A stretch of 64,000 bases of DNA. It comes from Chloroflexota bacterium (GTDB taxonomy: Bacteria; Chloroflexota; Limnocylindria; Limnocylindrales; CSP1-4). The notes below the pieces were generated by a model. That model was not told the origin of the DNA. It did no database searches and saw only the letters and a list, made by a program, of their open reading frames with translations. The stretch lies in the NCBI GenBank assembly GCA_017853275.1, contig JAFMJV010000007.1, forward strand, positions 1,694-65,693, written 5' to 3'. The position numbers were made by a program, and so were the translations under genes. How positions within the stretch are numbered: position 1 is the stretch's first letter; the number at the start of each line of letters is the position of its first letter. Shown piece after piece: positions 1 through 64,000 of the stretch.

Positions 1-1
1 G

Positions 2-595
2 GGCGTCGTCCTCCTCGCGGACGGGGCGATCCGTCTCATCGTCATCGTCCTCTCGCCGATCCTCCCGGCCTCCACGGTCCTCCTCGGCGGGGGTGCCGGG
101 GACCCGGATCTCGGCCCGGCGATCGGGATGCTCCTGGCGGGCCTCGTCCTCTGGGCGCCGGCGTGGGCGCTCCTCGCCACGCTCCGCAGCGTCGACCCGG
201 TGGGTGAGGCTGCGGCGATGACCCGCCGTGGCGCGCTCGTCCTGACCGGCCTCGGCGCGCTCGTGGTCTCCGTGGTCTCCGGCGCCTTCCTCCTCGATCG
301 GCTCCTGCGCGAGGCGCTCGGGGGACGGATCCCGGCGGACGGAGCGGGAGTCACCTCGTTCGCGGTCCTCGCGGTCGCGCTCGCGGTCCTCCTCTTCCAC
401 GCCGTGGAGCTATGGCGCGACCTGCGCCTCCTCCGGGGCATCCCGGTGACGGGTGATGCCGTGGACGTGGCGATCGCGGAGGAGCTCGACCTCGTCCTCC
501 CGGGTGGCACGGACGTGGAGGCGCTGAACGAGCGGATCCGCGCGCTCCTCCCGCCGGGGACCACCCTCCGGGTCCGCCGGCACGCGCACGGGTAG
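2..595 (+). CDS. Multi-pass membrane protein, 5'-truncated (DUF5671-like)
   Basis: The frame of ORF 128..595 is open back to the window edge (GVVLLADGAIRLIVIVLS...) and has several hydrophobic helices. Family assignment is tentative. Confidence 0.6.
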   Translation, partial: GVVLLADGAIRLIVIVLSPILPASTVLLGGGAGDPDLGPAIGMLLAGLVLWAPAWALLATLRSVDPVGEAAAMTRRGALVLTGLGALVVSVVSGAFLLDRLLREALGGRIPADGAGVTSFAVLAVALAVLLFHAVELWRDLRLLRGIPVTGDAVDVAIAEELDLVLPGGTDVEALNERIRALLPPGTTLRVRRHAHG

Positions 596-600
596 CGGCG

Positions 601-1563
601 TCAGGCGGGGAGGCGGCCCGCCGCGCGGAGGAGGTCGAGGCAGATCTCGGCCGCCTGGAGGTGGAGGTCCACCACGGCCTCCCGGGAGCTCGCCGCCACG
701 TGCGGCGTCTGGACCAGGTTCGGCGACCCGGCGAGCGGGTCCGTGGCAGGGTCCGGCGGCTCGGGATCGCGGACGTCCAGCGCCGCCCACGCGATCCGCC
801 CGTCCGCCATCGCCGCCGCGAGCGCCCGCTCGTCGATCAGCCCGCCGCGCGCCACGTTGACGAGGAGCATCCCCGGCCGGGCATGGAGGAGGGTCCGCTC
901 GTTCAGGAGATGGCGCGACTGCGGGGTGAGCGCCGCGCACAGGATGAGCGCATCCGCGCGCTCCAGGAGCTCCTCCAGCGGCACGATCGGCAGCTCGGGC
1001 CGCGGCTCCACGAAGGGATCCGCCGCGATCGTCCGCAGCCCGAAGGCCCGCGCCCGCTCACCTACCCGCGTCCCGATCCGTCCCGCCCCCACGATCCCCA
1101 GCGTCTTCCCGCGGATCCGCCGGATCCCGTCAACGTGCGCCGAGCGGCGGATCGCCGCCCACCCGTGCGCCTCCACGAGGTCCACGATCGGGACCACGGA
1201 GCGCCAGAGCGCGAGGAGGAGGGCCATCCCGTGGTCCGCCACCTCGTCCGAGCAGTAGCCGGGGACGTTCGTGACGGGGATCCCGCGGGCTGCGGCTGCC
1301 GCATGGTCCACCTGGTTCATCCCGATGCTGTAGCACAGGATCCCCGCGCAGCGCCGGAGCCGGGCGATCCGCTCCGCATCCAGGCGCGCCACGGAGGTGG
1401 CGATCACGACATCCGCCTCCTCGATCAGCCGGTCCGCCTCCGCGGGGTCCGCGGGGATGAGGAGCTCCACCCCGGCGGGGTCGAGGACCGAGCGCTCCAG
1501 CTCGTAGGACCAGGCGCCGGGGATCGGATCGAAGAAGACGACACGGGGTATGCGGGCGGGCAT
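601..1563 (-). CDS. D-isomer-specific 2-hydroxyacid dehydrogenase (CtBP-like)
   Basis: NVPGYCSDEVADH, Rossmann GIVGAGRIG, and catalytic Arg/Glu/His in NVARGG, DPEP and TPHVA. Confidence 0.9.
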   Translation of the reverse strand: MPARIPRVVFFDPIPGAWSYELERSVLDPAGVELLIPADPAEADRLIEEADVVIATSVARLDAERIARLRRCAGILCYSIGMNQVDHAAAAARGIPVTNVPGYCSDEVADHGMALLLALWRSVVPIVDLVEAHGWAAIRRSAHVDGIRRIRGKTLGIVGAGRIGTRVGERARAFGLRTIAADPFVEPRPELPIVPLEELLERADALILCAALTPQSRHLLNERTLLHARPGMLLVNVARGGLIDERALAAAMADGRIAWAALDVRDPEPPDPATDPLAGSPNLVQTPHVAASSREAVVDLHLQAAEICLDLLRAAGRLPA

Positions 1564-1600
1564 GGGCGGGAGCCTAGGGGCGGCCCGCCGCGGTGGTCAA
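1564..1600 (-). promoter_or_regulatory. Sigma70-type leaderless promoter TTGACC-N18-TAGGCT-N7-ATG
   Basis: Minus strand: TTGACC (1600-1595), 18-nt spacer, TAGGCT (1576-1571), 7 nt, ATG at 1563. No SD. Confidence 0.65.
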
Positions 1601-1728
1601 GCCGCCCCGGATCGCGCGCGGAGAGCCGTCGCGCGGGGATGGCCGGATGCTAGGCTGCGGCGGGGGCCGTCACCGGGGCGGACCGTGTCCCCGGTGATCA
1701 GCGCCCCGGCCATGGTGAGGAGGTCCGG

Positions 1729-3399
1729 ATGCGGTTCCGTAGGCTCGGGCTGGTCGTCGCCGGCGTGATGCTGGCGTCGCTCGGCGCAGGGGCGGTGAGC
1801 GCCCAGGACGGTGGATCCGTCCTGCGCGTGGCACGGCTCGCCGACCACTTCAACACGTTCCACCCCGTCCAGTTCCAGACCGGGAACCAGTTCCAGTGGT
1901 GGAGCAACATCTTCAACACGCTGGTGAAGGTGGACACCGATTCGCGCACCGTGGTGCCGGATCTCGCCGACACGTGGGAGATCTCCCCGGACGGCCTCGT
2001 CTACACCTTCAACCTCCACCCGGACGTGACCTGGCATGACGGCGAGCCCTTCACGGCCGCGGACGTCGCCTTCACGATCGACTGGTACGCGAACAACTCC
2101 ACCCTGGACGACACGGGCGCGCTCGTCCCCGGCTACAAGGGCTACGTGCCGAAGTGGGGCCAGATCGTCGGCGTCAACGACGTGGTGGGCACCCTCAACG
2201 AGGACGGCTCCGTCACCCCGGGGACGGGCCACGTCTCCGGCGTGGAGGTCGTGGACGACCACACGGTGAAGCTCACCCTGGGCGCGCCGGATGCGATCTT
2301 CCTGCCGGGCCTCTCGGACCCGGCGAACGCGATCATGCCCGAGCACCTGCTCGCCGGGATGACCGCCGCGGAGATCGAGGCGAGCCCCTTCATCATGGGG
2401 ACGCCCGGCGCCACGATCGGGACCGGCCCCTACAAGCTCGCCGAGTTCATCCCGGATCAGCAGCTGACCCTGGAGGCGAACCCGGACTACTTCAAGGGCG
2501 CCCCCGGCATCGACCGGATCGTCTTCAAGATGTTCGCGGACCCGGCGCTCGCGATCGCGCAGCTCGAGTCCGGTGACCTCGACCTCGCCTTCCGCATCCC
2601 GCCCTCCGAGTTCGACCGGCTCGCCGCGAACGAGGGGCTGAACGTCATCTCCGCGCGGAACCCGGGCGTCGTCCGGATCGTGATGAACACGGACACCGCC
2701 CCCTGGGACAAGCCGGAGCTCCGCCAGGCGATCGCCTACGCGGTGAACAAGCAGGCGATCGTCGACTCCTTCTACAAGGGCCGTGCCGAGGTCCTCTACA
2801 ACCACCCCGGCTTCACGACCTACGACGACATCAACAAGTACGAGCACGACCCGGCCAAGGCGGCCGAGCTGCTCGCGGCCGGCGGCTATGCCGGTGAGCC
2901 CTTCAAGATCGTCTACGACTCCACCTTCCCGGACGCCGGGTCGATCATGCCGCTCATCCAGGCCGACCTCGTGGCCGCCGGGATCTCCGCGGAGCTCGTC
3001 CCCACGGAAGGCGCGGAGGCGTACGTCGCCACGCTCGGTGACCGGAGCAAGTGGGATGGCGCGATCGGCGTCGGCGGGAGCGAGGCGCTCCATCCGGACC
3101 GCTCGATGCAGTACTACTCCACCTCCGCGAGCCCGGCGTCGGGGAACTCGAACTACACGAATCCCCGGATCTTCGAGCTCTGGAACGCGGCCCGGGCGGA
3201 GCCCGATGACGCGAAGCGCGACGAGCTCTACCACGAGCTCGCGCTCATCCTGAACACGGACCTCCCGATGATCCACCTCTATGCCCCGAACCTCGTGATG
3301 GTCTCCACGAAGGGCCTGGGTGGTGGCTTCGCGGTCCACCTGAACGAGCGCGAATCGTTCATGAACTCCGAAGCCTGGACGCTCGAGCCCGCCGGCTGA
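1729..3399 (+). CDS. Peptide/nickel ABC transporter substrate-binding protein (family 5)
   Basis: Signal peptide ending AVSA-QD; VVPDLADTWEISPDGLVYTFNLHPDVTWHDGEPFTAADVAFT signature; GTGPYKL; SD GAGGAGG upstream. Confidence 0.93.
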   Translation: MRFRRLGLVVAGVMLASLGAGAVSAQDGGSVLRVARLADHFNTFHPVQFQTGNQFQWWSNIFNTLVKVDTDSRTVVPDLADTWEISPDGLVYTFNLHPDVTWHDGEPFTAADVAFTIDWYANNSTLDDTGALVPGYKGYVPKWGQIVGVNDVVGTLNEDGSVTPGTGHVSGVEVVDDHTVKLTLGAPDAIFLPGLSDPANAIMPEHLLAGMTAAEIEASPFIMGTPGATIGTGPYKLAEFIPDQQLTLEANPDYFKGAPGIDRIVFKMFADPALAIAQLESGDLDLAFRIPPSEFDRLAANEGLNVISARNPGVVRIVMNTDTAPWDKPELRQAIAYAVNKQAIVDSFYKGRAEVLYNHPGFTTYDDINKYEHDPAKAAELLAAGGYAGEPFKIVYDSTFPDAGSIMPLIQADLVAAGISAELVPTEGAEAYVATLGDRSKWDGAIGVGGSEALHPDRSMQYYSTSASPASGNSNYTNPRIFELWNAARAEPDDAKRDELYHELALILNTDLPMIHLYAPNLVMVSTKGLGGGFAVHLNERESFMNSEAWTLEPAG

Positions 3400-3459
3400 C
3401 CTGCGGTCCCGAACGCTGAAGATGGCGCCCATCGGCCTCCCCTCACCGGGTCGCGGCTG

Positions 3460-4437
3460 ATGGGCGCCTACTTCATCCGGCGGATCCTCATCGCGATCCC
3501 GGTCCTGCTCGGGATCACCCTGCTCGCCTTCTTCGTGGTGAGCATGACCCCCGGCGATCCGCTCATCTCCCGGATGGACCCGGAGACGCTCGCGCGGATG
3601 AGCGCGAACCCGGAGCAGCTGGAGGCGATGCGGCGCCAGCTCGGGCTGGACCAGCCCGTCCCCGTCCAGTACCTGCGCTGGCTCGAGGGTGTCGTGCAGG
3701 GCGATCTCGGGTACAGCATCAGCACCGGGCGCGCGATCGTGGACGAGATCGGTCCGCGGATCGGCCCGAGCATCACCCTCATGCTCCTGGCGGCGCTTGT
3801 GGCGCTCGCCTTCGGGCTGCCGGCCGGGATCCTCTCGGCCGTCCACCAGTACGGGAAGCTGGACTACGCGCTCTCCGCGCTGACCGTCTTCCTCGTCTCC
3901 ACCCCCACCTTCGTCCTCGGGCTCGTCGCGATCTACCTCTTCGGGGTCTCGCTCGACTGGCTCCCGGTGGGCGAGATGGTGACGATCGGGAAGGAGGACG
4001 ACCTCCTGGACCGGCTCTCCCATTACATCCTGCCTGCGCTCATCCTCGGGCTGGTGAACGCGGCGCTCCTCATGCGCTACACGCGGGCGAGCATGGTGGA
4101 GGCGCTCGGCGCGGACTACATCACGACCGCGGAATCCAAGGGGCTCGCCTACCGGATCGTGGTCATCCGCCACGGCCTGCGGAACGCGCTCATCCCCGTC
4201 ATCACCGTCCTCGCCTTCCTCATGCCGGAGCTGATCGCGGGTGCGGTCGTGACGGAGACGGTCTTCAACTGGCCGGGGCTCGGGCAGCTCTCCGTGAAGG
4301 CGGCCAAGGCGGGCGATCCCTCCCTGATGATGGGGATCGTGCTCATCGTGGGGACGGCGGTCCTCATCGCGAGCATCGTGGCCGACCTCGCCTACTCGAT
4401 CGCGGACCCGCGGATCCGCTTCGACCGTGGCCGCTGA
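3460..4437 (+). CDS. Peptide ABC transporter permease (OppB/DppB-like)
   Basis: PGDP, GLDQP..QYLRWL..GDLGYS, EAA loop (YITTAESKG...HGLRNA), DPRIR. Confidence 0.93.
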   Translation: MGAYFIRRILIAIPVLLGITLLAFFVVSMTPGDPLISRMDPETLARMSANPEQLEAMRRQLGLDQPVPVQYLRWLEGVVQGDLGYSISTGRAIVDEIGPRIGPSITLMLLAALVALAFGLPAGILSAVHQYGKLDYALSALTVFLVSTPTFVLGLVAIYLFGVSLDWLPVGEMVTIGKEDDLLDRLSHYILPALILGLVNAALLMRYTRASMVEALGADYITTAESKGLAYRIVVIRHGLRNALIPVITVLAFLMPELIAGAVVTETVFNWPGLGQLSVKAAKAGDPSLMMGIVLIVGTAVLIASIVADLAYSIADPRIRFDRGR

Positions 4438-5344
4438 GACGCTCGCGCCGGCGGAGGCCGAGCGCGCGGAGCAGATCGTGGCCGGCGAGCACGAGGGGCT
4501 CGTGCGGATGGCGGTGCGCCGCTTCACCCGCCACCGCCTCGCGATGCTCGGCCTCGTCACCCTCGTCACGATCATCGCGATCGCCGCGCTCGCGCCGGTC
4601 CTCCTCCCCATGGACCCGATCACGCCCGACTACGAGAACCTCGGGATGCCGCCGAGCGCCGCGCACCTCCTGGGTGGCGACCTCTCGGGACGCGACGTCC
4701 TGGCGCGGGTGATCTACGGGACGCGCGTCTCGCTCATCGCGGGGCTCGGCTCGGTCGTCGTCTTCGTCTCCATCGGGACCGCGGTGGGGCTGATCGCCGG
4801 GTCGCTCGGCGGGGTGGCGGACCAGGTCCTCATGCGCATCACGGACATCTTCCTCTCGATCCCGCCCCTCCTCCTGATCATCGTCTTCATCTCCATCGTG
4901 GGGGCCGGGCTCGGCTCCGTCATCGCGGTCATCGGGCTCGTCTACTGGCCCCAGACCGCGCGCCTCGTCCGGGGCCAGCTCCTCGGCCTGCGGGAGGCGG
5001 AGTTCGTCACCGCCTCGCGGGTGATCGGCGTGCGGGAGCGGGAGATCGTGGTCCGGCACATGATCCCGAACATCTTCGGGCCGCTCACCGTGGTCGCCAC
5101 CTTCGGCGTGGCGAGCGCGATCCTCCTGGAGGCGGCCCTCTCCTTCCTCGGCCTCGGGGTGAAGCCGCCCACGCCGAGCCTGGGCGAGATGATCGCCTCT
5201 GCACGCACCCCGAGCGTCCTCCAGGAGCAGCCCTGGGTCTGGCTCCCGGCCGGGATCGTCATCGCGCTCATCGTCATGTCCGTGAACTTCGTGGGCGACG
5301 GCCTGCGCGACGCGCTCGACCCCAAGGCATCGCGCCGTGGCTGA
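4427..5344 (+). CDS. Peptide ABC transporter permease (OppC/DppC-like)
   Basis: HLLGGDLSGRDVLARVIYGTRVSL, EAALSFLGLG, GDGLRDALDP. Confidence 0.93.
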   Translation: MAAETLAPAEAERAEQIVAGEHEGLVRMAVRRFTRHRLAMLGLVTLVTIIAIAALAPVLLPMDPITPDYENLGMPPSAAHLLGGDLSGRDVLARVIYGTRVSLIAGLGSVVVFVSIGTAVGLIAGSLGGVADQVLMRITDIFLSIPPLLLIIVFISIVGAGLGSVIAVIGLVYWPQTARLVRGQLLGLREAEFVTASRVIGVREREIVVRHMIPNIFGPLTVVATFGVASAILLEAALSFLGLGVKPPTPSLGEMIASARTPSVLQEQPWVWLPAGIVIALIVMSVNFVGDGLRDALDPKASRRG

Positions 5345-6368
5345 GACGCCCCTTCTCTCCGTGCGCGACCTCCAGGTGGAGTTCCGCGGCCGGCGCACGG
5401 TCCGCGCGGTGCGCGGGATCTCGTACGACCTCGCCCGCGGGGAGACGCTCGGGATCGTGGGCGAATCGGGCTCCGGCAAGAGCGTCAGCGCGCTCTCCCT
5501 CGTGGGGCTCCTCCCCCGGCGCGCGGGGCGGATCACCGGCGGCTCCGTCCGCCTGGACGGCCGGGAGCTCGTGGGGCTCGCCCCGGACGAGCTGCGCGGT
5601 GTGCGCGGCGCCCGGGTCGGCTTCGTCTTCCAGGATCCGCTCTCCAGCCTCAACCCGGTCCTCACCGTGGGCCGCCAGATCACCGAATCGCTGGAGGCCC
5701 ACACGGGCCGGAGCGGTTCCGCCGCCACCACCCGGGCGATCGAGCTCCTGGAGCTGGTGGGGATCCCGAACCCGGCCCGGCGCGTGAAGGAGTACCCGCA
5801 CCAGTTCTCCGGCGGGATGCGCCAGCGGGCGATGATCGCGATGGCGCTCGCCTGCGAGCCCGCGCTCCTCATCGCGGACGAGCCCACGACCGCGCTGGAC
5901 GTCACGATCCAGGCCCAGATCATCGAGCTCCTCCGGCGGCTCCGCGAGGAGATGGGGATGGCGGTCCTCCTCATCACCCACGACCTCGGCGTGGTGGCGG
6001 GCTTCGCGGACCGGGTCGCGGTGATGTACGCGGGGCGGATCGTGGAGACGGGGGTGACCGAGGAGGTGCTCGCCGCGCCCGCGCACCCCTACACCGTGGG
6101 GCTCCTGCGCTCGATGCCGCGCCTGGACCGGGCGCGCCAGGGACGGCTCACCCCGATCGAGGGGTCGCCGCCGGACCTGGGGGGCACGCTCGTGGGCTGC
6201 GCCTTCGCGCCACGCTGCGCCTGGCGCATCGAGCGCTGCCGGTCCGAGGACCCGGATCTCGCCGCGGTGGGCGGGACGGCGGCGCACCGGGCCGCCTGCC
6301 ATGCCCAGCCGACCCCGGCGGAGGTGGTGGCCGGACGACCCCTGCGGGACGGGGAGGGAGCGGCATGA
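5337..6368 (+). CDS. Peptide ABC transporter ATP-binding protein (OppD/DppD-like)
   Basis: [31 protein letters not shown] and C-terminal Cys cluster. Confidence 0.95.
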
Positions 6369-7447
6369 GCGACGACGCGGGACGGCCCGACGCCCCTCAC
6401 CTGGCGGTGGACGGGCTCGTGGTCCGCTTCCCGATCATGGGCGGCGTGCTGCGGCGGACCGTGGGCTGGGTCTCCGCGGTGGAGGATGTCTCCTTCGCGA
6501 TCCCGCGCGGCCGGACGCTCGGGCTCGTGGGCGAATCGGGGAGCGGGAAGACGACGATCGGCCGCGCGATCGTGCGCGTGAACCGGCCCCAGTCCGGCAC
6601 GATCCGGCTCGGCGGGGAGGACCTCCTCGCCCTCTCCGGCGAGGAGCTGCGGCGGCGGCGGCGCAGCTTCCAGATGGTCTTCCAGGACCCCCAGTCGAGC
6701 CTCGACCCGCGCCAGACGGTGGGCCAGATCCTCGCCGAGCCGCTGCGCACCCACGGGCTCCCCGCGAGCGGGGAGCGGAACGCGCGGATCGCGGAGCTGC
6801 TCGGGATGGTGGGCCTCGATCCGCGCTTCACGAGCCGCTATCCCCACGAGTTCAGCGGCGGCCAGCGCCAGCGGATCGGGATCGCGCGGGCGCTCGCGGT
6901 GGAGCCGGAGCTGATCGTCTGCGACGAGCCGATCTCCGCCCTGGACGTCTCGATCCAGGCGCAGGTCCTCAACCTCCTCGAGGAGCTCCAGGAGCGGCTC
7001 GGGCTCACCTACCTCGTCATCGCCCATGATCTCGCCGTGGTGCGCCACCTCGCCCACGACGTGGCGGTGATGTACCTGGGCCGGCTGGTGGAGATCGCGG
7101 ACGCGGAGGACCTCTACGCCGCACCCGCCCACCCGTACACGATCGCCCTCCTCTCCGCCGTCCCCGTCCCGGACGCCGCCGCCGAGCGGCGCCGGCGCCG
7201 GATCATCCTCACCGGCGACATCCCCTCCCCTGCGGACCCGCCATCGGGCTGCCGCTTCCACACCCGATGCTGGCTCCGTGACCGGCTCGGGGGTCCGGAG
7301 CGCTGCCGCACGGAGATCCCGGTCCTCGCGCCGCCGGACCCCGCACGTCCGGGGCACCGGGCCGCCTGCCACTTCCCTGCCGAGGCCCGCGCCGCGATCG
7401 ACCCGGCGACCCTCGTCCCCGTCGCCCGCGAGACCCCGGGCGCCTAG
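6365..7447 (+). CDS. Peptide ABC transporter ATP-binding protein (OppF/DppF-like)
   Basis: [40 protein letters not shown]; ATGA overlap with the previous gene. Confidence 0.95.
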
Positions 7448-7470
7448 CGACCGAGCACGGAGGAGCCGCG

Positions 7471-7938
7471 ATGCTGCACGCATGGGTGATCGGCCCGGTG
7501 ATCGTCACCGTGGGCTACTGGGAGCAGATCGGCGTGGAGACGGAGATCGGCGCCCGGGTGGAGATCCGGCGCGTCCAGCCGGAGCCCGTCCCCGGCGCGA
7601 ACCCCGGCGTGGCGGGCTTCCGCGTCCTCCCGGTGAGCGAGGGGATCTGGCGCGCCGATCTCTTCACGGGGCCGGACGGGCCGATCTACCACTACCACCC
7701 CGCCTTCTGCGACGGCGACGTGGGGGAGCGCCACCTCGATGCGCGGCTGAGCGTGGACCCGGTGGGCTGGACGATGGACCGGCTCGCGGATATCCGCGGC
7801 CTCCTCGCAGGCTCCGGCGCGGCGGACGTGGCGGACGCGGTCCCGCAGGCGCACCTCGACCTCGTGCTGCCCGCGATCCGCGCCGCCATCGAGCTCTCCT
7901 TCGCGCCGATCTCCGCGCACGCCGCGCGCGGGCGCTGA
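7471..7938 (+). CDS. Hypothetical protein (155 aa)
   Basis: Strong SD GGAGGAG, genome-typical codon usage, last gene of the ABC operon; motifs WRADLF, YHYHP and DPVGW. Confidence 0.75.
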   Translation: MLHAWVIGPVIVTVGYWEQIGVETEIGARVEIRRVQPEPVPGANPGVAGFRVLPVSEGIWRADLFTGPDGPIYHYHPAFCDGDVGERHLDARLSVDPVGWTMDRLADIRGLLAGSGAADVADAVPQAHLDLVLPAIRAAIELSFAPISAHAARGR

Positions 7939-7942
7939 CCGC

Positions 7943-7960
7943 GGGGAGGCGGGCCTCCCC
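7943..7960. terminator. Hairpin between convergent genes
   Basis: GGGGAGG-CGGG-CCTCCCC inverted repeat filling most of the 22-nt gap. Confidence 0.5.
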
Positions 7961-9094
7961 TCAGGGCCGGGACGCGAGCGCCCCGAGCAGCGTGTCCAGG
8001 TGCATGACGAACTCGAGGGTGATCCAGACGCGGTCGTTCGCGTGCGTCTCCACCCACGGCCGCCAGGCGCCGTCGTCATCCTGGTGCGCCACGTACCAGT
8101 CGCCCATGCGCAGCGTCCAGTCGCGGTAGACCGGCTCGCCGGTCAGCGTGTAGAGGAGGCTGGAGCCCCAGGAGCTCTTGCACGCGGAGGGGTAGCGCAG
8201 CTGGGCCGGCGTGGCCGCGAGCGAGAAGGCCTGGTAGTCACGGGCGAGCGCGAGCCATGCCCGGTCCCCCGTGGCCAGGACGAGCCGGGCAAGGAAGCCC
8301 GCCGCGATCCCCCCGATCGTCCAGCGCTGCATCCGGTCCGCGCCGTTCTCCACCGTCATGTGCGGCCCGTAGCCCGGATCGCCGGGGAGCATCGGCCGCT
8401 GCCGGGCGCGGGACCAGAAGCAGTGGAAGGTCCGGGGGATCCCCGTGGCCGGGTCCTCGGAGGGGGCCTGCGCGGCTCGGATCGTGCGCAGGAAGCCCGC
8501 CACGCGGAGCGCGACATCGATGCGGCCCACGGCGAGCGCCGCGAAGCCCGCGCCACAGGCGTAGGGGATATCCATCACGTCGCTCATCGACCCGTCCGCC
8601 TCGCGGTCGTTCGCGAAGGCGCCGCTCACCGGGTCCTGCCAGCGGAGGAGCTCCGGGAAGAGGCCCACGGAGAGGTCGTAGGCCCCCACCCGCTGGGCGC
8701 CCACGATGAGCGTGGCATCGCGGTAGGACCAGTCCGTGCGGATCTTCCGCAGCGGGCCGTCGATCCGCCCGTCCGGGGTGAGGAGGTTCCGGCGGATGAA
8801 GCCGCAGACCGCCTCCGCGGCCTCCGTCTCCCCCACGAGCGAGAAGGTCCACGGCGCGCGGTAGTACTCGAAGCCACGCTCCGGGTCCCCCACGCAGCCG
8901 TCCGGCCGGAGCTGCGCGAGAAGGTAGTCCGTCCCTCGGCGCCGCGCCGTCCGGATGGCCGCGATCCGCTCCGCGTCCGGGGCGCCGGCGAGGCGCGCCA
9001 TCCGCTCGCGGTCCGCCGCACGGGCGGGCTCCGTCCACCAGCCCGCCGCCTCCGGCCGCCGGCTCCCCGATTCGTCCAGGGTCTTGTCCGTCAT
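7961..9094 (-). CDS. Hypothetical protein, probable (alpha/alpha)6 toroid fold (377 aa)
   Basis: Start re-called at MTDKTLDESG (ATGA overlap at 9091-9094). QW-like repeats (YLLAQLRPDG, LLRWQDPVSGAF, WYVAHQDDDGAW) resemble prenyltransferase/six-hairpin folds. Confidence 0.7.
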   Translation of the reverse strand: MTDKTLDESGSRRPEAAGWWTEPARAADRERMARLAGAPDAERIAAIRTARRRGTDYLLAQLRPDGCVGDPERGFEYYRAPWTFSLVGETEAAEAVCGFIRRNLLTPDGRIDGPLRKIRTDWSYRDATLIVGAQRVGAYDLSVGLFPELLRWQDPVSGAFANDREADGSMSDVMDIPYACGAGFAALAVGRIDVALRVAGFLRTIRAAQAPSEDPATGIPRTFHCFWSRARQRPMLPGDPGYGPHMTVENGADRMQRWTIGGIAAGFLARLVLATGDRAWLALARDYQAFSLAATPAQLRYPSACKSSWGSSLLYTLTGEPVYRDWTLRMGDWYVAHQDDDGAWRPWVETHANDRVWITLEFVMHLDTLLGALASRP

Positions 9095-10107
9095 CGTCCC
9101 GCCTCCCCACGCGCCGCCAGGGCCTCGTCCACCATCCCGGTCACGCTCCGCTCCGGCGCGTAGCCGAGGACGGCGCGTGCCTTCGCGGAGCTGACGATCC
9201 AGCTCGGCCGGGCGCCCTCGAGGGTGACGGTCACCACCGGCAGCCCGAGCCGGCGGCCCAGGTGACCGAGCAGCTCGGCCTCCGCGTACGGGGCGGCCGG
9301 CCCGATGTTGAAGGCCTCGCCCACCGCGAGCGGGTGGCGGAGGGCCCCCACGATCCCCGCCGCCGCATCCCGGGCGTCGTTCAGCGTGGAGATCGCCGTC
9401 CGGCCGTCCGGATCCGCCACGAGGTAGAGGGCGGGTCCGGCATCCGCGTGGGGGCGGAGGGCGGCGAGGAGCTCCCGGTCCGCGGCGGACGGGGCGCGGT
9501 GGGCTTCGATGCGGCGGATCGCCGAGGCGACCCACATCCGGCTGCCGAAGACCCCGTCCGGGTCGATCAGCTCCTCCGCATCGGCCGTGGCGCTCGGCCG
9601 GACGATCGTGACCGGGATCCCGTACGCACGCTGGAAGGTGAGCGCGAGCTCCTCCGCGGCGACCTTCGTGGCGCCGTAGACGCTCGCGGGGATCCGCGGG
9701 TGGGTCTCGTCCACCGGCGAGAAGGCGGGCCCGCCCCCACCCCAGTAGACGGCGTCCGAGCTGACGATGCAGACCCGGTCGGGTCGCGAACCGCTGTCCC
9801 GGATCGCGGCGAGGAGGTGGTAGGTCCCCGCGGCGTTCGCGGCGAAGAACTCGTCGTCGATGCCGCCCCGGCTGGTGAGCGCGGCGGCGAGGTGGACGAT
9901 CGCCCGGGCACCGCGGACCGCGGGCACGAGGCTCGCGCGGTCCTCCAGGCGTCCCTCCACGATCTCGACCCCAGCCTGCGCGGCGAGCCAGGCGCGCCCG
10001 GGGTCATCCGGCAGGACGAGGGCCCGGACGGGGTCGCCGCTCGCGCGCAGGATCCGGGTGACGTGGCGGCCGATCCGCCCCGCGGCGCCGGTGACAAGGA
10101 CGGTCAT
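9091..10107 (-). CDS. NAD-dependent epimerase/dehydratase (extended SDR)
   Basis: TGAAGRIG, HLAA, SSDAVY, YGATK. Confidence 0.9.
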   Translation of the reverse strand: MTVLVTGAAGRIGRHVTRILRASGDPVRALVLPDDPGRAWLAAQAGVEIVEGRLEDRASLVPAVRGARAIVHLAAALTSRGGIDDEFFAANAAGTYHLLAAIRDSGSRPDRVCIVSSDAVYWGGGGPAFSPVDETHPRIPASVYGATKVAAEELALTFQRAYGIPVTIVRPSATADAEELIDPDGVFGSRMWVASAIRRIEAHRAPSAADRELLAALRPHADAGPALYLVADPDGRTAISTLNDARDAAAGIVGALRHPLAVGEAFNIGPAAPYAEAELLGHLGRRLGLPVVTVTLEGARPSWIVSSAKARAVLGYAPERSVTGMVDEALAARGEAGR

Positions 10108-10119
10108 CGCTCCCTCCGC

Positions 10120-11376
10120 TCAGCCGCACCAGGCAAGGGCGACCCGCGCGAGGACCCGGGTCACCCGGGCCACGCTCGCGAGATCGACCCACTCATCCGG
10201 ACCGTGCTGCCCCCCGCCGGACGGTCCGTAGTAGAGCGCGGGGATCCCCGCGTCCCGGAAGAACCGGGCATCCGCAGTCCCGTAGAGGGGCGCCGTCCGC
10301 GGCCGGCCGCCGTCCTCGGCCACCGCCTGCGCGAGCGCGGTGGCGATCGGCGCATCCGGGTCGATCTCCCAGCCCTCCGCGCGGAAGCCGTGCCAGCGGA
10401 TCGCGGGCGGGTGCTCCCGCAGCCAGGGGTCCGCCTCCGCGATCTCCCGGACCCGCTCCGCGAGGAGCGCCTGGGCGCGGGCGACCGGCCAGCCGATGGG
10501 GAAGGAGAAGCGGATGCCGGCGCGGCAGGCGAGCGGGAGGGAGGAGGGCCAGTCGCCGCCCTCGATCGTCCCCACGTTCAGGGTGAGGGGCGCGGGCTCG
10601 GTGGGGAAGGCGGGGTGGCGGAAGCCGGCGTTCAGGGTTGCGGGGAGGCTCCGGAGGCCGGCGAGCAGGTCGAGCATCCGGTCGATCGCATTGACCGCAG
10701 CACCCGGCTGCCCCACGTAACCCGAGCGCCCCACGGTGGTCAGCTCGGCCCACAGGACGCCCGGGGTCGCCACGAGGAGCGCCTCCTCGCTCAGCTCCGG
10801 GATGACCGCGGCGTCCGCCCCCGGACCGCGCAGCCGCGCGGCGAGCGCCCCGTTCCCCGTGGCCTCCTCCTCGATCACCGATTCGAAGGCGAGATCGCCG
10901 CGCAGCGGGACGCCGCTCACGCGGATCGCGGCGACCGCGTGGAGCGCCGCCACGAGCCCGCTCTTCATGTCCAGCGCACCCCGGCCGTAGAGGCGGCCGT
11001 CCACCACCTGCGCCCCCCACGGATCGCGGGACCAGGCGCCCGGCTCCCCGATCGGGACCACATCCACGTGCCCCGAGAGGAGAAGGGATCGTCCACCCCC
11101 CGTCCCGGGGAGACGGGCGAGGAGGTTGGGGCGGGGATGGCGCCCGAGGTCCGCGAGACCGGCCCGCGGGTCGTCCTGGAGGGCGGCCGGATCCACCTCG
11201 TGGAGCGCGGCGGCGAGGCCCGCGTCAGCGGCGGCGCCATGGAGCATCTCCTGGGCCGGCCGCTCGTCCCCCACCACGCTCGGCGTGGCGACGAGCGCGC
11301 GGAGGAGATCGTGGTAGCGCGGCGCCAGCGCCTCCACGGAGGCGAGGACCGCGGCGAGGCGGGGGTCGCCGCTCAT
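10120..11376 (-). CDS. M20 family metallo-amidohydrolase (ArgE/DapE-like)
   Basis: Start MSGDPRL (ATGA overlap); SGHVDVVP, GRGALDMKSG, EEEATGNG, HGPDEWV. Confidence 0.9.
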   Translation of the reverse strand: MSGDPRLAAVLASVEALAPRYHDLLRALVATPSVVGDERPAQEMLHGAAADAGLAAALHEVDPAALQDDPRAGLADLGRHPRPNLLARLPGTGGGRSLLLSGHVDVVPIGEPGAWSRDPWGAQVVDGRLYGRGALDMKSGLVAALHAVAAIRVSGVPLRGDLAFESVIEEEATGNGALAARLRGPGADAAVIPELSEEALLVATPGVLWAELTTVGRSGYVGQPGAAVNAIDRMLDLLAGLRSLPATLNAGFRHPAFPTEPAPLTLNVGTIEGGDWPSSLPLACRAGIRFSFPIGWPVARAQALLAERVREIAEADPWLREHPPAIRWHGFRAEGWEIDPDAPIATALAQAVAEDGGRPRTAPLYGTADARFFRDAGIPALYYGPSGGGQHGPDEWVDLASVARVTRVLARVALAWCG

Positions 11377-12146
11377 CGCAGCGCGATCCCGCCATCCACC
11401 GGGAGGACCGTTCCGGTCACGAAGCCCGCCCCGGGGGAGACGAGGTAGCGCACCGCGGCGGCCACGTCCGCCTCCGTGGCGACCCGCCCGAGCGGGATCC
11501 GCGCCGTGATCGCCGCGCGCATCCCCGGCGCATCCAGGGTCTGCCGGCCCAGCTCCGTCTCCACGAAGGTGGGGGCGACCGCGTTGACCCGGATCCCGTG
11601 CGGCGCGAGCTCCAGCGCGAAGGAGCGGGTGAGCATGATCAGCCCCGCCTTGGCCGCGGCGTAGGCGGTCCGGCCGGGGAAGGCGATGAGGCCCGCGGCG
11701 GAGGCGATATTGACGATCGCGCCCGCGGTCCCCGTCTCCACCATCCGGCGGGCGACCGCCTGGGCCACGTGGAAGGCGCCGGTGAGGTTCGTGGCGATCA
11801 CCGCATCCCAGTCCTCGGCGCTCTGCTCCAGGACCCCGCCGAGACGCTGGATCCCCGCGTTGCTCACGAGGACCGTGATCGGCCCGAGCGCTTCCTCCGT
11901 GCGGGCGACGGCCGAGGCCACCGACGCCGGATCGGTGACCTCGAGGACCACGCCGATCGTCCGCGCCCCGGGGACGGCATCCGCGATCGCCGCCGCGGCC
12001 GCACGGGCGTCCGCCTCGTGGCGCGCGGTGCACGCGACCGCGTGGCCCGCGGCGGCAAGGTCCGCGGCGATCGCCCGGCCGATCCCGCGGCTCGCCCCGG
12101 TGACGAGGGCGACGGGAGGGGCGGGGGCGGGGGCGCGCTCGGGCAT
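11373..12146 (-). CDS. Short-chain dehydrogenase/reductase
   Basis: TGASRGIG, SNAG, YAAAK, VNAVAP, VDGG. Start chosen 7 nt after TAGGAT (alternative 12155). Confidence 0.92.
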   Translation of the reverse strand: MPERAPAPAPPVALVTGASRGIGRAIAADLAAAGHAVACTARHEADARAAAAAIADAVPGARTIGVVLEVTDPASVASAVARTEEALGPITVLVSNAGIQRLGGVLEQSAEDWDAVIATNLTGAFHVAQAVARRMVETGTAGAIVNIASAAGLIAFPGRTAYAAAKAGLIMLTRSFALELAPHGIRVNAVAPTFVETELGRQTLDAPGMRAAITARIPLGRVATEADVAAAVRYLVSPGAGFVTGTVLPVDGGIALR

Positions 12147-12201
12147 CCGCTCCATCCTACGGGCCGCTCATCCCCGCGGAGCGGCCCGCTAGCATCCCGG
12201 G

Positions 12202-13023
12202 ATGACCGATCCGGCGGGGGATGCGCCCCTCCACGATCCCGCCCTCCAGGCCGCCGTCCTCGCCGATGCCGCGCTCGCCTTCTCCGGGATCCCCGGGATC
12301 GAGACGGTGGCCGAGGCGGACCTCGTCCGGACCTTCGCCCCGGGCCGGCCGCAACCGTACGTGAACGTGATCACCCGCCTCGCGATGCCGCCCGACACGC
12401 TCCCCGAGCGGGTCGCCGCCGTGGAGCCGGCCTACCGCGCCGCCGGCCTGCCGACCCTCTGGTGGGTGGACGCGGCGGCGCGCTCGGCAGGGCTGCTCGA
12501 CGCGCTCCGGGCGACCGGGATGCGCGACCCGGGGCCGGAGACCGTGATGGCCCGGCGGCCGGGGGGAGAGCTGCCGGAGCCCCCGGCAGGCGTCGCGGTG
12601 CGCATCGTGGCGTCGATCGAGGCGCTGGACGACTGGATCGGCGTGATGGCGGGTGCGTACGGCTGGTCCGACCCGGCGCGGGCCGCCCTCATGCGCGGCC
12701 TCTACGATCCGCGCCTTCCCCACGGGCGGGACGGGGCACGGGTCGTCCTCCTCGCCACGCTCGCGGGCCGGCCGGTGGGGGCGGGGTCGCTCTTCCGGGC
12801 GGCGGGCCAGGGCTGGATCACGAACATCGGGACGCTCCCGGCCGCGCGGGGCCGTGGCGTGGGCCGGGCGGTCACCCGCGCGGCGCTCCACCTCTCGGCG
12901 GAGCGCGGAGACCCCACGACCTGGCTGGCCGCCTCGGAGATGGGCGAGCCGCTCTACGCCGGTCTCGGCTTCCGCTCCGTGGGCCGGATCGACCACCTCG
13001 TGGGTCCGGCCCCGCGCGGCTGA
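12202..13023 (+). CDS. GNAT family N-acetyltransferase
   Basis: IGTLPAARGRGVG acetyl-CoA motif and LYAGLGF; leaderless start TAGCAT-N6-ATG. Confidence 0.88.
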   Translation: MTDPAGDAPLHDPALQAAVLADAALAFSGIPGIETVAEADLVRTFAPGRPQPYVNVITRLAMPPDTLPERVAAVEPAYRAAGLPTLWWVDAAARSAGLLDALRATGMRDPGPETVMARRPGGELPEPPAGVAVRIVASIEALDDWIGVMAGAYGWSDPARAALMRGLYDPRLPHGRDGARVVLLATLAGRPVGAGSLFRAAGQGWITNIGTLPAARGRGVGRAVTRAALHLSAERGDPTTWLAASEMGEPLYAGLGFRSVGRIDHLVGPAPRG

Positions 13024-13134
13024 GCGCGGGCTGGGCCGCGGCCCGCCCCACACGCCCCCACCCGGCGCGCTATCGTCGCGCCACCGGGCCGCTCCGCACG
13101 GGAGAGAGCGGCCCTGCCGTGCAGGGAGAACGCC

Positions 13135-14481
13135 GTGCTCCGTCGTCACCGGCTCGCATCGCTCGCGATCGCCGCCTTCCTTGTCGCCGGCCTTGCCGCC
13201 CCGGTCGCGGCGGCGCCCACCTGGACCACGCCGGTGACCGCCACGGGAACCGCCGGCTGGGGCGGTGTCCAGAGCGTGGTCGCGAAGGATGGGACGGTGA
13301 TCATCGTCCGGGCGGTCGGGGTGGGCGGGACCACGAACCGCCTCGAGGCGCGGGTCCGCGCCCCCGGTGCGAACCGCTTCCGCTCCATCGCCCAGTCGCC
13401 GGAAGGGGACTTCCTCGGCCTCACCTCGCTCGTCGCTTCGCCGGATGGGGATGGCTGGGCGGCCACCACCGCGGACGGCCCGGCGGGCGTGGCCGGCATC
13501 CGTCTCTGGCGCATCGATGTGACCGCCCGCCGCTGGGTGCCGGCCGGCCGTCCCTTCCGCGGCGCAGTGGAGCGGGACTACCGGCTCTCCACGGCGAGCC
13601 TGACCCGGGCCGGGGACGGCACCTTCACGATCGCCGGGATCGCCGCGCCCAAGAGCCCGCCCGCGGGGGACCCCGTCTACCGGATCGTGGTGGCGACCGG
13701 GCGAGCAGGTGGCAGCTTCGCGACCCGCTTCCTCACCTCGGCCGATGTCCATGCGACGACCCCGGGCATCGCCGGAAATGCGCGCGGCGAGATCGTGGTC
13801 CCCTTCATCCAGGGCTACGACCTCGCGGAGATGACGCCGCGGGTCGCCATCCGCTCCGCGTCCGGACGCTGGCGCACGATCACCCTGGGACCGGCCGGCG
13901 ATTCGCAGCGGATCCGGGCGGCGATCGGGCCGGACGGCACGGTCGGCGTCACCTGGCTTGCGCCCGCGAACGCGCCCTTCACGGAGGTCGAGCTCGTCAC
14001 CCTCGGCGCCGGCTGCGGGACCTCCTGCATCGCCACCCACACGCTCGCCACCGGGCTGCCCGCCAAGGACCAGATCGCGGTCGCGGTGGAGGCGGACGGC
14101 GATGTCCTGGCGGGCTGGGTCCAGCCGGACGGCTCCGCCACGCGGATCTGGCTCGCCCATGCGGACGGCGGGGTCCCCGCCCCCCAGGTCGTCTCGGAGG
14201 ACGGACGGAAGGTCCGCCTGAGCGGGCTCGTCCCGATCGGGGGCTCACGGATCGGGATGATCGGCGTCCTCTTCACGACCGGCTTCGACGGGCTCGGCCT
14301 CCGCTACTGGCCGGTCCGCAACGGGACGGCAGGGAGTATGGTCACGCTCACCGGGAGCGAGGCCGCGGACGGCGCGGTGAACAACGAGCAGCTCGGCTTC
14401 GCCAAGGGCCTGGGGACGATCACCTGGATGCGGGGGACCTACCCAGCCACGACGATCTCGGTCACCGACCAGCGCCGCTAA
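13135..14481 (+). CDS. Secreted hypothetical protein, beta-rich (possible beta-propeller)
   Basis: Sec signal peptide ending VAA-APTW; repeated short strand-DG-strand-W units. Confidence 0.75.
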   Translation: MLRRHRLASLAIAAFLVAGLAAPVAAAPTWTTPVTATGTAGWGGVQSVVAKDGTVIIVRAVGVGGTTNRLEARVRAPGANRFRSIAQSPEGDFLGLTSLVASPDGDGWAATTADGPAGVAGIRLWRIDVTARRWVPAGRPFRGAVERDYRLSTASLTRAGDGTFTIAGIAAPKSPPAGDPVYRIVVATGRAGGSFATRFLTSADVHATTPGIAGNARGEIVVPFIQGYDLAEMTPRVAIRSASGRWRTITLGPAGDSQRIRAAIGPDGTVGVTWLAPANAPFTEVELVTLGAGCGTSCIATHTLATGLPAKDQIAVAVEADGDVLAGWVQPDGSATRIWLAHADGGVPAPQVVSEDGRKVRLSGLVPIGGSRIGMIGVLFTTGFDGLGLRYWPVRNGTAGSMVTLTGSEAADGAVNNEQLGFAKGLGTITWMRGTYPATTISVTDQRR

Positions 14482-14504
14482 GGCGCGCTGGGGAAAGGGA
14501 TCGG

Positions 14505-15923
14505 ATGGACGCGAACGAAGCCTGGTTCCGGAGCCGAGCGTGGAGCGTGAGCGGCAATCGTCTCGGCGGCCCACCGGACGGGAAGCGTCCGGTCGTCACG
14601 TCGCTCGCCCGGGAGATCCACCAGCCCCGTTCCGTCGATGAGGTCGTGCGGATCGTCCGTGCCCTTCCGCCGTCCACGCCGATCGCGTGCGTCTCGGGCG
14701 GCCACGGCTCGAGCGGATCCGCGCTCGTCGCCGCCCCGGATGCGGTCGTCCTCGACCTGGTCCACCTGAAGGAGATCACCTTCCACGAGGACGCGGACGG
14801 CCCGCTTGTGACGGTGGGCGCCGGGGTCGTCTTCCGCGAGCTGGTGGAGGCGCTCCGGGAGCAGAGGGGCGCGCTCCCGGTGGGGACCGGGCCCGGTGTC
14901 GGCGTGGTGGGATATGTCGTGAACGGCGGCCTGAGCGGCTACTTCTCGCGCCGGCTCGGGCTGCTCGGCCAGCGCGTGGAGCGGATGACCGTGGTGACGG
15001 CCGCGGGCGAGGTCCGGGTCCTCGGCACCGCAGATCCGGAGCTCGCGGCGATGGTCGGCGCAGGAAGCGCGCTCGGGATCGTGGTGGACGTGACGATCCG
15101 CGTGGCGCCCGCGAGCGCGATCCGGGAGGCCCAGCAGCGGGTCTTCGGCTTCGACTCGCGCGAGCGCGCCGTCCGGTTCACGCGCGGCGCCGTCCGGCTG
15201 ATGCGTGACGCGATCCTCCCCGATCCCTCGGTCTCCCAGGAGATCGTCGTCACCGGTGGCGGCGCGATCGTCGTGACCACGACCTTCTTCGACTCCTTCA
15301 TCGGGGATCCGGCCCGGTTCCTCGCTCCGCTCGAGGAGCTGGCCGCCTCTCTCGAGCTGCCGTTGCTGGCCGCAGCCCGCTGGGGCTCGTGGTACGAAGC
15401 AGCGGGGGCGCTGTGGCCGATCATCGAGGGTCAGTCCGGCGATCCGCTCGCCTTCCTGTGCCATGCGGTGGGGACGCGGATGGCACCGGATGACGCGGCG
15501 ATCGACTACGTCTGTGACGTGATGGTCGGCGAGGCGCCGCTGGACGAGGCTCCGCTCTCGATCATCGAGATCCGGACCCTGGGCGGGGCTGCCGGCACCG
15601 GCCGCCCGATCCCGACCGGGAACCATCACCACGACTTCTTCGTGGACATCGTCACGATGTACGACGCCGGGCCGAAGGACGGTGCGGCGCGCCAGGCGAT
15701 CCTCGACCGGACGAACGGGATCGTCGATCGCGCGCGCACCATCCCCGGGCTGGACGTCGACTTCAGCGGGACCCACTCGCAGCCCGACGACCCGGGCGAG
15801 CCACCGGCTGCGGAGCTGATCTTCGGCACACCGGAGGCAGCGGCCGGCATCCGTGCCCTGAAGAAGCAGCTGGACCCGGCCGACCGGTTCCGCTTCCACC
15901 CCTACGTGCGGATCCTCGACTGA
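14505..15923 (+). CDS. FAD-binding oxidoreductase (VAO/BBE-like family)
   Basis: Start MDANEAW; PRSVDEV, SGGH, VGAGV, PGVGVVG...GG, GIV and C-terminal KKQLDPADRF. Confidence 0.85.
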   Translation: MDANEAWFRSRAWSVSGNRLGGPPDGKRPVVTSLAREIHQPRSVDEVVRIVRALPPSTPIACVSGGHGSSGSALVAAPDAVVLDLVHLKEITFHEDADGPLVTVGAGVVFRELVEALREQRGALPVGTGPGVGVVGYVVNGGLSGYFSRRLGLLGQRVERMTVVTAAGEVRVLGTADPELAAMVGAGSALGIVVDVTIRVAPASAIREAQQRVFGFDSRERAVRFTRGAVRLMRDAILPDPSVSQEIVVTGGGAIVVTTTFFDSFIGDPARFLAPLEELAASLELPLLAAARWGSWYEAAGALWPIIEGQSGDPLAFLCHAVGTRMAPDDAAIDYVCDVMVGEAPLDEAPLSIIEIRTLGGAAGTGRPIPTGNHHHDFFVDIVTMYDAGPKDGAARQAILDRTNGIVDRARTIPGLDVDFSGTHSQPDDPGEPPAAELIFGTPEAAAGIRALKKQLDPADRFRFHPYVRILD

Positions 15924-15945
15924 CCGCATCGGCGGCGGCGCGGAG

Positions 15946-15979
15946 CCGGATCCGGATGAGGCGGCCCTCTCGGATCCGG
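15946..15979. terminator. Hairpin between convergent genes
   Basis: CCGGATCCG...GAGG-CGGC-CCTC...CGGATCCGG. Confidence 0.45.
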
Positions 15980-15999
15980 ACAGGGCCGTGGGACGCGGC

Positions 16000-16755
16000 C
16001 TACGTGGCCTCGGATCCGCAGTCCTCGTCGATCGGGGCGGTGTTCCCGACCACGTTGGCGTTGAAGACCCCGATCCCGGGGCACCGGACGCCCTCCAGGA
16101 ACGCGCCCGTCGGGTTGTAGAGGCCGCCGGCACGAAGATCCGCCTCGTTGCCGGTGATCCGCCCGGTGGAGGTGATGACGAGCGTCGCCCCGACGCCGTT
16201 CGACACGCCACCGCCATTGGACGTCGCGCGGTTCTGCTCCACGACCGTCCCCTTCCCCAGGGTGAGGTGGCCGCCGTTGAAGATGCCGCCGCCCAGGCCC
16301 GCCGTGTTGAGCGCGACCCGGACCCCACGCAGGACGAGCGTCCCGCCGTTGTAGATGCCGCCGCCGATCGTGACGAAGACGAACGACCGGCCCACGCCCC
16401 GGGTGATGAAGAGCCCGCGCACGGTGACCGTGGCCCCCGTGTCGATGAAGAGCGGCTGAACGAGGTTCCTGCCGTCCAGCGTGGGCCGGGCGGCTCCCGG
16501 CGGACGGATCCCCCGGATCGTGAGGTCCTTGCGGATCACCGCGGCGCCCCGGCAGACGCCGCGGACCGTGAGGGTGTCTCCGGCGCTGGCAGCCTTCACT
16601 GCCGCGCGGAGCGTGGCCGCGGTCCCGTCCGTCCGCGTGTTCGTGACGATGCACGTGGTGGAAGAGCCCGCCACCGGCCCGGCCGGCAGGAGCGCGAGAG
16701 CCACCGTGCCCGCGAGCACAGCACCCAGGATCCGCCGAGCCACGACCATCCGCAT
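16000..16755 (-). CDS. Secreted right-handed beta-helix protein (Pmp-like GGGIxN repeats)
   Basis: Signal peptide; repeats GGGIYN, GGGIFN, GGGVSN, AGGLYN; SD GGAGG before ATG 16755. Confidence 0.8.
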   Translation of the reverse strand: MRMVVARRILGAVLAGTVALALLPAGPVAGSSTTCIVTNTRTDGTAATLRAAVKAASAGDTLTVRGVCRGAAVIRKDLTIRGIRPPGAARPTLDGRNLVQPLFIDTGATVTVRGLFITRGVGRSFVFVTIGGGIYNGGTLVLRGVRVALNTAGLGGGIFNGGHLTLGKGTVVEQNRATSNGGGVSNGVGATLVITSTGRITGNEADLRAGGLYNPTGAFLEGVRCPGIGVFNANVVGNTAPIDEDCGSEAT

Positions 16756-16866
16756 CCCATCCCTCCACGCTGCGGCCGGAGCATCCGCCCCGCGACCATC
16801 CTCCGGCATCCGGTCAAGCCCGGGCGATCGCGGGAGGCCTCCCGGGCGGCGCATCGACCATCCGGG

Positions 16867-17691
16867 TCAGCTCTCGCAGCCCACGCCGTCCCCGCCGCCA
16901 TCGAAGCGGTGGGGGTCCGGTGGCAGGACGCGGAAGCGCCGATAGGGAACGTCCGCGCAGTCCAGGTCCGGCGGCGAGGGCGGGATGCAGACGTCCGGGT
17001 AGGCCGGATCGCAGCCCGACCCGCCGGCCGTGGCCCCTCCTCCGCCGGCCGCGGCTGCCTCCCCGCCGGGCGGGGTCCCCCAGAGGCCGATCCCCCGCTC
17101 CCGCGCGTCCGCCTGCGCCGCGAGATAGATGTCCACCCAGCGGACATCCGGCGGGTAGGTGACGACCTGCGCCAGGCCGAGCGACACGAGCGCGAGGTTG
17201 ACGAAGACGAGCTCGCCGCCCGTCCCCTCCACCCAGACGTAGCGGAGGAGGCGGCCGTAGCGATCCGTCTCGCTGATATCCCGCTCGAGGAGGACCTGGC
17301 GCCCCTCCACGAGCGAGCGGTTCATCGCCGAGGCCTCCTTCCCCATCCACTCCACGGGCCGGCTGGGATGGACGGTCTCCGGCGTATCCACCCCGATGTA
17401 GCGGACGCGCTCCGGGCCGCGGCCGCGGTCCACCTCGATCGTGTCCCCGTCCACCACGGCGAGGACCCGGGCGCTCTCCGTCCGTCCGGCAGGTGCGAGG
17501 CCCGTGACCGCGTCCGCAGCCGGTGCCGGTGTCGCCGGGCGCGGGGTGGGCCGGGCGGTGGCGCGCGGGGTGGCCGCCGGGGCCCGGGTCGCCGGGGCGC
17601 CTGCCTGCTCCGTGACGGACGGAACGGGCGGCGATCCGCAGCCGGCCAGGACCGCCGCGAGGAGGAGGACGAGCGCCGACCGGAGCTTCAC
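16867..17691 (-). CDS. Thermonuclease (SNase) lipoprotein with C-terminal Excalibur-like domain
   Basis: GTG start; lipobox LAGC; Pro/Ala/Thr linker; DGDT, RYIGVDTPE, DRYGRLLRYV, GLW; C-terminal DLDC...DPHRFDGGGDGVGCES. Confidence 0.9.
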   Translation of the reverse strand: MKLRSALVLLLAAVLAGCGSPPVPSVTEQAGAPATRAPAATPRATARPTPRPATPAPAADAVTGLAPAGRTESARVLAVVDGDTIEVDRGRGPERVRYIGVDTPETVHPSRPVEWMGKEASAMNRSLVEGRQVLLERDISETDRYGRLLRYVWVEGTGGELVFVNLALVSLGLAQVVTYPPDVRWVDIYLAAQADARERGIGLWGTPPGGEAAAAGGGGATAGGSGCDPAYPDVCIPPSPPDLDCADVPYRRFRVLPPDPHRFDGGGDGVGCES

Positions 17692-17856
17692 CCGCGCATC
17701 CTCGCCGGTCCGCGTGCCATCTGTCCGGCACGCCGCTGGACGGGGTACCAAGGAGCGCGGTATCGTCCCGGCCGGACCCCGGCGCTGACATCTGGCGCGC
17801 CTCGCGGGTCCCATGGGGGTGATCATGCAGCGCGCCGACCGGGATCCGTTCCACCG

Positions 17857-18531
17857 ATGAACCTGGGCCGGCTTCTCCTGGGTGCCGCCGCCGTCCGCGC
17901 CGTGCGTGGCTCGGGCGGCGGGCGCAGCTCCTCGTCCGGCACCGGGACGGGGTGTCTCATCGGGGTCGTGGCGGTCATCGTCGCCCTGGGGATGGCCTGG
18001 GAGTGGGCCAAGGAGAACCCCGTCCCGTCGCTCATCGGCTTCGCGGTCGTGAGCCTCCTCGTCATCGCCTACCTGCGGTCGCGGCGCCCGGTCCCCCAGG
18101 TCCGGATCGCCACGCTGGACGGCTTCCTCGCGCTCACCCCGACCCAGTTCGAGCAGGAGGTCGCCGCCCTCTTCCGCGCCCTCGGCTACCCGCAGATGGA
18201 TGCCGTGGGCGGCGCCGGCGATCTCTCCGTGGATGTCCGCGGCGTGGATCCCCAGGGTCGGACCGTCCTCGTCCAGTGCAAGCGCTACGCCCCGGACCGG
18301 CGGATCGGCTCCCCGGAGATCCAGCAGTTCTACGGGATGGCGCGCTACCACGACGCGAACGCGCACGCGGTCTTCATCACGACCTCGGGCTACACGGACG
18401 CGGCGATCGACGTGGCACGGCAGGTCGGCGTGGAGCTCATCGATGGACCGGCGCTCGTGTCCATCGCCGGGAAGGTGAACCAGGCCCTTGCCCAGGCGGC
18501 CGCCCGCCAGGCGAGCGGCGCCGAGGGCTGA
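17857..18531 (+). CDS. Membrane-anchored Mrr-like (type IV) restriction endonuclease
   Basis: Start MNLGRLL; two hydrophobic helices, then Mrr_cat motifs FEQEVA.LF..LGY, GD..VD, VQCKRY, FITTSGYT. Confidence 0.85.
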   Translation: MNLGRLLLGAAAVRAVRGSGGGRSSSSGTGTGCLIGVVAVIVALGMAWEWAKENPVPSLIGFAVVSLLVIAYLRSRRPVPQVRIATLDGFLALTPTQFEQEVAALFRALGYPQMDAVGGAGDLSVDVRGVDPQGRTVLVQCKRYAPDRRIGSPEIQQFYGMARYHDANAHAVFITTSGYTDAAIDVARQVGVELIDGPALVSIAGKVNQALAQAAARQASGAEG

Positions 18532-18540
18532 TCAGGAGCG

Positions 18541-18909
18541 TTAGCGCCGGACCGGGTAGCGGGACCAGAACTCCTCGTCCGACATGACGAGGTAGAGGAT
18601 CCCCTCGATGAAGCCCACGATCCCGGGGATCACGGTCCAGAAGAAGATCAGGTAGAGGACCCCCTGGCCGGGCTTCCCGAGATAGAACTTGTGGATCCCG
18701 AAGGAGCCCAGGAAGATCGCGAGGAGCGCGGCGGCGAGGCGTGAGCGCTGCGCCGGGCCGTACATCCCGACGACCGGGCTGGGCATGGGCGTAACCTGCC
18801 GGACGCCACAGCGCGGGCAGATCTCGGCCCGCGGATCGAGCATGTTCGCGCACGCGGAGCAGTACTTCACCTGGGCCGGCGGCGGCGTTCCCGGAGCGTT
18901 GGTCATCAT
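18541..18909 (-). CDS. Zinc-ribbon plus TM2 (NINE) domain membrane protein
   Basis: SD AAGGGGGAG; CSAC..AEICPRCGVRQ; AALLAIFLGSFGIHKFYLGK TM2 signature. Confidence 0.88.
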   Translation of the reverse strand: MMTNAPGTPPPAQVKYCSACANMLDPRAEICPRCGVRQVTPMPSPVVGMYGPAQRSRLAAALLAIFLGSFGIHKFYLGKPGQGVLYLIFFWTVIPGIVGFIEGILYLVMSDEEFWSRYPVRR

Positions 18910-18935
18910 CTCCCCCTTCTGCTGTGGTGGATCGG

Positions 18936-19682
18936 TCAGGCCTGGGGACCGCGCGGGTCCTGCGGCGGCTGAGGCTGCTGCGGTGCGGACTGCCAGCCAC
19001 CCTGCGCGGGGGGCTGCGGCTGCTGCGGGGCGGACTGCCACGACTGCGGCGCCTGTGGCTGTTGCGGCGCGGACTGCCAGGACTGGGGCGCCTCGGGCTG
19101 CTGCGGGGCGGACTGCCACGACTGCGGCGGCTGAGGCTGCTGCGGGGCCGACTGCCAGCTCGCGGGGGGCGCGGCGGGTGCCACGGGCGGCTGGGGCGCG
19201 GGCGGAGCGGCGGGGGTCCAGGCCATCGGCGCGGGCTGCGCGGGTGCCGCGCCCTGGTAGAAGCGCCACGCGGTGGGGTCGGCGTAGCGGCTGCCGCGCG
19301 GGGGCGGGCCCCAGCGGTTCGGGCCGGGCTCGCTGTCCAGCAGGAGGAAGACGAGGAGGACGAAGACGCCGAAGGGGATGATCGCGATCCAGAACCACCA
19401 CCCCGAGCGGCCCACGTCATGGAGACGCCGGACGAAGACGCCGAGGGACGGGAGGAAGAGGACGAGCCCGATGAGAACGGAGACGAGCGAGATGAGCCCC
19501 GCGCCGGCGAGGAGCCCGTCCACCGTGGACGCGCCGTTCCCGAGGGCGGTCGCCACCACCGAGATCACGATCTGGATCGCGAGCAGGAAGAGCGCCCACC
19601 ACCAGTATTCCGAACGGCTCGCCCGTCCGTCCAGCTGCGCGTACTTGCCGAAGACCGTCCGGATCGCCTCTCCCGGTCCCAT
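18936..19682 (-). CDS. DUF805 family membrane protein with Pro/Gln-rich repeat tail
   Basis: [31 protein letters not shown]; SD GGAGG before ATG 19682. Confidence 0.88.
18960..19161 (-). repeat. Five degenerate ~39-bp tandem repeats encoding WQSAPQQP(Q/E)xPQ
   Basis: GACTGCCA recurs five times at roughly 39-nt spacing; WQSAPQQP occurs five times in the protein. Confidence 0.85.
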
Positions 19683-19831
19683 CCCGCCCTCCGTGGTGCC
19701 TCCCGTCGCGGTCACGAGCCGCGCCGTGCGCATCATGCACCGTGCCGCGCGTGGGCGTCCGCGCGCCGCCGAAGGTCCCGGTACGACCGGACCATGGCCG
19801 GACCCCCGGATGGGTGGCTAGGGTGGAGCCC

Positions 19832-21892
19832 ATGACCGCATCGATCCGTTCCCGCTCCGTGGCTGCCGCCGGCGCTGCCCTCCTCGCCGTCTCGCTCATC
19901 GCGGGTCCGCTCGCCTCCGCCCCCGTGGCGCGCGCCGCCGGGAGCACGGTCCTCGCGATCATCGGCGACCAGGGCTACGGGAACACCGCGCAGGCCACGG
20001 TCGCCACGATGGTCAACGGCTGGACGGCGGATGCCCTCGTCACCCTGGGGGACAACTACTACTCCGGGGTCGGCGGGACCGGGACCGAGCGCTACGACCT
20101 GGCCGCGGGTCGCTACTACTGCCAGTGGATGGCGGGCGTCGCCCCCGGCACCTGGTGCCCGTCCGGCGGGACGAGCGCCACGAACCGCTTCTGGCCCGCC
20201 ACGGGGAACCACGACCACACGGATGCGGGGATCGCGAACTACACCGGCTACTTCGCGCTGCCGGGGAACGAGCGCTACTACGACGTCGTCATCGGCGACA
20301 TCCACCTGATGATGCTGGACAGCCAGGCCGCCCTCGCGAGCGGGACCGAGCTCTCCGCCCAGCGCAGCTGGCTGATCGCCACGGCGGCGGCCTCCACCGC
20401 CCGCTGGCAGGTGGTCATCCTCCATCACCCGCCCTATTCCTCCAGCTCGAACCACGGCTCCACGCCCGCCTTCCAGTGGCCCTACGCGGACTGGGGAGTG
20501 GACCTCGTCCTCTCCGGACACGACCACACGTACGAGCGGCTCGCCGTGGACGGGCTGACCTACGTGGTGAACGGGCTCGGCGGTGCCTCCCTCTATCCCT
20601 TCGGGACGCCGGTCACCGGGAGCCTGGTGCGCTACGCGGGGAGCCACGGCGCGCTCCGCCTGACCTCCGATGCGGACGGGCTCCACGGTCAGCTCGTGGA
20701 TACCGCGGGGACCACGCGGGATACCTTCGACGTGGTCGCGGAGACCGCGCTCACGATGACCTTCCGGGACGGTGACGGACCCACCGGTGCCTATGCCGGG
20801 ACGCGGGACGCGACGATCTCCGGGGACACGCCCGGAACGGCGCTCGGAGCCGACACGACCCTCCTCGTGGACGGGGACGATCCCGCCGGCACCGGCCGCG
20901 ATCTCGTCACCCTCATCCGCTGGAACCTCTCCGCCCTGCCCGCAGGTGCGATCGTCCGCTCCGCGAGCCTCCGCTTCCGCGTCACGAACCAGAGCGCCGG
21001 CGGATACGGCATCTGGGAGGTCCGGAAGGACTGGACCGAGGGTGAAGCCACGTGGCAGAACGCAAGCGCCGGGACCCCGTGGGCAGGCGCCGGCGCGAGC
21101 GGTGCCGCCGACCGGGGCAGCACGCGGCTGGGGACGCTGAGCGCGGCCGCCACCGGCGATCTCACCGTGCCGCTCAACGCGGACGGGGTGGCGCTCGTCC
21201 AGTCCTGGGTGGACGGGGCGGCGAACCACGGTCTTCTCATCGCGGACGCGGCCACCTCGGACGGTGCGGACCTCCACAGCCGGGAGAGCGGCACGATCGC
21301 CGCGCGCCCCGCGCTCGTCATCCGCTACGTCCAGGGTCCGGTCTCGCCCACGCCAGCGCCCACGGCGGCCCCCACGCCGCTGCCGAGCCCGTCGGCCGCA
21401 CCCACCCCGGCCCCGTCGGTGGGTCCGACGCCGCTTCCCTCCGTGGCGCCGACCCCGGCCCCCACGCCAGATCCGACCCCGGCGCCGAGTGTGACCCCGG
21501 ATCCGACGCCCGCGCCCACGCCGGACCCGACCCCTGCGCCCACGCCGGACCCGACCCCTGCGCCGACCCCCGCGCCCACACCTGCACCGACCCCCGCGCC
21601 CGTCGTGGCACCAGGCGCGTTCGGCAAGACCGCACCGCTCAACGGGGCGAAGCCCCGCGGGACGACGATCGCCCTCACGTGGGCTGCGAGCGAGCGGGCC
21701 GACCGCTACCTCGTGTGCGTGGACCGGACGCGCAACTCGGCGTGTGATGGCACGTGGACCGAGGCCGGCAGCGGCTTCGCCTTCCCTGCCGTGAAGGGCG
21801 TCACCTATGAATGGCAGGTCCGCGCCGAGAACGGTGGTGGCACGACGCTCGCGAACGGCGGTACGTGGTGGCGCTTCACCCGGAGCCGCTGA
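19832..21892 (+). CDS. Secreted metallophosphoesterase with DNRLRE/CBM96-like domain, Pro/Thr linker and C-terminal beta-sandwich
   Basis: Signal peptide; [26 protein letters not shown]; DATI...[32 protein letters not shown]. Confidence 0.85.
21340..21600 (+). repeat. Pro/Thr linker tandem repeats (PTPAPTPD units)
   Basis: Near-perfect 24-bp units GCGCCCACGCCGGACCCGACCCCT. Confidence 0.8.
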
Positions 21893-21915
21893 GCTCCGGG
21901 GTTGCGTTGGACGGG

Positions 21916-21944
21916 TTGACAGAGCGCCACCGGCTCCCCACCAT
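21916..21944 (+). promoter_or_regulatory. Sigma70-type promoter TTGACA-N17-CACCAT
   Basis: Perfect -35 at 21916-21921 and a 17-nt spacer in the intergenic region before 22008. Confidence 0.55.
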
Positions 21945-22007
21945 CTGCATCCGGCGCCGCCCGGGACCGTGACGACGTGGCGGGACGCCCACCGACCGGA
22001 GTGACCG

Positions 22008-22901
22008 ATGCCCCGCCCGACCCCCATCGCGCGCCGCCGCCCGACCCTCATCGCGACATTGGCCCTGGCCGCGCTCATCCTCCCGGTCCCGGTGGCCGCC
22101 GGCACCGTGACCGCCCCCGGCCAGGAGTGCTGGGTCTACAACGAGCGGACCTTCGCGATCACCGCGGATCTCGCCCCGGCGATCGCGGCAGCCGCCCCGG
22201 ATGACCGCCTCGTGGTCCGCGGGATCTGCACCGGCAACTTCACGATCGCCAAGGACCTCCGCCTGCTGGGCATCGGCACCGTCGCGCTGAGCCGCGGCGT
22301 CCTCAGCGGTGGGGGTAGCGGGACCGTCCTCACGATCGAGGCGGGGAGCCGGGTCCGCCTGCGCAACCTGCGCATCGAGGAGGGGGACGGCGGCGCGGCC
22401 GGTGGGGGCATCGTGAACCGGGGCACGGCCTTCCTCCGGGACGTCCTCGTCCGCCGGAGCACCGCGGATGCCGGTGGCGGGATCCTGAACGAGGGCACGC
22501 TCGCCCTGCGCGGCGTCTCCGAGGTCCGCCGCAACACCGCGCGGGTGACCGGCGGAGGGGTGGAGAACGCCCCGGGCGCGACCTTCGTCATGCGCAACGA
22601 TTCCAAGGTGAACCGGAACCGCGCACCACGTGCCGGCGGCATCCACAACGACGCCGGGACCGTGCGGCTCCGGGAGCGCGCGCTGATGCGCGGCAACTAC
22701 GCCACCGTGGACCACGGCGGGGGGATCTTCAACGAGCCGGGCGGCTCCCTGATCCTCCGCAACCGCTCCCGGATCACGGAGAACCGTGCGGAGGAGGCGG
22801 GCGGCGGGATCGCGGGCAAGGTCTCGAACCGCCTGTGCGACCCGGACCACGTCTTCGCCAACCGCCCGGACGACTGCTACCGGGTGGACACGGCCGGCTG
22901 A
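22008..22901 (+). CDS. Secreted right-handed beta-helix protein (Pmp-like), paralog of 16000..16755
   Basis: Signal peptide; GGGIVN, GGGILN, GGGVEN, AGGIHN, GGGIFN repeats. Confidence 0.82.
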   Translation: MPRPTPIARRRPTLIATLALAALILPVPVAAGTVTAPGQECWVYNERTFAITADLAPAIAAAAPDDRLVVRGICTGNFTIAKDLRLLGIGTVALSRGVLSGGGSGTVLTIEAGSRVRLRNLRIEEGDGGAAGGGIVNRGTAFLRDVLVRRSTADAGGGILNEGTLALRGVSEVRRNTARVTGGGVENAPGATFVMRNDSKVNRNRAPRAGGIHNDAGTVRLRERALMRGNYATVDHGGGIFNEPGGSLILRNRSRITENRAEEAGGGIAGKVSNRLCDPDHVFANRPDDCYRVDTAG

Positions 22902-23083
22902 GCCCGCCCCTCCCCGGCGGGGCGACGCTGCTCGGGTCCCCTTCCGGTCCCGGGACAGGACTGTGGTCATCCCCCCGGGGGACCCTCGCCCGGCGCACGG
23001 CTGGTACTTCCGACCCGTAGCCCCTCCCGACCTCCGCCTGCTTTCCTACCGGCATGGTCAGGCAGCGGATCCCGGAGGTCGAG

Positions 23084-24670
23084 ATGAGCAGCTCGGAGAG
23101 CCAGGCAGTCGCAGGAACCACGCGGCGGCGAGGCCGGGCGCGTCTCCTCGTCTCCCTCGGGATCGGACTCCTCCTCACGCTCCCCGCCGGTGCGCCCGCG
23201 ACGGCAGCACCGTCCGCCGCAGCGGCGCCGGCGACCCGGGACTCCGGGACCGTCCACCGCCACGCGGATGGCAGCCTCCACCGGCACGATGACCGCCCCG
23301 CGGATCCCGCTGTCGCGGCCCGCCGGGGGCTGATCACCGCCGGCCTGAAGCGCGCCTTCGGCGGCCCCTGCGCCGGGAACTACAGCATGCGCATCGGCGG
23401 CGAGCTCCAGTGCACCCACGGACCGGACGCCGCGCCCGAGGGCGTGAACGTCACCGTGAAGCGGTCCGTTCCGCAGCTCAAGGCGGACCTCGGGCGGAGC
23501 CCCTGGCGCGGTGCCCTCCGCACCGTCCGGCGGATGGCCGAGCGGAGCAGCGTGAACGGCGAGACCGCCGGGCTCGCGGACATCATCGGCCCCACCGGTG
23601 TCCCCTGCGTGGGGGACGGCGTCAGCGGCAAGCGGATCCAGGCGATCTACGCGGTCTCCTCGGACAAGCCGGACCGCTACACCTCCGTCGCCCCGCTGAT
23701 CGACACCTATGCCGCCCACATGAACGCCGCGGTCGTCACGAGCGCCCGCGCCACCGGCGGGATCCGCCACCTGCGCTTCGTGACCAACCCGGACTGCCGG
23801 CTGAACGTGGCCAAGGCGGTCCTCTCCCCCACCGGGGATGACTCCTTCACGAACATGGTCACGGAGCTGAAGGCCCAGGGCTTCAACGTGGCGGGCCGCA
23901 AGTACCACGTCTGGATGGACGCGAACGTCTACTGCGGGATCGGTCACGTCTGGGATGACGACCGCGACACGACGACGAACGCGAACGCGAGCTCGATCTC
24001 CTTCGCCCGCTCGGACAACGGCTGCTGGGACTACGCGGAGCTCCACGAGGTCCTCCACGGGCTCGGCGCGGTCCAGAAGAGCGCCCCGAACGCGACCGCG
24101 GGCTACCACTGCACGGACGAGTACGACGTCATGTGCTACTCGGACGCCCAGGGCGTCCAGATGCAGATCCGCTGCCAGGCCTCGAGCAACAACACGCTCC
24201 TGGACTGCAACCACGACGACTACTTCCACACGAACCCCCCGGCGGGCTCGTACCTCGCGACGCACTGGAACGTGGCGGACAGCCCCTTCCTCCACGCCGC
24301 GGAGCTGGCGAACCCGAACCCCACGCCGACCCCCACCCCCACGCCGTCGCCCTCGCCGACGCCGGACCAGGGGACGACGAGCACGAAGACCTACACGGCC
24401 ACCCTCCGCGCCACGAGCCCGGTCCGCACCTGGGAGATCCCGGTCGGCGACGGCGAGACGAAGACGCGGGTCACCTTCACGAGCCCGGCCGGGATCGGCA
24501 CCCGGGTCCGGGTCCGGATCCTGGATGCGACCGGCGCCACGGTGGCGAGCCTCCTCCGGGTCAGCCCGGTGAACCTCACCGCGACCCTCACCGAGGGGGC
24601 CTACACCTGGCAGGTCTCGAGCACGAAGCCGGTGAAGCTGACGCTCAAGGTGACCCACACGAACCCCTGA
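23084..24670 (+). CDS. Secreted zinc metallopeptidase-like protein (HEXXH) with Pro/Thr linker and C-terminal beta domain
   Basis: SD GGAGG then ATG 23084; signal peptide; CTHGPD; HEVLHGLG...HC.D..DVMCY (Met-turn-like); DCNHDDYF. Confidence 0.8.
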   Translation: MSSSESQAVAGTTRRRGRARLLVSLGIGLLLTLPAGAPATAAPSAAAAPATRDSGTVHRHADGSLHRHDDRPADPAVAARRGLITAGLKRAFGGPCAGNYSMRIGGELQCTHGPDAAPEGVNVTVKRSVPQLKADLGRSPWRGALRTVRRMAERSSVNGETAGLADIIGPTGVPCVGDGVSGKRIQAIYAVSSDKPDRYTSVAPLIDTYAAHMNAAVVTSARATGGIRHLRFVTNPDCRLNVAKAVLSPTGDDSFTNMVTELKAQGFNVAGRKYHVWMDANVYCGIGHVWDDDRDTTTNANASSISFARSDNGCWDYAELHEVLHGLGAVQKSAPNATAGYHCTDEYDVMCYSDAQGVQMQIRCQASSNNTLLDCNHDDYFHTNPPAGSYLATHWNVADSPFLHAAELANPNPTPTPTPTPSPSPTPDQGTTSTKTYTATLRATSPVRTWEIPVGDGETKTRVTFTSPAGIGTRVRVRILDATGATVASLLRVSPVNLTATLTEGAYTWQVSSTKPVKLTLKVTHTNP

Positions 24671-24692
24671 CGCCCGACGCGCTGCTCCTCCG

Positions 24693-24728
24693 CAACGCCG
24701 CGGGGTCCTCCGGGACCCCGCGGCGTTG
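24693..24728. terminator. Bidirectional terminator hairpin (16-bp perfect stem)
   Basis: CAACGCCGCGGGGTCC-TCCG-GGACCCCGCGGCGTTG between convergent genes. Confidence 0.8.
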
Positions 24729-24730
24729 TC

Positions 24731-25444
24731 TCAGCCGCCGGTGGCCGGGCGCTCGGGAGCGGGCCGTGCGCCCTGCGGCGCGATCCGGCGGCTCATGACG
24801 ATCGGGATCTGCCGGCGCAGGCTGCCGGGGCCGGTGTGGACGCGGCGCGTCCAGCCTTCCGGGAGCGCGTACCACGCGATCGCCACGAGCTCGAGCGCCA
24901 CGTAGAGCCGGTTGAGCTCGGGGTGGCCGCTGACCGGCGTCACGGCCGGGACGCCCACCGTGAGCCGGACGCCATGCCGGCGTGCCTCGCGCTCGATCCG
25001 GCGGGCGTGGAAGGGCGAGGAGACCACGAGGTAGTCGGCAGGGCCGGATCGCCCCGCGAGCGAGCGGATCGCCTCGCGCGTGGTGCCGGCGGGCCGGAGC
25101 GGGGCGACGGCATCCCGGGGGATCCCGCGCCCGGCCAGGTGGTCGGCCATGACATCCGCCTCGTCCACCCGGTCCGCCACGCCACCCGCGACGAGGATCA
25201 CCGGCGCGAGACCCGCACGCCAGAGGCGCGCGCCATGGTCCAGGCGCGCGGCGAGCTCCGGGGAGGGACCGGAGGCATCCGCGGTCGCGCCGAGGATGAC
25301 GATCGCGTCCGCCGGCCCGTGCGACCCGGTGGCCGCCCGGCGGGTGGAGCGCCGCAGGGCGAGGAGCTCACCGCCCACGATCGCTCCCGCCACCCCCGCC
25401 CCGGCGACGAGGACCCGGACCGCGGTCCCGATCGGGCCGCTCAC
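24731..25444 (-). CDS. YdcF/DUF218 (SanA/ElyC-like) family protein
   Basis: GTG start overlapping the upstream stop (GTGA); N-terminal hydrophobic helix; DAIVILGA..RLDHG..AGG..EADVM..T..VVSSPFHARR. Confidence 0.82.
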   Translation of the reverse strand: MSGPIGTAVRVLVAGAGVAGAIVGGELLALRRSTRRAATGSHGPADAIVILGATADASGPSPELAARLDHGARLWRAGLAPVILVAGGVADRVDEADVMADHLAGRGIPRDAVAPLRPAGTTREAIRSLAGRSGPADYLVVSSPFHARRIEREARRHGVRLTVGVPAVTPVSGHPELNRLYVALELVAIAWYALPEGWTRRVHTGPGSLRRQIPIVMSRRIAPQGARPAPERPATGG

Positions 25445-26256
25445 GCGATGCTCCGCGTCCGCTGCGCATCGAGCCCCCACGCCGCGAGGATCGTCCGCGT
25501 GGCGATCCCCATCGCGTAGCCCACGGCGAGCGTGTCGTGCTCGTCCGTGGCGAGGAAGGCCACAAGGAGGACGGCGCCATCCGCCTCGATCCGGGCGACA
25601 TCGTGGGCGAGCCCGGGGAGCGACCCCGTCTTGTGCGCGATCGTCACGTCCGCCTCCGTGGCCCCGAGCGGGATCCGGCTGTTCCGGACGGAGTGGCGGA
25701 GCGCACGGGCAGTGAGCGGATGACGCGCGGAGTCCGCCGCCGCGTCCAGGAGCCGGAGGGCGTCCCGGGCCGTGGTCCGGCCGGCGAGCGGTGCGGACGG
25801 GTCCTCCGGCGGGACGACGTGGGCATCGGTGGCCGTGCAGCCCGTCGCCGCGATCGCGTCGCAGACCGCGCCGATCCCCGTCATCCGGAGGAGGGCGGCG
25901 GCGGCGGGGCCATCGCTCAGCCCCACGGTGAGGCCGATGAGGTCGGCAAGGCCGAGACCGATCTCCGGGTCGAGCGCGTGGAGGAGGCTCGGGAGCGACG
26001 CCTCGGCGAGAAGATCCCGGATGGCGATCCGCCATCCGGCGGCGATCCGGCCCTCCGCACCGGCCCGCTCCGCGGCGATCGCGAGGGGGATCTTGAGGAG
26101 GCTCGCGGCGGGAACGGGCGCATCCGCCCGGACCTCCGCCTCCCAGCGTTCCGTCCCGCGCTCCAGCCGAGCTGCTGCTGCGCGCCCCGGCAGGTCCGCC
26201 CAGGCACGGAGGGCGGCCTCGGCCCGCGTGCGGGGATCCTCCGACATCCGGGTCAC
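25441..26256 (-). CDS. Class A beta-lactamase-fold serine hydrolase (atypical)
   Basis: SxxK (AASLLK), SDG in place of SDN, TTARD, HKTGSL, HDVA; GTGA overlap with the ABC gene (alternative ATG 26247); no signal peptide. Confidence 0.82.
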   Translation of the reverse strand: MTRMSEDPRTRAEAALRAWADLPGRAAAARLERGTERWEAEVRADAPVPAASLLKIPLAIAAERAGAEGRIAAGWRIAIRDLLAEASLPSLLHALDPEIGLGLADLIGLTVGLSDGPAAAALLRMTGIGAVCDAIAATGCTATDAHVVPPEDPSAPLAGRTTARDALRLLDAAADSARHPLTARALRHSVRNSRIPLGATEADVTIAHKTGSLPGLAHDVARIEADGAVLLVAFLATDEHDTLAVGYAMGIATRTILAAWGLDAQRTRSIA

Positions 26257-28331
26257 GCCTCCTGGCGCGCGGCGAGCCGGGCGAAGGCGCCACCGGCCCG
26301 GGCGAGGAGATCGGGTGCTCCTTCCTCCACGATCCGGCCGCCGGCGACCACGAGGACGCGGTCCGCCCCCTGGATCGTGGAGAGGCGATGGGCGATGACG
26401 ATCCGAGTCGCCTCGGACCACAGGATCGTGCGCATGACGACCGACTGGGTGATCGTGTCCAGCGCGCTCGTCGCCTCGTCGAAGAGCAGGATCCGCGGAC
26501 GCCCCACGAGCGCGGACGCGATCATCAGGCGCTGCCGCTGGCCGCCGGAGAGGAGCCGCCCATGCTCCCCGATCGGCGCCTCGAGCCCGCCGTCCATCGC
26601 CCGCACGTCATCGGCGAGGCCGGCCTCCGCGAGGAGATCCCAGCAGGCGCTTGCGGGGAGGGGCCGGCCGGCGCAGAGCGCGTCGCGCACCGTATCGCCG
26701 AGCGGGAGGGAGGCCTGGAGGACCGTCCCCATCCGCCCCCGGACGGCCACCGGGTCGAGGCCGGCCAGGTCGTGACCGTCGTAGGCGACGCTCCCCGTCC
26801 AGGGGGTCTCGAACCCGAGGAGGAGCCGGAGGAGGGTGGACTTGCCACCGCCGGACGGCCCCACGACCGCGACGAGCTCGCCGGGACGGACGTCGAGGGA
26901 GAAGCGGTCGAGGAGCGGCGGCGCATCCCGCCGGTAGCCGAAGGTGACGTCCGTGAGCGTGATCCGCCCGGCGAGCGGTCCCGGATCGCGGCCACCCTCC
27001 GGCCGCTCCGGGGCCGTCTCCACGATCGGGGTCACCCGTCCCAGGGTGGGACCGAGCTCGGCGAGCGCGGAGACCCGGGAGCCGAGCGTGGTGGCGGCCA
27101 CGGCCACCTGGGCGACCGCCGCGTAGAGGGCGAGGAAGGTCCCTGCGGCCCCGGCGCTCCCCGGCTCGAGGCCCGGCGTGGGGAGGATGATCAGGCTGGC
27201 GATGACGACCGTGATGATCAGGAGGGGCGCCGCCACCTCGAGCGGCTCGCTCACGCCGATCGAGGCGAGCCGCCCGGCCAGCGCATTCCCGGAGGCGGCC
27301 TGGTCCGCTGCCCAGCGGCGGAAGGCGTGCGCCTCCGCGCCGGCCACTCGCCACGTCACGACCGAGCGGAGGAGCCCGGTCAGGGTGGCATCCGTGCGGG
27401 AGCGGGCGTCCAGGAGCTCCCGGAGCCGGGCGCGGCCGGTCCGCTGCGCGGCGACCGAGACGGCGAGGATCGCCGCGGTCGCCAGGGCCACCACGATCCC
27501 GGCCACCACGTCGGCGACCAGGACCCAGACGAGGCTGGAGAGCCCGAACGTCGCGGTGACGATCGTCGCGATCGTGCCGTCATCCACCTGGAGACGCGCC
27601 GCGGAGACGGCGTTCGCGCGCTGGGTGATCTCCCCCTCCGTCCGGGACCGGAAGAAGGGGACGGGGAGGCGGAGGAGGTGGGCGAGGATCGCCGGCCCGA
27701 GGACCGCATCGGAGAGGTCGCGGATGCGCACGACGAAGAGGCCCTGGCCGAGCGCGAGCAGGGCGGCCCCGAGCGAGCCAAGCGCGACGAGGACGAGGAC
27801 GAGGAGGACGAGCCCGGGATCGCCCGCGGGGACGGCGATGCCGAAGATCGCCGCGGTGCCGGCGGGCAGGAGCAGCCCGACGATCCCGCCCGCGACCCCC
27901 GCCGCGAGGAGGCGGCCGATCTCGCCCGCGTGACGGCGCACGGACCAGCGGAGGAGCCCGCGCGCGCGTCCGTCCGCCGGCAGCCGCTCCGCCCAGGCGA
28001 TCGCCGCCGCGTCCACCCGGGCGGCGGTCCGGGCGTCGAGCGGGGCGGTCCGCCGCGTGCCGCCCTGGACGATGAGCCCGGGCCGTCCGGGCCGGGGCAG
28101 GACGGCGGCCGGGCCGTCCGGGGTCGTGACGGTGAGCGGGCCGACGATCGATCGCTCCCACCCCGGCGAGAGCTGGATCGGGCGCCCGGGAAGCCCGTCC
28201 GGAGCCGCCAGCGCGCGGGCATCCGCGGCGGGATCGCCGCGGCGGGGCGTCACGATCGGCGGGGCGCTCCCATCCGCGGCCGTCACGAGCGCGGCCACCG
28301 CGTCCTCCACGGGATCGGGCCGCTCAGCCAT
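26253..28331 (-). CDS. NHLM bacteriocin system ABC transporter, ATP-binding/permease (TIGR03797-like)
   Basis: N-terminal IQLSPGW....GPL...AAVLP region typical of NHLM ABC2; HLLRLPVPFFR; GPSGGGKS, LSGGQRQR, LLFDEAT, AHRLST. Confidence 0.85.
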   Translation of the reverse strand: MAERPDPVEDAVAALVTAADGSAPPIVTPRRGDPAADARALAAPDGLPGRPIQLSPGWERSIVGPLTVTTPDGPAAVLPRPGRPGLIVQGGTRRTAPLDARTAARVDAAAIAWAERLPADGRARGLLRWSVRRHAGEIGRLLAAGVAGGIVGLLLPAGTAAIFGIAVPAGDPGLVLLVLVLVALGSLGAALLALGQGLFVVRIRDLSDAVLGPAILAHLLRLPVPFFRSRTEGEITQRANAVSAARLQVDDGTIATIVTATFGLSSLVWVLVADVVAGIVVALATAAILAVSVAAQRTGRARLRELLDARSRTDATLTGLLRSVVTWRVAGAEAHAFRRWAADQAASGNALAGRLASIGVSEPLEVAAPLLIITVVIASLIILPTPGLEPGSAGAAGTFLALYAAVAQVAVAATTLGSRVSALAELGPTLGRVTPIVETAPERPEGGRDPGPLAGRITLTDVTFGYRRDAPPLLDRFSLDVRPGELVAVVGPSGGGKSTLLRLLLGFETPWTGSVAYDGHDLAGLDPVAVRGRMGTVLQASLPLGDTVRDALCAGRPLPASACWDLLAEAGLADDVRAMDGGLEAPIGEHGRLLSGGQRQRLMIASALVGRPRILLFDEATSALDTITQSVVMRTILWSEATRIVIAHRLSTIQGADRVLVVAGGRIVEEGAPDLLARAGGAFARLAARQEA

Positions 28332-30060
28332 GGATCAGCTCCCGGAAGCGCCCCACGTCGCGCAGCTCCGCGTACGTGCCCGACTGGACGATCCGCCCCC
28401 GGTCGATGACGACGATCCGGTCCGCGTCCCGGATCGTGGAGAGGCGGTGCGCGACGACGAGGGTCGTGGCACCCCGCGCGCGGAGCCGCTCCTCCACCTC
28501 CGCCTCCACGATCGGGTCGAGGGCGCTCGTCGCCTCGTCCAGGACGAGGATCCGCGGCTCCCGGACGATCGCGCGCGCGATCGCGAGGCGCTGGAGCTCG
28601 CCCCCGCTGAAGCCGCCCGCGCCCGGGCCCACCGGCTCGTCCAGGCCGAGCGGACGCGCGTCCACGGCCGCCTCGATCCGGGCATCGCGGAGGGCCCGGA
28701 CGATCGCCGACTCCGGGATCGTCTCGTCGAAGAGGGTGAGGTTCTCGCGGATCGTGCCGGGGACCAGGAGCGGCGCCTGCGGGACATAGGCGAGCGCGGC
28801 GACCCGGTCGGCACGCGGCATCGCGAGCCGGGGGACCCCGTCGATCGTCACGGTCCCGGCCCACGGGCGGAGCTCACCGATCGCGATGCGGATGATCGTG
28901 GACTTGCCGCTCCCGCTCGCCCCCACGAGCGCGACCCGCGCCCCCTCGGGCACCTCGAGCTCCAGCCCGTCCAGGAGCGGGGGCCCATCCGGCGCGTAGC
29001 CGAAGCGGAGGCCGCGGAGGGCGAGCGCCGCCGGGCGCCACGGGATGGCAGGGTCCGGCGCCACCTGGACGACCGCGGGACCCTCCGCCTCCGGATCGAG
29101 GGGGAGCGCGCGGATCTCGGCGGTCATCGCGTCCGCGCTGCGCACGCTCGCGAGCAGGACGCCGAGCCAGACGAGCTGGCCCGCCGGCACGAGCATCTGG
29201 ATGAGGAAGGTCTGCGCGCCCACGAGCCCGCCGAGGGTCAGCTCCCCTGCGAGGACGAGGAAGGAGCCGAGGCCGAGGATGAGGGTGAGCCCGGCGGCGA
29301 TGGTGACCGCCGGGACGATCGCGAGCCGCTGGCTGTCCGTGCCGAGCGCGGTGATCGCGGCGGCCCGGCGGTCGCGCACGCGTCCCCATCGGGCGAAGAC
29401 CCAGCCCTCCGCGGCCGTGGCCTTCACCGTCTCGATCGCGCGCACGATCCCGGTGAGCGTGGTCAGCTGGTCCACGCGCGCATCGTCCGCGGCGCGCTGC
29501 GCGGCCTCGCGCCCGCGGAGAAGCCGGACGGTGGTGGCCATGGAGAGCGCCACCACGGCGATGCCGGCGAGGGCGAGCCGCGCGTCCACGAGGAAGGCCG
29601 CCAGCGCGAAGACGGTGAGCCCGGTGACGTTGATCGCCAACGCGCGGGTGAGGAAGATCCCGGCCGAGACGGCGAGCGTCTGGGTGGCCGCCCCGCGCGC
29701 GGCGAGCCCGGACGCCCCCTCGCCGTCCACGACCGGGGCCGGCAGGCGGAGCACGTGCCAGGCCAGGCCCGCCGCGTCCGCGGTCGCCGTCCGGACCGCG
29801 TGCCGGGCGAGGAGGCGAAGCTGAAGCCAGGTCACGAGGAGCGCGATGACGATGAGGAGGGCGAGGAGGAGGAGGAGCGGCTGCTGCCAACCGTCCTCGC
29901 CGGCCACGAGGACACGGTCCACGTAGACCCGGACCACGATCGGCAGGGTGAGCCCGGGGATGAGGGCGAGGAGCGTCGTCGCGAGGAGCGCGGCAAGGAC
30001 GGCCGGCTCACGCGGGACGCGGGGGAGGCGCGCCCGCGCCACGCCCGCGGGGGCCGTCAT
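28324..30060 (-). CDS. NHLM bacteriocin system ABC transporter (TIGR03796-like) lacking the C39 peptidase domain
   Basis: 578 aa beginning directly at the membrane domain (start MTAPAG, ATGA overlap); WHVLRLP, IETVKA, F.RW, GASGSGKS, FSGGELQR, LDEAT, AHRLST. Confidence 0.82.
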   Translation of the reverse strand: MTAPAGVARARLPRVPREPAVLAALLATTLLALIPGLTLPIVVRVYVDRVLVAGEDGWQQPLLLLLALLIVIALLVTWLQLRLLARHAVRTATADAAGLAWHVLRLPAPVVDGEGASGLAARGAATQTLAVSAGIFLTRALAINVTGLTVFALAAFLVDARLALAGIAVVALSMATTVRLLRGREAAQRAADDARVDQLTTLTGIVRAIETVKATAAEGWVFARWGRVRDRRAAAITALGTDSQRLAIVPAVTIAAGLTLILGLGSFLVLAGELTLGGLVGAQTFLIQMLVPAGQLVWLGVLLASVRSADAMTAEIRALPLDPEAEGPAVVQVAPDPAIPWRPAALALRGLRFGYAPDGPPLLDGLELEVPEGARVALVGASGSGKSTIIRIAIGELRPWAGTVTIDGVPRLAMPRADRVAALAYVPQAPLLVPGTIRENLTLFDETIPESAIVRALRDARIEAAVDARPLGLDEPVGPGAGGFSGGELQRLAIARAIVREPRILVLDEATSALDPIVEAEVEERLRARGATTLVVAHRLSTIRDADRIVVIDRGRIVQSGTYAELRDVGRFRELIHG

Positions 30061-30872
30061 GGCGTGATCAGGTCGATCGGGCGCTCCCCCGCCACCACGA
30101 CCCGCAGGGCGCCCACGGCCCCCGCACGCACCGTGATCGCAGGCCCCGCTCCGGAGCTCCAGGCGTACCCGCTCGGCGTCGCCGGGTCCCGGACGAGGCC
30201 CACGGTCACCTCCACGACCGGGCCGGCGGCGAGGAGGTCCTCCACGAGCGCGCGGTTCCCGGCCACGAGGAGGAGGGCACGCTCCTCGTCGACGGGGAGC
30301 GGCGCCACGGAGAGGACGGTGCCCCGCAGCGACCCCCACTGGGCGGATGGGACGCCGCCGAGATCGATGAGCGCGCTCATCCCCGGCTCCACGGCCCGGC
30401 TGTCGCGCGCCGGGACGAAGCCGGCGTAGATGAGCGGCACCGTCGTCGGCTCGATCGTGGCGATCCCCGTCCCGGCGGTCGTGTACGCACCTCCGCGGAC
30501 GAGGACGGACGCGACCCGGCCATCGACCGGGCTGGCGATCGTCCGGAGGACGCCTGCGTCATCGCGGATCGTCGCGATCTCCTCCCCGGCCCGGACCTCC
30601 GAGCCCGGCTCCACGCCGATCGTCTCCACGAGACCCGCGAACTCCACCCCGACCTCGCGGAAGCCCCCGTCCGGCAGGACCATCCCGTGGCCGCCCACGG
30701 TCACGGGGACCGACCCGAAGAGGACCCAGCCGAGCGCCGCCGCCGCCGCGAGGAGGAGCCCCGCGAGGACGATCCAGGTGGGCCGGTCCGCCACCACGAG
30801 GCGCTCTCCCACGAGAGCGGAGGGATCCGGCGCCGGGACCTCCTCGGTGGGCGGGGTCGGTGGCTGGGTCAT
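30057..30872 (-). CDS. NHLM bacteriocin system secretion protein (HlyD/membrane-fusion family, TIGR03794-like, short form)
   Basis: One TM helix, GSVPVTVGGHG, lipoyl-like halves, GSLRGTVLSVAPLP, DPATPSGYAWSSGAGP, ERPIDLITP. Confidence 0.85.
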   Translation of the reverse strand: MTQPPTPPTEEVPAPDPSALVGERLVVADRPTWIVLAGLLLAAAAALGWVLFGSVPVTVGGHGMVLPDGGFREVGVEFAGLVETIGVEPGSEVRAGEEIATIRDDAGVLRTIASPVDGRVASVLVRGGAYTTAGTGIATIEPTTVPLIYAGFVPARDSRAVEPGMSALIDLGGVPSAQWGSLRGTVLSVAPLPVDEERALLLVAGNRALVEDLLAAGPVVEVTVGLVRDPATPSGYAWSSGAGPAITVRAGAVGALRVVVAGERPIDLITP

Positions 30873-30933
30873 CGCGCGATTGTAGGAGGGGGCGGGCGCC
30901 CGGACCTCGGCCGGGACCGCTACGCTCTCCTGC
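30873..30933. promoter_or_regulatory. Back-to-back leaderless promoters
   Basis: Minus strand TACAAT (30884-30879)-N6-ATG; plus strand TACGCT (30921-30926)-N7-GTG; no SD on either side. Confidence 0.65.
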
Positions 30934-32124
30934 GTGCGTATCGTCGGCCTCATGTCCGGGACGAGCGCGGACGGGATCGACGCGATCCTGTGCCGCGTGG
31001 AGGGGAGCCCGCCCGCGCTCTCCGTCACCGTGGATGCCTTCCGCGCCCTCCCCTTCCCTGCCGAGCTCCAGGCGCGGATCCATGCCGCGGCGGCGGCCGG
31101 GGGCGCGGACGCGGAGGCGATCTGCCGACTGAATGCCGCGCTCGGCGAGCGGTTCGCGGACGCGGCGCTCGCGGTCATCCGCGATGCCGGGTTCAGCCCC
31201 GCGGAGGTCGACCTCATCGGGTCGCATGGGCAGACCCTGTGGCACGCCGTGGATCCGGACGGCTCGGTGGCCGCCACCCTCCAGGTGGGCGAGCCCGCGG
31301 TCATCGCGGAGCGGACGGGGATCACGACGATCGCAGGCTTCCGGACGCGGGATGTGGCCGCCGGCGGGCAGGGCGCCCCGCTCGTGAGCACCCTGGACGC
31401 GCTCCTCTTCCGCCACCCCAGCGCGTGGCGCGCCCTCCAGAACATCGGGGGGATCGGGAACGTCACCCTCCTCCCGCCGCTCGCGGACCCCGCCTCGCGC
31501 CCGCTCGCCTTCGACACCGGCCCGGGGAACGCGCTCATCGACGAGCTCGTGCGCACGATCAGCCGCGGCGGGGAGCAGCTGGACACGGACGGCCGGCGTG
31601 CCGCGCGCGGCAGCGTGGACGAGGCCTGGCTCGCGGAGCTCCTCGCGGACCGTTGGTACGCCACCCCGCCGCCCCGGACCACGGGCCGCGAGCGCTTCTC
31701 GCCGGAGCTCGCCCGCCACCTCCTCCTCCACGGCCGGAACCGCGGCCTGGACGACGATTCGATCGTGGCCACGGTGACCGCGCTCACGGCCGGCTCGATC
31801 GCGGACGCGATCCGGCGCTTCGCCCCGGCCCCGCCCGCCGAGCTCGTCCTCTCCGGGGGCGGCGCCCGGAACCCGTGGCTCGTGGCGCGGATCGCGGCCC
31901 TTCTCCCCGGCGTCCGGGTCCTGGAGCTCGCGGAGCTCGGGGTGCGCGGCGAGGAGAAGGAGGCGCTCGCCTTCGCGGTCATGGCGCACGAGACGTGGCA
32001 CGGGCGGCCGTGGAGCCGTCCCGCCTTCACCGGCGTCCGCCACCCCGTCATCCTGGGGAGCATCGTCCCCGGCAACAACCATGCCGCGCTCCTGCGGCGG
32101 ACGCTCCGGGAGGGCGCGGGGTGA
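30934..32124 (+). CDS. anmK: Anhydro-N-acetylmuramic acid kinase
   Basis: GLMSGTSADGID, GSHGQT, DVAAGGQGAPL, NIGGIGN, FDTGPGN, TGRERF, GGGARN, KEALAFA. Confidence 0.96.
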   Translation: MRIVGLMSGTSADGIDAILCRVEGSPPALSVTVDAFRALPFPAELQARIHAAAAAGGADAEAICRLNAALGERFADAALAVIRDAGFSPAEVDLIGSHGQTLWHAVDPDGSVAATLQVGEPAVIAERTGITTIAGFRTRDVAAGGQGAPLVSTLDALLFRHPSAWRALQNIGGIGNVTLLPPLADPASRPLAFDTGPGNALIDELVRTISRGGEQLDTDGRRAARGSVDEAWLAELLADRWYATPPPRTTGRERFSPELARHLLLHGRNRGLDDDSIVATVTALTAGSIADAIRRFAPAPPAELVLSGGGARNPWLVARIAALLPGVRVLELAELGVRGEEKEALAFAVMAHETWHGRPWSRPAFTGVRHPVILGSIVPGNNHAALLRRTLREGAG

Positions 32125-33014
32125 GCACGGAAGGACGGAACCCGCGCACGGAGCGGATCGACGAGCTGCCCACCCTGGAGGTCGTCCGGCTCCTCGCCGC
32201 GGAGGATGCGCTCGTGCCGCCGGTGGTGGCCGCGGCCGCGCCCGCGATCGCCCGCGCGGTGGACGGGATCGTGGCGCGGATGCGCGCCGGCGGACGGCTG
32301 ATCTACGCGGGGGCGGGGACGAGCGGACGACTCGCGATGCTCGATGCCGTGGAGTGCGTCCCCACCTACGGCGTCCCGCCCGGGCTCGTGGTCGCGCTCG
32401 TGGCGGGCGGCGCGCCGGCGCTCTCCGGCTCCGTGGAGGACGCCGAGGATTCCGCGGAGGGTGGCGCTGCGGCCGTGCGGGCGGTGGGGACCGGGCCGCA
32501 GGACACCCTCGTGGGGATCGCCGCGAGCGGCCGGACCCCCTTCGTCCTTGGCGCGCTCGCCGCAGCGAAGGAGGCGGGTGCGCTCACCGTCGCGATCTCC
32601 TGCAACGACCCTGCGCCGATCCTCGCGGCCGCGGAGATCGCGATCGGCCTCCCCACCGGCCCGGAGCCGGTGGCGGGCTCGACGCGGATGAAGGCGGGGA
32701 CCGCGCAGAAGCTCACCCTGAACGCGATCAGCACCGCCACCTTCATCCGGCTCGGGAAGGTCCACGGGAACCGGATGATCGAGGTCGCGGTGACGAACGA
32801 GAAGCTGCGCGGGCGGGCGACCGGGCTCGTGGCGGAGATCCTCGGCGTGGAGAACGGGGAGGCCGCGCGCCTCCTCGCCCTCGCGAACGACCACGTCCCC
32901 ACCGCGGTCCTCATCGGGGCGCGCGGCCTGGCGCCGGATGCCGCGCGGGCACTGCTCGCGGCGCACGGCGGCGTCCTCCGCTCCGCCCTGGACGCGAGCG
33001 CACCCGCGCGCTGA
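32121..33014 (+). CDS. murQ: N-acetylmuramic acid 6-phosphate etherase
   Basis: TEGRNPRT, GAGTSGRL..LDAVEC.PTYG, EDAED, GIAASGRTP, GSTRMKAGTAQK, NEKL; GTGA overlap. Confidence 0.96.
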   Translation: MSTEGRNPRTERIDELPTLEVVRLLAAEDALVPPVVAAAAPAIARAVDGIVARMRAGGRLIYAGAGTSGRLAMLDAVECVPTYGVPPGLVVALVAGGAPALSGSVEDAEDSAEGGAAAVRAVGTGPQDTLVGIAASGRTPFVLGALAAAKEAGALTVAISCNDPAPILAAAEIAIGLPTGPEPVAGSTRMKAGTAQKLTLNAISTATFIRLGKVHGNRMIEVAVTNEKLRGRATGLVAEILGVENGEAARLLALANDHVPTAVLIGARGLAPDAARALLAAHGGVLRSALDASAPAR

Positions 33015-33067
33015 AGGGGTCGGATGGACCTTCCCGGACCCGCCCGGGATGTCATCATGCGGACCGG

Positions 33068-33092
33068 CGGGGGCGGCACGGTGTCGCCCCCG
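33068..33092 (+). promoter_or_regulatory. Hairpin in the leader of the SBP gene
   Basis: CGGGGGCGGCA-CGG-TGTCGCCCCCG (one G-U pair). Confidence 0.4.
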
Positions 33093-33115
33093 GATCATTC
33101 TCGGAAGGGAGTCAG

Positions 33116-34351
33116 ATGACCGCTCGATCGACGATCGTGCGAGCCGGGCTTGCCGGCGCGCTCGCCGCCGCTCTCGTCCTGCCCGCCGGCGCCGCGCTCG
33201 GCCAGGGCACGACGATCTCGTTCCTCACCCCGCCCTGGGGCGCCCCGCCGGATCAGGCCCTCCTCGACGCCTTCCAGGCGGAGAGCGGGATCACGGTGGA
33301 TATCCAGTCGGTCCAGATGACCGACCTCTTCAGCCGCGTCCAGGTCGCGGCCGGCTCCGGCACGCCCGCCGCGGACGTCATCTTCCTCACGGAGGAGGCG
33401 CCCTCGAACATCGTGGCGACCGGGAACATGATGCCGCTCAACGACCTGATGGCGGGCGTGGACCTCTCGGACTTCACGAAGACCGACTTCTGGACGATGG
33501 ACGGCCAGCTCTACGGCGTGCCGGTCTACAACCAGCTCGTGATGATGGACTTCAACGAGAAGCGGCTCGCGCAGGCCGGCTTCACGGCGCGCCCGGAGAC
33601 CTGGGCGGAGCTGAAGGACCAGGCCCTCGCGATCAAGGCGCAGGGGATCGACGAGTACCCGATCGCGATGGGCGCGATCGACTGGTCGTGGTACCTCATC
33701 GCGCTCTCCATGGGCGACCCGATGTTCGACGCGGACCTCAACCCGGTCTTCGCGGACGAGGGCTCCAAGGGGCGTGAGGCGATGGCGACCCTCCTCTCGT
33801 TCTTCTCCGAGGGGCTGATCACGCCGGACATGCTCTCCGGCGCCACCACCCAGCACACCGCCTTCTGGAGCGGCAGCGGCACCTTCCACCAGGGCTGGCA
33901 GGGCTCGGTCGTCGTGGGCAACGGCGCCGATTCCGCCCAGGCCCCGGACGTCCGCTACCTCCGCCTCCCGGAGGCCGGCTTCACGTGGAGCTTCCCCGCG
34001 GCGATCGGCATCGGCGCCGGCAGCCAGAACGCGGAGGCCGCGAAGACCTTCATCGAGTGGTACACCTCCCCGGAGAACCAGCTCGCGATCTACAACGCGT
34101 TCGGGCTCTACCCGTCGCGCACCTCGGTCGCCGAGCAGCTCGCCGCCGAGGACAAGATCGCCGGCAACGACGTGATCGTGGAGCAGTCGGCGCTCGTCAA
34201 CGAGCTCCCGCGCTACGCGCTCTGGTGGGGCCCCTTCACGACCGCCGTCTCCACGGCGATCCTGGAGGCCGCCCAGACCGGCACGCCGGCGGACGAGGTG
34301 ATCGACGCGCTCGCGCAGGAGTGGAACGACCTCCGCGCCGAGTACGAGTGA
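33116..34351 (+). CDS. Carbohydrate ABC transporter substrate-binding protein (CUT1)
   Basis: Signal peptide ending ALG-QG; DGQLYGVP, PETWAEL; followed by two CUT1 permeases. Confidence 0.9.
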   Translation: MTARSTIVRAGLAGALAAALVLPAGAALGQGTTISFLTPPWGAPPDQALLDAFQAESGITVDIQSVQMTDLFSRVQVAAGSGTPAADVIFLTEEAPSNIVATGNMMPLNDLMAGVDLSDFTKTDFWTMDGQLYGVPVYNQLVMMDFNEKRLAQAGFTARPETWAELKDQALAIKAQGIDEYPIAMGAIDWSWYLIALSMGDPMFDADLNPVFADEGSKGREAMATLLSFFSEGLITPDMLSGATTQHTAFWSGSGTFHQGWQGSVVVGNGADSAQAPDVRYLRLPEAGFTWSFPAAIGIGAGSQNAEAAKTFIEWYTSPENQLAIYNAFGLYPSRTSVAEQLAAEDKIAGNDVIVEQSALVNELPRYALWWGPFTTAVSTAILEAAQTGTPADEVIDALAQEWNDLRAEYE

Positions 34352-34380
34352 TCGACCGTCCCTGACGGAACGACGATGAT

Positions 34381-34421
34381 GACGGCCCCCGTGTCACGAG
34401 CGATCGTGCGCGGGGGCCGTC
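34381..34421 (+). promoter_or_regulatory. Intercistronic stem-loop after the SBP gene (mRNA stabiliser or attenuator)
   Basis: GACGGCCCCCG...CACGA-GCGA-TCGTG...CGGGGGCCGTC. Confidence 0.6.
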
Positions 34422-34443
34422 GCGCGTCCCGGGGGCGCGGCGG

Positions 34444-35355
34444 ATGAGCAGGATCCTCACCCGCGACCGCCTCTTCATCCTCGCCTTCCTCGTCCCGATC
34501 GTGGTGATCGTGGCGATCCTCGTCTACCTCCCCGCGGCGGACACGCTCCGGGCGAGCCTGACGAACCAGAACCTGCGCCTCGCGAACAAGCCGATCGAGT
34601 GGGTCGGCCTGGAGAACTACGGGCGGCTCCTCGCGGACGAGGAGTTCCTCGAGGTGACGATGCGGAGCATCCTCCTCGTGGCGATCACCCTCCCGCTCGA
34701 GCTCCTCATCGCGTTCGGCGCGGCGCTCCTTCTCAACGAGCACTTCCCCGGCCGCGGCGCGGTCCGGACGCTCGTCCTCCTCCCCTGGCTCGTCCCCCCG
34801 GTCGTCAACGGCTTCCTCTGGGGCTGGATCCTCAACGGGGAGTTCGGGGCGCTGAACGGTCTCCTGTGGCAGCTGGGGATCATCGGCGACTACCAGTACT
34901 GGCTCGCGGAGCCCTCCACCCAGATGCTGTGGGTCGCCGTGGTCCAGACCTGGACGCGCTTCGCCTTCCCCACGATCATCCTCCTCGCCGGCCTCCAGGG
35001 GATCCCGTGGGACCTCTATGACGCGGCCAAGGTGGACGGTGCGGGCGCCTGGCGCCGCCTCTGGAGCCTGACGATCCCGATGCTCCGCCCCTCGATCGCG
35101 ATCGCGCTCGTGGTGGAGGCGATCGCCTCCTTCCAGATCTTCGATGTCGTCTGGACGCTCACCTCCGGGGCGTCGGCGGGCGGCGCGATCAACCCCTTCA
35201 CGAAGACCCTGATGATCTGGAACTACGAGCTCGTCTTCCGCGACCTGCGGATCGGGCTCGGCGCGGCGCTCTCGTGGATCGTGCTCGCGATGTCGCTCGT
35301 CATCGGGCTCGTCTTCATCGCCCGGATCTACAACCAGGGCGTGCGGGACAAGTGA
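34444..35355 (+). CDS. Carbohydrate ABC transporter permease
   Basis: WVGLENY, LAGLQGIP.DLYDAAKVDGA EAA loop. Confidence 0.93.
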   Translation: MSRILTRDRLFILAFLVPIVVIVAILVYLPAADTLRASLTNQNLRLANKPIEWVGLENYGRLLADEEFLEVTMRSILLVAITLPLELLIAFGAALLLNEHFPGRGAVRTLVLLPWLVPPVVNGFLWGWILNGEFGALNGLLWQLGIIGDYQYWLAEPSTQMLWVAVVQTWTRFAFPTIILLAGLQGIPWDLYDAAKVDGAGAWRRLWSLTIPMLRPSIAIALVVEAIASFQIFDVVWTLTSGASAGGAINPFTKTLMIWNYELVFRDLRIGLGAALSWIVLAMSLVIGLVFIARIYNQGVRDK

Positions 35356-35356
35356 G

Positions 35357-36235
35357 ATGACCCTCCGCCGGCGGCGCCTCCGCCTCCTCCTCATCTACCT
35401 CGCCTGCGCCGTCCTCCTCTTCTGGGCGCTCGCACCGATCTACTGGGTCGTGGTCTCGAGCATCTCCACGCGGACCGAGCTCTACGCTGCGCCGCAGAAG
35501 ATCTGGTTCCCGTCGGCGCCCACGCTGGAGAACTACCTCGCGCTCTTCGGCGGCGGGGACGGCTACCGAGGCGCGAACGCCACGCCCACCGCGAACCTCA
35601 TGCTCACCGGGCTCCGCAACAGCATCCTCACGAGCGTGAGCGCGGCGGCCCTCGTCACGCTCCTGTGCACGGGGGCGGGATACGTCTTCGCGCGGATGCG
35701 CTTCCGGGGGAAGGGGATCTCCTTCCTCTTCATCATGCTCCTCATGCCGCTCCCGCTCTGGGTCGCGCTCATCGCCCTCTTCTTCATCATGACCCGGGCC
35801 GGCCTCGTGGATACGATCCCCGGCCTCGTCATCCTCTTCACCGTCTTCCAGGTCCCGCTCGCGGTCTGGCTGATGGCGACCTTCGTCCGCGACATCCCGA
35901 TCGACGTGGAGGAGGCGGGGCTGATGGACGGCGCCACCCGCTGGCAGATCCTCCGCCACCTCGTGGCGCCGCTCGCGAAACCCGGGATGGTCGCGGTCTT
36001 CCTCGTCACCCTTCTCACGACCTGGAACAGCTTCATGATCCCGCTCATGTTCACGCGGACGGACGCCGCCCAGACGATGACCGTCGTCCTCACCCTCTTC
36101 ATCGGCCAGTACGAGGTGGCCTGGGAGGCGATGTCCGCGGCGGCGGTCGTGACGATGCTCCCGCCCTTCATCCTCGCCCTCTTCTTCCAGCGCTACCTCG
36201 TCCGCGGGCTGACGCTCGGCGCCGTCAAGGGATGA
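35357..36235 (+). CDS. Carbohydrate ABC transporter permease
   Basis: PTLENY, IPIDVEEAGLMDGA, FQRYLVRGLTLGAVKG. Confidence 0.93.
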   Translation: MTLRRRRLRLLLIYLACAVLLFWALAPIYWVVVSSISTRTELYAAPQKIWFPSAPTLENYLALFGGGDGYRGANATPTANLMLTGLRNSILTSVSAAALVTLLCTGAGYVFARMRFRGKGISFLFIMLLMPLPLWVALIALFFIMTRAGLVDTIPGLVILFTVFQVPLAVWLMATFVRDIPIDVEEAGLMDGATRWQILRHLVAPLAKPGMVAVFLVTLLTTWNSFMIPLMFTRTDAAQTMTVVLTLFIGQYEVAWEAMSAAAVVTMLPPFILALFFQRYLVRGLTLGAVKG

Positions 36236-37482
36236 GCGCGGCGTCCGCGGCGGGCGACCCGGCAGAGGGGACGATCGCCCGGGACCGGCTCCCGGCGGGC
36301 GTCGGCCGCGCGATCGATGCGCGGGTGCGCGCCGCCATCCCCGTGGTCGCCCCGGCCGTCTCGGTCGCGGTCTTCCGCGATGGGGATCTCGTCCTCGATG
36401 CCGCGTGGGGCCATGCGGACCCGGAGACGGGGACGCCGGCCACGCCGGAGCTCCGCTTCGACCTCGCCTCGCTCACGAAGCTCCTCACCGCCACGCTCGT
36501 CCTGCGCGCCGTGAGCGCGGGGCGGGCAGGGCTGGACGATCCGCTCGCGCAGGCCGTCCCGGAGCTGATCGGTGCCGGGCCCCGCGGCGTGGACGGAGGC
36601 CAGGACCCCTTCGACCTCGTCATCGCACCCGCGCCCGCCACGCACGCCGGCCTGCGCGTGGACCCCGCGCTCCCCACCGTCCGCCAGGCGCTCGCCCACA
36701 TCTCCGGGCTCGCCCCGTGGCGCGCACTCTTCCTCGCCGCCGGTCCTGTCCCGCCCGCGCCCCCGGCACCGGACCCGGTGGGATGTGCGGAGCGCCGCGC
36801 CGCGGTCCTTGCCGCGATCGGCGCGGCGCCCTTCGTGGACCGGCCGGGCGCGGCGATCCGCTACAGCGACCTCGGCTTCATCCTCCTCGGCGAGCTCGTC
36901 CGGCGGCGGCTCACGGAGCGCCCGGACGCGGAGCTCGATGCGCTCCTCGCCGCGCACCTCGCGGGTCCGCTCGGTCTGGCGAGCGTGGGGTACCGGCCGC
37001 TCGCCGCGGGCGTCGCGCGGACTCGGATCGCCCCCACGAGCGTGGATCTCCGCTGGCGCGGGCGGCGCGCCTGGGGCGAGGTGGAGGACGAGAACGCGGC
37101 AGGGCTCGGCGGGGTGAGCGGGCACGCGGGGGCCTTCGCGACCGCACGGGATGTGGCGGCCTTCGGGGAGGCCTGGCGGAGCGGGGATCCGCGCCTCGGG
37201 ATCGACCCGGGCCTGCGCGCGGATGCGGTCCGCGTGGTCGCCACGGAGCCCGGGGAGGCGCGAGGGCTCGGCTGGCAGCTGCGGCCCGCGGACGGCTCCG
37301 GGATCCTCGGCCCGCTCGGCGCGGACGCCTACGGCCACACCGGCTTCACGGGGACCGCGCTCGCGGTGGACCCGGGGCGGCGGCTCGTGGTGGCGATCCT
37401 CACGAACCGCGTCCACGCGGGCCGCTTCACCCCCGGGGTGGACGCGCTCCAGCACGACCTCCACGCCCTCCTCGCCGGATGA
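36232..37482 (+). CDS. AmpC-fold serine hydrolase, AmiE/YbbE-like (candidate MurNAc-L-Ala amidase)
   Basis: FDLASLTK (SxxK), YSDLGF, GEVEDENA, GHAGAF, GHTGFTGT, LTNRVH; inside the anmK-murQ operon. Confidence 0.8.
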   Translation: MSAASAAGDPAEGTIARDRLPAGVGRAIDARVRAAIPVVAPAVSVAVFRDGDLVLDAAWGHADPETGTPATPELRFDLASLTKLLTATLVLRAVSAGRAGLDDPLAQAVPELIGAGPRGVDGGQDPFDLVIAPAPATHAGLRVDPALPTVRQALAHISGLAPWRALFLAAGPVPPAPPAPDPVGCAERRAAVLAAIGAAPFVDRPGAAIRYSDLGFILLGELVRRRLTERPDAELDALLAAHLAGPLGLASVGYRPLAAGVARTRIAPTSVDLRWRGRRAWGEVEDENAAGLGGVSGHAGAFATARDVAAFGEAWRSGDPRLGIDPGLRADAVRVVATEPGEARGLGWQLRPADGSGILGPLGADAYGHTGFTGTALAVDPGRRLVVAILTNRVHAGRFTPGVDALQHDLHALLAG

Positions 37483-38729
37483 GGCACCCGGGACCCGCCG
37501 CGCGGGCGGGGATCGCGCTCCTCCTCCTTGTGCTCGCCGGGGCCGGCGTGCCGGGCGGGGTCGCCGGCGCCGGCGAGGTGACCCTCCGCCTCCTCTGGCC
37601 CGCGTGGACCGCCCAGCCGGGGAACGACCTCCTCGCCCAGTTCCGGCGCGAGACGGGGATCGCGACCGAGCTCCGCCCCCTCGACCACCAGGGGATCGCG
37701 CGCATCGAGGCCGAGCCGGATCCCCCCGTGACGCTGGAGGCGGATGTCATCCGGCTCGCCTTCCGGCGCCCCCCGACCTGGGTCGCGGACGGGCGGATCC
37801 TCCTCCGGCCGCTGGACGATCTCGTGGCGGGCACGGACCTCTCCGACCTCGTCCGGGTGGAGACGTGGCGGACGGAGGCCGGGCTCCTTGCGCTCCCCGT
37901 GGACGACCAGCCGATCCTCCTCGAGGTGAACGGCCGGCGGCTGGCGGCAGCCGGGGTGACGGAGGACCCGAAGACCTGGGCGGAGCTCGTGGAGACCGCC
38001 CGTGCGCTCCGCGACCGCGGGGTGGACCCCCACCCGATCGCGATCGCGCCGGGCGAGTGGAGCTGGGAGCTGATCGCCCGCTCGATGGGCGACCCCTTCA
38101 TCGGCCCGGAGGGCGAGCCGCTCTTTGCGGCCGCAGGCTCGCCTGCGCGGCAGGCGCTGGCGACCCTCCTCGCGATGGCGGACGAGGAGCTGATCGACCC
38201 GGCGATCGTGGCCCGGGAGCGGAGCCCGCACGCGACCTTCTGGGACGGCGGCGGGACGATCCACATGGGCTGGCTCGGCTCGCTCGCCGTGGCGAACGGC
38301 TCCTATTCCCGGCAAGCCCCGGACGTCCGGCCCCTCCCGATCCCGGAGACCGGGGCCACCTTCAGCGTCCCGGGCGCGATCGGGATCACCGCCGAGAGCA
38401 CCGTTCCCGCGGAGGCGTGGCGCTTCCTCACGTGGGTCGTGAGCGAGGTGCCGCAGCGGGCGCTCTGGGAGCGGACCGGGCTCTTCCCGGCGCGCAGCTC
38501 GGTGGCCGCGGCGCTCGGCGCGGAGGGCGCGATCGAGGGCTGGGCGGCGATCGCCCCGCAGCTCCCCCACGTCCAGGCGCGCCCGATCCTCCTCCCCTGG
38601 TGGGATGCCTTCGAGACGGAGGCGGACGCGCTGATCGTGGCCGCGGCGCAGGACGGGACGCCCGCGGACGCGGTGGTGGACGCGCTCGGCCTCCGCTGGG
38701 CCGAGCTCCGCGCCACCGCGGGAGGCTGA
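37479..38729 (+). CDS. Second carbohydrate SBP, diverged paralog of 33116..34351
   Basis: ATGA overlap; colinear motifs DLSD, TWAEL, WSW.LIA.SMGDP, QAPDVR, GTPAD. Confidence 0.85.
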   Translation: MRHPGPAARAGIALLLLVLAGAGVPGGVAGAGEVTLRLLWPAWTAQPGNDLLAQFRRETGIATELRPLDHQGIARIEAEPDPPVTLEADVIRLAFRRPPTWVADGRILLRPLDDLVAGTDLSDLVRVETWRTEAGLLALPVDDQPILLEVNGRRLAAAGVTEDPKTWAELVETARALRDRGVDPHPIAIAPGEWSWELIARSMGDPFIGPEGEPLFAAAGSPARQALATLLAMADEELIDPAIVARERSPHATFWDGGGTIHMGWLGSLAVANGSYSRQAPDVRPLPIPETGATFSVPGAIGITAESTVPAEAWRFLTWVVSEVPQRALWERTGLFPARSSVAAALGAEGAIEGWAAIAPQLPHVQARPILLPWWDAFETEADALIVAAAQDGTPADAVVDALGLRWAELRATAGG

Positions 38730-38766
38730 CGGCCGGACGCCGCCGGCCCCCGGGTCCCGCGCCGCG

Positions 38767-39843
38767 CTATCCGGCGCGCGGCGCGACGATCGCGCGGGTC
38801 GCATCCTCCGGCCGGGTGATCCCGCACAGGCCCATCGCGTTCCGCAGCTCGTCCGAGAGGAGCGAGATCACCCGGGCGACCCCGGCCTCGCCCCCCACCG
38901 CGAGCCCCCAGTGGACGGGGCGGCCCACAAAGACCGCGCGCGCACCGAGCGCGAGCGCCTTCAGGACATCCGTCCCCCAGCGCACGCCGCTGTCGAGGTA
39001 GATCTCCGCGCGTCCGGCCACCGCATCCGCCACGGCGGGGAGCGCCTCGATCGAGCTCATCGCGTGATCCAGCTGCCGCCCACCGTGGTTGGAGACGACG
39101 ATCGCGGGGTAGCCCTCCGCCGCGGCGATCGCGGCATCCTCCGGGGTCATCACGCCCTTGAGGACGATCGGAAGGCGGGTGATCCCGCGCAGCCAGTCGA
39201 GCGTGCGCCAGGTGAGCCCGGCCTCGATCGCGAGCCCCTCCGGCCACGGGTCCGGGAAGACGGTCTGCGCCACGCCGTGCGTCTCCCAGTCCCCGTTCCG
39301 GTACTCCAGCGGACGCCAGCCGAGGCGGGGCGCATCCACGGTGAGGGCGAGGGCGGAGAAGCCGGCCGCCTCCGCCCGCTCCACGATCGCCCGCGTGATC
39401 CCCCGGTCGTTCATCCAGTAGAGCTGCATCCAGCCCGGCGCACCGACGGCGGCGACCTCTTCCGGGGGCGTGCTCGTGGAGGTGGAGAGCATGACGAGCG
39501 ACCCTGCCGCCCGGGCCGCGCGGGCCGTGGCGAGCTCACCGTCCGGGTGGGAGAGGCGGTGGAGCGCGGAGGCGCCAAGGAGGATCGGCGTCCGGACCGG
39601 CTGCCCGAGGACGGTGGTCCCGAGGTCGATCTCCCGCACGTCGTGGAGGATCCGGGGACGGAAGAGCCAGCGGGAGAAGCCCTCACGGTTGATCCGCGCA
39701 CCCTCCCCGGAGCCGGCCCAGCCGTCCAGGTAGTCCCGGAGCGGAGCGCTCATCCGCTCCCGCGCCGCGCGCTCGATCTCGTCGACGGACCAGAGGCCGG
39801 AGACCTCGTCCGGGGAGAGCCAGGGCCCGGTGACGTGCGCCAT
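38767..39843 (-). CDS. FMN-dependent alpha-hydroxy acid oxidase/dehydrogenase
   Basis: HPDGE, QLY, TVDAP, LKG, SNHGGRQLD, DSGVRWGTDVLKALALGA. Confidence 0.92.
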   Translation of the reverse strand: MAHVTGPWLSPDEVSGLWSVDEIERAARERMSAPLRDYLDGWAGSGEGARINREGFSRWLFRPRILHDVREIDLGTTVLGQPVRTPILLGASALHRLSHPDGELATARAARAAGSLVMLSTSTSTPPEEVAAVGAPGWMQLYWMNDRGITRAIVERAEAAGFSALALTVDAPRLGWRPLEYRNGDWETHGVAQTVFPDPWPEGLAIEAGLTWRTLDWLRGITRLPIVLKGVMTPEDAAIAAAEGYPAIVVSNHGGRQLDHAMSSIEALPAVADAVAGRAEIYLDSGVRWGTDVLKALALGARAVFVGRPVHWGLAVGGEAGVARVISLLSDELRNAMGLCGITRPEDATRAIVAPRAG

Positions 39844-39854
39844 CGTCCTCCCCC

Positions 39855-40985
39855 TCAGGCCGGCGCGAGGCTCTCGTCGCCCGCCACGGGACCGGCATCC
39901 GGCGCGTGGGGGAGGACGAGGAGGGCTTCCGGAGGGAAGGCGAGCCGGAGGTGGTCGCCGATCCGCGGCGGTGCCTCGTGGGGGTTGTTGAAGGTATCCA
40001 GGGCGACGACCGCGTCCACCCCCTCCACGCGGACCCGGATGCGCACGATCGAGCCGAGGAAGGTGACGTCCGACACCGACCCGTCCAGGCGGTTCGCCTC
40101 CGACCCGCCATCACCGATGACGATCGCCTCCGGACGCAGCGCGACCGTGGCGCTGCTCCCGGACGGCGCCTCCACCGCGGACGCGGCGCGGAGCTCCCGG
40201 CCGGCGATCCGGACCCGCCCGGAGGCAGCATCCGTCACCGTGGCGGGGAGGAGGTTGAGCGTCCCCACGAAGCGCGCCACGAACTCCGTGGCGGGCGCGT
40301 TGTAGATCTCGGAGGGCGTCCCGGTCTGCTCGATCCGGCCCTGGCTCATGACCACGATCCGGTCCGAGAGGGAGAGCGCCTCCTCCTGGTCGTGGGTGAC
40401 GTAGACGGTGGTGATCCCCAGCTGGCGCTGGATCGCCCGGATCTCCTGGCGCAGGGAGAGGCGGATCTTGGCGTCCAGCGCGGAGAGCGGCTCGTCCAGG
40501 AGGAGGACGCGCGGGCGGATCGCGAGCGCGCGCGCGAGGGCGACGCGCTGCTGCATCCCGCCGGAGAGCTCGTAGGGGTACTTGCCGCCGGACTGGGGGA
40601 GGTGGATGAGCTCCAGGAGCTCCGCCACGCGCGCCTTCCGCTCCGCGGCGGGGACCTTGCGCATCTTCAGGCCGAAGGCGATGTTGTCCGCCACGGACAT
40701 GTTCGGGAAGAGGGCGTAGGACTGGAAGACCATCCCCACGTTCCGCCGGTTCGCGGGCACCCGCCCGATCTCCTCGCCCGCGATCCGGATCGAGCCTGCG
40801 TCCGGGAGCTCGAAGCCCGCGATCATCCGGAGGGTCGTCGTCTTGCCGCAGCCGGACGGCCCGAGGAAGGAGACGAACTCGCCTTCCGCGGCATCCAGGT
40901 CGAAGGAATGGACGGCGACGTGATCGCCGAACTGCTTGCGGATGCCGGAGAGCGACAGGAACACGGGCGATCCTCCCTGGGTCAC
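39855..40985 (-). CDS. ABC transporter ATP-binding protein (PotA/FbpC-like)
   Basis: GPSGCGKT, VFQSYALFP, LSGGMQQR, LLDEP, TOBE tail; GTGA overlap. Confidence 0.92.
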   Translation of the reverse strand: MTQGGSPVFLSLSGIRKQFGDHVAVHSFDLDAAEGEFVSFLGPSGCGKTTTLRMIAGFELPDAGSIRIAGEEIGRVPANRRNVGMVFQSYALFPNMSVADNIAFGLKMRKVPAAERKARVAELLELIHLPQSGGKYPYELSGGMQQRVALARALAIRPRVLLLDEPLSALDAKIRLSLRQEIRAIQRQLGITTVYVTHDQEEALSLSDRIVVMSQGRIEQTGTPSEIYNAPATEFVARFVGTLNLLPATVTDAASGRVRIAGRELRAASAVEAPSGSSATVALRPEAIVIGDGGSEANRLDGSVSDVTFLGSIVRIRVRVEGVDAVVALDTFNNPHEAPPRIGDHLRLAFPPEALLVLPHAPDAGPVAGDESLAPA

Positions 40986-41833
40986 GGGGCACCGGCGGGT
41001 TGCGTCCGCCCCCGGTTCGCGCGGCCGATGATGACGATCGCGAACATCGCCGCCCACGTGATCGCGAAGCTGATGATCGAGCCCGCGGCGGGCTCGTAGG
41101 CCTTGTTCTGGCCGAGGAGCGAGAGGTAGGGGCCGAAGGTCTTGGTGCCCATGAAGCTCGCGATCGTGTACTCGCCCATGACGATCGCGAGGGTGAGGAA
41201 GGCGCCGGAGAGGAGCGCGCCGCGGAGGTTCGGGAAGATGACCGACCAGAGGACGCGCGGCCAGCCGGCGCCCAGGCTCTGGGCCGCCTCCGTGAGCGTG
41301 CGCAGGTCGATCGTGGAGAGCCCGGTATCCACCGCCCGGTACATGTACGGGAAGGAGAGGACCACGTACGCGCCCACGAGGACCGCCTCCGTCCCGAAGG
41401 TGGAGTTGAGGAAGGCGAGCGGTGGCGGTGCGTAGATCCGGATGAGGCCGAAGACGAGCACGACCGGCGGGATGACGAAGGGCATGAGCGTGATCAGCTC
41501 CACCACCGGACGGGCGCGCGGGACCTTGAGCCGGACCCAGTAGGCGGTGGGGACGAGGAGGAGGAGCGAGACCGCGATCGTGATCAGCGCGATGCGGAAC
41601 GAGGTGAGGAGGCCGCCCACGAACTTCGGGTCCTTGAGCACGAGCTCGTAGGCGGCGAGCGAGGGGCGGATGAACTCCCCGGTCACCGGGTCCTTGTAGG
41701 CGGCCCGGAGGGAGAACTCGATCGTGGCGATGAGCGGGATGACGAAGTAGCTCACCCCGAGGAGGAAGATCAGCCACGCCCACGGGGAGCCCCAGCGGCG
41801 GCGGCGGCGCGGCGCGGTCACGGCTGCGGTCAC
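40982..41833 (-). CDS. ABC transporter permease (PotC-like)
   Basis: LTEAAQSLGA EAA loop, GEYTIA; GTGA overlap. Confidence 0.9.
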   Translation of the reverse strand: MTAAVTAPRRRRRWGSPWAWLIFLLGVSYFVIPLIATIEFSLRAAYKDPVTGEFIRPSLAAYELVLKDPKFVGGLLTSFRIALITIAVSLLLLVPTAYWVRLKVPRARPVVELITLMPFVIPPVVLVFGLIRIYAPPPLAFLNSTFGTEAVLVGAYVVLSFPYMYRAVDTGLSTIDLRTLTEAAQSLGAGWPRVLWSVIFPNLRGALLSGAFLTLAIVMGEYTIASFMGTKTFGPYLSLLGQNKAYEPAAGSIISFAITWAAMFAIVIIGRANRGRTQPAGAP

Positions 41834-42729
41834 GAGCGGAGCCACCGCTCGGAGCGCCGGCGGAGCCAGACGTAGACGAGGATCATCACGCCCATCACGA
41901 GGACCATCCCCATCGCCATCGCGTAGCCCAGCCCCTGGTTCCGGAGGACGTCCCCGCGGATCTGCGCGCCGATGACGACCGGGACGAGCGGGATCGTGCC
42001 GCCCGTCAGCTGGAAGGCGGTGGCCTGGGCGCCGAAGGCGTTGCCGAAGAGGAGGATCGTGGTCCCGAGGAGGGTGGGGAGAAGGATCGGGAAGGCGATG
42101 TGGCGCCAGTACTGGCGGCCGGTGGCCCCCATGTTCTCCGCGGCCTCGCGCCATTCGCGCCGGAGGCCCTCGATCGCCGGGGCGACGATGAGGAGCATGA
42201 GCGGGAGCTGGAAGTAGAGGTAGACGAGCGCGATCCCGAGCTGCGAGTAGATCGTGAAGCCGGTCGCCTTCAGGCTGACCCCGAAGACGTCCTTGAGGAT
42301 GAGCGTGATCAGCCCGTTGTTGCCGATCGTGAAGACGAAGGCGAGCGCGAGCGGCACGCCCGCGAAGTTCGAGGCGACACCGGAGAAGGTGAGGAGGCCG
42401 GTGCGGAGCGGGCGGGGGAGCCCGCCGCGGACGACCGCCGCCGCGAGGAGGAAGCCGCCGATCCCGCCCCCCACGGCGGAGATGAGGCTGACCGTCACGC
42501 TGTTCCAGAAGGCAGCCACGATGTACGGGTCGCCGAGCCCCGAGTAGTTCTCGAGGGTGGGCTCACCCGTGCTCGTCTGGAAGCTGCCGATGACGAGGAA
42601 GGCGATCGGGAGGAGGAGGAAGCCTGCCGAGAAGAGAAGGAAGGGCAGGAGCCCGAGCCATGCGAGCGGGACGCGCCGAGGCGCCGGGCGGATGCCCGGC
42701 GCCTCGGACGTCGCGGACCCTGCGGTCAC
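41830..42729 (-). CDS. ABC transporter permease (PotB-like)
   Basis: SNFAGVPLA, YFQLPLM, WREAAENMGA. Confidence 0.9.
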   Translation of the reverse strand: MTAGSATSEAPGIRPAPRRVPLAWLGLLPFLLFSAGFLLLPIAFLVIGSFQTSTGEPTLENYSGLGDPYIVAAFWNSVTVSLISAVGGGIGGFLLAAAVVRGGLPRPLRTGLLTFSGVASNFAGVPLALAFVFTIGNNGLITLILKDVFGVSLKATGFTIYSQLGIALVYLYFQLPLMLLIVAPAIEGLRREWREAAENMGATGRQYWRHIAFPILLPTLLGTTILLFGNAFGAQATAFQLTGGTIPLVPVVIGAQIRGDVLRNQGLGYAMAMGMVLVMGVMILVYVWLRRRSERWLRS

Positions 42730-42763
42730 GACGCGGTGCGTCTCGCGATGGTGCTACGTCCGA

Positions 42764-43876
42764 TCAGGCGTCCGGGTCGATGACCTCGACGCCGACGACG
42801 GTGTCCCAGCTCCCGGTGATGAGGGCCTTGGCGGCCTCGAGCTGCGCGAGGGTCGGGAAGACGGCGCCGGTGACGTCCGGAAGGGCGTCCATCAGCTCCT
42901 GCGGGATGACACCCGCGGCCTTCATCGCCTCGTAGCGGATCGGGTAGCAGTAGCCCTTCATCCAGATCAGCTGCCCCTCGTCCGAGTAGAGGAACTCCTG
43001 CCACAGCTTGGCGGCGTTCGGATGGGGAGCATGGGCGCTGATCGCCTGGACGTACATGCCGGCGAAGCGGCCGGTCGCCGGGACGACGACGTCGATCTCC
43101 GGGTTGCCCATGAGGGCGTCCCGGTTCGCGAGCGCGTTGTAGTTCCAGCGGATCGTGACCGGGGTCTCACCCTGGGCGATCGTGCCGGGCTTGGCGACGG
43201 TGGGGACGAAGTTCCCCGCGTCCACGAGCTGCTTGAAGAAGTCGAGGCCCGGCTGGGCGTCGTCCAGCGAGCCGCCGTTGGCGAGCGCCGCCGCGTAGAC
43301 GGTCTGGATCGCCTGGTTGCTGGAGCGCGGGTCACCCGCGAGGGCGACCATGCCCGCGTACTCCGGCTTCAGGAGGTCCGCCCAGTCGGCCGGGCTCACC
43401 GGGACGAGCGCCTTGTTCACCTCGAAGGTGAGGACGCCGTAGTAGTCGCCGTACCAGTAGCCGTCCGGGTCCTTGGCCGTCTCCGGGATGTCGTCCCAGG
43501 TGGCGACCTTGTAGGGCTGGATCAGCCCCTCGGCGATGGCGGCGGGGCCGTAGGCGAGGCCGACGTCGATGACGTCCGGCGCCTGCGGGCCCATGTTGCC
43601 GATGTTCGCCTTGATCGCCTCGAGCTCGTCCTGCGAGCCGGCGTTCGGGTCGAGCTCGTTCACCTCGAGGCCGTACTTGGCCTTGAAGGCGTCGATCATC
43701 TCCCGGTAGTTGCACCAGTCGTCCGGCAGGGCGATCGTCGTGAGCGTCCCCTCGGCCTGCGCGGCCGCGATGAGCTCGTCCATGGACATCGTGTCCTGGG
43801 CTGCTGCCGGGACGCCGGCCGCGATGATCGCGGCGGCTCCGACGAACGCCAGGGACGCAGAACGGGTTCGACCCAC
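42764..43876 (-). CDS. ABC transporter substrate-binding protein (polyamine/iron/thiamine-type, ligand unknown)
   Basis: SD GAGGAG then GTG 43876; signal peptide ending AAA-QD; ALPDDWCNY, QAPDVIDVG, APHPNAAKLW. Confidence 0.88.
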   Translation of the reverse strand: MGRTRSASLAFVGAAAIIAAGVPAAAQDTMSMDELIAAAQAEGTLTTIALPDDWCNYREMIDAFKAKYGLEVNELDPNAGSQDELEAIKANIGNMGPQAPDVIDVGLAYGPAAIAEGLIQPYKVATWDDIPETAKDPDGYWYGDYYGVLTFEVNKALVPVSPADWADLLKPEYAGMVALAGDPRSSNQAIQTVYAAALANGGSLDDAQPGLDFFKQLVDAGNFVPTVAKPGTIAQGETPVTIRWNYNALANRDALMGNPEIDVVVPATGRFAGMYVQAISAHAPHPNAAKLWQEFLYSDEGQLIWMKGYCYPIRYEAMKAAGVIPQELMDALPDVTGAVFPTLAQLEAAKALITGSWDTVVGVEVIDPDA

Positions 43877-44090
43877 GCTGGTCTCCTCAGTTGATCGGCG
43901 GCTCGGTCGCGGGGCACTCGCTCCCGGATGGCCAGCCGTCAGGATAGGAGGCTCGGGGCGGGATGTCATCCCTCTCTTTCCGTTCCGTTAACGGGGTGTC
44001 GCAGAGCCCGGGATGGCAGGCAGGCGGGTCGCGCGTAGAATCGCCGGGACGGTCCGCGTCGCGGCCCGCGCCGCCCTGGGGAGCCCACGG

Positions 44091-44852
44091 ATGACCGATC
44101 GCCGCCCCCGCACCATCGCCGCGCTCGCCCTCCTGGCCGCGCTCGCCCTTCCGCTCGCCGCCCCCGCTGCGGCCAAGCAGAGTGGCGCGGAACAGGGCGG
44201 CGCAGAGCCCTCGCCCACCCCCGCGCTCACCTGGGCGCCGCTCGTCACGCCGCCACCGATCGTCATCCCCGGACCCCTCACCCCCCAGGCGCTCGCGGAC
44301 GGGTACGTGCTCGGCGCGGCGGACGCCCCGGTGGAGGTCCAGGTCTGGGAGGACTTCCAGTGCCCCTTCTGCCGGCGCTGGGCGGAGCAGGTGAAGCCGC
44401 TCCTCATCGAGCGCTACATCCTCCCGGGAGAGGTCCGGCTCGTCTTCCGCCCCCTCTTCTTCCTCGGCGAGGAATCGCGCTGGGCGGCGGTGGCGGCGGA
44501 CCTCGCCGCGGAGCAGAACCACTTCTGGGCGCTCCACGACCTCTTCTACGCCAACCAGATGGGCGAGAACGTGGGGAGCTTCTCGCTCGACCGGATCCTG
44601 TCCATGGCGGAGGCGGCCGGCGTGGAGATGGAGACCTTCCGCGCCGGGCTCGTCCTGGATGCCGCGCGGGCGCGCTACGCGCAGCTCGAGCGGTCCGTCC
44701 TGCCGGATGCGGTGGCCTGGCAGGTGGACCGCACGCCCACGGTGATCGTCAACGGGGTGAAGCTGGAATCGCCGGACTGGGAGAGCGTGGATGCGGCGAT
44801 CGCGGCCGCGCTCGCCCCGGCGCCGAGCCCGGCCCCCTCCCCTGCCGGCTGA
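44091..44852 (+). CDS. DsbA family thiol-disulfide oxidoreductase
   Basis: Signal peptide; DAPV...EDFQCPFC; cis-Pro loop RTPTVIVNG. Confidence 0.9.
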   Translation: MTDRRPRTIAALALLAALALPLAAPAAAKQSGAEQGGAEPSPTPALTWAPLVTPPPIVIPGPLTPQALADGYVLGAADAPVEVQVWEDFQCPFCRRWAEQVKPLLIERYILPGEVRLVFRPLFFLGEESRWAAVAADLAAEQNHFWALHDLFYANQMGENVGSFSLDRILSMAEAAGVEMETFRAGLVLDAARARYAQLERSVLPDAVAWQVDRTPTVIVNGVKLESPDWESVDAAIAAALAPAPSPAPSPAG

Positions 44853-44867
44853 GGGGCGCGCCCCGGG

Positions 44868-45251
44868 TCAGTCGTCCAGGGCGAGGGTCGCCTCGATCTC
44901 GATCTTCATCCCGGGGAGCGGGAGCGTGGCCTGGACGGTGGTCCGGGCCGGGCGGTCCGCGGGGAAGCGCTCCGCGTAGACCGCGTTGAAGCGGGCGAAC
45001 TCCCTCACGTCCGCGAGGAAGACGTTCACCTTCACCGCGCGGGAGAGGTCCGCGCCCGCGAGGGCGGCGATCGCGGCCAGGTTGTCCAGGGTGAGCCGCG
45101 TCTGCTCCTCGATCGAGCCCTCCACGACCGCGCCGGTCGCCGGATCGACCGGCCCCTGGCCGGAGATGTAGAGGAGCCGTCCCGCGGCGATCACGCCATG
45201 GGAGTAGGGCAGCGTCTGGGCCACGCCGGGGCGCATGAGGGTCTGGCGCAT
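44868..45251 (-). CDS. ridA: RidA (YjgF/YER057c/UK114) family enamine deaminase
   Basis: PYSHG, SGQGP, FNAVY..F...PART, IEIE; SD AGGAGG. Confidence 0.88.
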   Translation of the reverse strand: MRQTLMRPGVAQTLPYSHGVIAAGRLLYISGQGPVDPATGAVVEGSIEEQTRLTLDNLAAIAALAGADLSRAVKVNVFLADVREFARFNAVYAERFPADRPARTTVQATLPLPGMKIEIEATLALDD

Positions 45252-45348
45252 GGGCTCTCCTCCTGGGGATCGGATCGGGATGCCGGCCACGGTGGCCCGC
45301 CGCCCCATCATCGCGCGCCCGGGCCGTCCCGCGCGGGGCGGATCCGCG

Positions 45349-46410
45349 TCAGCCGGGCGGCTCGACCCGGAGGAGGACCTTCAGGGCATCCCGCTCGTCC
45401 AGCCGCCGGAAGGCGTCCGCGAAATCGGCCAGGGGGACGATCCCCGAGATCAGCGGGGCGATGTCCAGCCGTCCCGAGACGAGGAACGATTCGACCTGGT
45501 ACCACGTGGCGTACATCAGCCGCCCGTTGATGCCCAGCACGGTGGCGCCCTTGAAGATGATGTCGTTCGGGAGGTCGAGCTCCACGGGGCGCGATGGGAG
45601 CCCGAGGAGCGCCGCGCGGCCGCCGTTGCGGAGCGCCCGGAAGCCCGCCCGGATCGCGGACGGCGCGCCGCTCATCTCGAGGAGGACCTGGGCACCCTCC
45701 CCCGCGGTGAGCTTCCGCACCGCGTCCGGCCAGCCCGGATCCGTGGCCGGGAAGGTGGCATCCGCCCCCATCCGGCGGGCCTGCGCGAGGCGGTCCTCCT
45801 CCACGTCCGTGGCGATGATCGTGCCCGCCCCCGCGGCCCGCGCGATCGCGATCGCCATCAGGCCGATCACCCCGGCGCCGGTGACGAGGACGGAGCGACC
45901 GGAGACGCCCGCCGCCATCACCGTGTGCATCGCGTTCCCGAGCGGGTCCATGATCGCCGCGATCTCGTCCGGGATCGCCGGGTCCACGGGCCACACGTTC
46001 TCCTCCGGGAGAAGGAGGTAGTCCGCGAAGGTCCCGTCCCGGTCCACGCCGAGGATGTCCACCGTCTCGCAGATGTGACCGTTCCCCGAGCGGCATGGCT
46101 CGCAGGCGCCGCACCCGATGTGACCCTCCCCGGAGACGCGCGCGCCCACCGCCACCCGGCGGACGGCCTCGCCCACCGCGGCGACCGTCCCCACGAACTC
46201 GTGGCCAACGGTGAGCGGCGGGGCGATGCGCGAAGCGGCCCACGGGTCCCAGGCCTGGATGTGGCGGTCCGTGCCGCAGATCCCCGCGTAGCGCACACGG
46301 ATCAGGACGTCGCGCGGACCGGGCCGCGGGACGGGGATCTCCGCAAGGAGGAGCCCCGGACCGGCGGTCTCCTTGCGGAGCGCGCGCATCCGCTCCGGGA
46401 GGAAGGTCAC
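45349..46410 (-). CDS. tdh: L-threonine 3-dehydrogenase
   Basis: GICGTD.HI..WD.WA, GHEF, VSGEGHI.C..C..C...HIC, DPLGNAMHT, LEMSG, IIFKG, TWY; GTGA overlap (alternative ATG 46389). Confidence 0.9.
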   Translation of the reverse strand: MTFLPERMRALRKETAGPGLLLAEIPVPRPGPRDVLIRVRYAGICGTDRHIQAWDPWAASRIAPPLTVGHEFVGTVAAVGEAVRRVAVGARVSGEGHIGCGACEPCRSGNGHICETVDILGVDRDGTFADYLLLPEENVWPVDPAIPDEIAAIMDPLGNAMHTVMAAGVSGRSVLVTGAGVIGLMAIAIARAAGAGTIIATDVEEDRLAQARRMGADATFPATDPGWPDAVRKLTAGEGAQVLLEMSGAPSAIRAGFRALRNGGRAALLGLPSRPVELDLPNDIIFKGATVLGINGRLMYATWYQVESFLVSGRLDIAPLISGIVPLADFADAFRRLDERDALKVLLRVEPPG

Positions 46411-48716
46411 GCGGCCCCGTTCGCGTCGCCGGCGGAGATCGCGGCGAGGACCTCCGGTGCGGTCATCGGGAGCGTGGCGAGACGGGCGCCCGTGGCGGCG
46501 GCGATCGCGTTCGCGACCGCGGCCGCGCCGCCGCAGACCGGTGCCTCGCCCACGCCGCGCGCGCCGAGCGGGCCGTCCGGGGCGGGGACCTCCACGATCC
46601 GCGCCTCGATCGGCGGGATCGCGCTCGCGCGGGGGACCGCGTAGTCCATGAAGGAGCCGGTGATCGGCTGGCCCGTCTCGTCGAAGCGGAGCGCCTCCCA
46701 GAGCGCCCACCCGAGCCCCTGGACGGCGCCGCCGCGCATCTGACCCTCGATGAGCGCGGGGCTGATCGCCTTCCCGGCATCCTGGATCAGGACGTAGCCG
46801 AGGACGGTCACCTCGCCGGTCTCCTGGTCCACGCGGACGTGGGCGAGATGGCCGGTGGAGCCGGGCGCGAGCGCCGGGGTCTCGGTGGATCCCTGGCCCT
46901 CGATCGGCTGGCCGTTCACGCCCTTCCCCTCGCCCCGTGCGGCGAGCGTGGCCACGGGGATCCCGCGCTCCGGGGCGCCCCGGGGCCGGACGATCCCGTC
47001 CACCACCTCGAGGTCCCCGGGCTCGATCTCCATCTCCTGGGACGCGTAGCGCAGGAGCCGCTCGCGTGCCTCGGTGGCGGCGGCCACCACGGACCGGCCC
47101 ACGCTGTAGGTGACGACCGAGCCGCCGCTCGTGGGCGAGGTGAGCGCCACGTGCGCGTCCGCCACGATGACCGTGACATCCTCCGGGCGGATCCCGAAGG
47201 CATGCGCGGCGAGCGCCTGGAAGGTGCCGGTGGTCCCGCTCATGTCCACGACCCCGGTGATCAGGGTGAGCGTCCCGTCCCCTTCCAGCCGCGCGGAGAC
47301 CGAGGCGGGCGCGCACGCGCCGGCCCAGACGCCGACCCCGAGGCCGACCCCTTCCCCCGCGGGGAGCGTGGCGCGGCCGGCCCAGAGCGGGTGCCGCTCC
47401 ACCTCATCGAGGATCGCGGAGACGCCGATGACCGGCCAGGGGGTCCCGTCCGCCATCGGGTCGCCGGTCTGTGACAGGTTCCGGCGGCGCAGCTCGAGCG
47501 GGTCGATGCCGAGGCGCCCGGCGAGCTCGTCCAGCGCCGATTCGATCGCGAAGGAGGCCTGGGGGCCGCCGGGGCCGCGATACGAGCCGGTCCCCACCCG
47601 GTTCGTCTCCACGCCGAAGGCCTGGATATCGAGCGCCTCCCAGCGCCAGGGGCCCGCCACGAGGATCGCGGCGATCGATTCGATCGTCCACTCCGACCAT
47701 GCGCCGGAATCGAAGACGAGGCGGGCGCGGAGGCCGGTGAGCGTCCCGTCCGCGCGCGCACCCACCTCCAGCTCCAGGACGGATCCCGGGGCAGGGTTCG
47801 TGGCGAGGATGTCCTCGCGCCGGGTCATCGCCACGCGGACCGGGCGGCCGAGCGCGAGCGCGGCCCCCACGGCGAGCGGATCCGTCACGAGGAGCTTGGA
47901 TCCGAAGGCACCGCCGAGGGGGGTCCCGCGGACCCGGACCTTCGCGAGCGGGAGCCCGAAGATCTTCGCCAGCTGGCTCCGCGCGTACTGCGTCCCCTGC
48001 GCCGCGACCGCGAGCTCGACCCCGCCGTCCGCGGTGGGGATCGCGGTCGCCGCGTGCGGCTCGAGGTAGGCCTGGTAGACCCACGGGGTGGTGTAGCGGC
48101 GGCGGATGACGACATCGCTCGCGGCCAGGGCGGCATCGATCTCGCCACGCGCATGGTGGTGGCGGCCCACCACGTTCCGGGAGAGCGCGAGGGCGGGCGC
48201 CGCCGCCTCCTCGTGGCCGCCGATCCCGGCATGGATGCTGCGGATCTCCTCGCCGTCGTGCTCCTGGGCACGCTCGCGGGCGAGCGGCGAGGACGGATCC
48301 ATGGCGGCTTCCGCGTCCAGGACGACGGCGAGCGGGGTCGCGTTCACCCAGACGCGCGCGGCACCGTCCGCGGCAGCCTCCGGCGTCTCCGCCACCACGA
48401 GCGCGATCGGCTGGCCCGCGAAGACCGCCTCGCGGCCGGCGAGCGGCGAGAACATCCGCATATCGCCCTTGCCGCGGATCGGCAGGTCCTCCGCGGTGAG
48501 GACCGCCACGACGCCGGGGACGGCGAGCGCCTCCGTGGTCTCGAGGGAATCGATCCGGGCGTGGGCGTAGACGGAGAGGACGAGCCGGGCATGGAGAAGG
48601 CCCGGGACGGCCTCGTCCGCGCAGTAGCGGATCGAGCCGGTGACGCGCTCGCGGGCGTCCGGCCGGGCACGGCGCCCGCCGATCACGGCACTCTCGGGAT
48701 GGACGGGTGCGGTCAT
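46407..48716 (-). CDS. Xanthine dehydrogenase/CoxL family molybdopterin-binding subunit
   Basis: RVTG..RY..D, SVYAHARI, QAYLEPH, GGAFGSK, YRGPG, EGQMRGG, ARGVGE. Confidence 0.92.
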   Translation of the reverse strand: MTAPVHPESAVIGGRRARPDARERVTGSIRYCADEAVPGLLHARLVLSVYAHARIDSLETTEALAVPGVVAVLTAEDLPIRGKGDMRMFSPLAGREAVFAGQPIALVVAETPEAAADGAARVWVNATPLAVVLDAEAAMDPSSPLARERAQEHDGEEIRSIHAGIGGHEEAAAPALALSRNVVGRHHHARGEIDAALAASDVVIRRRYTTPWVYQAYLEPHAATAIPTADGGVELAVAAQGTQYARSQLAKIFGLPLAKVRVRGTPLGGAFGSKLLVTDPLAVGAALALGRPVRVAMTRREDILATNPAPGSVLELEVGARADGTLTGLRARLVFDSGAWSEWTIESIAAILVAGPWRWEALDIQAFGVETNRVGTGSYRGPGGPQASFAIESALDELAGRLGIDPLELRRRNLSQTGDPMADGTPWPVIGVSAILDEVERHPLWAGRATLPAGEGVGLGVGVWAGACAPASVSARLEGDGTLTLITGVVDMSGTTGTFQALAAHAFGIRPEDVTVIVADAHVALTSPTSGGSVVTYSVGRSVVAAATEARERLLRYASQEMEIEPGDLEVVDGIVRPRGAPERGIPVATLAARGEGKGVNGQPIEGQGSTETPALAPGSTGHLAHVRVDQETGEVTVLGYVLIQDAGKAISPALIEGQMRGGAVQGLGWALWEALRFDETGQPITGSFMDYAVPRASAIPPIEARIVEVPAPDGPLGARGVGEAPVCGGAAAVANAIAAATGARLATLPMTAPEVLAAISAGDANGAA

Positions 48717-48841
48717 CGTCGCTCGCCTCCTGCTCGCTGGGTCGCGCCCGGAGCGTAGCGCAGCGCCGACCTGCCCGCGCCCCCGGGACGGCGCATCATG
48801 CGCAGGCCGGTGACCGCCGGTGGGTGGCCGGCGGAGGACGG

Positions 48842-49837
48842 GTGGGGATCGAGATCGTCGCGGGGCTGGGGGCCGCGCTCTGCTGGGGGATCTTCGCCTG
48901 GATCGGGACGGTCGCGGCGCGCCGGATGGGCGGCTGGATCGTGAACCTCGGCGCCACCCTCTTCACGCTCGTCGTCATCCTCCCCGCCTTCCCCTTCGCG
49001 TGGCCGGAGCGGCTCGCCGACCCCGGGACGACCGCCATCGTCATCCTCGCGATCGCCGCCCTGTGCGTCCTCCTCGCGGATGCGCTCACCTTCCAGCTCC
49101 TCACCGTGGCGCCGGTCGCCCTCGTCTACCCGATCTTCGCGAGCAACAGCGCGATCGTCGTCCTCCTCGCGGTCCTCATCCTCGGCGAGACGCTCGTCCC
49201 GCTCCAGGTGCTCGCGATCGTCCTCGTGGCGGTGGGGATCTTCGCGATCGCATGGCGGCCGGAGGAGCGGCCGCTCCGTGCCCGGCGGCGTGCAGCTGCC
49301 CTCGCGAGCACGGTCGAGCCGGGTGACACGCCGGCTCCGGCGCCCCGGCGCTCGCTCGGATCGCTCTTCGTCCGGCCCGGGGGTGGCGCAGGACGGCCCG
49401 CGGACCAGGCCTCGCTCGCGGTCATCGCCGCGGCGCTCGGTCTCATGGTCCTCGCCGCGGTCGGCGTCTTCCTCGGCGCCACGCAGATCAAGGAGCTCGG
49501 CTGGTATCCGCCGCTCCTCGTGGAGCGCGGGCTCCAGTCGATCCTCATCACCGGGCTCCTGGTGGGGGGGCATCCGCCGGCCGCCCGGCTCCGGGAGATC
49601 GGACGACGCTGGTGGGCGGCGCTCCTCGTCATGGGCGTCCTCAACGCGGTGGCCGCGATCTTCTACGGGCTGGGGAACCAGCTCGGCTCCACGGCGGTGA
49701 CCGCCACGATCACCTCCACCTTCGTGGCGGTGCCCGTGATCCTGGGGATCGTCGTCTTCCGCGAGCGGCCGGCGCGCCGCCAGGTGGCGGGGATCGTGGC
49801 CGCGCTCGGCGGGACGATCCTCCTCGGCGCGGCCTGA
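48842..49837 (+). CDS. DMT/EamA family transporter
   Basis: SD GGAGGA then GTG; about 10 TM helices in two repeats; LGETL and FRERP. Confidence 0.85.
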   Translation: MGIEIVAGLGAALCWGIFAWIGTVAARRMGGWIVNLGATLFTLVVILPAFPFAWPERLADPGTTAIVILAIAALCVLLADALTFQLLTVAPVALVYPIFASNSAIVVLLAVLILGETLVPLQVLAIVLVAVGIFAIAWRPEERPLRARRRAAALASTVEPGDTPAPAPRRSLGSLFVRPGGGAGRPADQASLAVIAAALGLMVLAAVGVFLGATQIKELGWYPPLLVERGLQSILITGLLVGGHPPAARLREIGRRWWAALLVMGVLNAVAAIFYGLGNQLGSTAVTATITSTFVAVPVILGIVVFRERPARRQVAGIVAALGGTILLGAA

Positions 49838-49855
49838 TCCGGCCGCGGCCGCGGA

Positions 49856-50881
49856 TCAGTAGCCCGCGCCCGCCTCCACGACGTTGATCTGCGGCTCGCC
49901 CGCGAGGTCGCGGCGGAGCTGCTCGGCGAGGATGACCGCGGTGAGGTGCCAGAGGTGGTCGCGATCCCCGATCGCGGAGATGTGCGGGGTGACGAGGAGG
50001 TTCGGGGCCGCCCAGAGCGGGTCATCGGGTGGGAGCGGCTCGGGGGTGGTCACGTCCACGATCGCGCCGCCGAGCCGGCCCGCATGGAGCGCCGCCCCGA
50101 GCGCGGCCTGGTCCACGAGGGCGCCACGCCCCACGTTGTGGAGCCACGCATCCGGGCGCATCCGCGCGAGGACGGCCGCGCTCACGATCCCCCGCGTGGC
50201 CGGGGTGAGCGGCGCCGTGAGGAGGAGGTGGTCCGCGTCCGCGACCGCGTCCGCGAGATCCCCGGGTGCCACCCAGCGGTCCGGGATCATCCCCTCCGGG
50301 TCCCCGGTGCCGGGCTCCCGCCAGCCCGGATCCGCGCGCCGGTCCGGGTCGCGCTTCACCGCCGTGATCCGGACGCCGAGCGCGTCCAGAAGGCGGGCCG
50401 TCTCGCGGCCGATGCTCCCGTAGCCCACGATGACGGCCCGCCGGCCACGGAGCCGGAGCCCGGCAAGGCCGCTCTCCGCGCCCTCCCAGCGGCGCTCCGC
50501 GTGCGCGGCCATCCGGGCAGGGATCCGCTGCGCCGCGTGGAGGACGCCCGCGACCAGGTACTCCGCCATGTGGACCGCGTGGATCCCGCTCCCGTTCGTG
50601 ACCACGATCCCGCGCGACCACGGGTCGAGCGGGGGGATCCCCTCCACGCCTGCCGCCGCGGTGAAGACCCAGCGGAGCCGGGGCATCCCCGCAGAGCTCA
50701 TCGGGACCGTGCTCGCCACGAGGATCTCCGCCTCGGGGTCGATGAGCGCATCGACCCACGCCTGGCTGTCCTCGCCCCCGTGGATGATCTCCAGGCGCGG
50801 GTGGACCGCGGCGAGGAGCGCCCGGTCCGCCTCCGTGAAGGGATAGACGGAGCGGACGCGGATCCGCCCGGCGCCGCTCAT
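49856..50881 (-). CDS. D-2-hydroxyacid dehydrogenase
   Basis: TNGSGIHA..MAEY, GYGSIG, NVGRG, DVTTPEPLP, TPHIS; ATGA overlap. Confidence 0.9.
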   Translation of the reverse strand: MSGAGRIRVRSVYPFTEADRALLAAVHPRLEIIHGGEDSQAWVDALIDPEAEILVASTVPMSSAGMPRLRWVFTAAAGVEGIPPLDPWSRGIVVTNGSGIHAVHMAEYLVAGVLHAAQRIPARMAAHAERRWEGAESGLAGLRLRGRRAVIVGYGSIGRETARLLDALGVRITAVKRDPDRRADPGWREPGTGDPEGMIPDRWVAPGDLADAVADADHLLLTAPLTPATRGIVSAAVLARMRPDAWLHNVGRGALVDQAALGAALHAGRLGGAIVDVTTPEPLPPDDPLWAAPNLLVTPHISAIGDRDHLWHLTAVILAEQLRRDLAGEPQINVVEAGAGY

Positions 50882-51909
50882 CCGGCGACCGTGGCGATCA
50901 CCTCCGGCGAGAGCGCCGACACATCGGCGATCCCGCACATCCCGGTCTCCTCCGCGAGCTCCGTGGTGAGCGCACCGAGGACGCGCGTGACGCCCTCCGC
51001 CCCGCCGCACGCGAGGCCCCAGCAGACGGAGCGGGCGGAGAAGACGGCGCGGGCACCGAGCGCGAGCGCGATGAGCGCATCGGTCCCGTTCCGGACGCCG
51101 CCGTCCAGGTAGACCTCCGCCTTCCCGGCGACCGCCGCCACGACCCCGGGGAGGGCGTCGATCGCCGCCACGGAGCGGGCGACCTGGCGGTTGCCGTGGT
51201 TCGAGACGAGGATCCCGCGGGCCCCCGAATCGAGCGCGCGGCGGGCGTCATCGCCGTGGAGGATCCCCTTGGGCACGATCGGGAGCGAGGTGATCCCGGC
51301 CATCCAGGAGAGGTAGCTCCAGTCGTTCTTCGCCGTGAGATCGTGCGTGGAGGCGCCGTGGGCGAGCGTGACGCCGGCGGGGAGCCGGAAGCCGACCGAG
51401 GCCGGGGTATGGGAGACGGGGAGCGGCGTGTTCACGAGCGGGACGATCGCCTTGACGCCCGCTGCCTCCGCCTGGCGGATCACCTCCGCGAGCGCGTCGC
51501 GGTCCACCCAGTTGTAGAGCTGGAGCCAGAGCGTGGCGTCCGGGGCGGCGGTCGCGATCTCGCCGATCGGGATCGTGCTGTTCACCGGGGCGATGAAGAT
51601 CGCGCCGGCGGCCGCGGCACCCCGCGCCATCGCTGCTTCCCCATCCGGATGGAGCGCCTTCTGGATCCCGATCGGGGCGATCCCGATCGGCGTCCGGACC
51701 TCCGTGCCGAGGACGGTGGTGGCGGTGCGCACGGCGGAGACGTCGCGCAGCACGCGCGGCAGGAGCCGGAAGCGGCGGAAGGCGCCCGCGTTGTCCGAGA
51801 CCGCGGCCTCACCGGAATCGATCCAGCCGAGGACGGGCTCGGGGAGGATGAGCCGCGCGACCTCACGGTAGTGGCGGGGGTCGAGCCGGTCGAGCAGCGC
51901 GTCGCTCAT
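50878..51909 (-). CDS. FMN-dependent alpha-hydroxy acid oxidase family protein (altered active site)
   Basis: HPDGE, LQLY, PKG, SNHGNRQ, DGGVRNGTD; SD GAGGAGAAGGAG. Confidence 0.88.
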   Translation of the reverse strand: MSDALLDRLDPRHYREVARLILPEPVLGWIDSGEAAVSDNAGAFRRFRLLPRVLRDVSAVRTATTVLGTEVRTPIGIAPIGIQKALHPDGEAAMARGAAAAGAIFIAPVNSTIPIGEIATAAPDATLWLQLYNWVDRDALAEVIRQAEAAGVKAIVPLVNTPLPVSHTPASVGFRLPAGVTLAHGASTHDLTAKNDWSYLSWMAGITSLPIVPKGILHGDDARRALDSGARGILVSNHGNRQVARSVAAIDALPGVVAAVAGKAEVYLDGGVRNGTDALIALALGARAVFSARSVCWGLACGGAEGVTRVLGALTTELAEETGMCGIADVSALSPEVIATVAG

Positions 51910-52069
51910 GCGGGGTCTCCTTCTCCTCGGGGGCGCCACTCTCCGGGCGCCGGGCCATCGTAGCGACCGGCGCGGGGCGCGGCGGGGCGGTCCGGCGCAT
52001 CCGGGCCGGCGCTAGACTCCCGGTTCGGGCCCGACCACCGGTGGCCGGGCCGGCACCGATGGAGGCGGC

Positions 52070-53056
52070 ATGGGCGCGACACTTCCCCGGATCGTCACGA
52101 TCGTCGATTCCGAGGGTCTTCTCGCGCCCGGCATCGAGCGGCTCCGGGAGCGCGACGTGGAGGTCCGGATCCTCCCCGCCGGGACCCCCCAGCCCGAGGC
52201 CGCCCGCCTCGCCGCCGGATCGAGCGCCCTCCTCGTGGGGACCTCCACCTTCAAGGCGCCGGAGCTCGACCTCCTCACCGGCGTGCGCCTCATCGTGCGT
52301 GCGGGGATCGGCTACGACGTCATCGACCACGTGGCCGCGGCCGAGCGCGGGATCTGGGTGGCGAACGTCCCGGACTACTGCGCGGACGAGGTCGCGGACC
52401 ACACCGTCCTCCTCCTCATGGCCGCTGCCCGGCGCCTGGACGAGGGGCTGCGGCTCTTCCGCGATGCGGGCCGCTGGCTGATCTACGAGAAGCTCTCCCC
52501 GGTCTACCGGCCCTCGGAGCGGACGCTCGGCATCGTGGGCATGGGCCGGATCGGGGCGCGCGTGGCGGCCCGTGCGGCGGCCTTCGGCTGGAAGGTGATC
52601 GGCCACGATGCGGTCCTCCCCCCGGAGACGATCCGCGCCCGGGGTGCCGAGCCCGTCTCGCTCGAGGAGCTCTTCCGGCGCTCCAACGCCGTCACCCTCC
52701 ACTGCCCGCTCTCGGACGAGACGCATCACCTCGTGAACGCGGAGCGGCTCGCGCTCATGCCGCGCGGCGCGATCGTCGTGAACACCTCGCGCGGCGGGCT
52801 CATCGACATCGATGCCCTGGATGCGGCGGTCGTCTCCGGCCAGGTCTCCGCGGCCGGGCTGGACGTGCTGGAGGACGAGCCGAACGTCCGGATGGACCAG
52901 CCGATCCTCACCCGCCCGAACGTCATGGTCACCTCGCACCTCGCGTGGTACTCCGTGGATGCGCGGCGCGAGCTCGCGATCCTGTGCGCGGAGGAGGCGA
53001 TCCGCGTCATCGAGGGGGGCGAGCCGCGGAACCCGGTGAACCGGCCCGTCCGCTGA
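52070..53056 (+). CDS. CtBP-like D-2-hydroxyacid dehydrogenase
   Basis: RAGIGYD, NVPDYCADEVADH, GMGRIG, NTSRGG, DVLEDEP, HLAWYS. Confidence 0.92.
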   Translation: MGATLPRIVTIVDSEGLLAPGIERLRERDVEVRILPAGTPQPEAARLAAGSSALLVGTSTFKAPELDLLTGVRLIVRAGIGYDVIDHVAAAERGIWVANVPDYCADEVADHTVLLLMAAARRLDEGLRLFRDAGRWLIYEKLSPVYRPSERTLGIVGMGRIGARVAARAAAFGWKVIGHDAVLPPETIRARGAEPVSLEELFRRSNAVTLHCPLSDETHHLVNAERLALMPRGAIVVNTSRGGLIDIDALDAAVVSGQVSAAGLDVLEDEPNVRMDQPILTRPNVMVTSHLAWYSVDARRELAILCAEEAIRVIEGGEPRNPVNRPVR

Positions 53057-54162
53057 TGGCCGGTGCGCGTCCCGGCGACGCGCGCCGGACCCTCCCCGCG
53101 GACCTCGAGCGGCTCCCCTGGCCGGAGATCGCGCGGCGTGCTGCAGAGGCGCTCCCGGAACCCACGCGGCGCTACTGGCTGACCGGTGCGCGGGACGGCC
53201 GCGCGATGGAGGAGAGCGCCGCTGCCTGGGGCGCGTGGTGGATCCGCCCCCGCCGGCTCGGCGGCGAGGAGGACACCCCCATCCTCGCCACGCACCTCGC
53301 GGGGACCCCGGTCGCTCACCCGGTCGTGGTGGGCCCGTCCGCTGCGCACCGGCTGGGGACGCCGCGCGGGGAGCTCGCCACGGCGGAGGCGGTCGCGGCG
53401 CACGGCGGGCTGATCGTGGTCTCCACGAGCGCGACCGTCCCGATCGAGGAGATCGCCCGCGTGCCGGGGATCCGCTTCTGGTTCCAGCTCTACCCGCTCG
53501 CGGATGCCACGGGGACGGAGGCGATGGTCCGGCGTGCCGTGGACGCGGGGGCGGAGGCGATCGTCCTCACCGTGGACATGACCGCGGACGGACGCTCCGG
53601 CGACCTCCCGGCGAGCGGCTTCGTCACGCCGGCGGGGATCGGCTACCCGATGCACCCCGCCGAGGTCGCCCGGCTCCCGCGGCTCGACTGGGGCTGGGCG
53701 ACGGCGCTCGCGGGGCGCGCGGGGGTCCCCGTCCTCCTCAAGGGGATCCTCCATCCCGCGGACGCGCTCCGGGCGGCGGAGCTCGGCTTCGCCGGGGTCG
53801 TCGTCTCCACGCACGGCGGGCGGACCCTCGATTCCGTCCTCCCCTCCGCGCTCGCCCTGCGCGAGATCGCGCCCGCGGTGGGCGGACGGATCCCCCTCCA
53901 TGCCGATTCCGGGATCCGCCGCGGGAGTGACATCCTGAAGGCGCTCGCCCTCGGCGCGCAGGCGGCGTGGGTCGTCCGGCCGGTCCTCTGGGGCCTCGCC
54001 CTCGCGGGTGCGGAGGGCGCCGCGGCGGTCATCGGCCGGCTCGTGCGCGAGCTCGCGGAGGAGATGGCCTTCGCAGGGATCGCGGGCGTGGATGCGATCC
54101 CGGACGACCTCCTCGTCCCCCGGATCCCCCTCCCTCCCCCCTGGCAGCAGGAGATGGCATGA
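53056..54162 (+). CDS. FMN-dependent alpha-hydroxy acid oxidase family protein
   Basis: TGATG overlap; FQLY, TVD, LKG, STHGGRTLD, DSGIRRGSDILKALALGA. Confidence 0.88.
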   Translation: MAGARPGDARRTLPADLERLPWPEIARRAAEALPEPTRRYWLTGARDGRAMEESAAAWGAWWIRPRRLGGEEDTPILATHLAGTPVAHPVVVGPSAAHRLGTPRGELATAEAVAAHGGLIVVSTSATVPIEEIARVPGIRFWFQLYPLADATGTEAMVRRAVDAGAEAIVLTVDMTADGRSGDLPASGFVTPAGIGYPMHPAEVARLPRLDWGWATALAGRAGVPVLLKGILHPADALRAAELGFAGVVVSTHGGRTLDSVLPSALALREIAPAVGGRIPLHADSGIRRGSDILKALALGAQAAWVVRPVLWGLALAGAEGAAAVIGRLVRELAEEMAFAGIAGVDAIPDDLLVPRIPLPPPWQQEMA

Positions 54163-55205
54163 CGGCCGAGACCGCGCACTGGTGGTGCACCGCCCCGGGG
54201 GTCGCCGAGCGACGCCTCGAGACCCTCCCCGAGCCCGGGCCGGGCGAGCTCCGCGTCCGGGTCGCGTACACCGCGATCAGCCCCGGGAGCAACCTCCACG
54301 TCTGGCGGACCGGGGGATACGGGCCGGGTGGCGCGAGCGTCCCGGAGGACCTCGTCTACATGGGGAGCGGCATCGTGGAGCGGACCGGCCCCGGGGTGAG
54401 CTCCGTGGCGGCGGGCGACCGGGTCGTCATCCGCGGCGTGGGCCACCAGGCGGCGATCGTCGTCCCCGAGGCGCGCGTCGTGCGCGTGCCGGACGGGCTC
54501 CGGCTCCGCGACGCGGCGCTCTCCTACCTGCCGAGCTGGGCGGTGAGCGCCCTCCACCTCGGACGCTATGCGGCGGCGGAGACGATCGTCGTCACCGGGC
54601 TCGGGCTCGTGGGCTGCTCGGCCGCGCTCGTCGCGGAGCGGATGGGGGCGCGCGTCCTCGGGCTGGACGTGGATCCCGTCCGGGTCGCCTTCGCGGAGAC
54701 GCTCGGCCTCGGGGCGGTCGCGCAGGTCGGGACGCCGGAGGGCGCGGCTGCGGAGGCTGCCTTCCTCGCCCCGGGCGGTGGCCCGGACCTCGTCCTCGAG
54801 ACGACCGGCGCCTATGCCGGGCTCGGCGAGGCGATCCGGGTCGCGCGGGACTGGACGCGGATCGCGCTCATGGGGATCCACCGCCGCGCGCCGTCCGAGG
54901 CGGAAGCGGCCGCGCTCCACCGGGCCCTCACCACCTACCCCGCGAAGCTCCACTACGGGCGGCTCTCGTTCATCGGGGTGGGGAGCGACCCGGAGGAGCA
55001 CCCGGTCCCGGGGCCGTCCCGCGCGACGCCGCGGACGAACCTCGCCTGGGTCCTGGAGCAGGCTGCACGGGGGATGCTCCCGATCGGCCGGCTCGTCACG
55101 GAGGTCCTGCCGCCGGATGCGATCGGATCGGCGCTGGACCGGATGGCCGGCGGGGAGACCCGTCTCGTCGGCGTCGTCTTCGACTGGGCAACGGGAGAGG
55201 AGTGA
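54159..55205 (+). CDS. Medium-chain dehydrogenase/reductase (BchC-like subgroup)
   Basis: AISPGSN, GDRV, HQ, GLGLVG Rossmann motif; ATGA overlap. Confidence 0.82.
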   Translation: MTAETAHWWCTAPGVAERRLETLPEPGPGELRVRVAYTAISPGSNLHVWRTGGYGPGGASVPEDLVYMGSGIVERTGPGVSSVAAGDRVVIRGVGHQAAIVVPEARVVRVPDGLRLRDAALSYLPSWAVSALHLGRYAAAETIVVTGLGLVGCSAALVAERMGARVLGLDVDPVRVAFAETLGLGAVAQVGTPEGAAAEAAFLAPGGGPDLVLETTGAYAGLGEAIRVARDWTRIALMGIHRRAPSEAEAAALHRALTTYPAKLHYGRLSFIGVGSDPEEHPVPGPSRATPRTNLAWVLEQAARGMLPIGRLVTEVLPPDAIGSALDRMAGGETRLVGVVFDWATGEE

Positions 55206-55209
55206 GAGG

Positions 55210-56145
55210 ATGACGAGCGTGACGCGCTACCCCCGGACGATCCTCGTGGCCTGCCCCACACCGTGGGACGCGGACCTCGAGCTGGATGAGCCCACCTTCC
55301 GCGCGGAGGTGCGCGCCGTCCTTGCCGCGGGCTACACGGACCTCTACATCTTCGGGACCGGCGGGGAGGGCTACGCGGTGGACACCGCGCGCTTCCGGCG
55401 CGTGACGGAGGTCTTCGCGGACGAGGTCCTGGGGAAGCCGGGGATCCGCCCGATGGTGGGCGTGATCGGGCTCTCCACGGCGATCATCAACGAGCGGATC
55501 GCGATCGCCCACGCGATCGGCTTCCGGACCTTCCAGATCTCGCTCCCCGCGTGGGGTGCCGTGAACGACACGGAGCTCCTCACCTTCTTCCGGGGCGTCT
55601 GCGGGGCGTGGCCCGATTCGCTCTTCCTGAACTACAACCTGCCGCGCACGAAGCGCGTCCTCAACGGGCGCGACTACGCACGGATCATCCCCGAGGTCCC
55701 GAACCTCGTGGCCACCAAGACGACGAGCGGCGGCCTTGCGGGCGCGGAGGATCTCCTCCGCCACAGCCCGGAGCTCCAGCACTTCATGGGCGAGGGGAAC
55801 TTCCCCCACGGGGCGATGCTCGGGGAGTGCTCGCTCCTCGCCTCCTACGCCGAGCTCTCGCCGGCCAAGACGAACGCCCTCTTCCAGGCCGGCGTGGCCC
55901 AGGATACGGCGACCCTCTTCTCGCTCCAGCACGAGCTCCAGCAGATGCAGACGGACCTCTGGTCCACGCCCGCCAGCGCGGTCCACATGGACGGCGCCTA
56001 CGACAAGATGCTCGTGAAGCTGGGGATGCTCCCGGGCTTCCCCCTCCGGCTCCTGCCGCCCTATGCGGGCTACACGGAGGAGGACTACCAGGCGATGCGC
56101 CGGATGCTCTCCAGCCGCTGGCCGGAGTGGCTTCCGGAGGGTTAG
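55210..56145 (+). CDS. DHDPS/NAL family class I aldolase/dehydratase
   Basis: PTPW, GTGGEG, YNLP, Schiff-base Lys in NLVATK. Confidence 0.85.
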   Translation: MTSVTRYPRTILVACPTPWDADLELDEPTFRAEVRAVLAAGYTDLYIFGTGGEGYAVDTARFRRVTEVFADEVLGKPGIRPMVGVIGLSTAIINERIAIAHAIGFRTFQISLPAWGAVNDTELLTFFRGVCGAWPDSLFLNYNLPRTKRVLNGRDYARIIPEVPNLVATKTTSGGLAGAEDLLRHSPELQHFMGEGNFPHGAMLGECSLLASYAELSPAKTNALFQAGVAQDTATLFSLQHELQQMQTDLWSTPASAVHMDGAYDKMLVKLGMLPGFPLRLLPPYAGYTEEDYQAMRRMLSSRWPEWLPEG

Positions 56146-57101
56146 CGGGGGTCGCGCGGCAGCGCGGGCCGGACGTCGCTCGCGAAGAGCGCGAGGTCCT
56201 CGTGCTCCGGCCAGCCGGTGAAGACGAGCTGGAAGGCATCGATGCCCAGCTCGGCAAGCCCGCCGAGGTGATCCACGAGCTGGGCCGGGGTCCCGGCGAA
56301 GGCGGGGATCGCCGGCCAGGCGGGGGCGGCCCGTCCCCGCGCAGCCGCCTCGTCCCGGTCGAGGGTGACGGTGAGGTAGAGGGAGCGCCGGAGCGTCGCC
56401 GGGTCCCGCCCCTCCGCCGCGCACGCCGCGTCCAGCCGGGCGAGCGTGGAGCGGACCTTCTCCGGCGGGCGGCTGAGCATGTTCCACCAGTCCGCGTGCC
56501 GGGCGGCCACGCGCATCGTGGCCTCCGCCTCCCCGCCGACCATGACGATCGGGGCCGGGTCCGGGCGGGGGTAGCAGGTGGCCCCGGCGAGCGGGAAGGG
56601 GCTCTCCGGCCGGTCGACCGGACCGCCGGTCCAGAGGAGGCGGATCGCCGCGAGCGCGGCGTCGAGCTCCGCCACCCGCGCCTCCGCAGGCGGGAAGGGG
56701 ATGCCGTACGCGCGGTATTCCGCCTCGTCCCAGCCGGCCCCATAGCCGAGGATCGGCCGCCCCGGGCGGATCCCGTCCGCCGCGGCCGCGGAGGCCATCA
56801 GGGCATCCAGGCTCGCGATCATCTTCGCGAGGAGCGGCGGGTGGCGGTACCCGACCGCCGCCACGATCGGCCCGATCGAGATCCCCGGGTGGCGCGAGGC
56901 GACCCAGGCCAGGAGGGTCCAGCACTCGAGCCGGAAGCGCTCCCCCGTCATGAAGTGGTCCGAGATCCAGAGCGAATCGATCGCATCGCCGGCCACCGCG
57001 AGCGCCCGGTCCAGGTCCCGGACATAGGTGACGGGGTCCACCCGCTCCAGCCCGCGCTGGCCGGAGGGCGGGTTATAGCCGACATGGATCGGGCGGGTCA
57101 T
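56142..57101 (-). CDS. LLM class flavin/F420-dependent oxidoreductase
   Basis: WISDHF, ECWTLL, YRHPPLLAKM..LD, GAGW..EY..YG, PIVMVGG, ADWWN. Confidence 0.88.
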   Translation of the reverse strand: MTRPIHVGYNPPSGQRGLERVDPVTYVRDLDRALAVAGDAIDSLWISDHFMTGERFRLECWTLLAWVASRHPGISIGPIVAAVGYRHPPLLAKMIASLDALMASAAAADGIRPGRPILGYGAGWDEAEYRAYGIPFPPAEARVAELDAALAAIRLLWTGGPVDRPESPFPLAGATCYPRPDPAPIVMVGGEAEATMRVAARHADWWNMLSRPPEKVRSTLARLDAACAAEGRDPATLRRSLYLTVTLDRDEAAARGRAAPAWPAIPAFAGTPAQLVDHLGGLAELGIDAFQLVFTGWPEHEDLALFASDVRPALPRDPR

Positions 57102-57190
57102 CGGGTGCTCCGGGCTGGTAGGACGACCACATCGTAGCGAGCGCGCGCGGCTAGACTCGGCCGGTCGGCCGAGACGAGGTGGAGGGGAAG

Positions 57191-57874
57191 ATGGGGCTCA
57201 TCGACATCAGCGGTCCGATCCGCGACGGCATGTGGTACTACGGCGAGCCGTACCTGGATATGCCGGTCCACCCGGTGCGCGTGAAGGAGGTCGACTTCCC
57301 GCCCCCGTACACGGGCCGGATCTACACCCAGGAGCTCGAGATGTGCGTCCAGACCGGCTCCTACCTGGAGACCGCCGCGCACGCGATCAAGGGCCGCGAG
57401 GAGATCGACGACGTCCCCCTGGAGCGCTCCTGGATGGTCCCCGCCGTGGTCATCCATACCCCCAAGGGGCCGCTCGAGAAGGTGACGCTCGCGGAGGCGA
57501 AGGCGGACCTCGCCGCGCAGGGCCTCACGATCGAGAAGGGCGATGCGGTCCTCTTCCATACCGGCTGGGACTCCGCGTACCACGACCCGCAGCGCTACCT
57601 GACGCAGATGCCGTACATCGCGGGCGACCTGATGCACTGGGTGATGGACCACGAGCCGGGGATCATCGGCTGCGACACCCCGCGCGCCGATTCCCCGACC
57701 GATCCGCAGCACTTCTTCGAGCGCTTCTTCTCCACGCAGATCCTCCTCCTCGGCTGCGTGACGAACCTGGGCGCCGTGCCGCGCGGCGGCCCCAAGACGC
57801 GCCTGTGCGCGCTCCCGCTGCCGATCGACGGCGCGTGCGCCTCTCCCGTGCGGGTCGTCCTCGTCACACCCTAG
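57191..57874 (+). CDS. Cyclase/kynurenine formamidase-fold protein with non-canonical metal motif
   Basis: IDIS.PI, GDAVLFHTGW, GCDTP, TNL, ALPLPI.GA.ASPVRV; SD GGAGG. Confidence 0.82.
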   Translation: MGLIDISGPIRDGMWYYGEPYLDMPVHPVRVKEVDFPPPYTGRIYTQELEMCVQTGSYLETAAHAIKGREEIDDVPLERSWMVPAVVIHTPKGPLEKVTLAEAKADLAAQGLTIEKGDAVLFHTGWDSAYHDPQRYLTQMPYIAGDLMHWVMDHEPGIIGCDTPRADSPTDPQHFFERFFSTQILLLGCVTNLGAVPRGGPKTRLCALPLPIDGACASPVRVVLVTP

Positions 57875-57901
57875 GCGCACGCCGGGGCGCGGCCGCGCCG
57901 G

Positions 57902-58768
57902 TCAGCCCCGGCCCCACTCCCGGGCGATCCCCTCGGCGATCCCGATCCGTGGCCGGCCGAGCGTGCGCTCGAGACGCCGGATATCGGCGACCCAGCTCGG
58001 CGACGGCTCGGCGCCCCGGACGAAGCGGGGCGTCGCCCCGACGGCGCGCGCGAGGTGCTCCACGAAGGTGACCCGGGAGACCGCCTCGGGCCCGGCCACG
58101 TTGACCACGCGCGGCGGACGGGCGACCTCGGCGGCGCGGATCGTGAGCGCCACCGCATCGTCCACGTGGATCGGGTTCATCCACGGACCGTCGTCCGCGC
58201 CGGTCTCGATCGGCGCACCGGCCGCGAGAAGCTCGAGGAAGCGCAGGATCATCGGGTTCGACCCATCCCGCGCGTAGGGTGCGTAGTAGCGGAGGGACGA
58301 GACGGCGAAGGGCCAGCGGTAGGCGAGGAGCGCCTGCTCCGCGAGGTGCTTCGTCAGGTTGTACGGGTTCGGGGGGCGGGCGGCGGCCCGCTCCGAGACC
58401 GCGCTCCCGCTCGGCCCTGCCCCGGCGATCCCCCCGGTGGAGCCGTAGACGAAGCGCCGGACGCCGGCCCCGGCAGCCCATTCCAGGAGGGCGAGCGCCC
58501 CGGTCACGTTCGTCCCCGCGAGCTCCATCAGGCCGGGGTCGCGCCCGTACGGGTCGTCGATCCGGGAGGCCTCATGGATGACCACCTCGATCCCGGCGGG
58601 GAGGGCGGCGGGGTCGAGCCGCTCGAGATCCGCCTCCAGCCAGGTGACGCCGGCCGGGGCGGGACCGGGCGGACGGCGCACGAGGGCCACGACCTCGTGG
58701 CGCGCCGCGAGCGCCGGGAGGAGATGCCGGCCCACGAAGCCGGTGGCGCCGGTGAGCAGGACGCGCAT
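57902..58768 (-). CDS. NAD-dependent epimerase/dehydratase
   Basis: TGATGFVG, GST, YNLTK, IHVDD. Confidence 0.88.
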   Translation of the reverse strand: MRVLLTGATGFVGRHLLPALAARHEVVALVRRPPGPAPAGVTWLEADLERLDPAALPAGIEVVIHEASRIDDPYGRDPGLMELAGTNVTGALALLEWAAGAGVRRFVYGSTGGIAGAGPSGSAVSERAAARPPNPYNLTKHLAEQALLAYRWPFAVSSLRYYAPYARDGSNPMILRFLELLAAGAPIETGADDGPWMNPIHVDDAVALTIRAAEVARPPRVVNVAGPEAVSRVTFVEHLARAVGATPRFVRGAEPSPSWVADIRRLERTLGRPRIGIAEGIAREWGRG

Positions 58769-58844
58769 CAGGGACGGACCGTGAGGTCCGAGCCGGCCTC
58801 CGCGGGGAGGAGCCCGGGTCTCGTCCGGCCGCCGAAGCGGTCGC

Positions 58845-60038
58845 TCATCCCGCGGCCTCCGCCGGCTCCCGGGCCAGGCTCCGGCCGTCCCCGGCGTCGA
58901 AGAGGTAGAGGCGCGCCGGGTCGTAGAAGAGCTCGACCCGTTCGCCGTGGCGGACCTCCCGGCGGACGTCCAGGCGCGCCGTGAAGCGGCTCCGGGCGGG
59001 CTCGGCGAGGAGCGTCTCCTCGTCCTCCGTCCGGGCGGCGACCGGTCCCGCGTGATAGCGCGGCGCGTCCACCGGGAAGACGATGAGCTGCTCCGCCCCG
59101 AGATGCTCCACGACCTCCGCCTCCACCGGTAGCCGGACCGCCGTGGAGGTGCCGTCATCCGCGGCCACATCCGCGGCGCGCAGCGCGAAGTCCGCCGGCC
59201 GCAGCCCTGCGATCACCTGCGAGCGCGCCCCCACCCGTGCCCGCTGGGCTTCCGTGAGCGGGAGCCGGTGGTCGCCGAGGCGCAGATCGCCGTCCGCGAC
59301 CTCCGCGATCGCGAGGTTCATCGCGGGAGAGCCGATGAAGCCGGCCACGAAGGCGTTCGCGGGCTCGCGGTAGAGCCGGCCCGGCGCGTCCACCTGCTGG
59401 ATCTCGCCGTCGAGCATGACGCAGACGCGATCCCCCAGGGTCATCGCCTCGGTCTGGTCGTGGGTGACATAGACGGTCGTGACGCCGAGCCGGTCGTGGA
59501 GCCGGGCGAGCTCCGCGCGCATGCTCACGCGGAGCTTGGCGTCCAGGTTCGAGAGCGGCTCGTCCATGAGGTAGACGACCGGCTGCCGGACCATCGCGCG
59601 CCCGATCGCGACGCGCTGGCGCTGGCCACCCGAAAGCATCCCCGGCCGGCGTGCCATCAGCTCGCCGAGCCCGAGCGCCCCCGCGATCCCGCCGACCCGC
59701 TCGCCGATCACCTCCCGCGGCGTCCGGCGCCGGCGCAGCCCGAAGGCGAGGTTCTCCTGCACGTCCATGTGGGGATAGAGCGCGTAGCTCTGGAAGACCA
59801 TCGCGATATCGCGCTCGGAGGGCGAGAGGTCCGTGACATCCCGCTCGCCGATGAGGACCGCACCGTCCGTCACCGTCTCCAGGCCCGCGATCAGCCGCAG
59901 GAGCGTGGACTTCCCGCAGCCTGACGGCCCCACGAGGACGATGAACTCGCCGTCACCGATCTCCAGGTCCAGGCCCCGGATCGCCGCGAAGCCGTTGGGG
60001 AAGACCTTGCGGATCCCCGAGAGCGTGACCGAGGCCAT
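58845..60038 (-). CDS. Sugar ABC transporter ATP-binding protein (MalK/MsmX-like)
   Basis: GPSGCGKS, LSGGQRQR, MDEPLSNLDAKLR, FIGSPAMN, TOBE. Confidence 0.94.
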   Translation of the reverse strand: MASVTLSGIRKVFPNGFAAIRGLDLEIGDGEFIVLVGPSGCGKSTLLRLIAGLETVTDGAVLIGERDVTDLSPSERDIAMVFQSYALYPHMDVQENLAFGLRRRRTPREVIGERVGGIAGALGLGELMARRPGMLSGGQRQRVAIGRAMVRQPVVYLMDEPLSNLDAKLRVSMRAELARLHDRLGVTTVYVTHDQTEAMTLGDRVCVMLDGEIQQVDAPGRLYREPANAFVAGFIGSPAMNLAIAEVADGDLRLGDHRLPLTEAQRARVGARSQVIAGLRPADFALRAADVAADDGTSTAVRLPVEAEVVEHLGAEQLIVFPVDAPRYHAGPVAARTEDEETLLAEPARSRFTARLDVRREVRHGERVELFYDPARLYLFDAGDGRSLAREPAEAAG

Positions 60039-60049
60039 CCCGATCCTCC

Positions 60050-60928
60050 CTACCGGCCCGACGAGATCGTCGCGAACCCGCGGTCGAGCTGCCGCTGGAT
60101 CGTCGCGAAGAGGGCGAGGACCGGGACGGTCCCGAGGAGCGCCATGAACATCAGGCGCTGCCAGTCGATATCCCACTTGCCGATGCTCGCGAAGACGCCC
60201 ACGGAGACGGGCTGGTTCTCCGGGCTCGCGATGAGGAAGGTGACCGCGAAGATGAACTCGTTCCAGCCGATGATGAAGGCGTACATCGCGGTCGCCACGA
60301 GCCCCGGCACGGAGAGCGGGAGGATCATCCGGAAGAGGATCCCGAGCCGGCCGTACCCGTCGATCCGGGCCGCCTCCTCGATCTCCACGGGGATCGAGCG
60401 GAAGAAGCCGGTGAGGAGCCAGATCGAGAAGGGGAGCGTGAAGGCGGAGCCCGCGATGATCACGCCCTCCATGCTCCCCAGGAGGCCCGTCTCCTTGTAG
60501 AGACGGAAGAGCGGGATGAGAAGGACGACCGGCGAGAACATCTGGGTGATGAGGACGAGGTCGAGGAAGAGGCGCCGTCCCCGGAACTCGTGGCGGGCGA
60601 GCACGTAGGCGGCCGGCACCCCGGCGACCATCACGAGGATCGTGTTCCCGATGGCGATCGTGAAGGAGTTCCGGAAGTAGCCCCAGATCGAGGGGTCCGC
60701 GAGGGTCCGCTGAAGCCCCGAGAGGTCGATCGTGTCCGGGATCCAGTGCGCCGGCCCGGCCAGCTCCTGGGGCGACTTCAGCGCCGTGGAGAGCATGACG
60801 AGATACGGGAAGGCGCTGAGGATCGTGAAGAAGACGATCCCGCCCCAGAGGAGGAGCGAGAGCCCGAATGGCCGGTCGCCGGGGGAGCGGCGGGAGCGGG
60901 CGCGCACGGGGCGGGCGGCGGCAGCCAT
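60050..60928 (-). CDS. Carbohydrate ABC transporter permease
   Basis: IPVEIEEAARIDG, WNEFIFA. Confidence 0.92.
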   Translation of the reverse strand: MAAAARPVRARSRRSPGDRPFGLSLLLWGGIVFFTILSAFPYLVMLSTALKSPQELAGPAHWIPDTIDLSGLQRTLADPSIWGYFRNSFTIAIGNTILVMVAGVPAAYVLARHEFRGRRLFLDLVLITQMFSPVVLLIPLFRLYKETGLLGSMEGVIIAGSAFTLPFSIWLLTGFFRSIPVEIEEAARIDGYGRLGILFRMILPLSVPGLVATAMYAFIIGWNEFIFAVTFLIASPENQPVSVGVFASIGKWDIDWQRLMFMALLGTVPVLALFATIQRQLDRGFATISSGR

Positions 60929-61911
60929 CAGCCCACCTTCGTCCGGTGGATGAGGAGGTGGACGTAGGCGAGGCTGAGCGCGAGGAGGGCGCACAGGACG
61001 ACGACCGCGAGCGTGGAGGCCATCCCGAAGTCGAGCAGCTGGAAGCCCTTCTGGTAGAGCCACGTCGCGAGGATGTCCGTCCGGTTCACCGGACCGCCGC
61101 CGGTCATCACGAAGATGATCGGGAAGCTGTTGAAGCAGACGACGAAGTTCGCGAGGGTCGTGATGAGGAGCATCGTCCGCGTCAGCGGGAGGGTGATCCG
61201 GACCGTCTGCGCCACGCGGGAGGCGCCGTCGATCGAGGCCGCCTCGTAGAGGTCCCGCGGGACCGAGCGCATCGCCGCCGCGAGCATCACGCCCGTGAGG
61301 GGGACGGAGACGCAGACCCCCACGAAGATCAGCGCGACCCACGCCTGGGGGACGTTCGCGAGCCACGCGATCCCGCCCTTCGCCGGCCCGAAGCCGGCGA
61401 GCGTGTGGTTGACGAGGTTCTCCGGCTGGAAGGCGAAGCCCCACACGACCGCGGAGAAGGCGAGCGAGGTCGCCGCGGGGAGGATGACGATCGTGCGGAA
61501 GATCGCCCGGCCCCGGAAGCGCTGGACGAGGACGATCGCGAGCAGGTAGGCGAGGACGGTCGTGATCCCCACCACGCCGATCGTCCACAGGAAGGTCTGG
61601 CCGGTGATCTTCCAGAAGAGCGGGTCGTTCCAGAGCTTCACGAAGTTGTCCACGCCGTTGAACGTGCCCGGGTCGTTGATCCCCTTGTTCTTCTGGAAGG
61701 CGAGCCAGATCGACTGGAGGGTGGGGTAGAGGAAGACGAAGCCGAGCAGGAGCGCGGCAGGCAGCAGGTAGAGGTAGGCCGTCTCGATCCGCCGCCGCCG
61801 GCGCGGGCTGCGTCCGAGCGTGACGGACCCCGGGACGGTGGGGCGATCCGAGGACCGTCCCACCCCGACCGCAGGCGCCGACGCCTGAGCGGTCCGTCCC
61901 GGGGCCGTCAT
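60928..61911 (-). CDS. Carbohydrate ABC transporter permease
   Basis: GVDNF, VPRDLYEAASIDGA, TGGGP. Confidence 0.92.
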   Translation of the reverse strand: MTAPGRTAQASAPAVGVGRSSDRPTVPGSVTLGRSPRRRRRIETAYLYLLPAALLLGFVFLYPTLQSIWLAFQKNKGINDPGTFNGVDNFVKLWNDPLFWKITGQTFLWTIGVVGITTVLAYLLAIVLVQRFRGRAIFRTIVILPAATSLAFSAVVWGFAFQPENLVNHTLAGFGPAKGGIAWLANVPQAWVALIFVGVCVSVPLTGVMLAAAMRSVPRDLYEAASIDGASRVAQTVRITLPLTRTMLLITTLANFVVCFNSFPIIFVMTGGGPVNRTDILATWLYQKGFQLLDFGMASTLAVVVLCALLALSLAYVHLLIHRTKVG

Positions 61912-61930
61912 GGGTTCCAGGAGCTCGCGA

Positions 61931-63187
61931 CTACTCGAGGCCGGCGAGACCGTCCACGATCGCCTGGCAGGCGACCTCGGGGCCGGTCCCGTCAAGGAAC
62001 ATCGTGGTGATCGCGTTCGTGCCGATCTTGTCGAACTCGACCCAGTTCTTGTCCAGCGGCACGAACTTCGCGCTCGGCAGGGCGTCCGTGAAGGCCTTCG
62101 TGGGGCCCTCCTGGAAGTCCGGCAGGGCGAAGTGCTCGGTGTAGACCGGGAGGAAGCCGCGGTCCTTCACGAAGCGCAGGTTGTGGTCCGGCTCCATGAG
62201 GAACTCGACGAAGGCGATCGCCGCCGCCGGGTTCTTGCTGTCCTTGAAGATCGCGTAGACGTCGGTCACGCCGACGGTCGCCGCGTTCGTCCCCTGCGGG
62301 ACCGGGAAGGTGGAGAAGGTCACGTCCGGACCCTTCTCCGCGATCATCCCGGTGAGCCAGGGCCCGCTGATCGTCATCGCGGCCTGGCCGCTCGCCATCG
62401 TGGCGACCTGCTGGTCGAAGGTCCCCGCGGTGACGTCGGACTGGAAGAGGCCTTCCTTGTTCATCGTGTCCCAGACGGTGAGGCCCTTGACGCAGGCCTC
62501 CTGGTCCACGGAGAGCTTGCCGTCCTTGACGAGCTCGCCCCCGTTCGTGAAGTAGACGTAGTTGAACCAGGCGGCCATCGCCTCCTGGCCCTTCCCCTCG
62601 TAGTAGAAGGGGATCTCGACACCCGCGGCCTTCAGCGCCCGCGCGTCCTCGAGGAGCTCGTCCCAGGTGGCGGGCGGCGCATCGATCCCCGCCTGCGCGA
62701 AGAGGTCCTCGTTGTAGAAGACGGCCCGCGCGGATGCGCCGTAGGAGAGCCCGGTGAGGCCGCCCTGGTAGCGCGCGCCGTCACGGAGCGCCGGGTCCAT
62801 CCGGCCGAGCAGGTCGGCGCTGTAGCCCGCCTCCTCCCAGTCGAGGAGGACGCCCGCGTCCGCGAGCGGCGGGAGCCACGAGCTGGCGATCTGGGCGACA
62901 TCGGGCGGCGCGCCACCGGAGGCCTGGGTGGTCAGCGAATCCCGGTAGGTGTCCAGGTTCGGGATCTCGAGCGTCAGGTTGACGTTCGGGTGCAGCGCGT
63001 TGAACTCGGCCTTCATCTCGTCGAGCCAGGGCTGCATCTTCGCGTCGTAGGCGAGGAAGTCCACGCGCAGGTCGCCGGACAGCTCGTCCTGCCCGACGGC
63101 GGCTCCCGCCGCCAGGGTCGTCCCCACGAGCGCGGCGAGCGCGCCCGCGATGACCGCCCGGCTCCCCGGGCGAGTCCTCGTCTCCAT
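61931..63187 (-). CDS. Carbohydrate ABC transporter substrate-binding protein
   Basis: SD GAGGAGG; signal peptide ending AVG-QD; PPDVAQ, FYNEDLF...PPATWDEL, GPW. Confidence 0.92.
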   Translation of the reverse strand: METRTRPGSRAVIAGALAALVGTTLAAGAAVGQDELSGDLRVDFLAYDAKMQPWLDEMKAEFNALHPNVNLTLEIPNLDTYRDSLTTQASGGAPPDVAQIASSWLPPLADAGVLLDWEEAGYSADLLGRMDPALRDGARYQGGLTGLSYGASARAVFYNEDLFAQAGIDAPPATWDELLEDARALKAAGVEIPFYYEGKGQEAMAAWFNYVYFTNGGELVKDGKLSVDQEACVKGLTVWDTMNKEGLFQSDVTAGTFDQQVATMASGQAAMTISGPWLTGMIAEKGPDVTFSTFPVPQGTNAATVGVTDVYAIFKDSKNPAAAIAFVEFLMEPDHNLRFVKDRGFLPVYTEHFALPDFQEGPTKAFTDALPSAKFVPLDKNWVEFDKIGTNAITTMFLDGTGPEVACQAIVDGLAGLE

Positions 63188-63251
63188 CCGTTCCTCCTCT
63201 TCAGGGACCGCGCATCGCACGGCCCACCGGTGACCGCCCGCCGGCGGAGAG

Positions 63252-63272
63252 CGGTCGGACCAGTCTGCCAAA
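63252..63272. promoter_or_regulatory. Candidate GntR/FadR-family operator
   Basis: Minus strand TTGGCAGACTGGTCCGACCG contains the palindromic core GGTC-N-GACC, in the divergent SBP/ALDH spacer. Confidence 0.4.
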
Positions 63273-63382
63273 TCCGTGCGGGGGTGGGAACCCGTTCCTG
63301 CGCGGTCGGGCCCCGGGCGGATGGGTCGCCTCGCTAGACTCGCCGCAGCCCACCCCCCCAACCAGCAGACGAGGTCGATCCC

Positions 63383-64000
63383 GTGAGCGCACCGGTCCGG
63401 CTCGCCGACGCCCGCCACCTCATCGACGGCCGCGAGGTCGATTCCGTCTCCGGACGGACCTTCGCGACGATCGACCCCTCCACCGGCACGGAGCTCGCCC
63501 GGGTCGCCTTCGGCGAGGCCGAGGATGTGGACCGGGCCGTCCAGTCCGGACGACGTGCCTTCCAGGCGGGGAGCTGGTCCCGGCTCTCCCCCGGGGAGCG
63601 CGCGAAGCGGATGCGCAGGCTCGCCGATCTCATCCACGCGGACGCGGACCGGATCGGCGCGATCGAATCACGGGATACCGGGAAGCCGTTGGGACAGGCG
63701 ACCGCGGAGGTCCACGTGGGCGCGGACTTCCTCACCTACTTCGCGGGCCACGCGGAGCTGCCGGACGGCCGGACCTACCCGGTGGATGCGGGCTACTTCG
63801 TCTACTCGAAGCGCGAGCCGTACGGGGTGGTCGGCGCGATCTCGCCCTGGAACTACCCCTTCCTCCTCGCCTGCTGGAAGACGGCGCCGGCGCTCGCGGT
63901 GGGGAACAGCGTCGTCCTCAAGATGGCGGAGCAGACGCCGCTCTCCACCTCCGAGCTCGGCCGGCTCGCGCTCGAGGCGGGGATCCCGGCGGGCGTCCTG
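63383..64000 (+). CDS. Aldehyde dehydrogenase (3'-truncated at the window edge)
   Basis: Not in the ORF track (no stop in the window). GTG 63383: HLIDG, DPSTG, DVDRAV, DTGKP, REPYGVVGAISPWNYP, ALAVGNSVVLKMAEQTP. Confidence 0.93.
   Translation, partial: MSAPVRLADARHLIDGREVDSVSGRTFATIDPSTGTELARVAFGEAEDVDRAVQSGRRAFQAGSWSRLSPGERAKRMRRLADLIHADADRIGAIESRDTGKPLGQATAEVHVGADFLTYFAGHAELPDGRTYPVDAGYFVYSKREPYGVVGAISPWNYPFLLACWKTAPALAVGNSVVLKMAEQTPLSTSELGRLALEAGIPAGVL

What the first reader, a model, noticed from the sequence alone, without database searches (positions are those of the whole stretch)
24731..38729. Peptidase-less NHLM-type exporter back-to-back with a peptidoglycan salvage operon: candidate export-and-scavenge system
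Seen in sequence: two operons diverge from a 61-bp spacer. The left arm is adaptor, ABC, ABC, beta-lactamase-fold hydrolase and YdcF, all joined by overlapping start/stop codons. The right arm is anmK, murQ, SBP, two permeases, an AmiE-like hydrolase and a second SBP. Established: the left trio matches the NHLM bacteriocin export set (TIGR03794/03796/03797), which normally lies beside RiPP precursors and maturases; AnmK and MurQ catabolise anhydro-MurNAc; YdcF/ElyC/SanA and PBP-fold proteins are envelope-related. No precursor or maturase is present here. Inference: a bacteriocin exporter has been repurposed for cell-wall metabolism, either secreting a wall-attacking protein whose products are imported by the divergent operon, or moving wall-turnover products. 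I know of no description of this pairing.
Basis: partly seen in the sequence, partly recalled or inferred. Interest (0 to 1): 0.82.

Follow-up and report, generated by a model that had tools for sequence, protein, structure and literature searches.

The report
Peptidase-less exporter module beside wall-recycling operon
The genes are really there, but the exporter arm is a self-contained five-gene cell-envelope module found in many Chloroflexota and Actinomycetota, and it sits next to an ordinary cell-wall sugar recycling operon only in this genome.

Summary
OBSERVATION: confirmed. All 12 genes, the start/stop overlaps and the 61-bp spacer are as described. Contigs from two independent runs bridge the junction.

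INTERPRETATION: partly supported.
- The pairing is not conserved. None of 26 loci carrying the module has anmK, murQ or the importer within reach. None of 6 same-genus anmK operons has the exporter. In the one relative holding both, they are not adjacent.
- The right arm is an ordinary MurNAc/anhMurNAc recycling operon, inherited within the genus.
- The genome makes its own peptidoglycan (5 transpeptidase and 3 SEDS hits).

WHAT THE LEFT ARM IS: a conserved, sporadically distributed module.
- A short HlyD-type adaptor.
- Two NHLP-like ABC half-transporters, from a clade whose 42 best database relatives all lack the C39 peptidase.
- A leaderless class-A-beta-lactamase-fold protein, closest to the DD-peptidase PBP-A.
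- A DUF218 protein that keeps the Thr-His-Arg cluster of the newly described Upr C55-PP-glycan release factors.
- The module recurs beside murT-gatD (11 of 26 loci) and beside a methyltransferase (11 of 26).

No NHLP or Nif11 leader, C39, YcaO or LanC was found in the genome.

Best reading: an accessory module acting on undecaprenyl-linked peptidoglycan precursors. The cargo is unresolved. It is a new variant of a known kind, of moderate interest.

The parts
24731..25444 (-). DUF218 / Upr-like protein (237 aa) with an N-terminal hydrophobic anchor. It is the last gene of the module.
   Evidence: PF02698 scores 74.8 bits against a cut-off of 27.6. T122, H146 and R149 are invariant in 25 aligned homologues, with the T+24 H+3 R spacing reported for UprB and UprC. 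It is the only DUF218 hit in the genome.
25441..26256 (-). Leaderless class-A-beta-lactamase-fold serine hydrolase ('bla2', 271 aa), PBP-A/BlaB-like.
   Evidence: PF13354 scores 85.9 bits, while the class A beta-lactamase model NF033103 scores 31.4 against a cut-off of 200. S52-x-x-K55, S114-D115 and H208-K-T-G211 are invariant in 35 sequences. The AF2 model has pLDDT 91.7. Best PDB matches are 4EWF, LRA-5, PBP-A and BlaB.
26253..28331 (-). ABC half-transporter 2 (692 aa) with a roughly 120-aa N-terminal beta-rich domain.
   Evidence: TIGR03797 scores 529.3 bits against a cut-off of 709.4, matching profile positions 30-685. For the N-domain model, the top Foldseek rows are C39 or C39-like domains of HlyB, ComA, PCAT1 and LahT, but only weakly (E 0.08-0.5). 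It has no Pfam hit.
28324..30060 (-). ABC half-transporter 1 (578 aa) without a C39 peptidase domain.
   Evidence: TIGR03796 scores 457.1 bits against a cut-off of 853.3, and the match starts at profile position 143. The 42 best of 120 listed database relatives lack PF03412, and the other 78 carry it.
30057..30872 (-). Short HlyD-type adaptor (271 aa).
   Evidence: TIGR03794 scores 149.2 bits against a cut-off of 156.2, and the best stretch 97-271 matches profile positions 241-417 of 421. PF13437 scores 54.1 bits.
30873..30933 (.). 61-bp divergent spacer.
   Evidence: TACAAT lies 6 nt before the adaptor ATG (minus strand) and TACGCT lies 7 nt before the anmK GTG. The consensus promoter scan found no site. 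Contigs of runs X1 and X2 bridge it.
30934..32124 (+). anmK, anhydro-N-acetylmuramic acid kinase.
   Evidence: NF007148 scores 435 bits against a cut-off of 387, and PF03702 scores 347.5.
32121..33014 (+). murQ, MurNAc-6-phosphate etherase.
   Evidence: NF003915 scores 373.1 bits against a cut-off of 168, and TIGR00274 scores 321.9 against 302.
33116..34351 (+). Solute-binding protein 1 of a CUT1-type sugar ABC importer.
   Evidence: PF13416 scores 102.9 bits and PF01547 scores 89.5. Orthologues stand in the same position in genus relatives.
34444..36235 (+). Two importer permeases (34444-35355 and 35357-36235).
   Evidence: PF00528 scores 47.5 and 64.4 bits. They are 71-80% identical to the permeases of genus relatives.
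36232..37482 (+).
   Evidence: PF00144 scores 178.6 bits. It is conserved at the end of the operon in relatives at 46-54% identity. Orthology to B. subtilis AmiE was not tested.
37479..38729 (+). Solute-binding protein 2, a paralogue of SBP1.
   Evidence: PF01547 scores 56.4 bits. It is 42% identical to SBP1.

Best explanation
The region holds two unrelated transcription units that happen to be neighbours in this genome.

RIGHT ARM. This is a vertically inherited recycling operon for MurNAc and anhydro-MurNAc. A binding-protein-dependent importer brings the substrate in, a PF00144 hydrolase follows, AnmK phosphorylates and MurQ cleaves the ether.

LEFT ARM. This is a self-contained, horizontally spread five-gene envelope module. 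It descends from the NHLP/PCAT-type peptide exporters but has lost the C39 peptidase. It is permanently coupled to two enzymes whose characterised relatives act on peptidoglycan precursors.

Proposed mechanism (inferred, not shown):
- The DUF218/Upr-like enzyme hydrolyses the bond between undecaprenyl diphosphate and MurNAc in lipid II or in nascent glycan strands.
- The PBP-A-like serine enzyme trims or cleaves D-Ala-D-Ala stem peptides.
- The heterodimeric ABC exporter with its short adaptor moves either that leaderless enzyme or the released glycopeptide across the single membrane.

The module is accessory, not housekeeping.
For: SHOWN
1. The module is conserved. In 26 loci of other species (bla2 at 38% identity or more) DUF218 is adjacent in 26 of 26. 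At least one exporter gene is seen in 21 of 26, and all five genes in 14 of 26. Two of the remaining loci begin at bla2.
2. The module-type bla2 sequences form one clade (99/100 support, stem length 1.14). Rows titled Chloroflexota and Actinomycetota are interleaved in it.
3. The exporter clade lacks C39. The 42 best of 120 listed relatives of ABC1 have no PF03412, and the next 78 (42% identity or less) all have it.
4. bla2 is PBP-A/BlaB-like and keeps SxxK, SD and KTG. PBP-A is a DD-carboxy/endopeptidase specific for amidated muropeptides (PMC11189452, abstract).
5. DUF218 proteins are C55-PP-glycan hydrolases with a Thr-His-Arg-Glu cluster (preprint 10.64898/2026.10.14.759067). T122, H146 and R149 are invariant here with the same spacing.
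6. There is a recurring wall context elsewhere: murT in 11 of 26 loci, gatD in 10 of 26 and Methyltransf_24 in 11 of 26.
7. The module is accessory. ABC2 was found in 1 of 24 same-genus genomes and in 2 of 400 phylum genomes. DUF218 was found in 3 of 41 genus genomes.
8. The right arm is conserved without the module. anmK was found in 17 of 40 genus genomes. The order anmK-murQ-SBP-permease-permease-GH3-PF00144 stands in L095, L096 and L099.
9. The pairing is absent in 0 of 26 module loci and 0 of 6 genus anmK regions.
Against: - No activity, substrate, topology or cargo has been shown.
- The whole wider bla2-like clade, including members with no exporter nearby (Streptomyces, Hyphomonadaceae, Pelosinus), also lacks room for a signal peptide. 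Being leaderless is therefore not specific to the module and argues against bla2 being the cargo.
- L036 and L037 have bla2 and DUF218 with 10 kb on each side and no exporter.
- This genome has no MurT, so the link to amidation does not apply here.
- The charge distribution around the DUF218 anchor is ambiguous. One locus (L027) fuses DUF218 to a methyltransferase, which would place the domain in the cytoplasm, unlike the E. coli Upr enzymes.
- The resemblance of the ABC2 N-domain to C39-like domains is weak (E 0.08 or higher).
- The organism titles of the MAG records may be wrong.
- The module loci are related to one another, so the counts are not independent.
Confidence: 0.5

Rival explanations
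1. The two arms are one system: the exporter secretes a wall-attacking protein or wall-turnover products, and the divergent operon re-imports and catabolises them.
For: The two arms are only 61 bp apart and divergent, so they could share regulation. Both arms have a peptidoglycan theme. One distant bla2-like gene (29% identity) lies 2.2 kb from an anmK homologue in L085. The juxtaposition is present in contigs from two runs.
Against: The pairing is absent in 0 of 26 module loci and in 0 of 6 genus anmK regions. It is also not seen in G012, which has both units. The recycling operon exists without the module in the genus, and the module exists without the operon in two phyla. The genome makes its own wall.
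Confidence: 0.1
2. The exporter works like a type I secretion system. It secretes the leaderless PBP-fold enzyme itself, uncleaved, to act outside the membrane together with the membrane-anchored Upr-like enzyme on nascent peptidoglycan.
For: bla2 has no signal peptide in any of 35 aligned members, yet PBP-A acts in the periplasm (PMC11189452, section titles). The E. coli Upr enzymes are periplasmic. bla2 is fixed next to the exporter. No peptide cargo gene is conserved. The top fold matches of the ABC2 N-domain are C39-like domains, including that of HlyB, which exports uncleaved proteins.
Against: Relatives of bla2 that have no exporter are equally leaderless. L036 and L037 lack the exporter. 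No secretion signal was identified. The fold matches are weak.
Confidence: 0.2
3. It is an orphan RiPP or bacteriocin exporter. Its peptide cargo is encoded elsewhere or is too small or divergent to detect, and bla2 and DUF218 serve as immunity or maturation factors.
For: The best family matches are the NHLP export trio. The nearest C39-bearing relatives are named NHLP/NHLM exporters.
Against: The own genome (93.8% complete) gave no hit for the NHLP leader, Nif11 leader, C39, YcaO or LanC-like families. The NHLP and LanC control searches rang in no control genome, so those two blanks are weak. No small ORF is conserved next to the adaptor in the 15 loci examined or in the all-against-all ORF clustering. 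All three proteins score below the family cut-offs.
Confidence: 0.1
4. It is a resistance or tolerance module against antibiotics that bind lipid II or target the wall. In this model the pump removes the drug, the DD-peptidase removes the terminal D-Ala, and the Upr-like enzyme frees sequestered undecaprenyl carrier.
For: The distribution is sporadic and looks transfer-like. SanA (a DUF218 protein) affects vancomycin resistance (abstract of PMC13251401 in the listing). Pairings of DD-carboxypeptidases with lipid-II head-group enzymes are discussed for the van clusters in PMC12419801 (passages).
Against: No sensor or regulator gene is conserved in the module. There is no similarity to known resistance pumps beyond the general ABC exporter fold. 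The idea rests on context alone.
Confidence: 0.1

Closest known systems
NHLP/Nif11 bacteriocin export trio (TIGR03794 HlyD-like, TIGR03796 ABC with C39 peptidase, TIGR03797 ABC); Haft et al. 2010, PMC2887384
   Same: The three-gene architecture and order are the same. These are the best-scoring families for all three proteins. ABC2 keeps the family's N-terminal domain (profile positions 30-685 matched).
   Different: All three proteins score below the curated cut-offs. ABC1 has no C39 domain, as in its 42 closest relatives. The adaptor is about 150 residues shorter than the profile. No NHLP or Nif11 precursors or maturases were found. The trio is fixed to two cell-wall-type enzymes instead.
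HlyB/HlyD-type type I secretion (ABC with a non-catalytic C39-like domain and uncleaved cargo)
   Same: It also has an ABC exporter plus an HlyD-family adaptor with no leader cleavage. The top fold match of the ABC2 N-domain model is the HlyB/D complex 7SGR.
   Different: The fold match is weak (E 0.08). This transporter is a heterodimer of two different halves. The hosts are probably monoderm, with no TolC partner expected (recalled, not tested). No RTX-type cargo is present.
Upr-like (formerly DUF218) C55-PP-polysaccharide release factors UprA/SanA, UprB/ElyC and UprC/YgjQ of E. coli (preprint 10.64898/2026.10.14.759067)
   Same: It has the Pfam DUF218 domain above the cut-off. Thr, His and Arg are invariant with the T+24 H+3 R spacing. 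It has an N-terminal membrane anchor.
   Different: The ElyC NCBIfam model scores only 19.9 bits against a cut-off of 205. The clade among the paper's four could not be determined, because the extended data and supplements were not readable. The side of the membrane is uncertain. It is operon-linked to an ABC exporter, a linkage that none of the papers listed by search, and none of the sections and passages I read, mentions.
PBP-A (Tll2115) of Thermosynechococcus elongatus, BlaB of Streptomyces cacaoi, and 4EWF of Sphaerobacter thermophilus: class-A-beta-lactamase-like proteins that are not true beta-lactamases
   Same: The fold is the same (Foldseek E 8e-16 to 5e-13, TM 0.70-0.78). The profile matches at E 2e-32, 1e-20 and 2e-18. 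SxxK, SDx and KTG are present.
   Different: Identity is only 21-30%. The family has its own invariant R194-x-P196-L197 motif. It has no signal peptide. Activity is unknown.
MurNAc/anhMurNAc recycling operons (E. coli AnmK-MurQ; B. subtilis murQ-murR-murP-amiE-nagZ), from recall
   Same: AnmK and MurQ score above the equivalog cut-offs. In genus relatives the operon also holds a GH3 (NagZ-like) gene and the PF00144 hydrolase.
   Different: Uptake is by a binding-protein-dependent ABC importer rather than a PTS. In this genome the GH3 gene is missing from the operon and a second SBP has been added. No regulator gene is present in the operon.

Membership tests
NHLP bacteriocin export system (TIGR03794/03796/03797) | Each of the three proteins scores above the curated equivalog cut-off. 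| tested here: not met
   149.2 vs 156.2, 457.1 vs 853.3 and 529.3 vs 709.4 bits.
NHLP bacteriocin export system (TIGR03794/03796/03797) | One ABC subunit carries an N-terminal C39 double-glycine peptidase. | tested here: not met
   The ABC1 match starts at profile position 143, and the gene begins at an ATGA overlap with the adaptor. No PF03412 hit was found anywhere in the genome (the control rang in 7 of 14 genomes).
NHLP bacteriocin export system (TIGR03794/03796/03797) | The genome also holds NHLP or Nif11 leader peptides and their maturases. | tested here: not met
   No hits for TIGR03793, TIGR03798, PF02624 or PF05147 in the 93.8%-complete genome. The controls for TIGR03793 and PF05147 rang nowhere, so those two blanks are weak.
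Upr-like / DUF218 C55-PP-glycan release factors | DUF218 domain with the conserved Thr-His-Arg-Glu cluster. | tested here: met
   PF02698 scores 74.8 bits against 27.6. T122, H146 and R149 are invariant with the spacing of UprB and UprC. The acidic candidates E153 (invariant) and the E/D in the 'ALELVA' helix are present, but which one is the catalytic Glu was not settled.
Upr-like / DUF218 C55-PP-glycan release factors | The catalytic domain lies outside the cytoplasmic membrane, and the enzyme hydrolyses lipid II or C55-PP-glycans. | tested here: inconclusive
   Positive charges lie on both sides of the anchor. One DUF218-methyltransferase fusion in L027 hints at a cytoplasmic location. Activity cannot be tested with these tools.
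Class A beta-lactamase (true, hydrolytic) | Score above the NF033103 cut-off, an omega-loop Glu166 equivalent and a secretion signal. | tested here: not met
   31.4 bits against 200. No invariant acidic residue stands in the loop that aligns with L158 of PBP-A. Only about 50 residues precede the active-site Ser, which leaves no room for a signal peptide.
PBP-A-like class-A-fold DD-peptidases | Class A fold with SxxK, SxN-like and KTG motifs and without the deacylating Glu. | tested here: met
   AF2 pLDDT 91.7. PBP-A matches at Foldseek E 2e-13 and hmmsearch E 1e-20. The motifs are invariant. DD-peptidase activity itself was not tested.
AnmK / MurQ recycling enzymes | Score above the equivalog cut-offs. 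| tested here: met
   NF007148 scores 435 against 387. NF003915 scores 373 against 168, and TIGR00274 scores 321.9 against 302.
AmiE (B. subtilis MurNAc-L-Ala amidase, PF00144 fold) | Orthology to AmiE and amidase activity. | not tested
   Only PF00144 membership and the conserved position after the GH3 gene in relatives were seen. No AmiE sequence was available from any tool.

The most novel reading that the evidence does not exclude
The module is a dedicated muropeptide release-and-export pathway. At the cytoplasmic face the Upr-like enzyme cuts lipid I or lipid II off undecaprenyl diphosphate. The leaderless PBP-fold enzyme, and in many genomes a methyltransferase, then tailor the freed glycopeptide. 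The C39-less exporter expels it, either as a signal or to salvage carrier lipid. In this genome the divergent anmK-murQ importer operon would close the loop.
Probability: 0.12. Interest if true: 0.85.

Novelty: new variant of a known kind. Interest (0 to 1): 0.5.

Why it matters
DUF218 proteins have only just been identified as the enzymes that release glycan chains from the undecaprenyl carrier, and the authors note two clades of unknown pathway.

This module gives a ready-made genomic context for one such group. It fixes a Upr-like enzyme to a PBP-A-like DD-peptidase and to an ABC exporter that evolved from bacteriocin exporters by losing its peptidase.

Working out the cargo would do one of two things:
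- reveal a signal-peptide-independent route for secreting a wall enzyme in single-membrane bacteria; or
- reveal a pathway that exports peptidoglycan-precursor fragments.

It also warns annotators that 'NHLP bacteriocin exporter' labels on these C39-less transporters probably mislead genome mining for RiPPs.

Tried and rejected
- PREDICTED COMPLEX of bla2 with the DUF218 soluble domain: no verdict (score 0.08, mark 0.32). It is not used as evidence either way.
- RNA EVIDENCE: no RNA holder was listed for the stretch, so co-expression of the arms could not be examined.
- VIA-ALIGN LIBRARIES: these were not on the machine, so the weak Foldseek resemblance of the ABC2 N-domain to C39-like domains could not be re-scored.
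- PFAM at E up to 10 on 15 N-domain sequences gave nothing useful.
- CONSENSUS PROMOTER/TERMINATOR SCAN of 30400-31400 found no site. The -10-like hexamers I report are my own reading.
- SEARCH FOR A CONSERVED SMALL PRECURSOR ORF: clustering of 2,882 ORFs of 35 aa or more from 26 loci plus the window, and inspection of up to 900 bp upstream of the adaptor in 15 loci. Only shadow ORFs and unrelated neighbours turned up. Very short or fast-evolving peptides would be missed.
- TEST OF 'SECRETION REPLACES SEC': I asked whether bla2 relatives without an exporter carry signal peptides. They do not, so the test counts against the secreted-enzyme model rather than for it.
- POSITIVE-INSIDE READING of the DUF218 anchor was ambiguous.
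- LITERATURE: searches listed no paper describing this gene combination. That is a statement about those four searches only. PMC9146315 concerns a different protein, the metallo enzyme BlaB1, and was dropped.
- TREE: I used 38 rows, namely the window, L014-L045 where the match was at least 200 aa without a stop, and 7 hand-picked more distant loci. The other distant loci were left out.

Full report
WHAT IS THERE

The window has about 74% G+C, so I chose genes by third-position GC and by reading the frames.

On the minus strand lie five genes:
- a 271-aa HlyD-type adaptor (30057-30872);
- a 578-aa ABC half-transporter (28324-30060);
- a 692-aa ABC half-transporter (26253-28331);
- a 271-aa PF13354 protein, which I call bla2 (25441-26256);
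- a 237-aa DUF218 protein (24731-25444).

Each is joined to the next by a 4- or 8-nt overlap.

After a 61-bp spacer (30873-30933) the plus strand carries anmK, murQ, a solute-binding protein, two permeases, a PF00144 hydrolase and a second binding protein (30934-38729).

TIGR03794, TIGR03796 and TIGR03797 are the best hits, but all three proteins score below the curated cut-offs. ABC1 begins at profile position 143, so the C39 peptidase is absent.

The junction is real. Contigs assembled independently from two freshwater runs of two studies span the spacer. One of those runs may be the source sample.

IS THE PAIRING A SYSTEM?

I used an alignment of bla2 relatives to fetch 80 loci from species-representative genomes. 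I then mapped the window's 14 proteins onto them.

In the 26 loci with a close bla2 (38% identity or more; titled Chloroflexota and many Actinomycetota):
- DUF218 is adjacent in 26 of 26.
- ABC2 is seen in 20, ABC1 in 17 and the adaptor in 15.
- All five genes are seen in 14.
- At least one exporter gene is seen in 21.
- Of the five loci without an exporter hit, two start at bla2. One (L016) has only 3.1 kb upstream, with an adaptor-like ORF seen only in the clustering. Two (L036, L037) have 10 kb on each side and no exporter.

None of the 26 has a homologue of anmK, murQ, the binding proteins, the permeases or the PF00144 hydrolase.

From the other side, anmK occurs in 17 of 40 same-genus genomes. 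In six of them I fetched about 8 kb on each side. None has the module, and three show the full operon anmK-murQ-SBP-permease-permease-GH3-PF00144.

G012 is the only one of 24 genus relatives with the exporter. It keeps the order ABC1-ABC2-bla2-DUF218, but its anmK is preceded by an SBP-like gene.

The adjacency is particular to this genome.

The genome also has five transpeptidase-domain hits and three SEDS hits. It therefore builds its own wall, and obligate scavenging is not implied.

WHAT THE LEFT ARM IS

It is a conserved unit, not a stray exporter.

- Among the 120 best database relatives of ABC1, the first 42 (42-59% identity over the full-length proteins) have no C39 domain. All of the remaining 78 (42% or less) have one, and many of those are named NHLP/NHLM exporters. 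The module's transporter is therefore a distinct C39-less offshoot of the NHLP family described by Haft et al. (PMC2887384, passages).
- The adaptor matches the profile only at its two ends, with the best stretch at 97-271 against 241-417 of 421. Reading the sequence, the two halves of the lipoyl-type domain follow each other directly. I take this to mean that the helical hairpin is missing. This is an inference.
- The N-terminal 120 residues of ABC2 fold into a small beta-rich domain (AF2 pLDDT above 90 over residues 50-110). Its top Foldseek rows are the C39 or C39-like domains of HlyB, ComA, PCAT1 and LahT, but only at E 0.08-0.5. Pfam sees nothing. The domain has no cysteine.

THE TWO ENZYMES

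bla2:
- The model is confident (pLDDT 91.7).
- Its nearest solved relatives are a Sphaerobacter protein (4EWF), the weak metagenomic enzyme LRA-5, PBP-A of Thermosynechococcus and the regulator BlaB of Streptomyces cacaoi.
- SxxK, SD and HKTG are invariant in 35 sequences, as is a family-specific R-x-P-L motif.
- It scores 31 bits against a cut-off of 200 for true class A beta-lactamases.
- PBP-A is a DD-carboxy/endopeptidase with high specificity for muropeptides amidated on D-iso-glutamate (PMC11189452, abstract).

The DUF218 protein:
- It belongs to the family that a preprint of October 2026 renames Upr-like. The E. coli enzymes UprA (SanA), UprB (ElyC) and UprC hydrolyse the bond between undecaprenyl diphosphate and the first sugar of lipid II, of nascent glycan strands or of other lipid-linked glycans, using a Thr-His-Arg-Glu cluster (10.64898/2026.10.14.759067; abstract, section 9, part 1 of section 10 and passages).
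- In 25 aligned module proteins T122, H146 and R149 are invariant, with exactly the T+24, H+3 spacing given for UprB and UprC. Conserved acidic residues follow.

CONTEXT ELSEWHERE

Clustering all ORFs of the 26 loci and checking with Pfam showed two recurrent neighbours:
- murT (11 of 26) with gatD (10 of 26), the lipid II amidation pair;
- a Methyltransf_24 protein (11 of 26).

Two distant bla2-like genes without an exporter (L063, L081) also lie near murT-gatD.

This is independent support for a peptidoglycan-precursor role of the bla2-DUF218 pair. It fits PBP-A's preference for amidated stems. However, this genome itself has no MurT hit and no copy of the methyltransferase.

ACCESSORY AND MOBILE

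- ABC2 relatives were found in 1 of 24 genus genomes and in 2 of 400 phylum genomes. Few candidates were scored per genome in the latter search.
- DUF218 was found in 3 of 41 genus genomes, and the module's copy is the only one in this genome.
- In a maximum-likelihood tree of 38 bla2-type sequences the 26 module rows form one clade (99/100). Rows titled Chloroflexota and Actinomycetota are interleaved in it, for example L014/L015 beside L017/L018 at 100/97.
- This suggests transfer between phyla, provided the MAG titles are right.

HOW IT MIGHT WORK

Shown: the gene content, its conservation, the motifs and the folds. Everything about substrate and direction is inferred.

My preferred reading is that the module acts on undecaprenyl-linked peptidoglycan precursors. 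The Upr-like enzyme cuts the glycan off the carrier, and the PBP-A-like enzyme works on the D-Ala-D-Ala stem. The exporter carries either the enzyme or the product across the membrane. I cannot decide between those two cargoes.

For a secreted enzyme:
- The characterised relatives of both enzymes act outside the membrane.
- bla2 has no signal peptide.
- The transporter descends from polypeptide exporters and may keep a C39-like receptor domain.

Against a secreted enzyme:
- bla2-like proteins in Streptomyces, Hyphomonadaceae and Pelosinus, which have no such exporter, are just as leaderless. Only 42-50 residues lie between the start and the active-site serine.
- Two loci lack the exporter.
- One locus (L027) fuses DUF218 to the methyltransferase, whose SAM cofactor is cytoplasmic.

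A RiPP exporter with distant cargo is unlikely:
- The genome gave no hit for the NHLP or Nif11 leaders, C39, YcaO or LanC-like families. Two of those control searches were uninformative.
- No small ORF is conserved beside the adaptor.

A drug-tolerance role is possible but rests on context only.

THE RIGHT ARM

It is ordinary. AnmK and MurQ pass their equivalog cut-offs, and the operon is conserved in the genus. Two local peculiarities stand out:
- The GH3 (NagZ-like) gene that relatives carry between the second permease and the PF00144 hydrolase is missing.
- A second binding protein, 42% identical to the first, has been added.

The importer has no ATPase of its own. The ATPase at 39855-40970 belongs to a separate, convergent Pot-like importer operon.

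THE SPACER

TACAAT lies 6 nt upstream of the adaptor ATG on the minus strand. TACGCT lies 7 nt upstream of the anmK GTG. That would fit two back-to-back promoters giving leaderless mRNAs. However, the consensus scan found nothing and no RNA data exist, so this stays a remark.

VERDICT

- The proposed export-and-scavenge coupling is not supported.
- The idea of a bacteriocin-type exporter recruited to wall metabolism is supported by new, independent evidence.
- The module is a new variant of a known kind. My four literature searches listed no description of it.
- Interest is moderate. The cargo question is open and testable, and it connects directly to the newly defined Upr enzymes.

Noticed in passing
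window 23054-24670 (+): A 538-aa protein lies convergent to the module. It has an N-terminal hydrophobic segment, an HEVLHGLG (HExxH) motif, a Pro/Thr-rich linker and a C-terminal domain. It has no Pfam hit and is single-copy in the genome. It is possibly a secreted metalloprotease of an undescribed family.
   Followed up: partly
L027:4008-5591 (+): The DUF218 protein and the Methyltransf_24 protein are read as a single ORF in this Actinomycetota MAG, whereas they are separate, overlapping genes in its nearest relative L039. This is either a true fusion, which would put the DUF218 domain in the cytoplasm, or a frameshift error.
   Followed up: partly
L063 and L081 (about 2-4 kb from the bla2-like match); L085:6722-7816: Distant bla2-like genes without any exporter also lie near murT-gatD in two Actinomycetota loci. 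One lies 2.2 kb from an anmK homologue in a Methyloligellaceae MAG.
   Followed up: no
window 36235/36232 junction; L099:13386-15032: Genus relatives carry a GH3 (NagZ-like) gene between the second permease and the PF00144 hydrolase. In the window that gene is missing and a second SBP (37479-38729, 42% identical to SBP1) follows the hydrolase.
   Followed up: partly
window 19742-21892 (+): A 716-aa protein combines a calcineurin-like phosphoesterase domain with a CBM96 carbohydrate-binding module.
   Followed up: no
window 38767-43969 (-): A separate convergent operon holds SBP_bac_6, two permeases, an ATPase with a TOBE domain, and an FMN-dependent 2-hydroxyacid dehydrogenase. No link to the finding was seen.
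   Followed up: no
window 30851: One contig of run X7 carries a 6-nt insertion (two codons) in the N-terminal region of the adaptor gene. Contigs of X3 and X7 differ from the window at many sites, so related strains with the same exporter genes occur in several freshwater data sets.
   Followed up: no
G013:C8:103800-104948: The anmK homologue of this genus relative is read through 2 TGA codons. It may be a pseudogene or a sequencing error.
   Followed up: no
hits P0126-P0142: The C39-less ABC1 clade has two length classes: about 565-590 aa, as in the window, and about 623-649 aa at 42-48% identity. The second may be a second subfamily with a short N-terminal extension.
   Followed up: no
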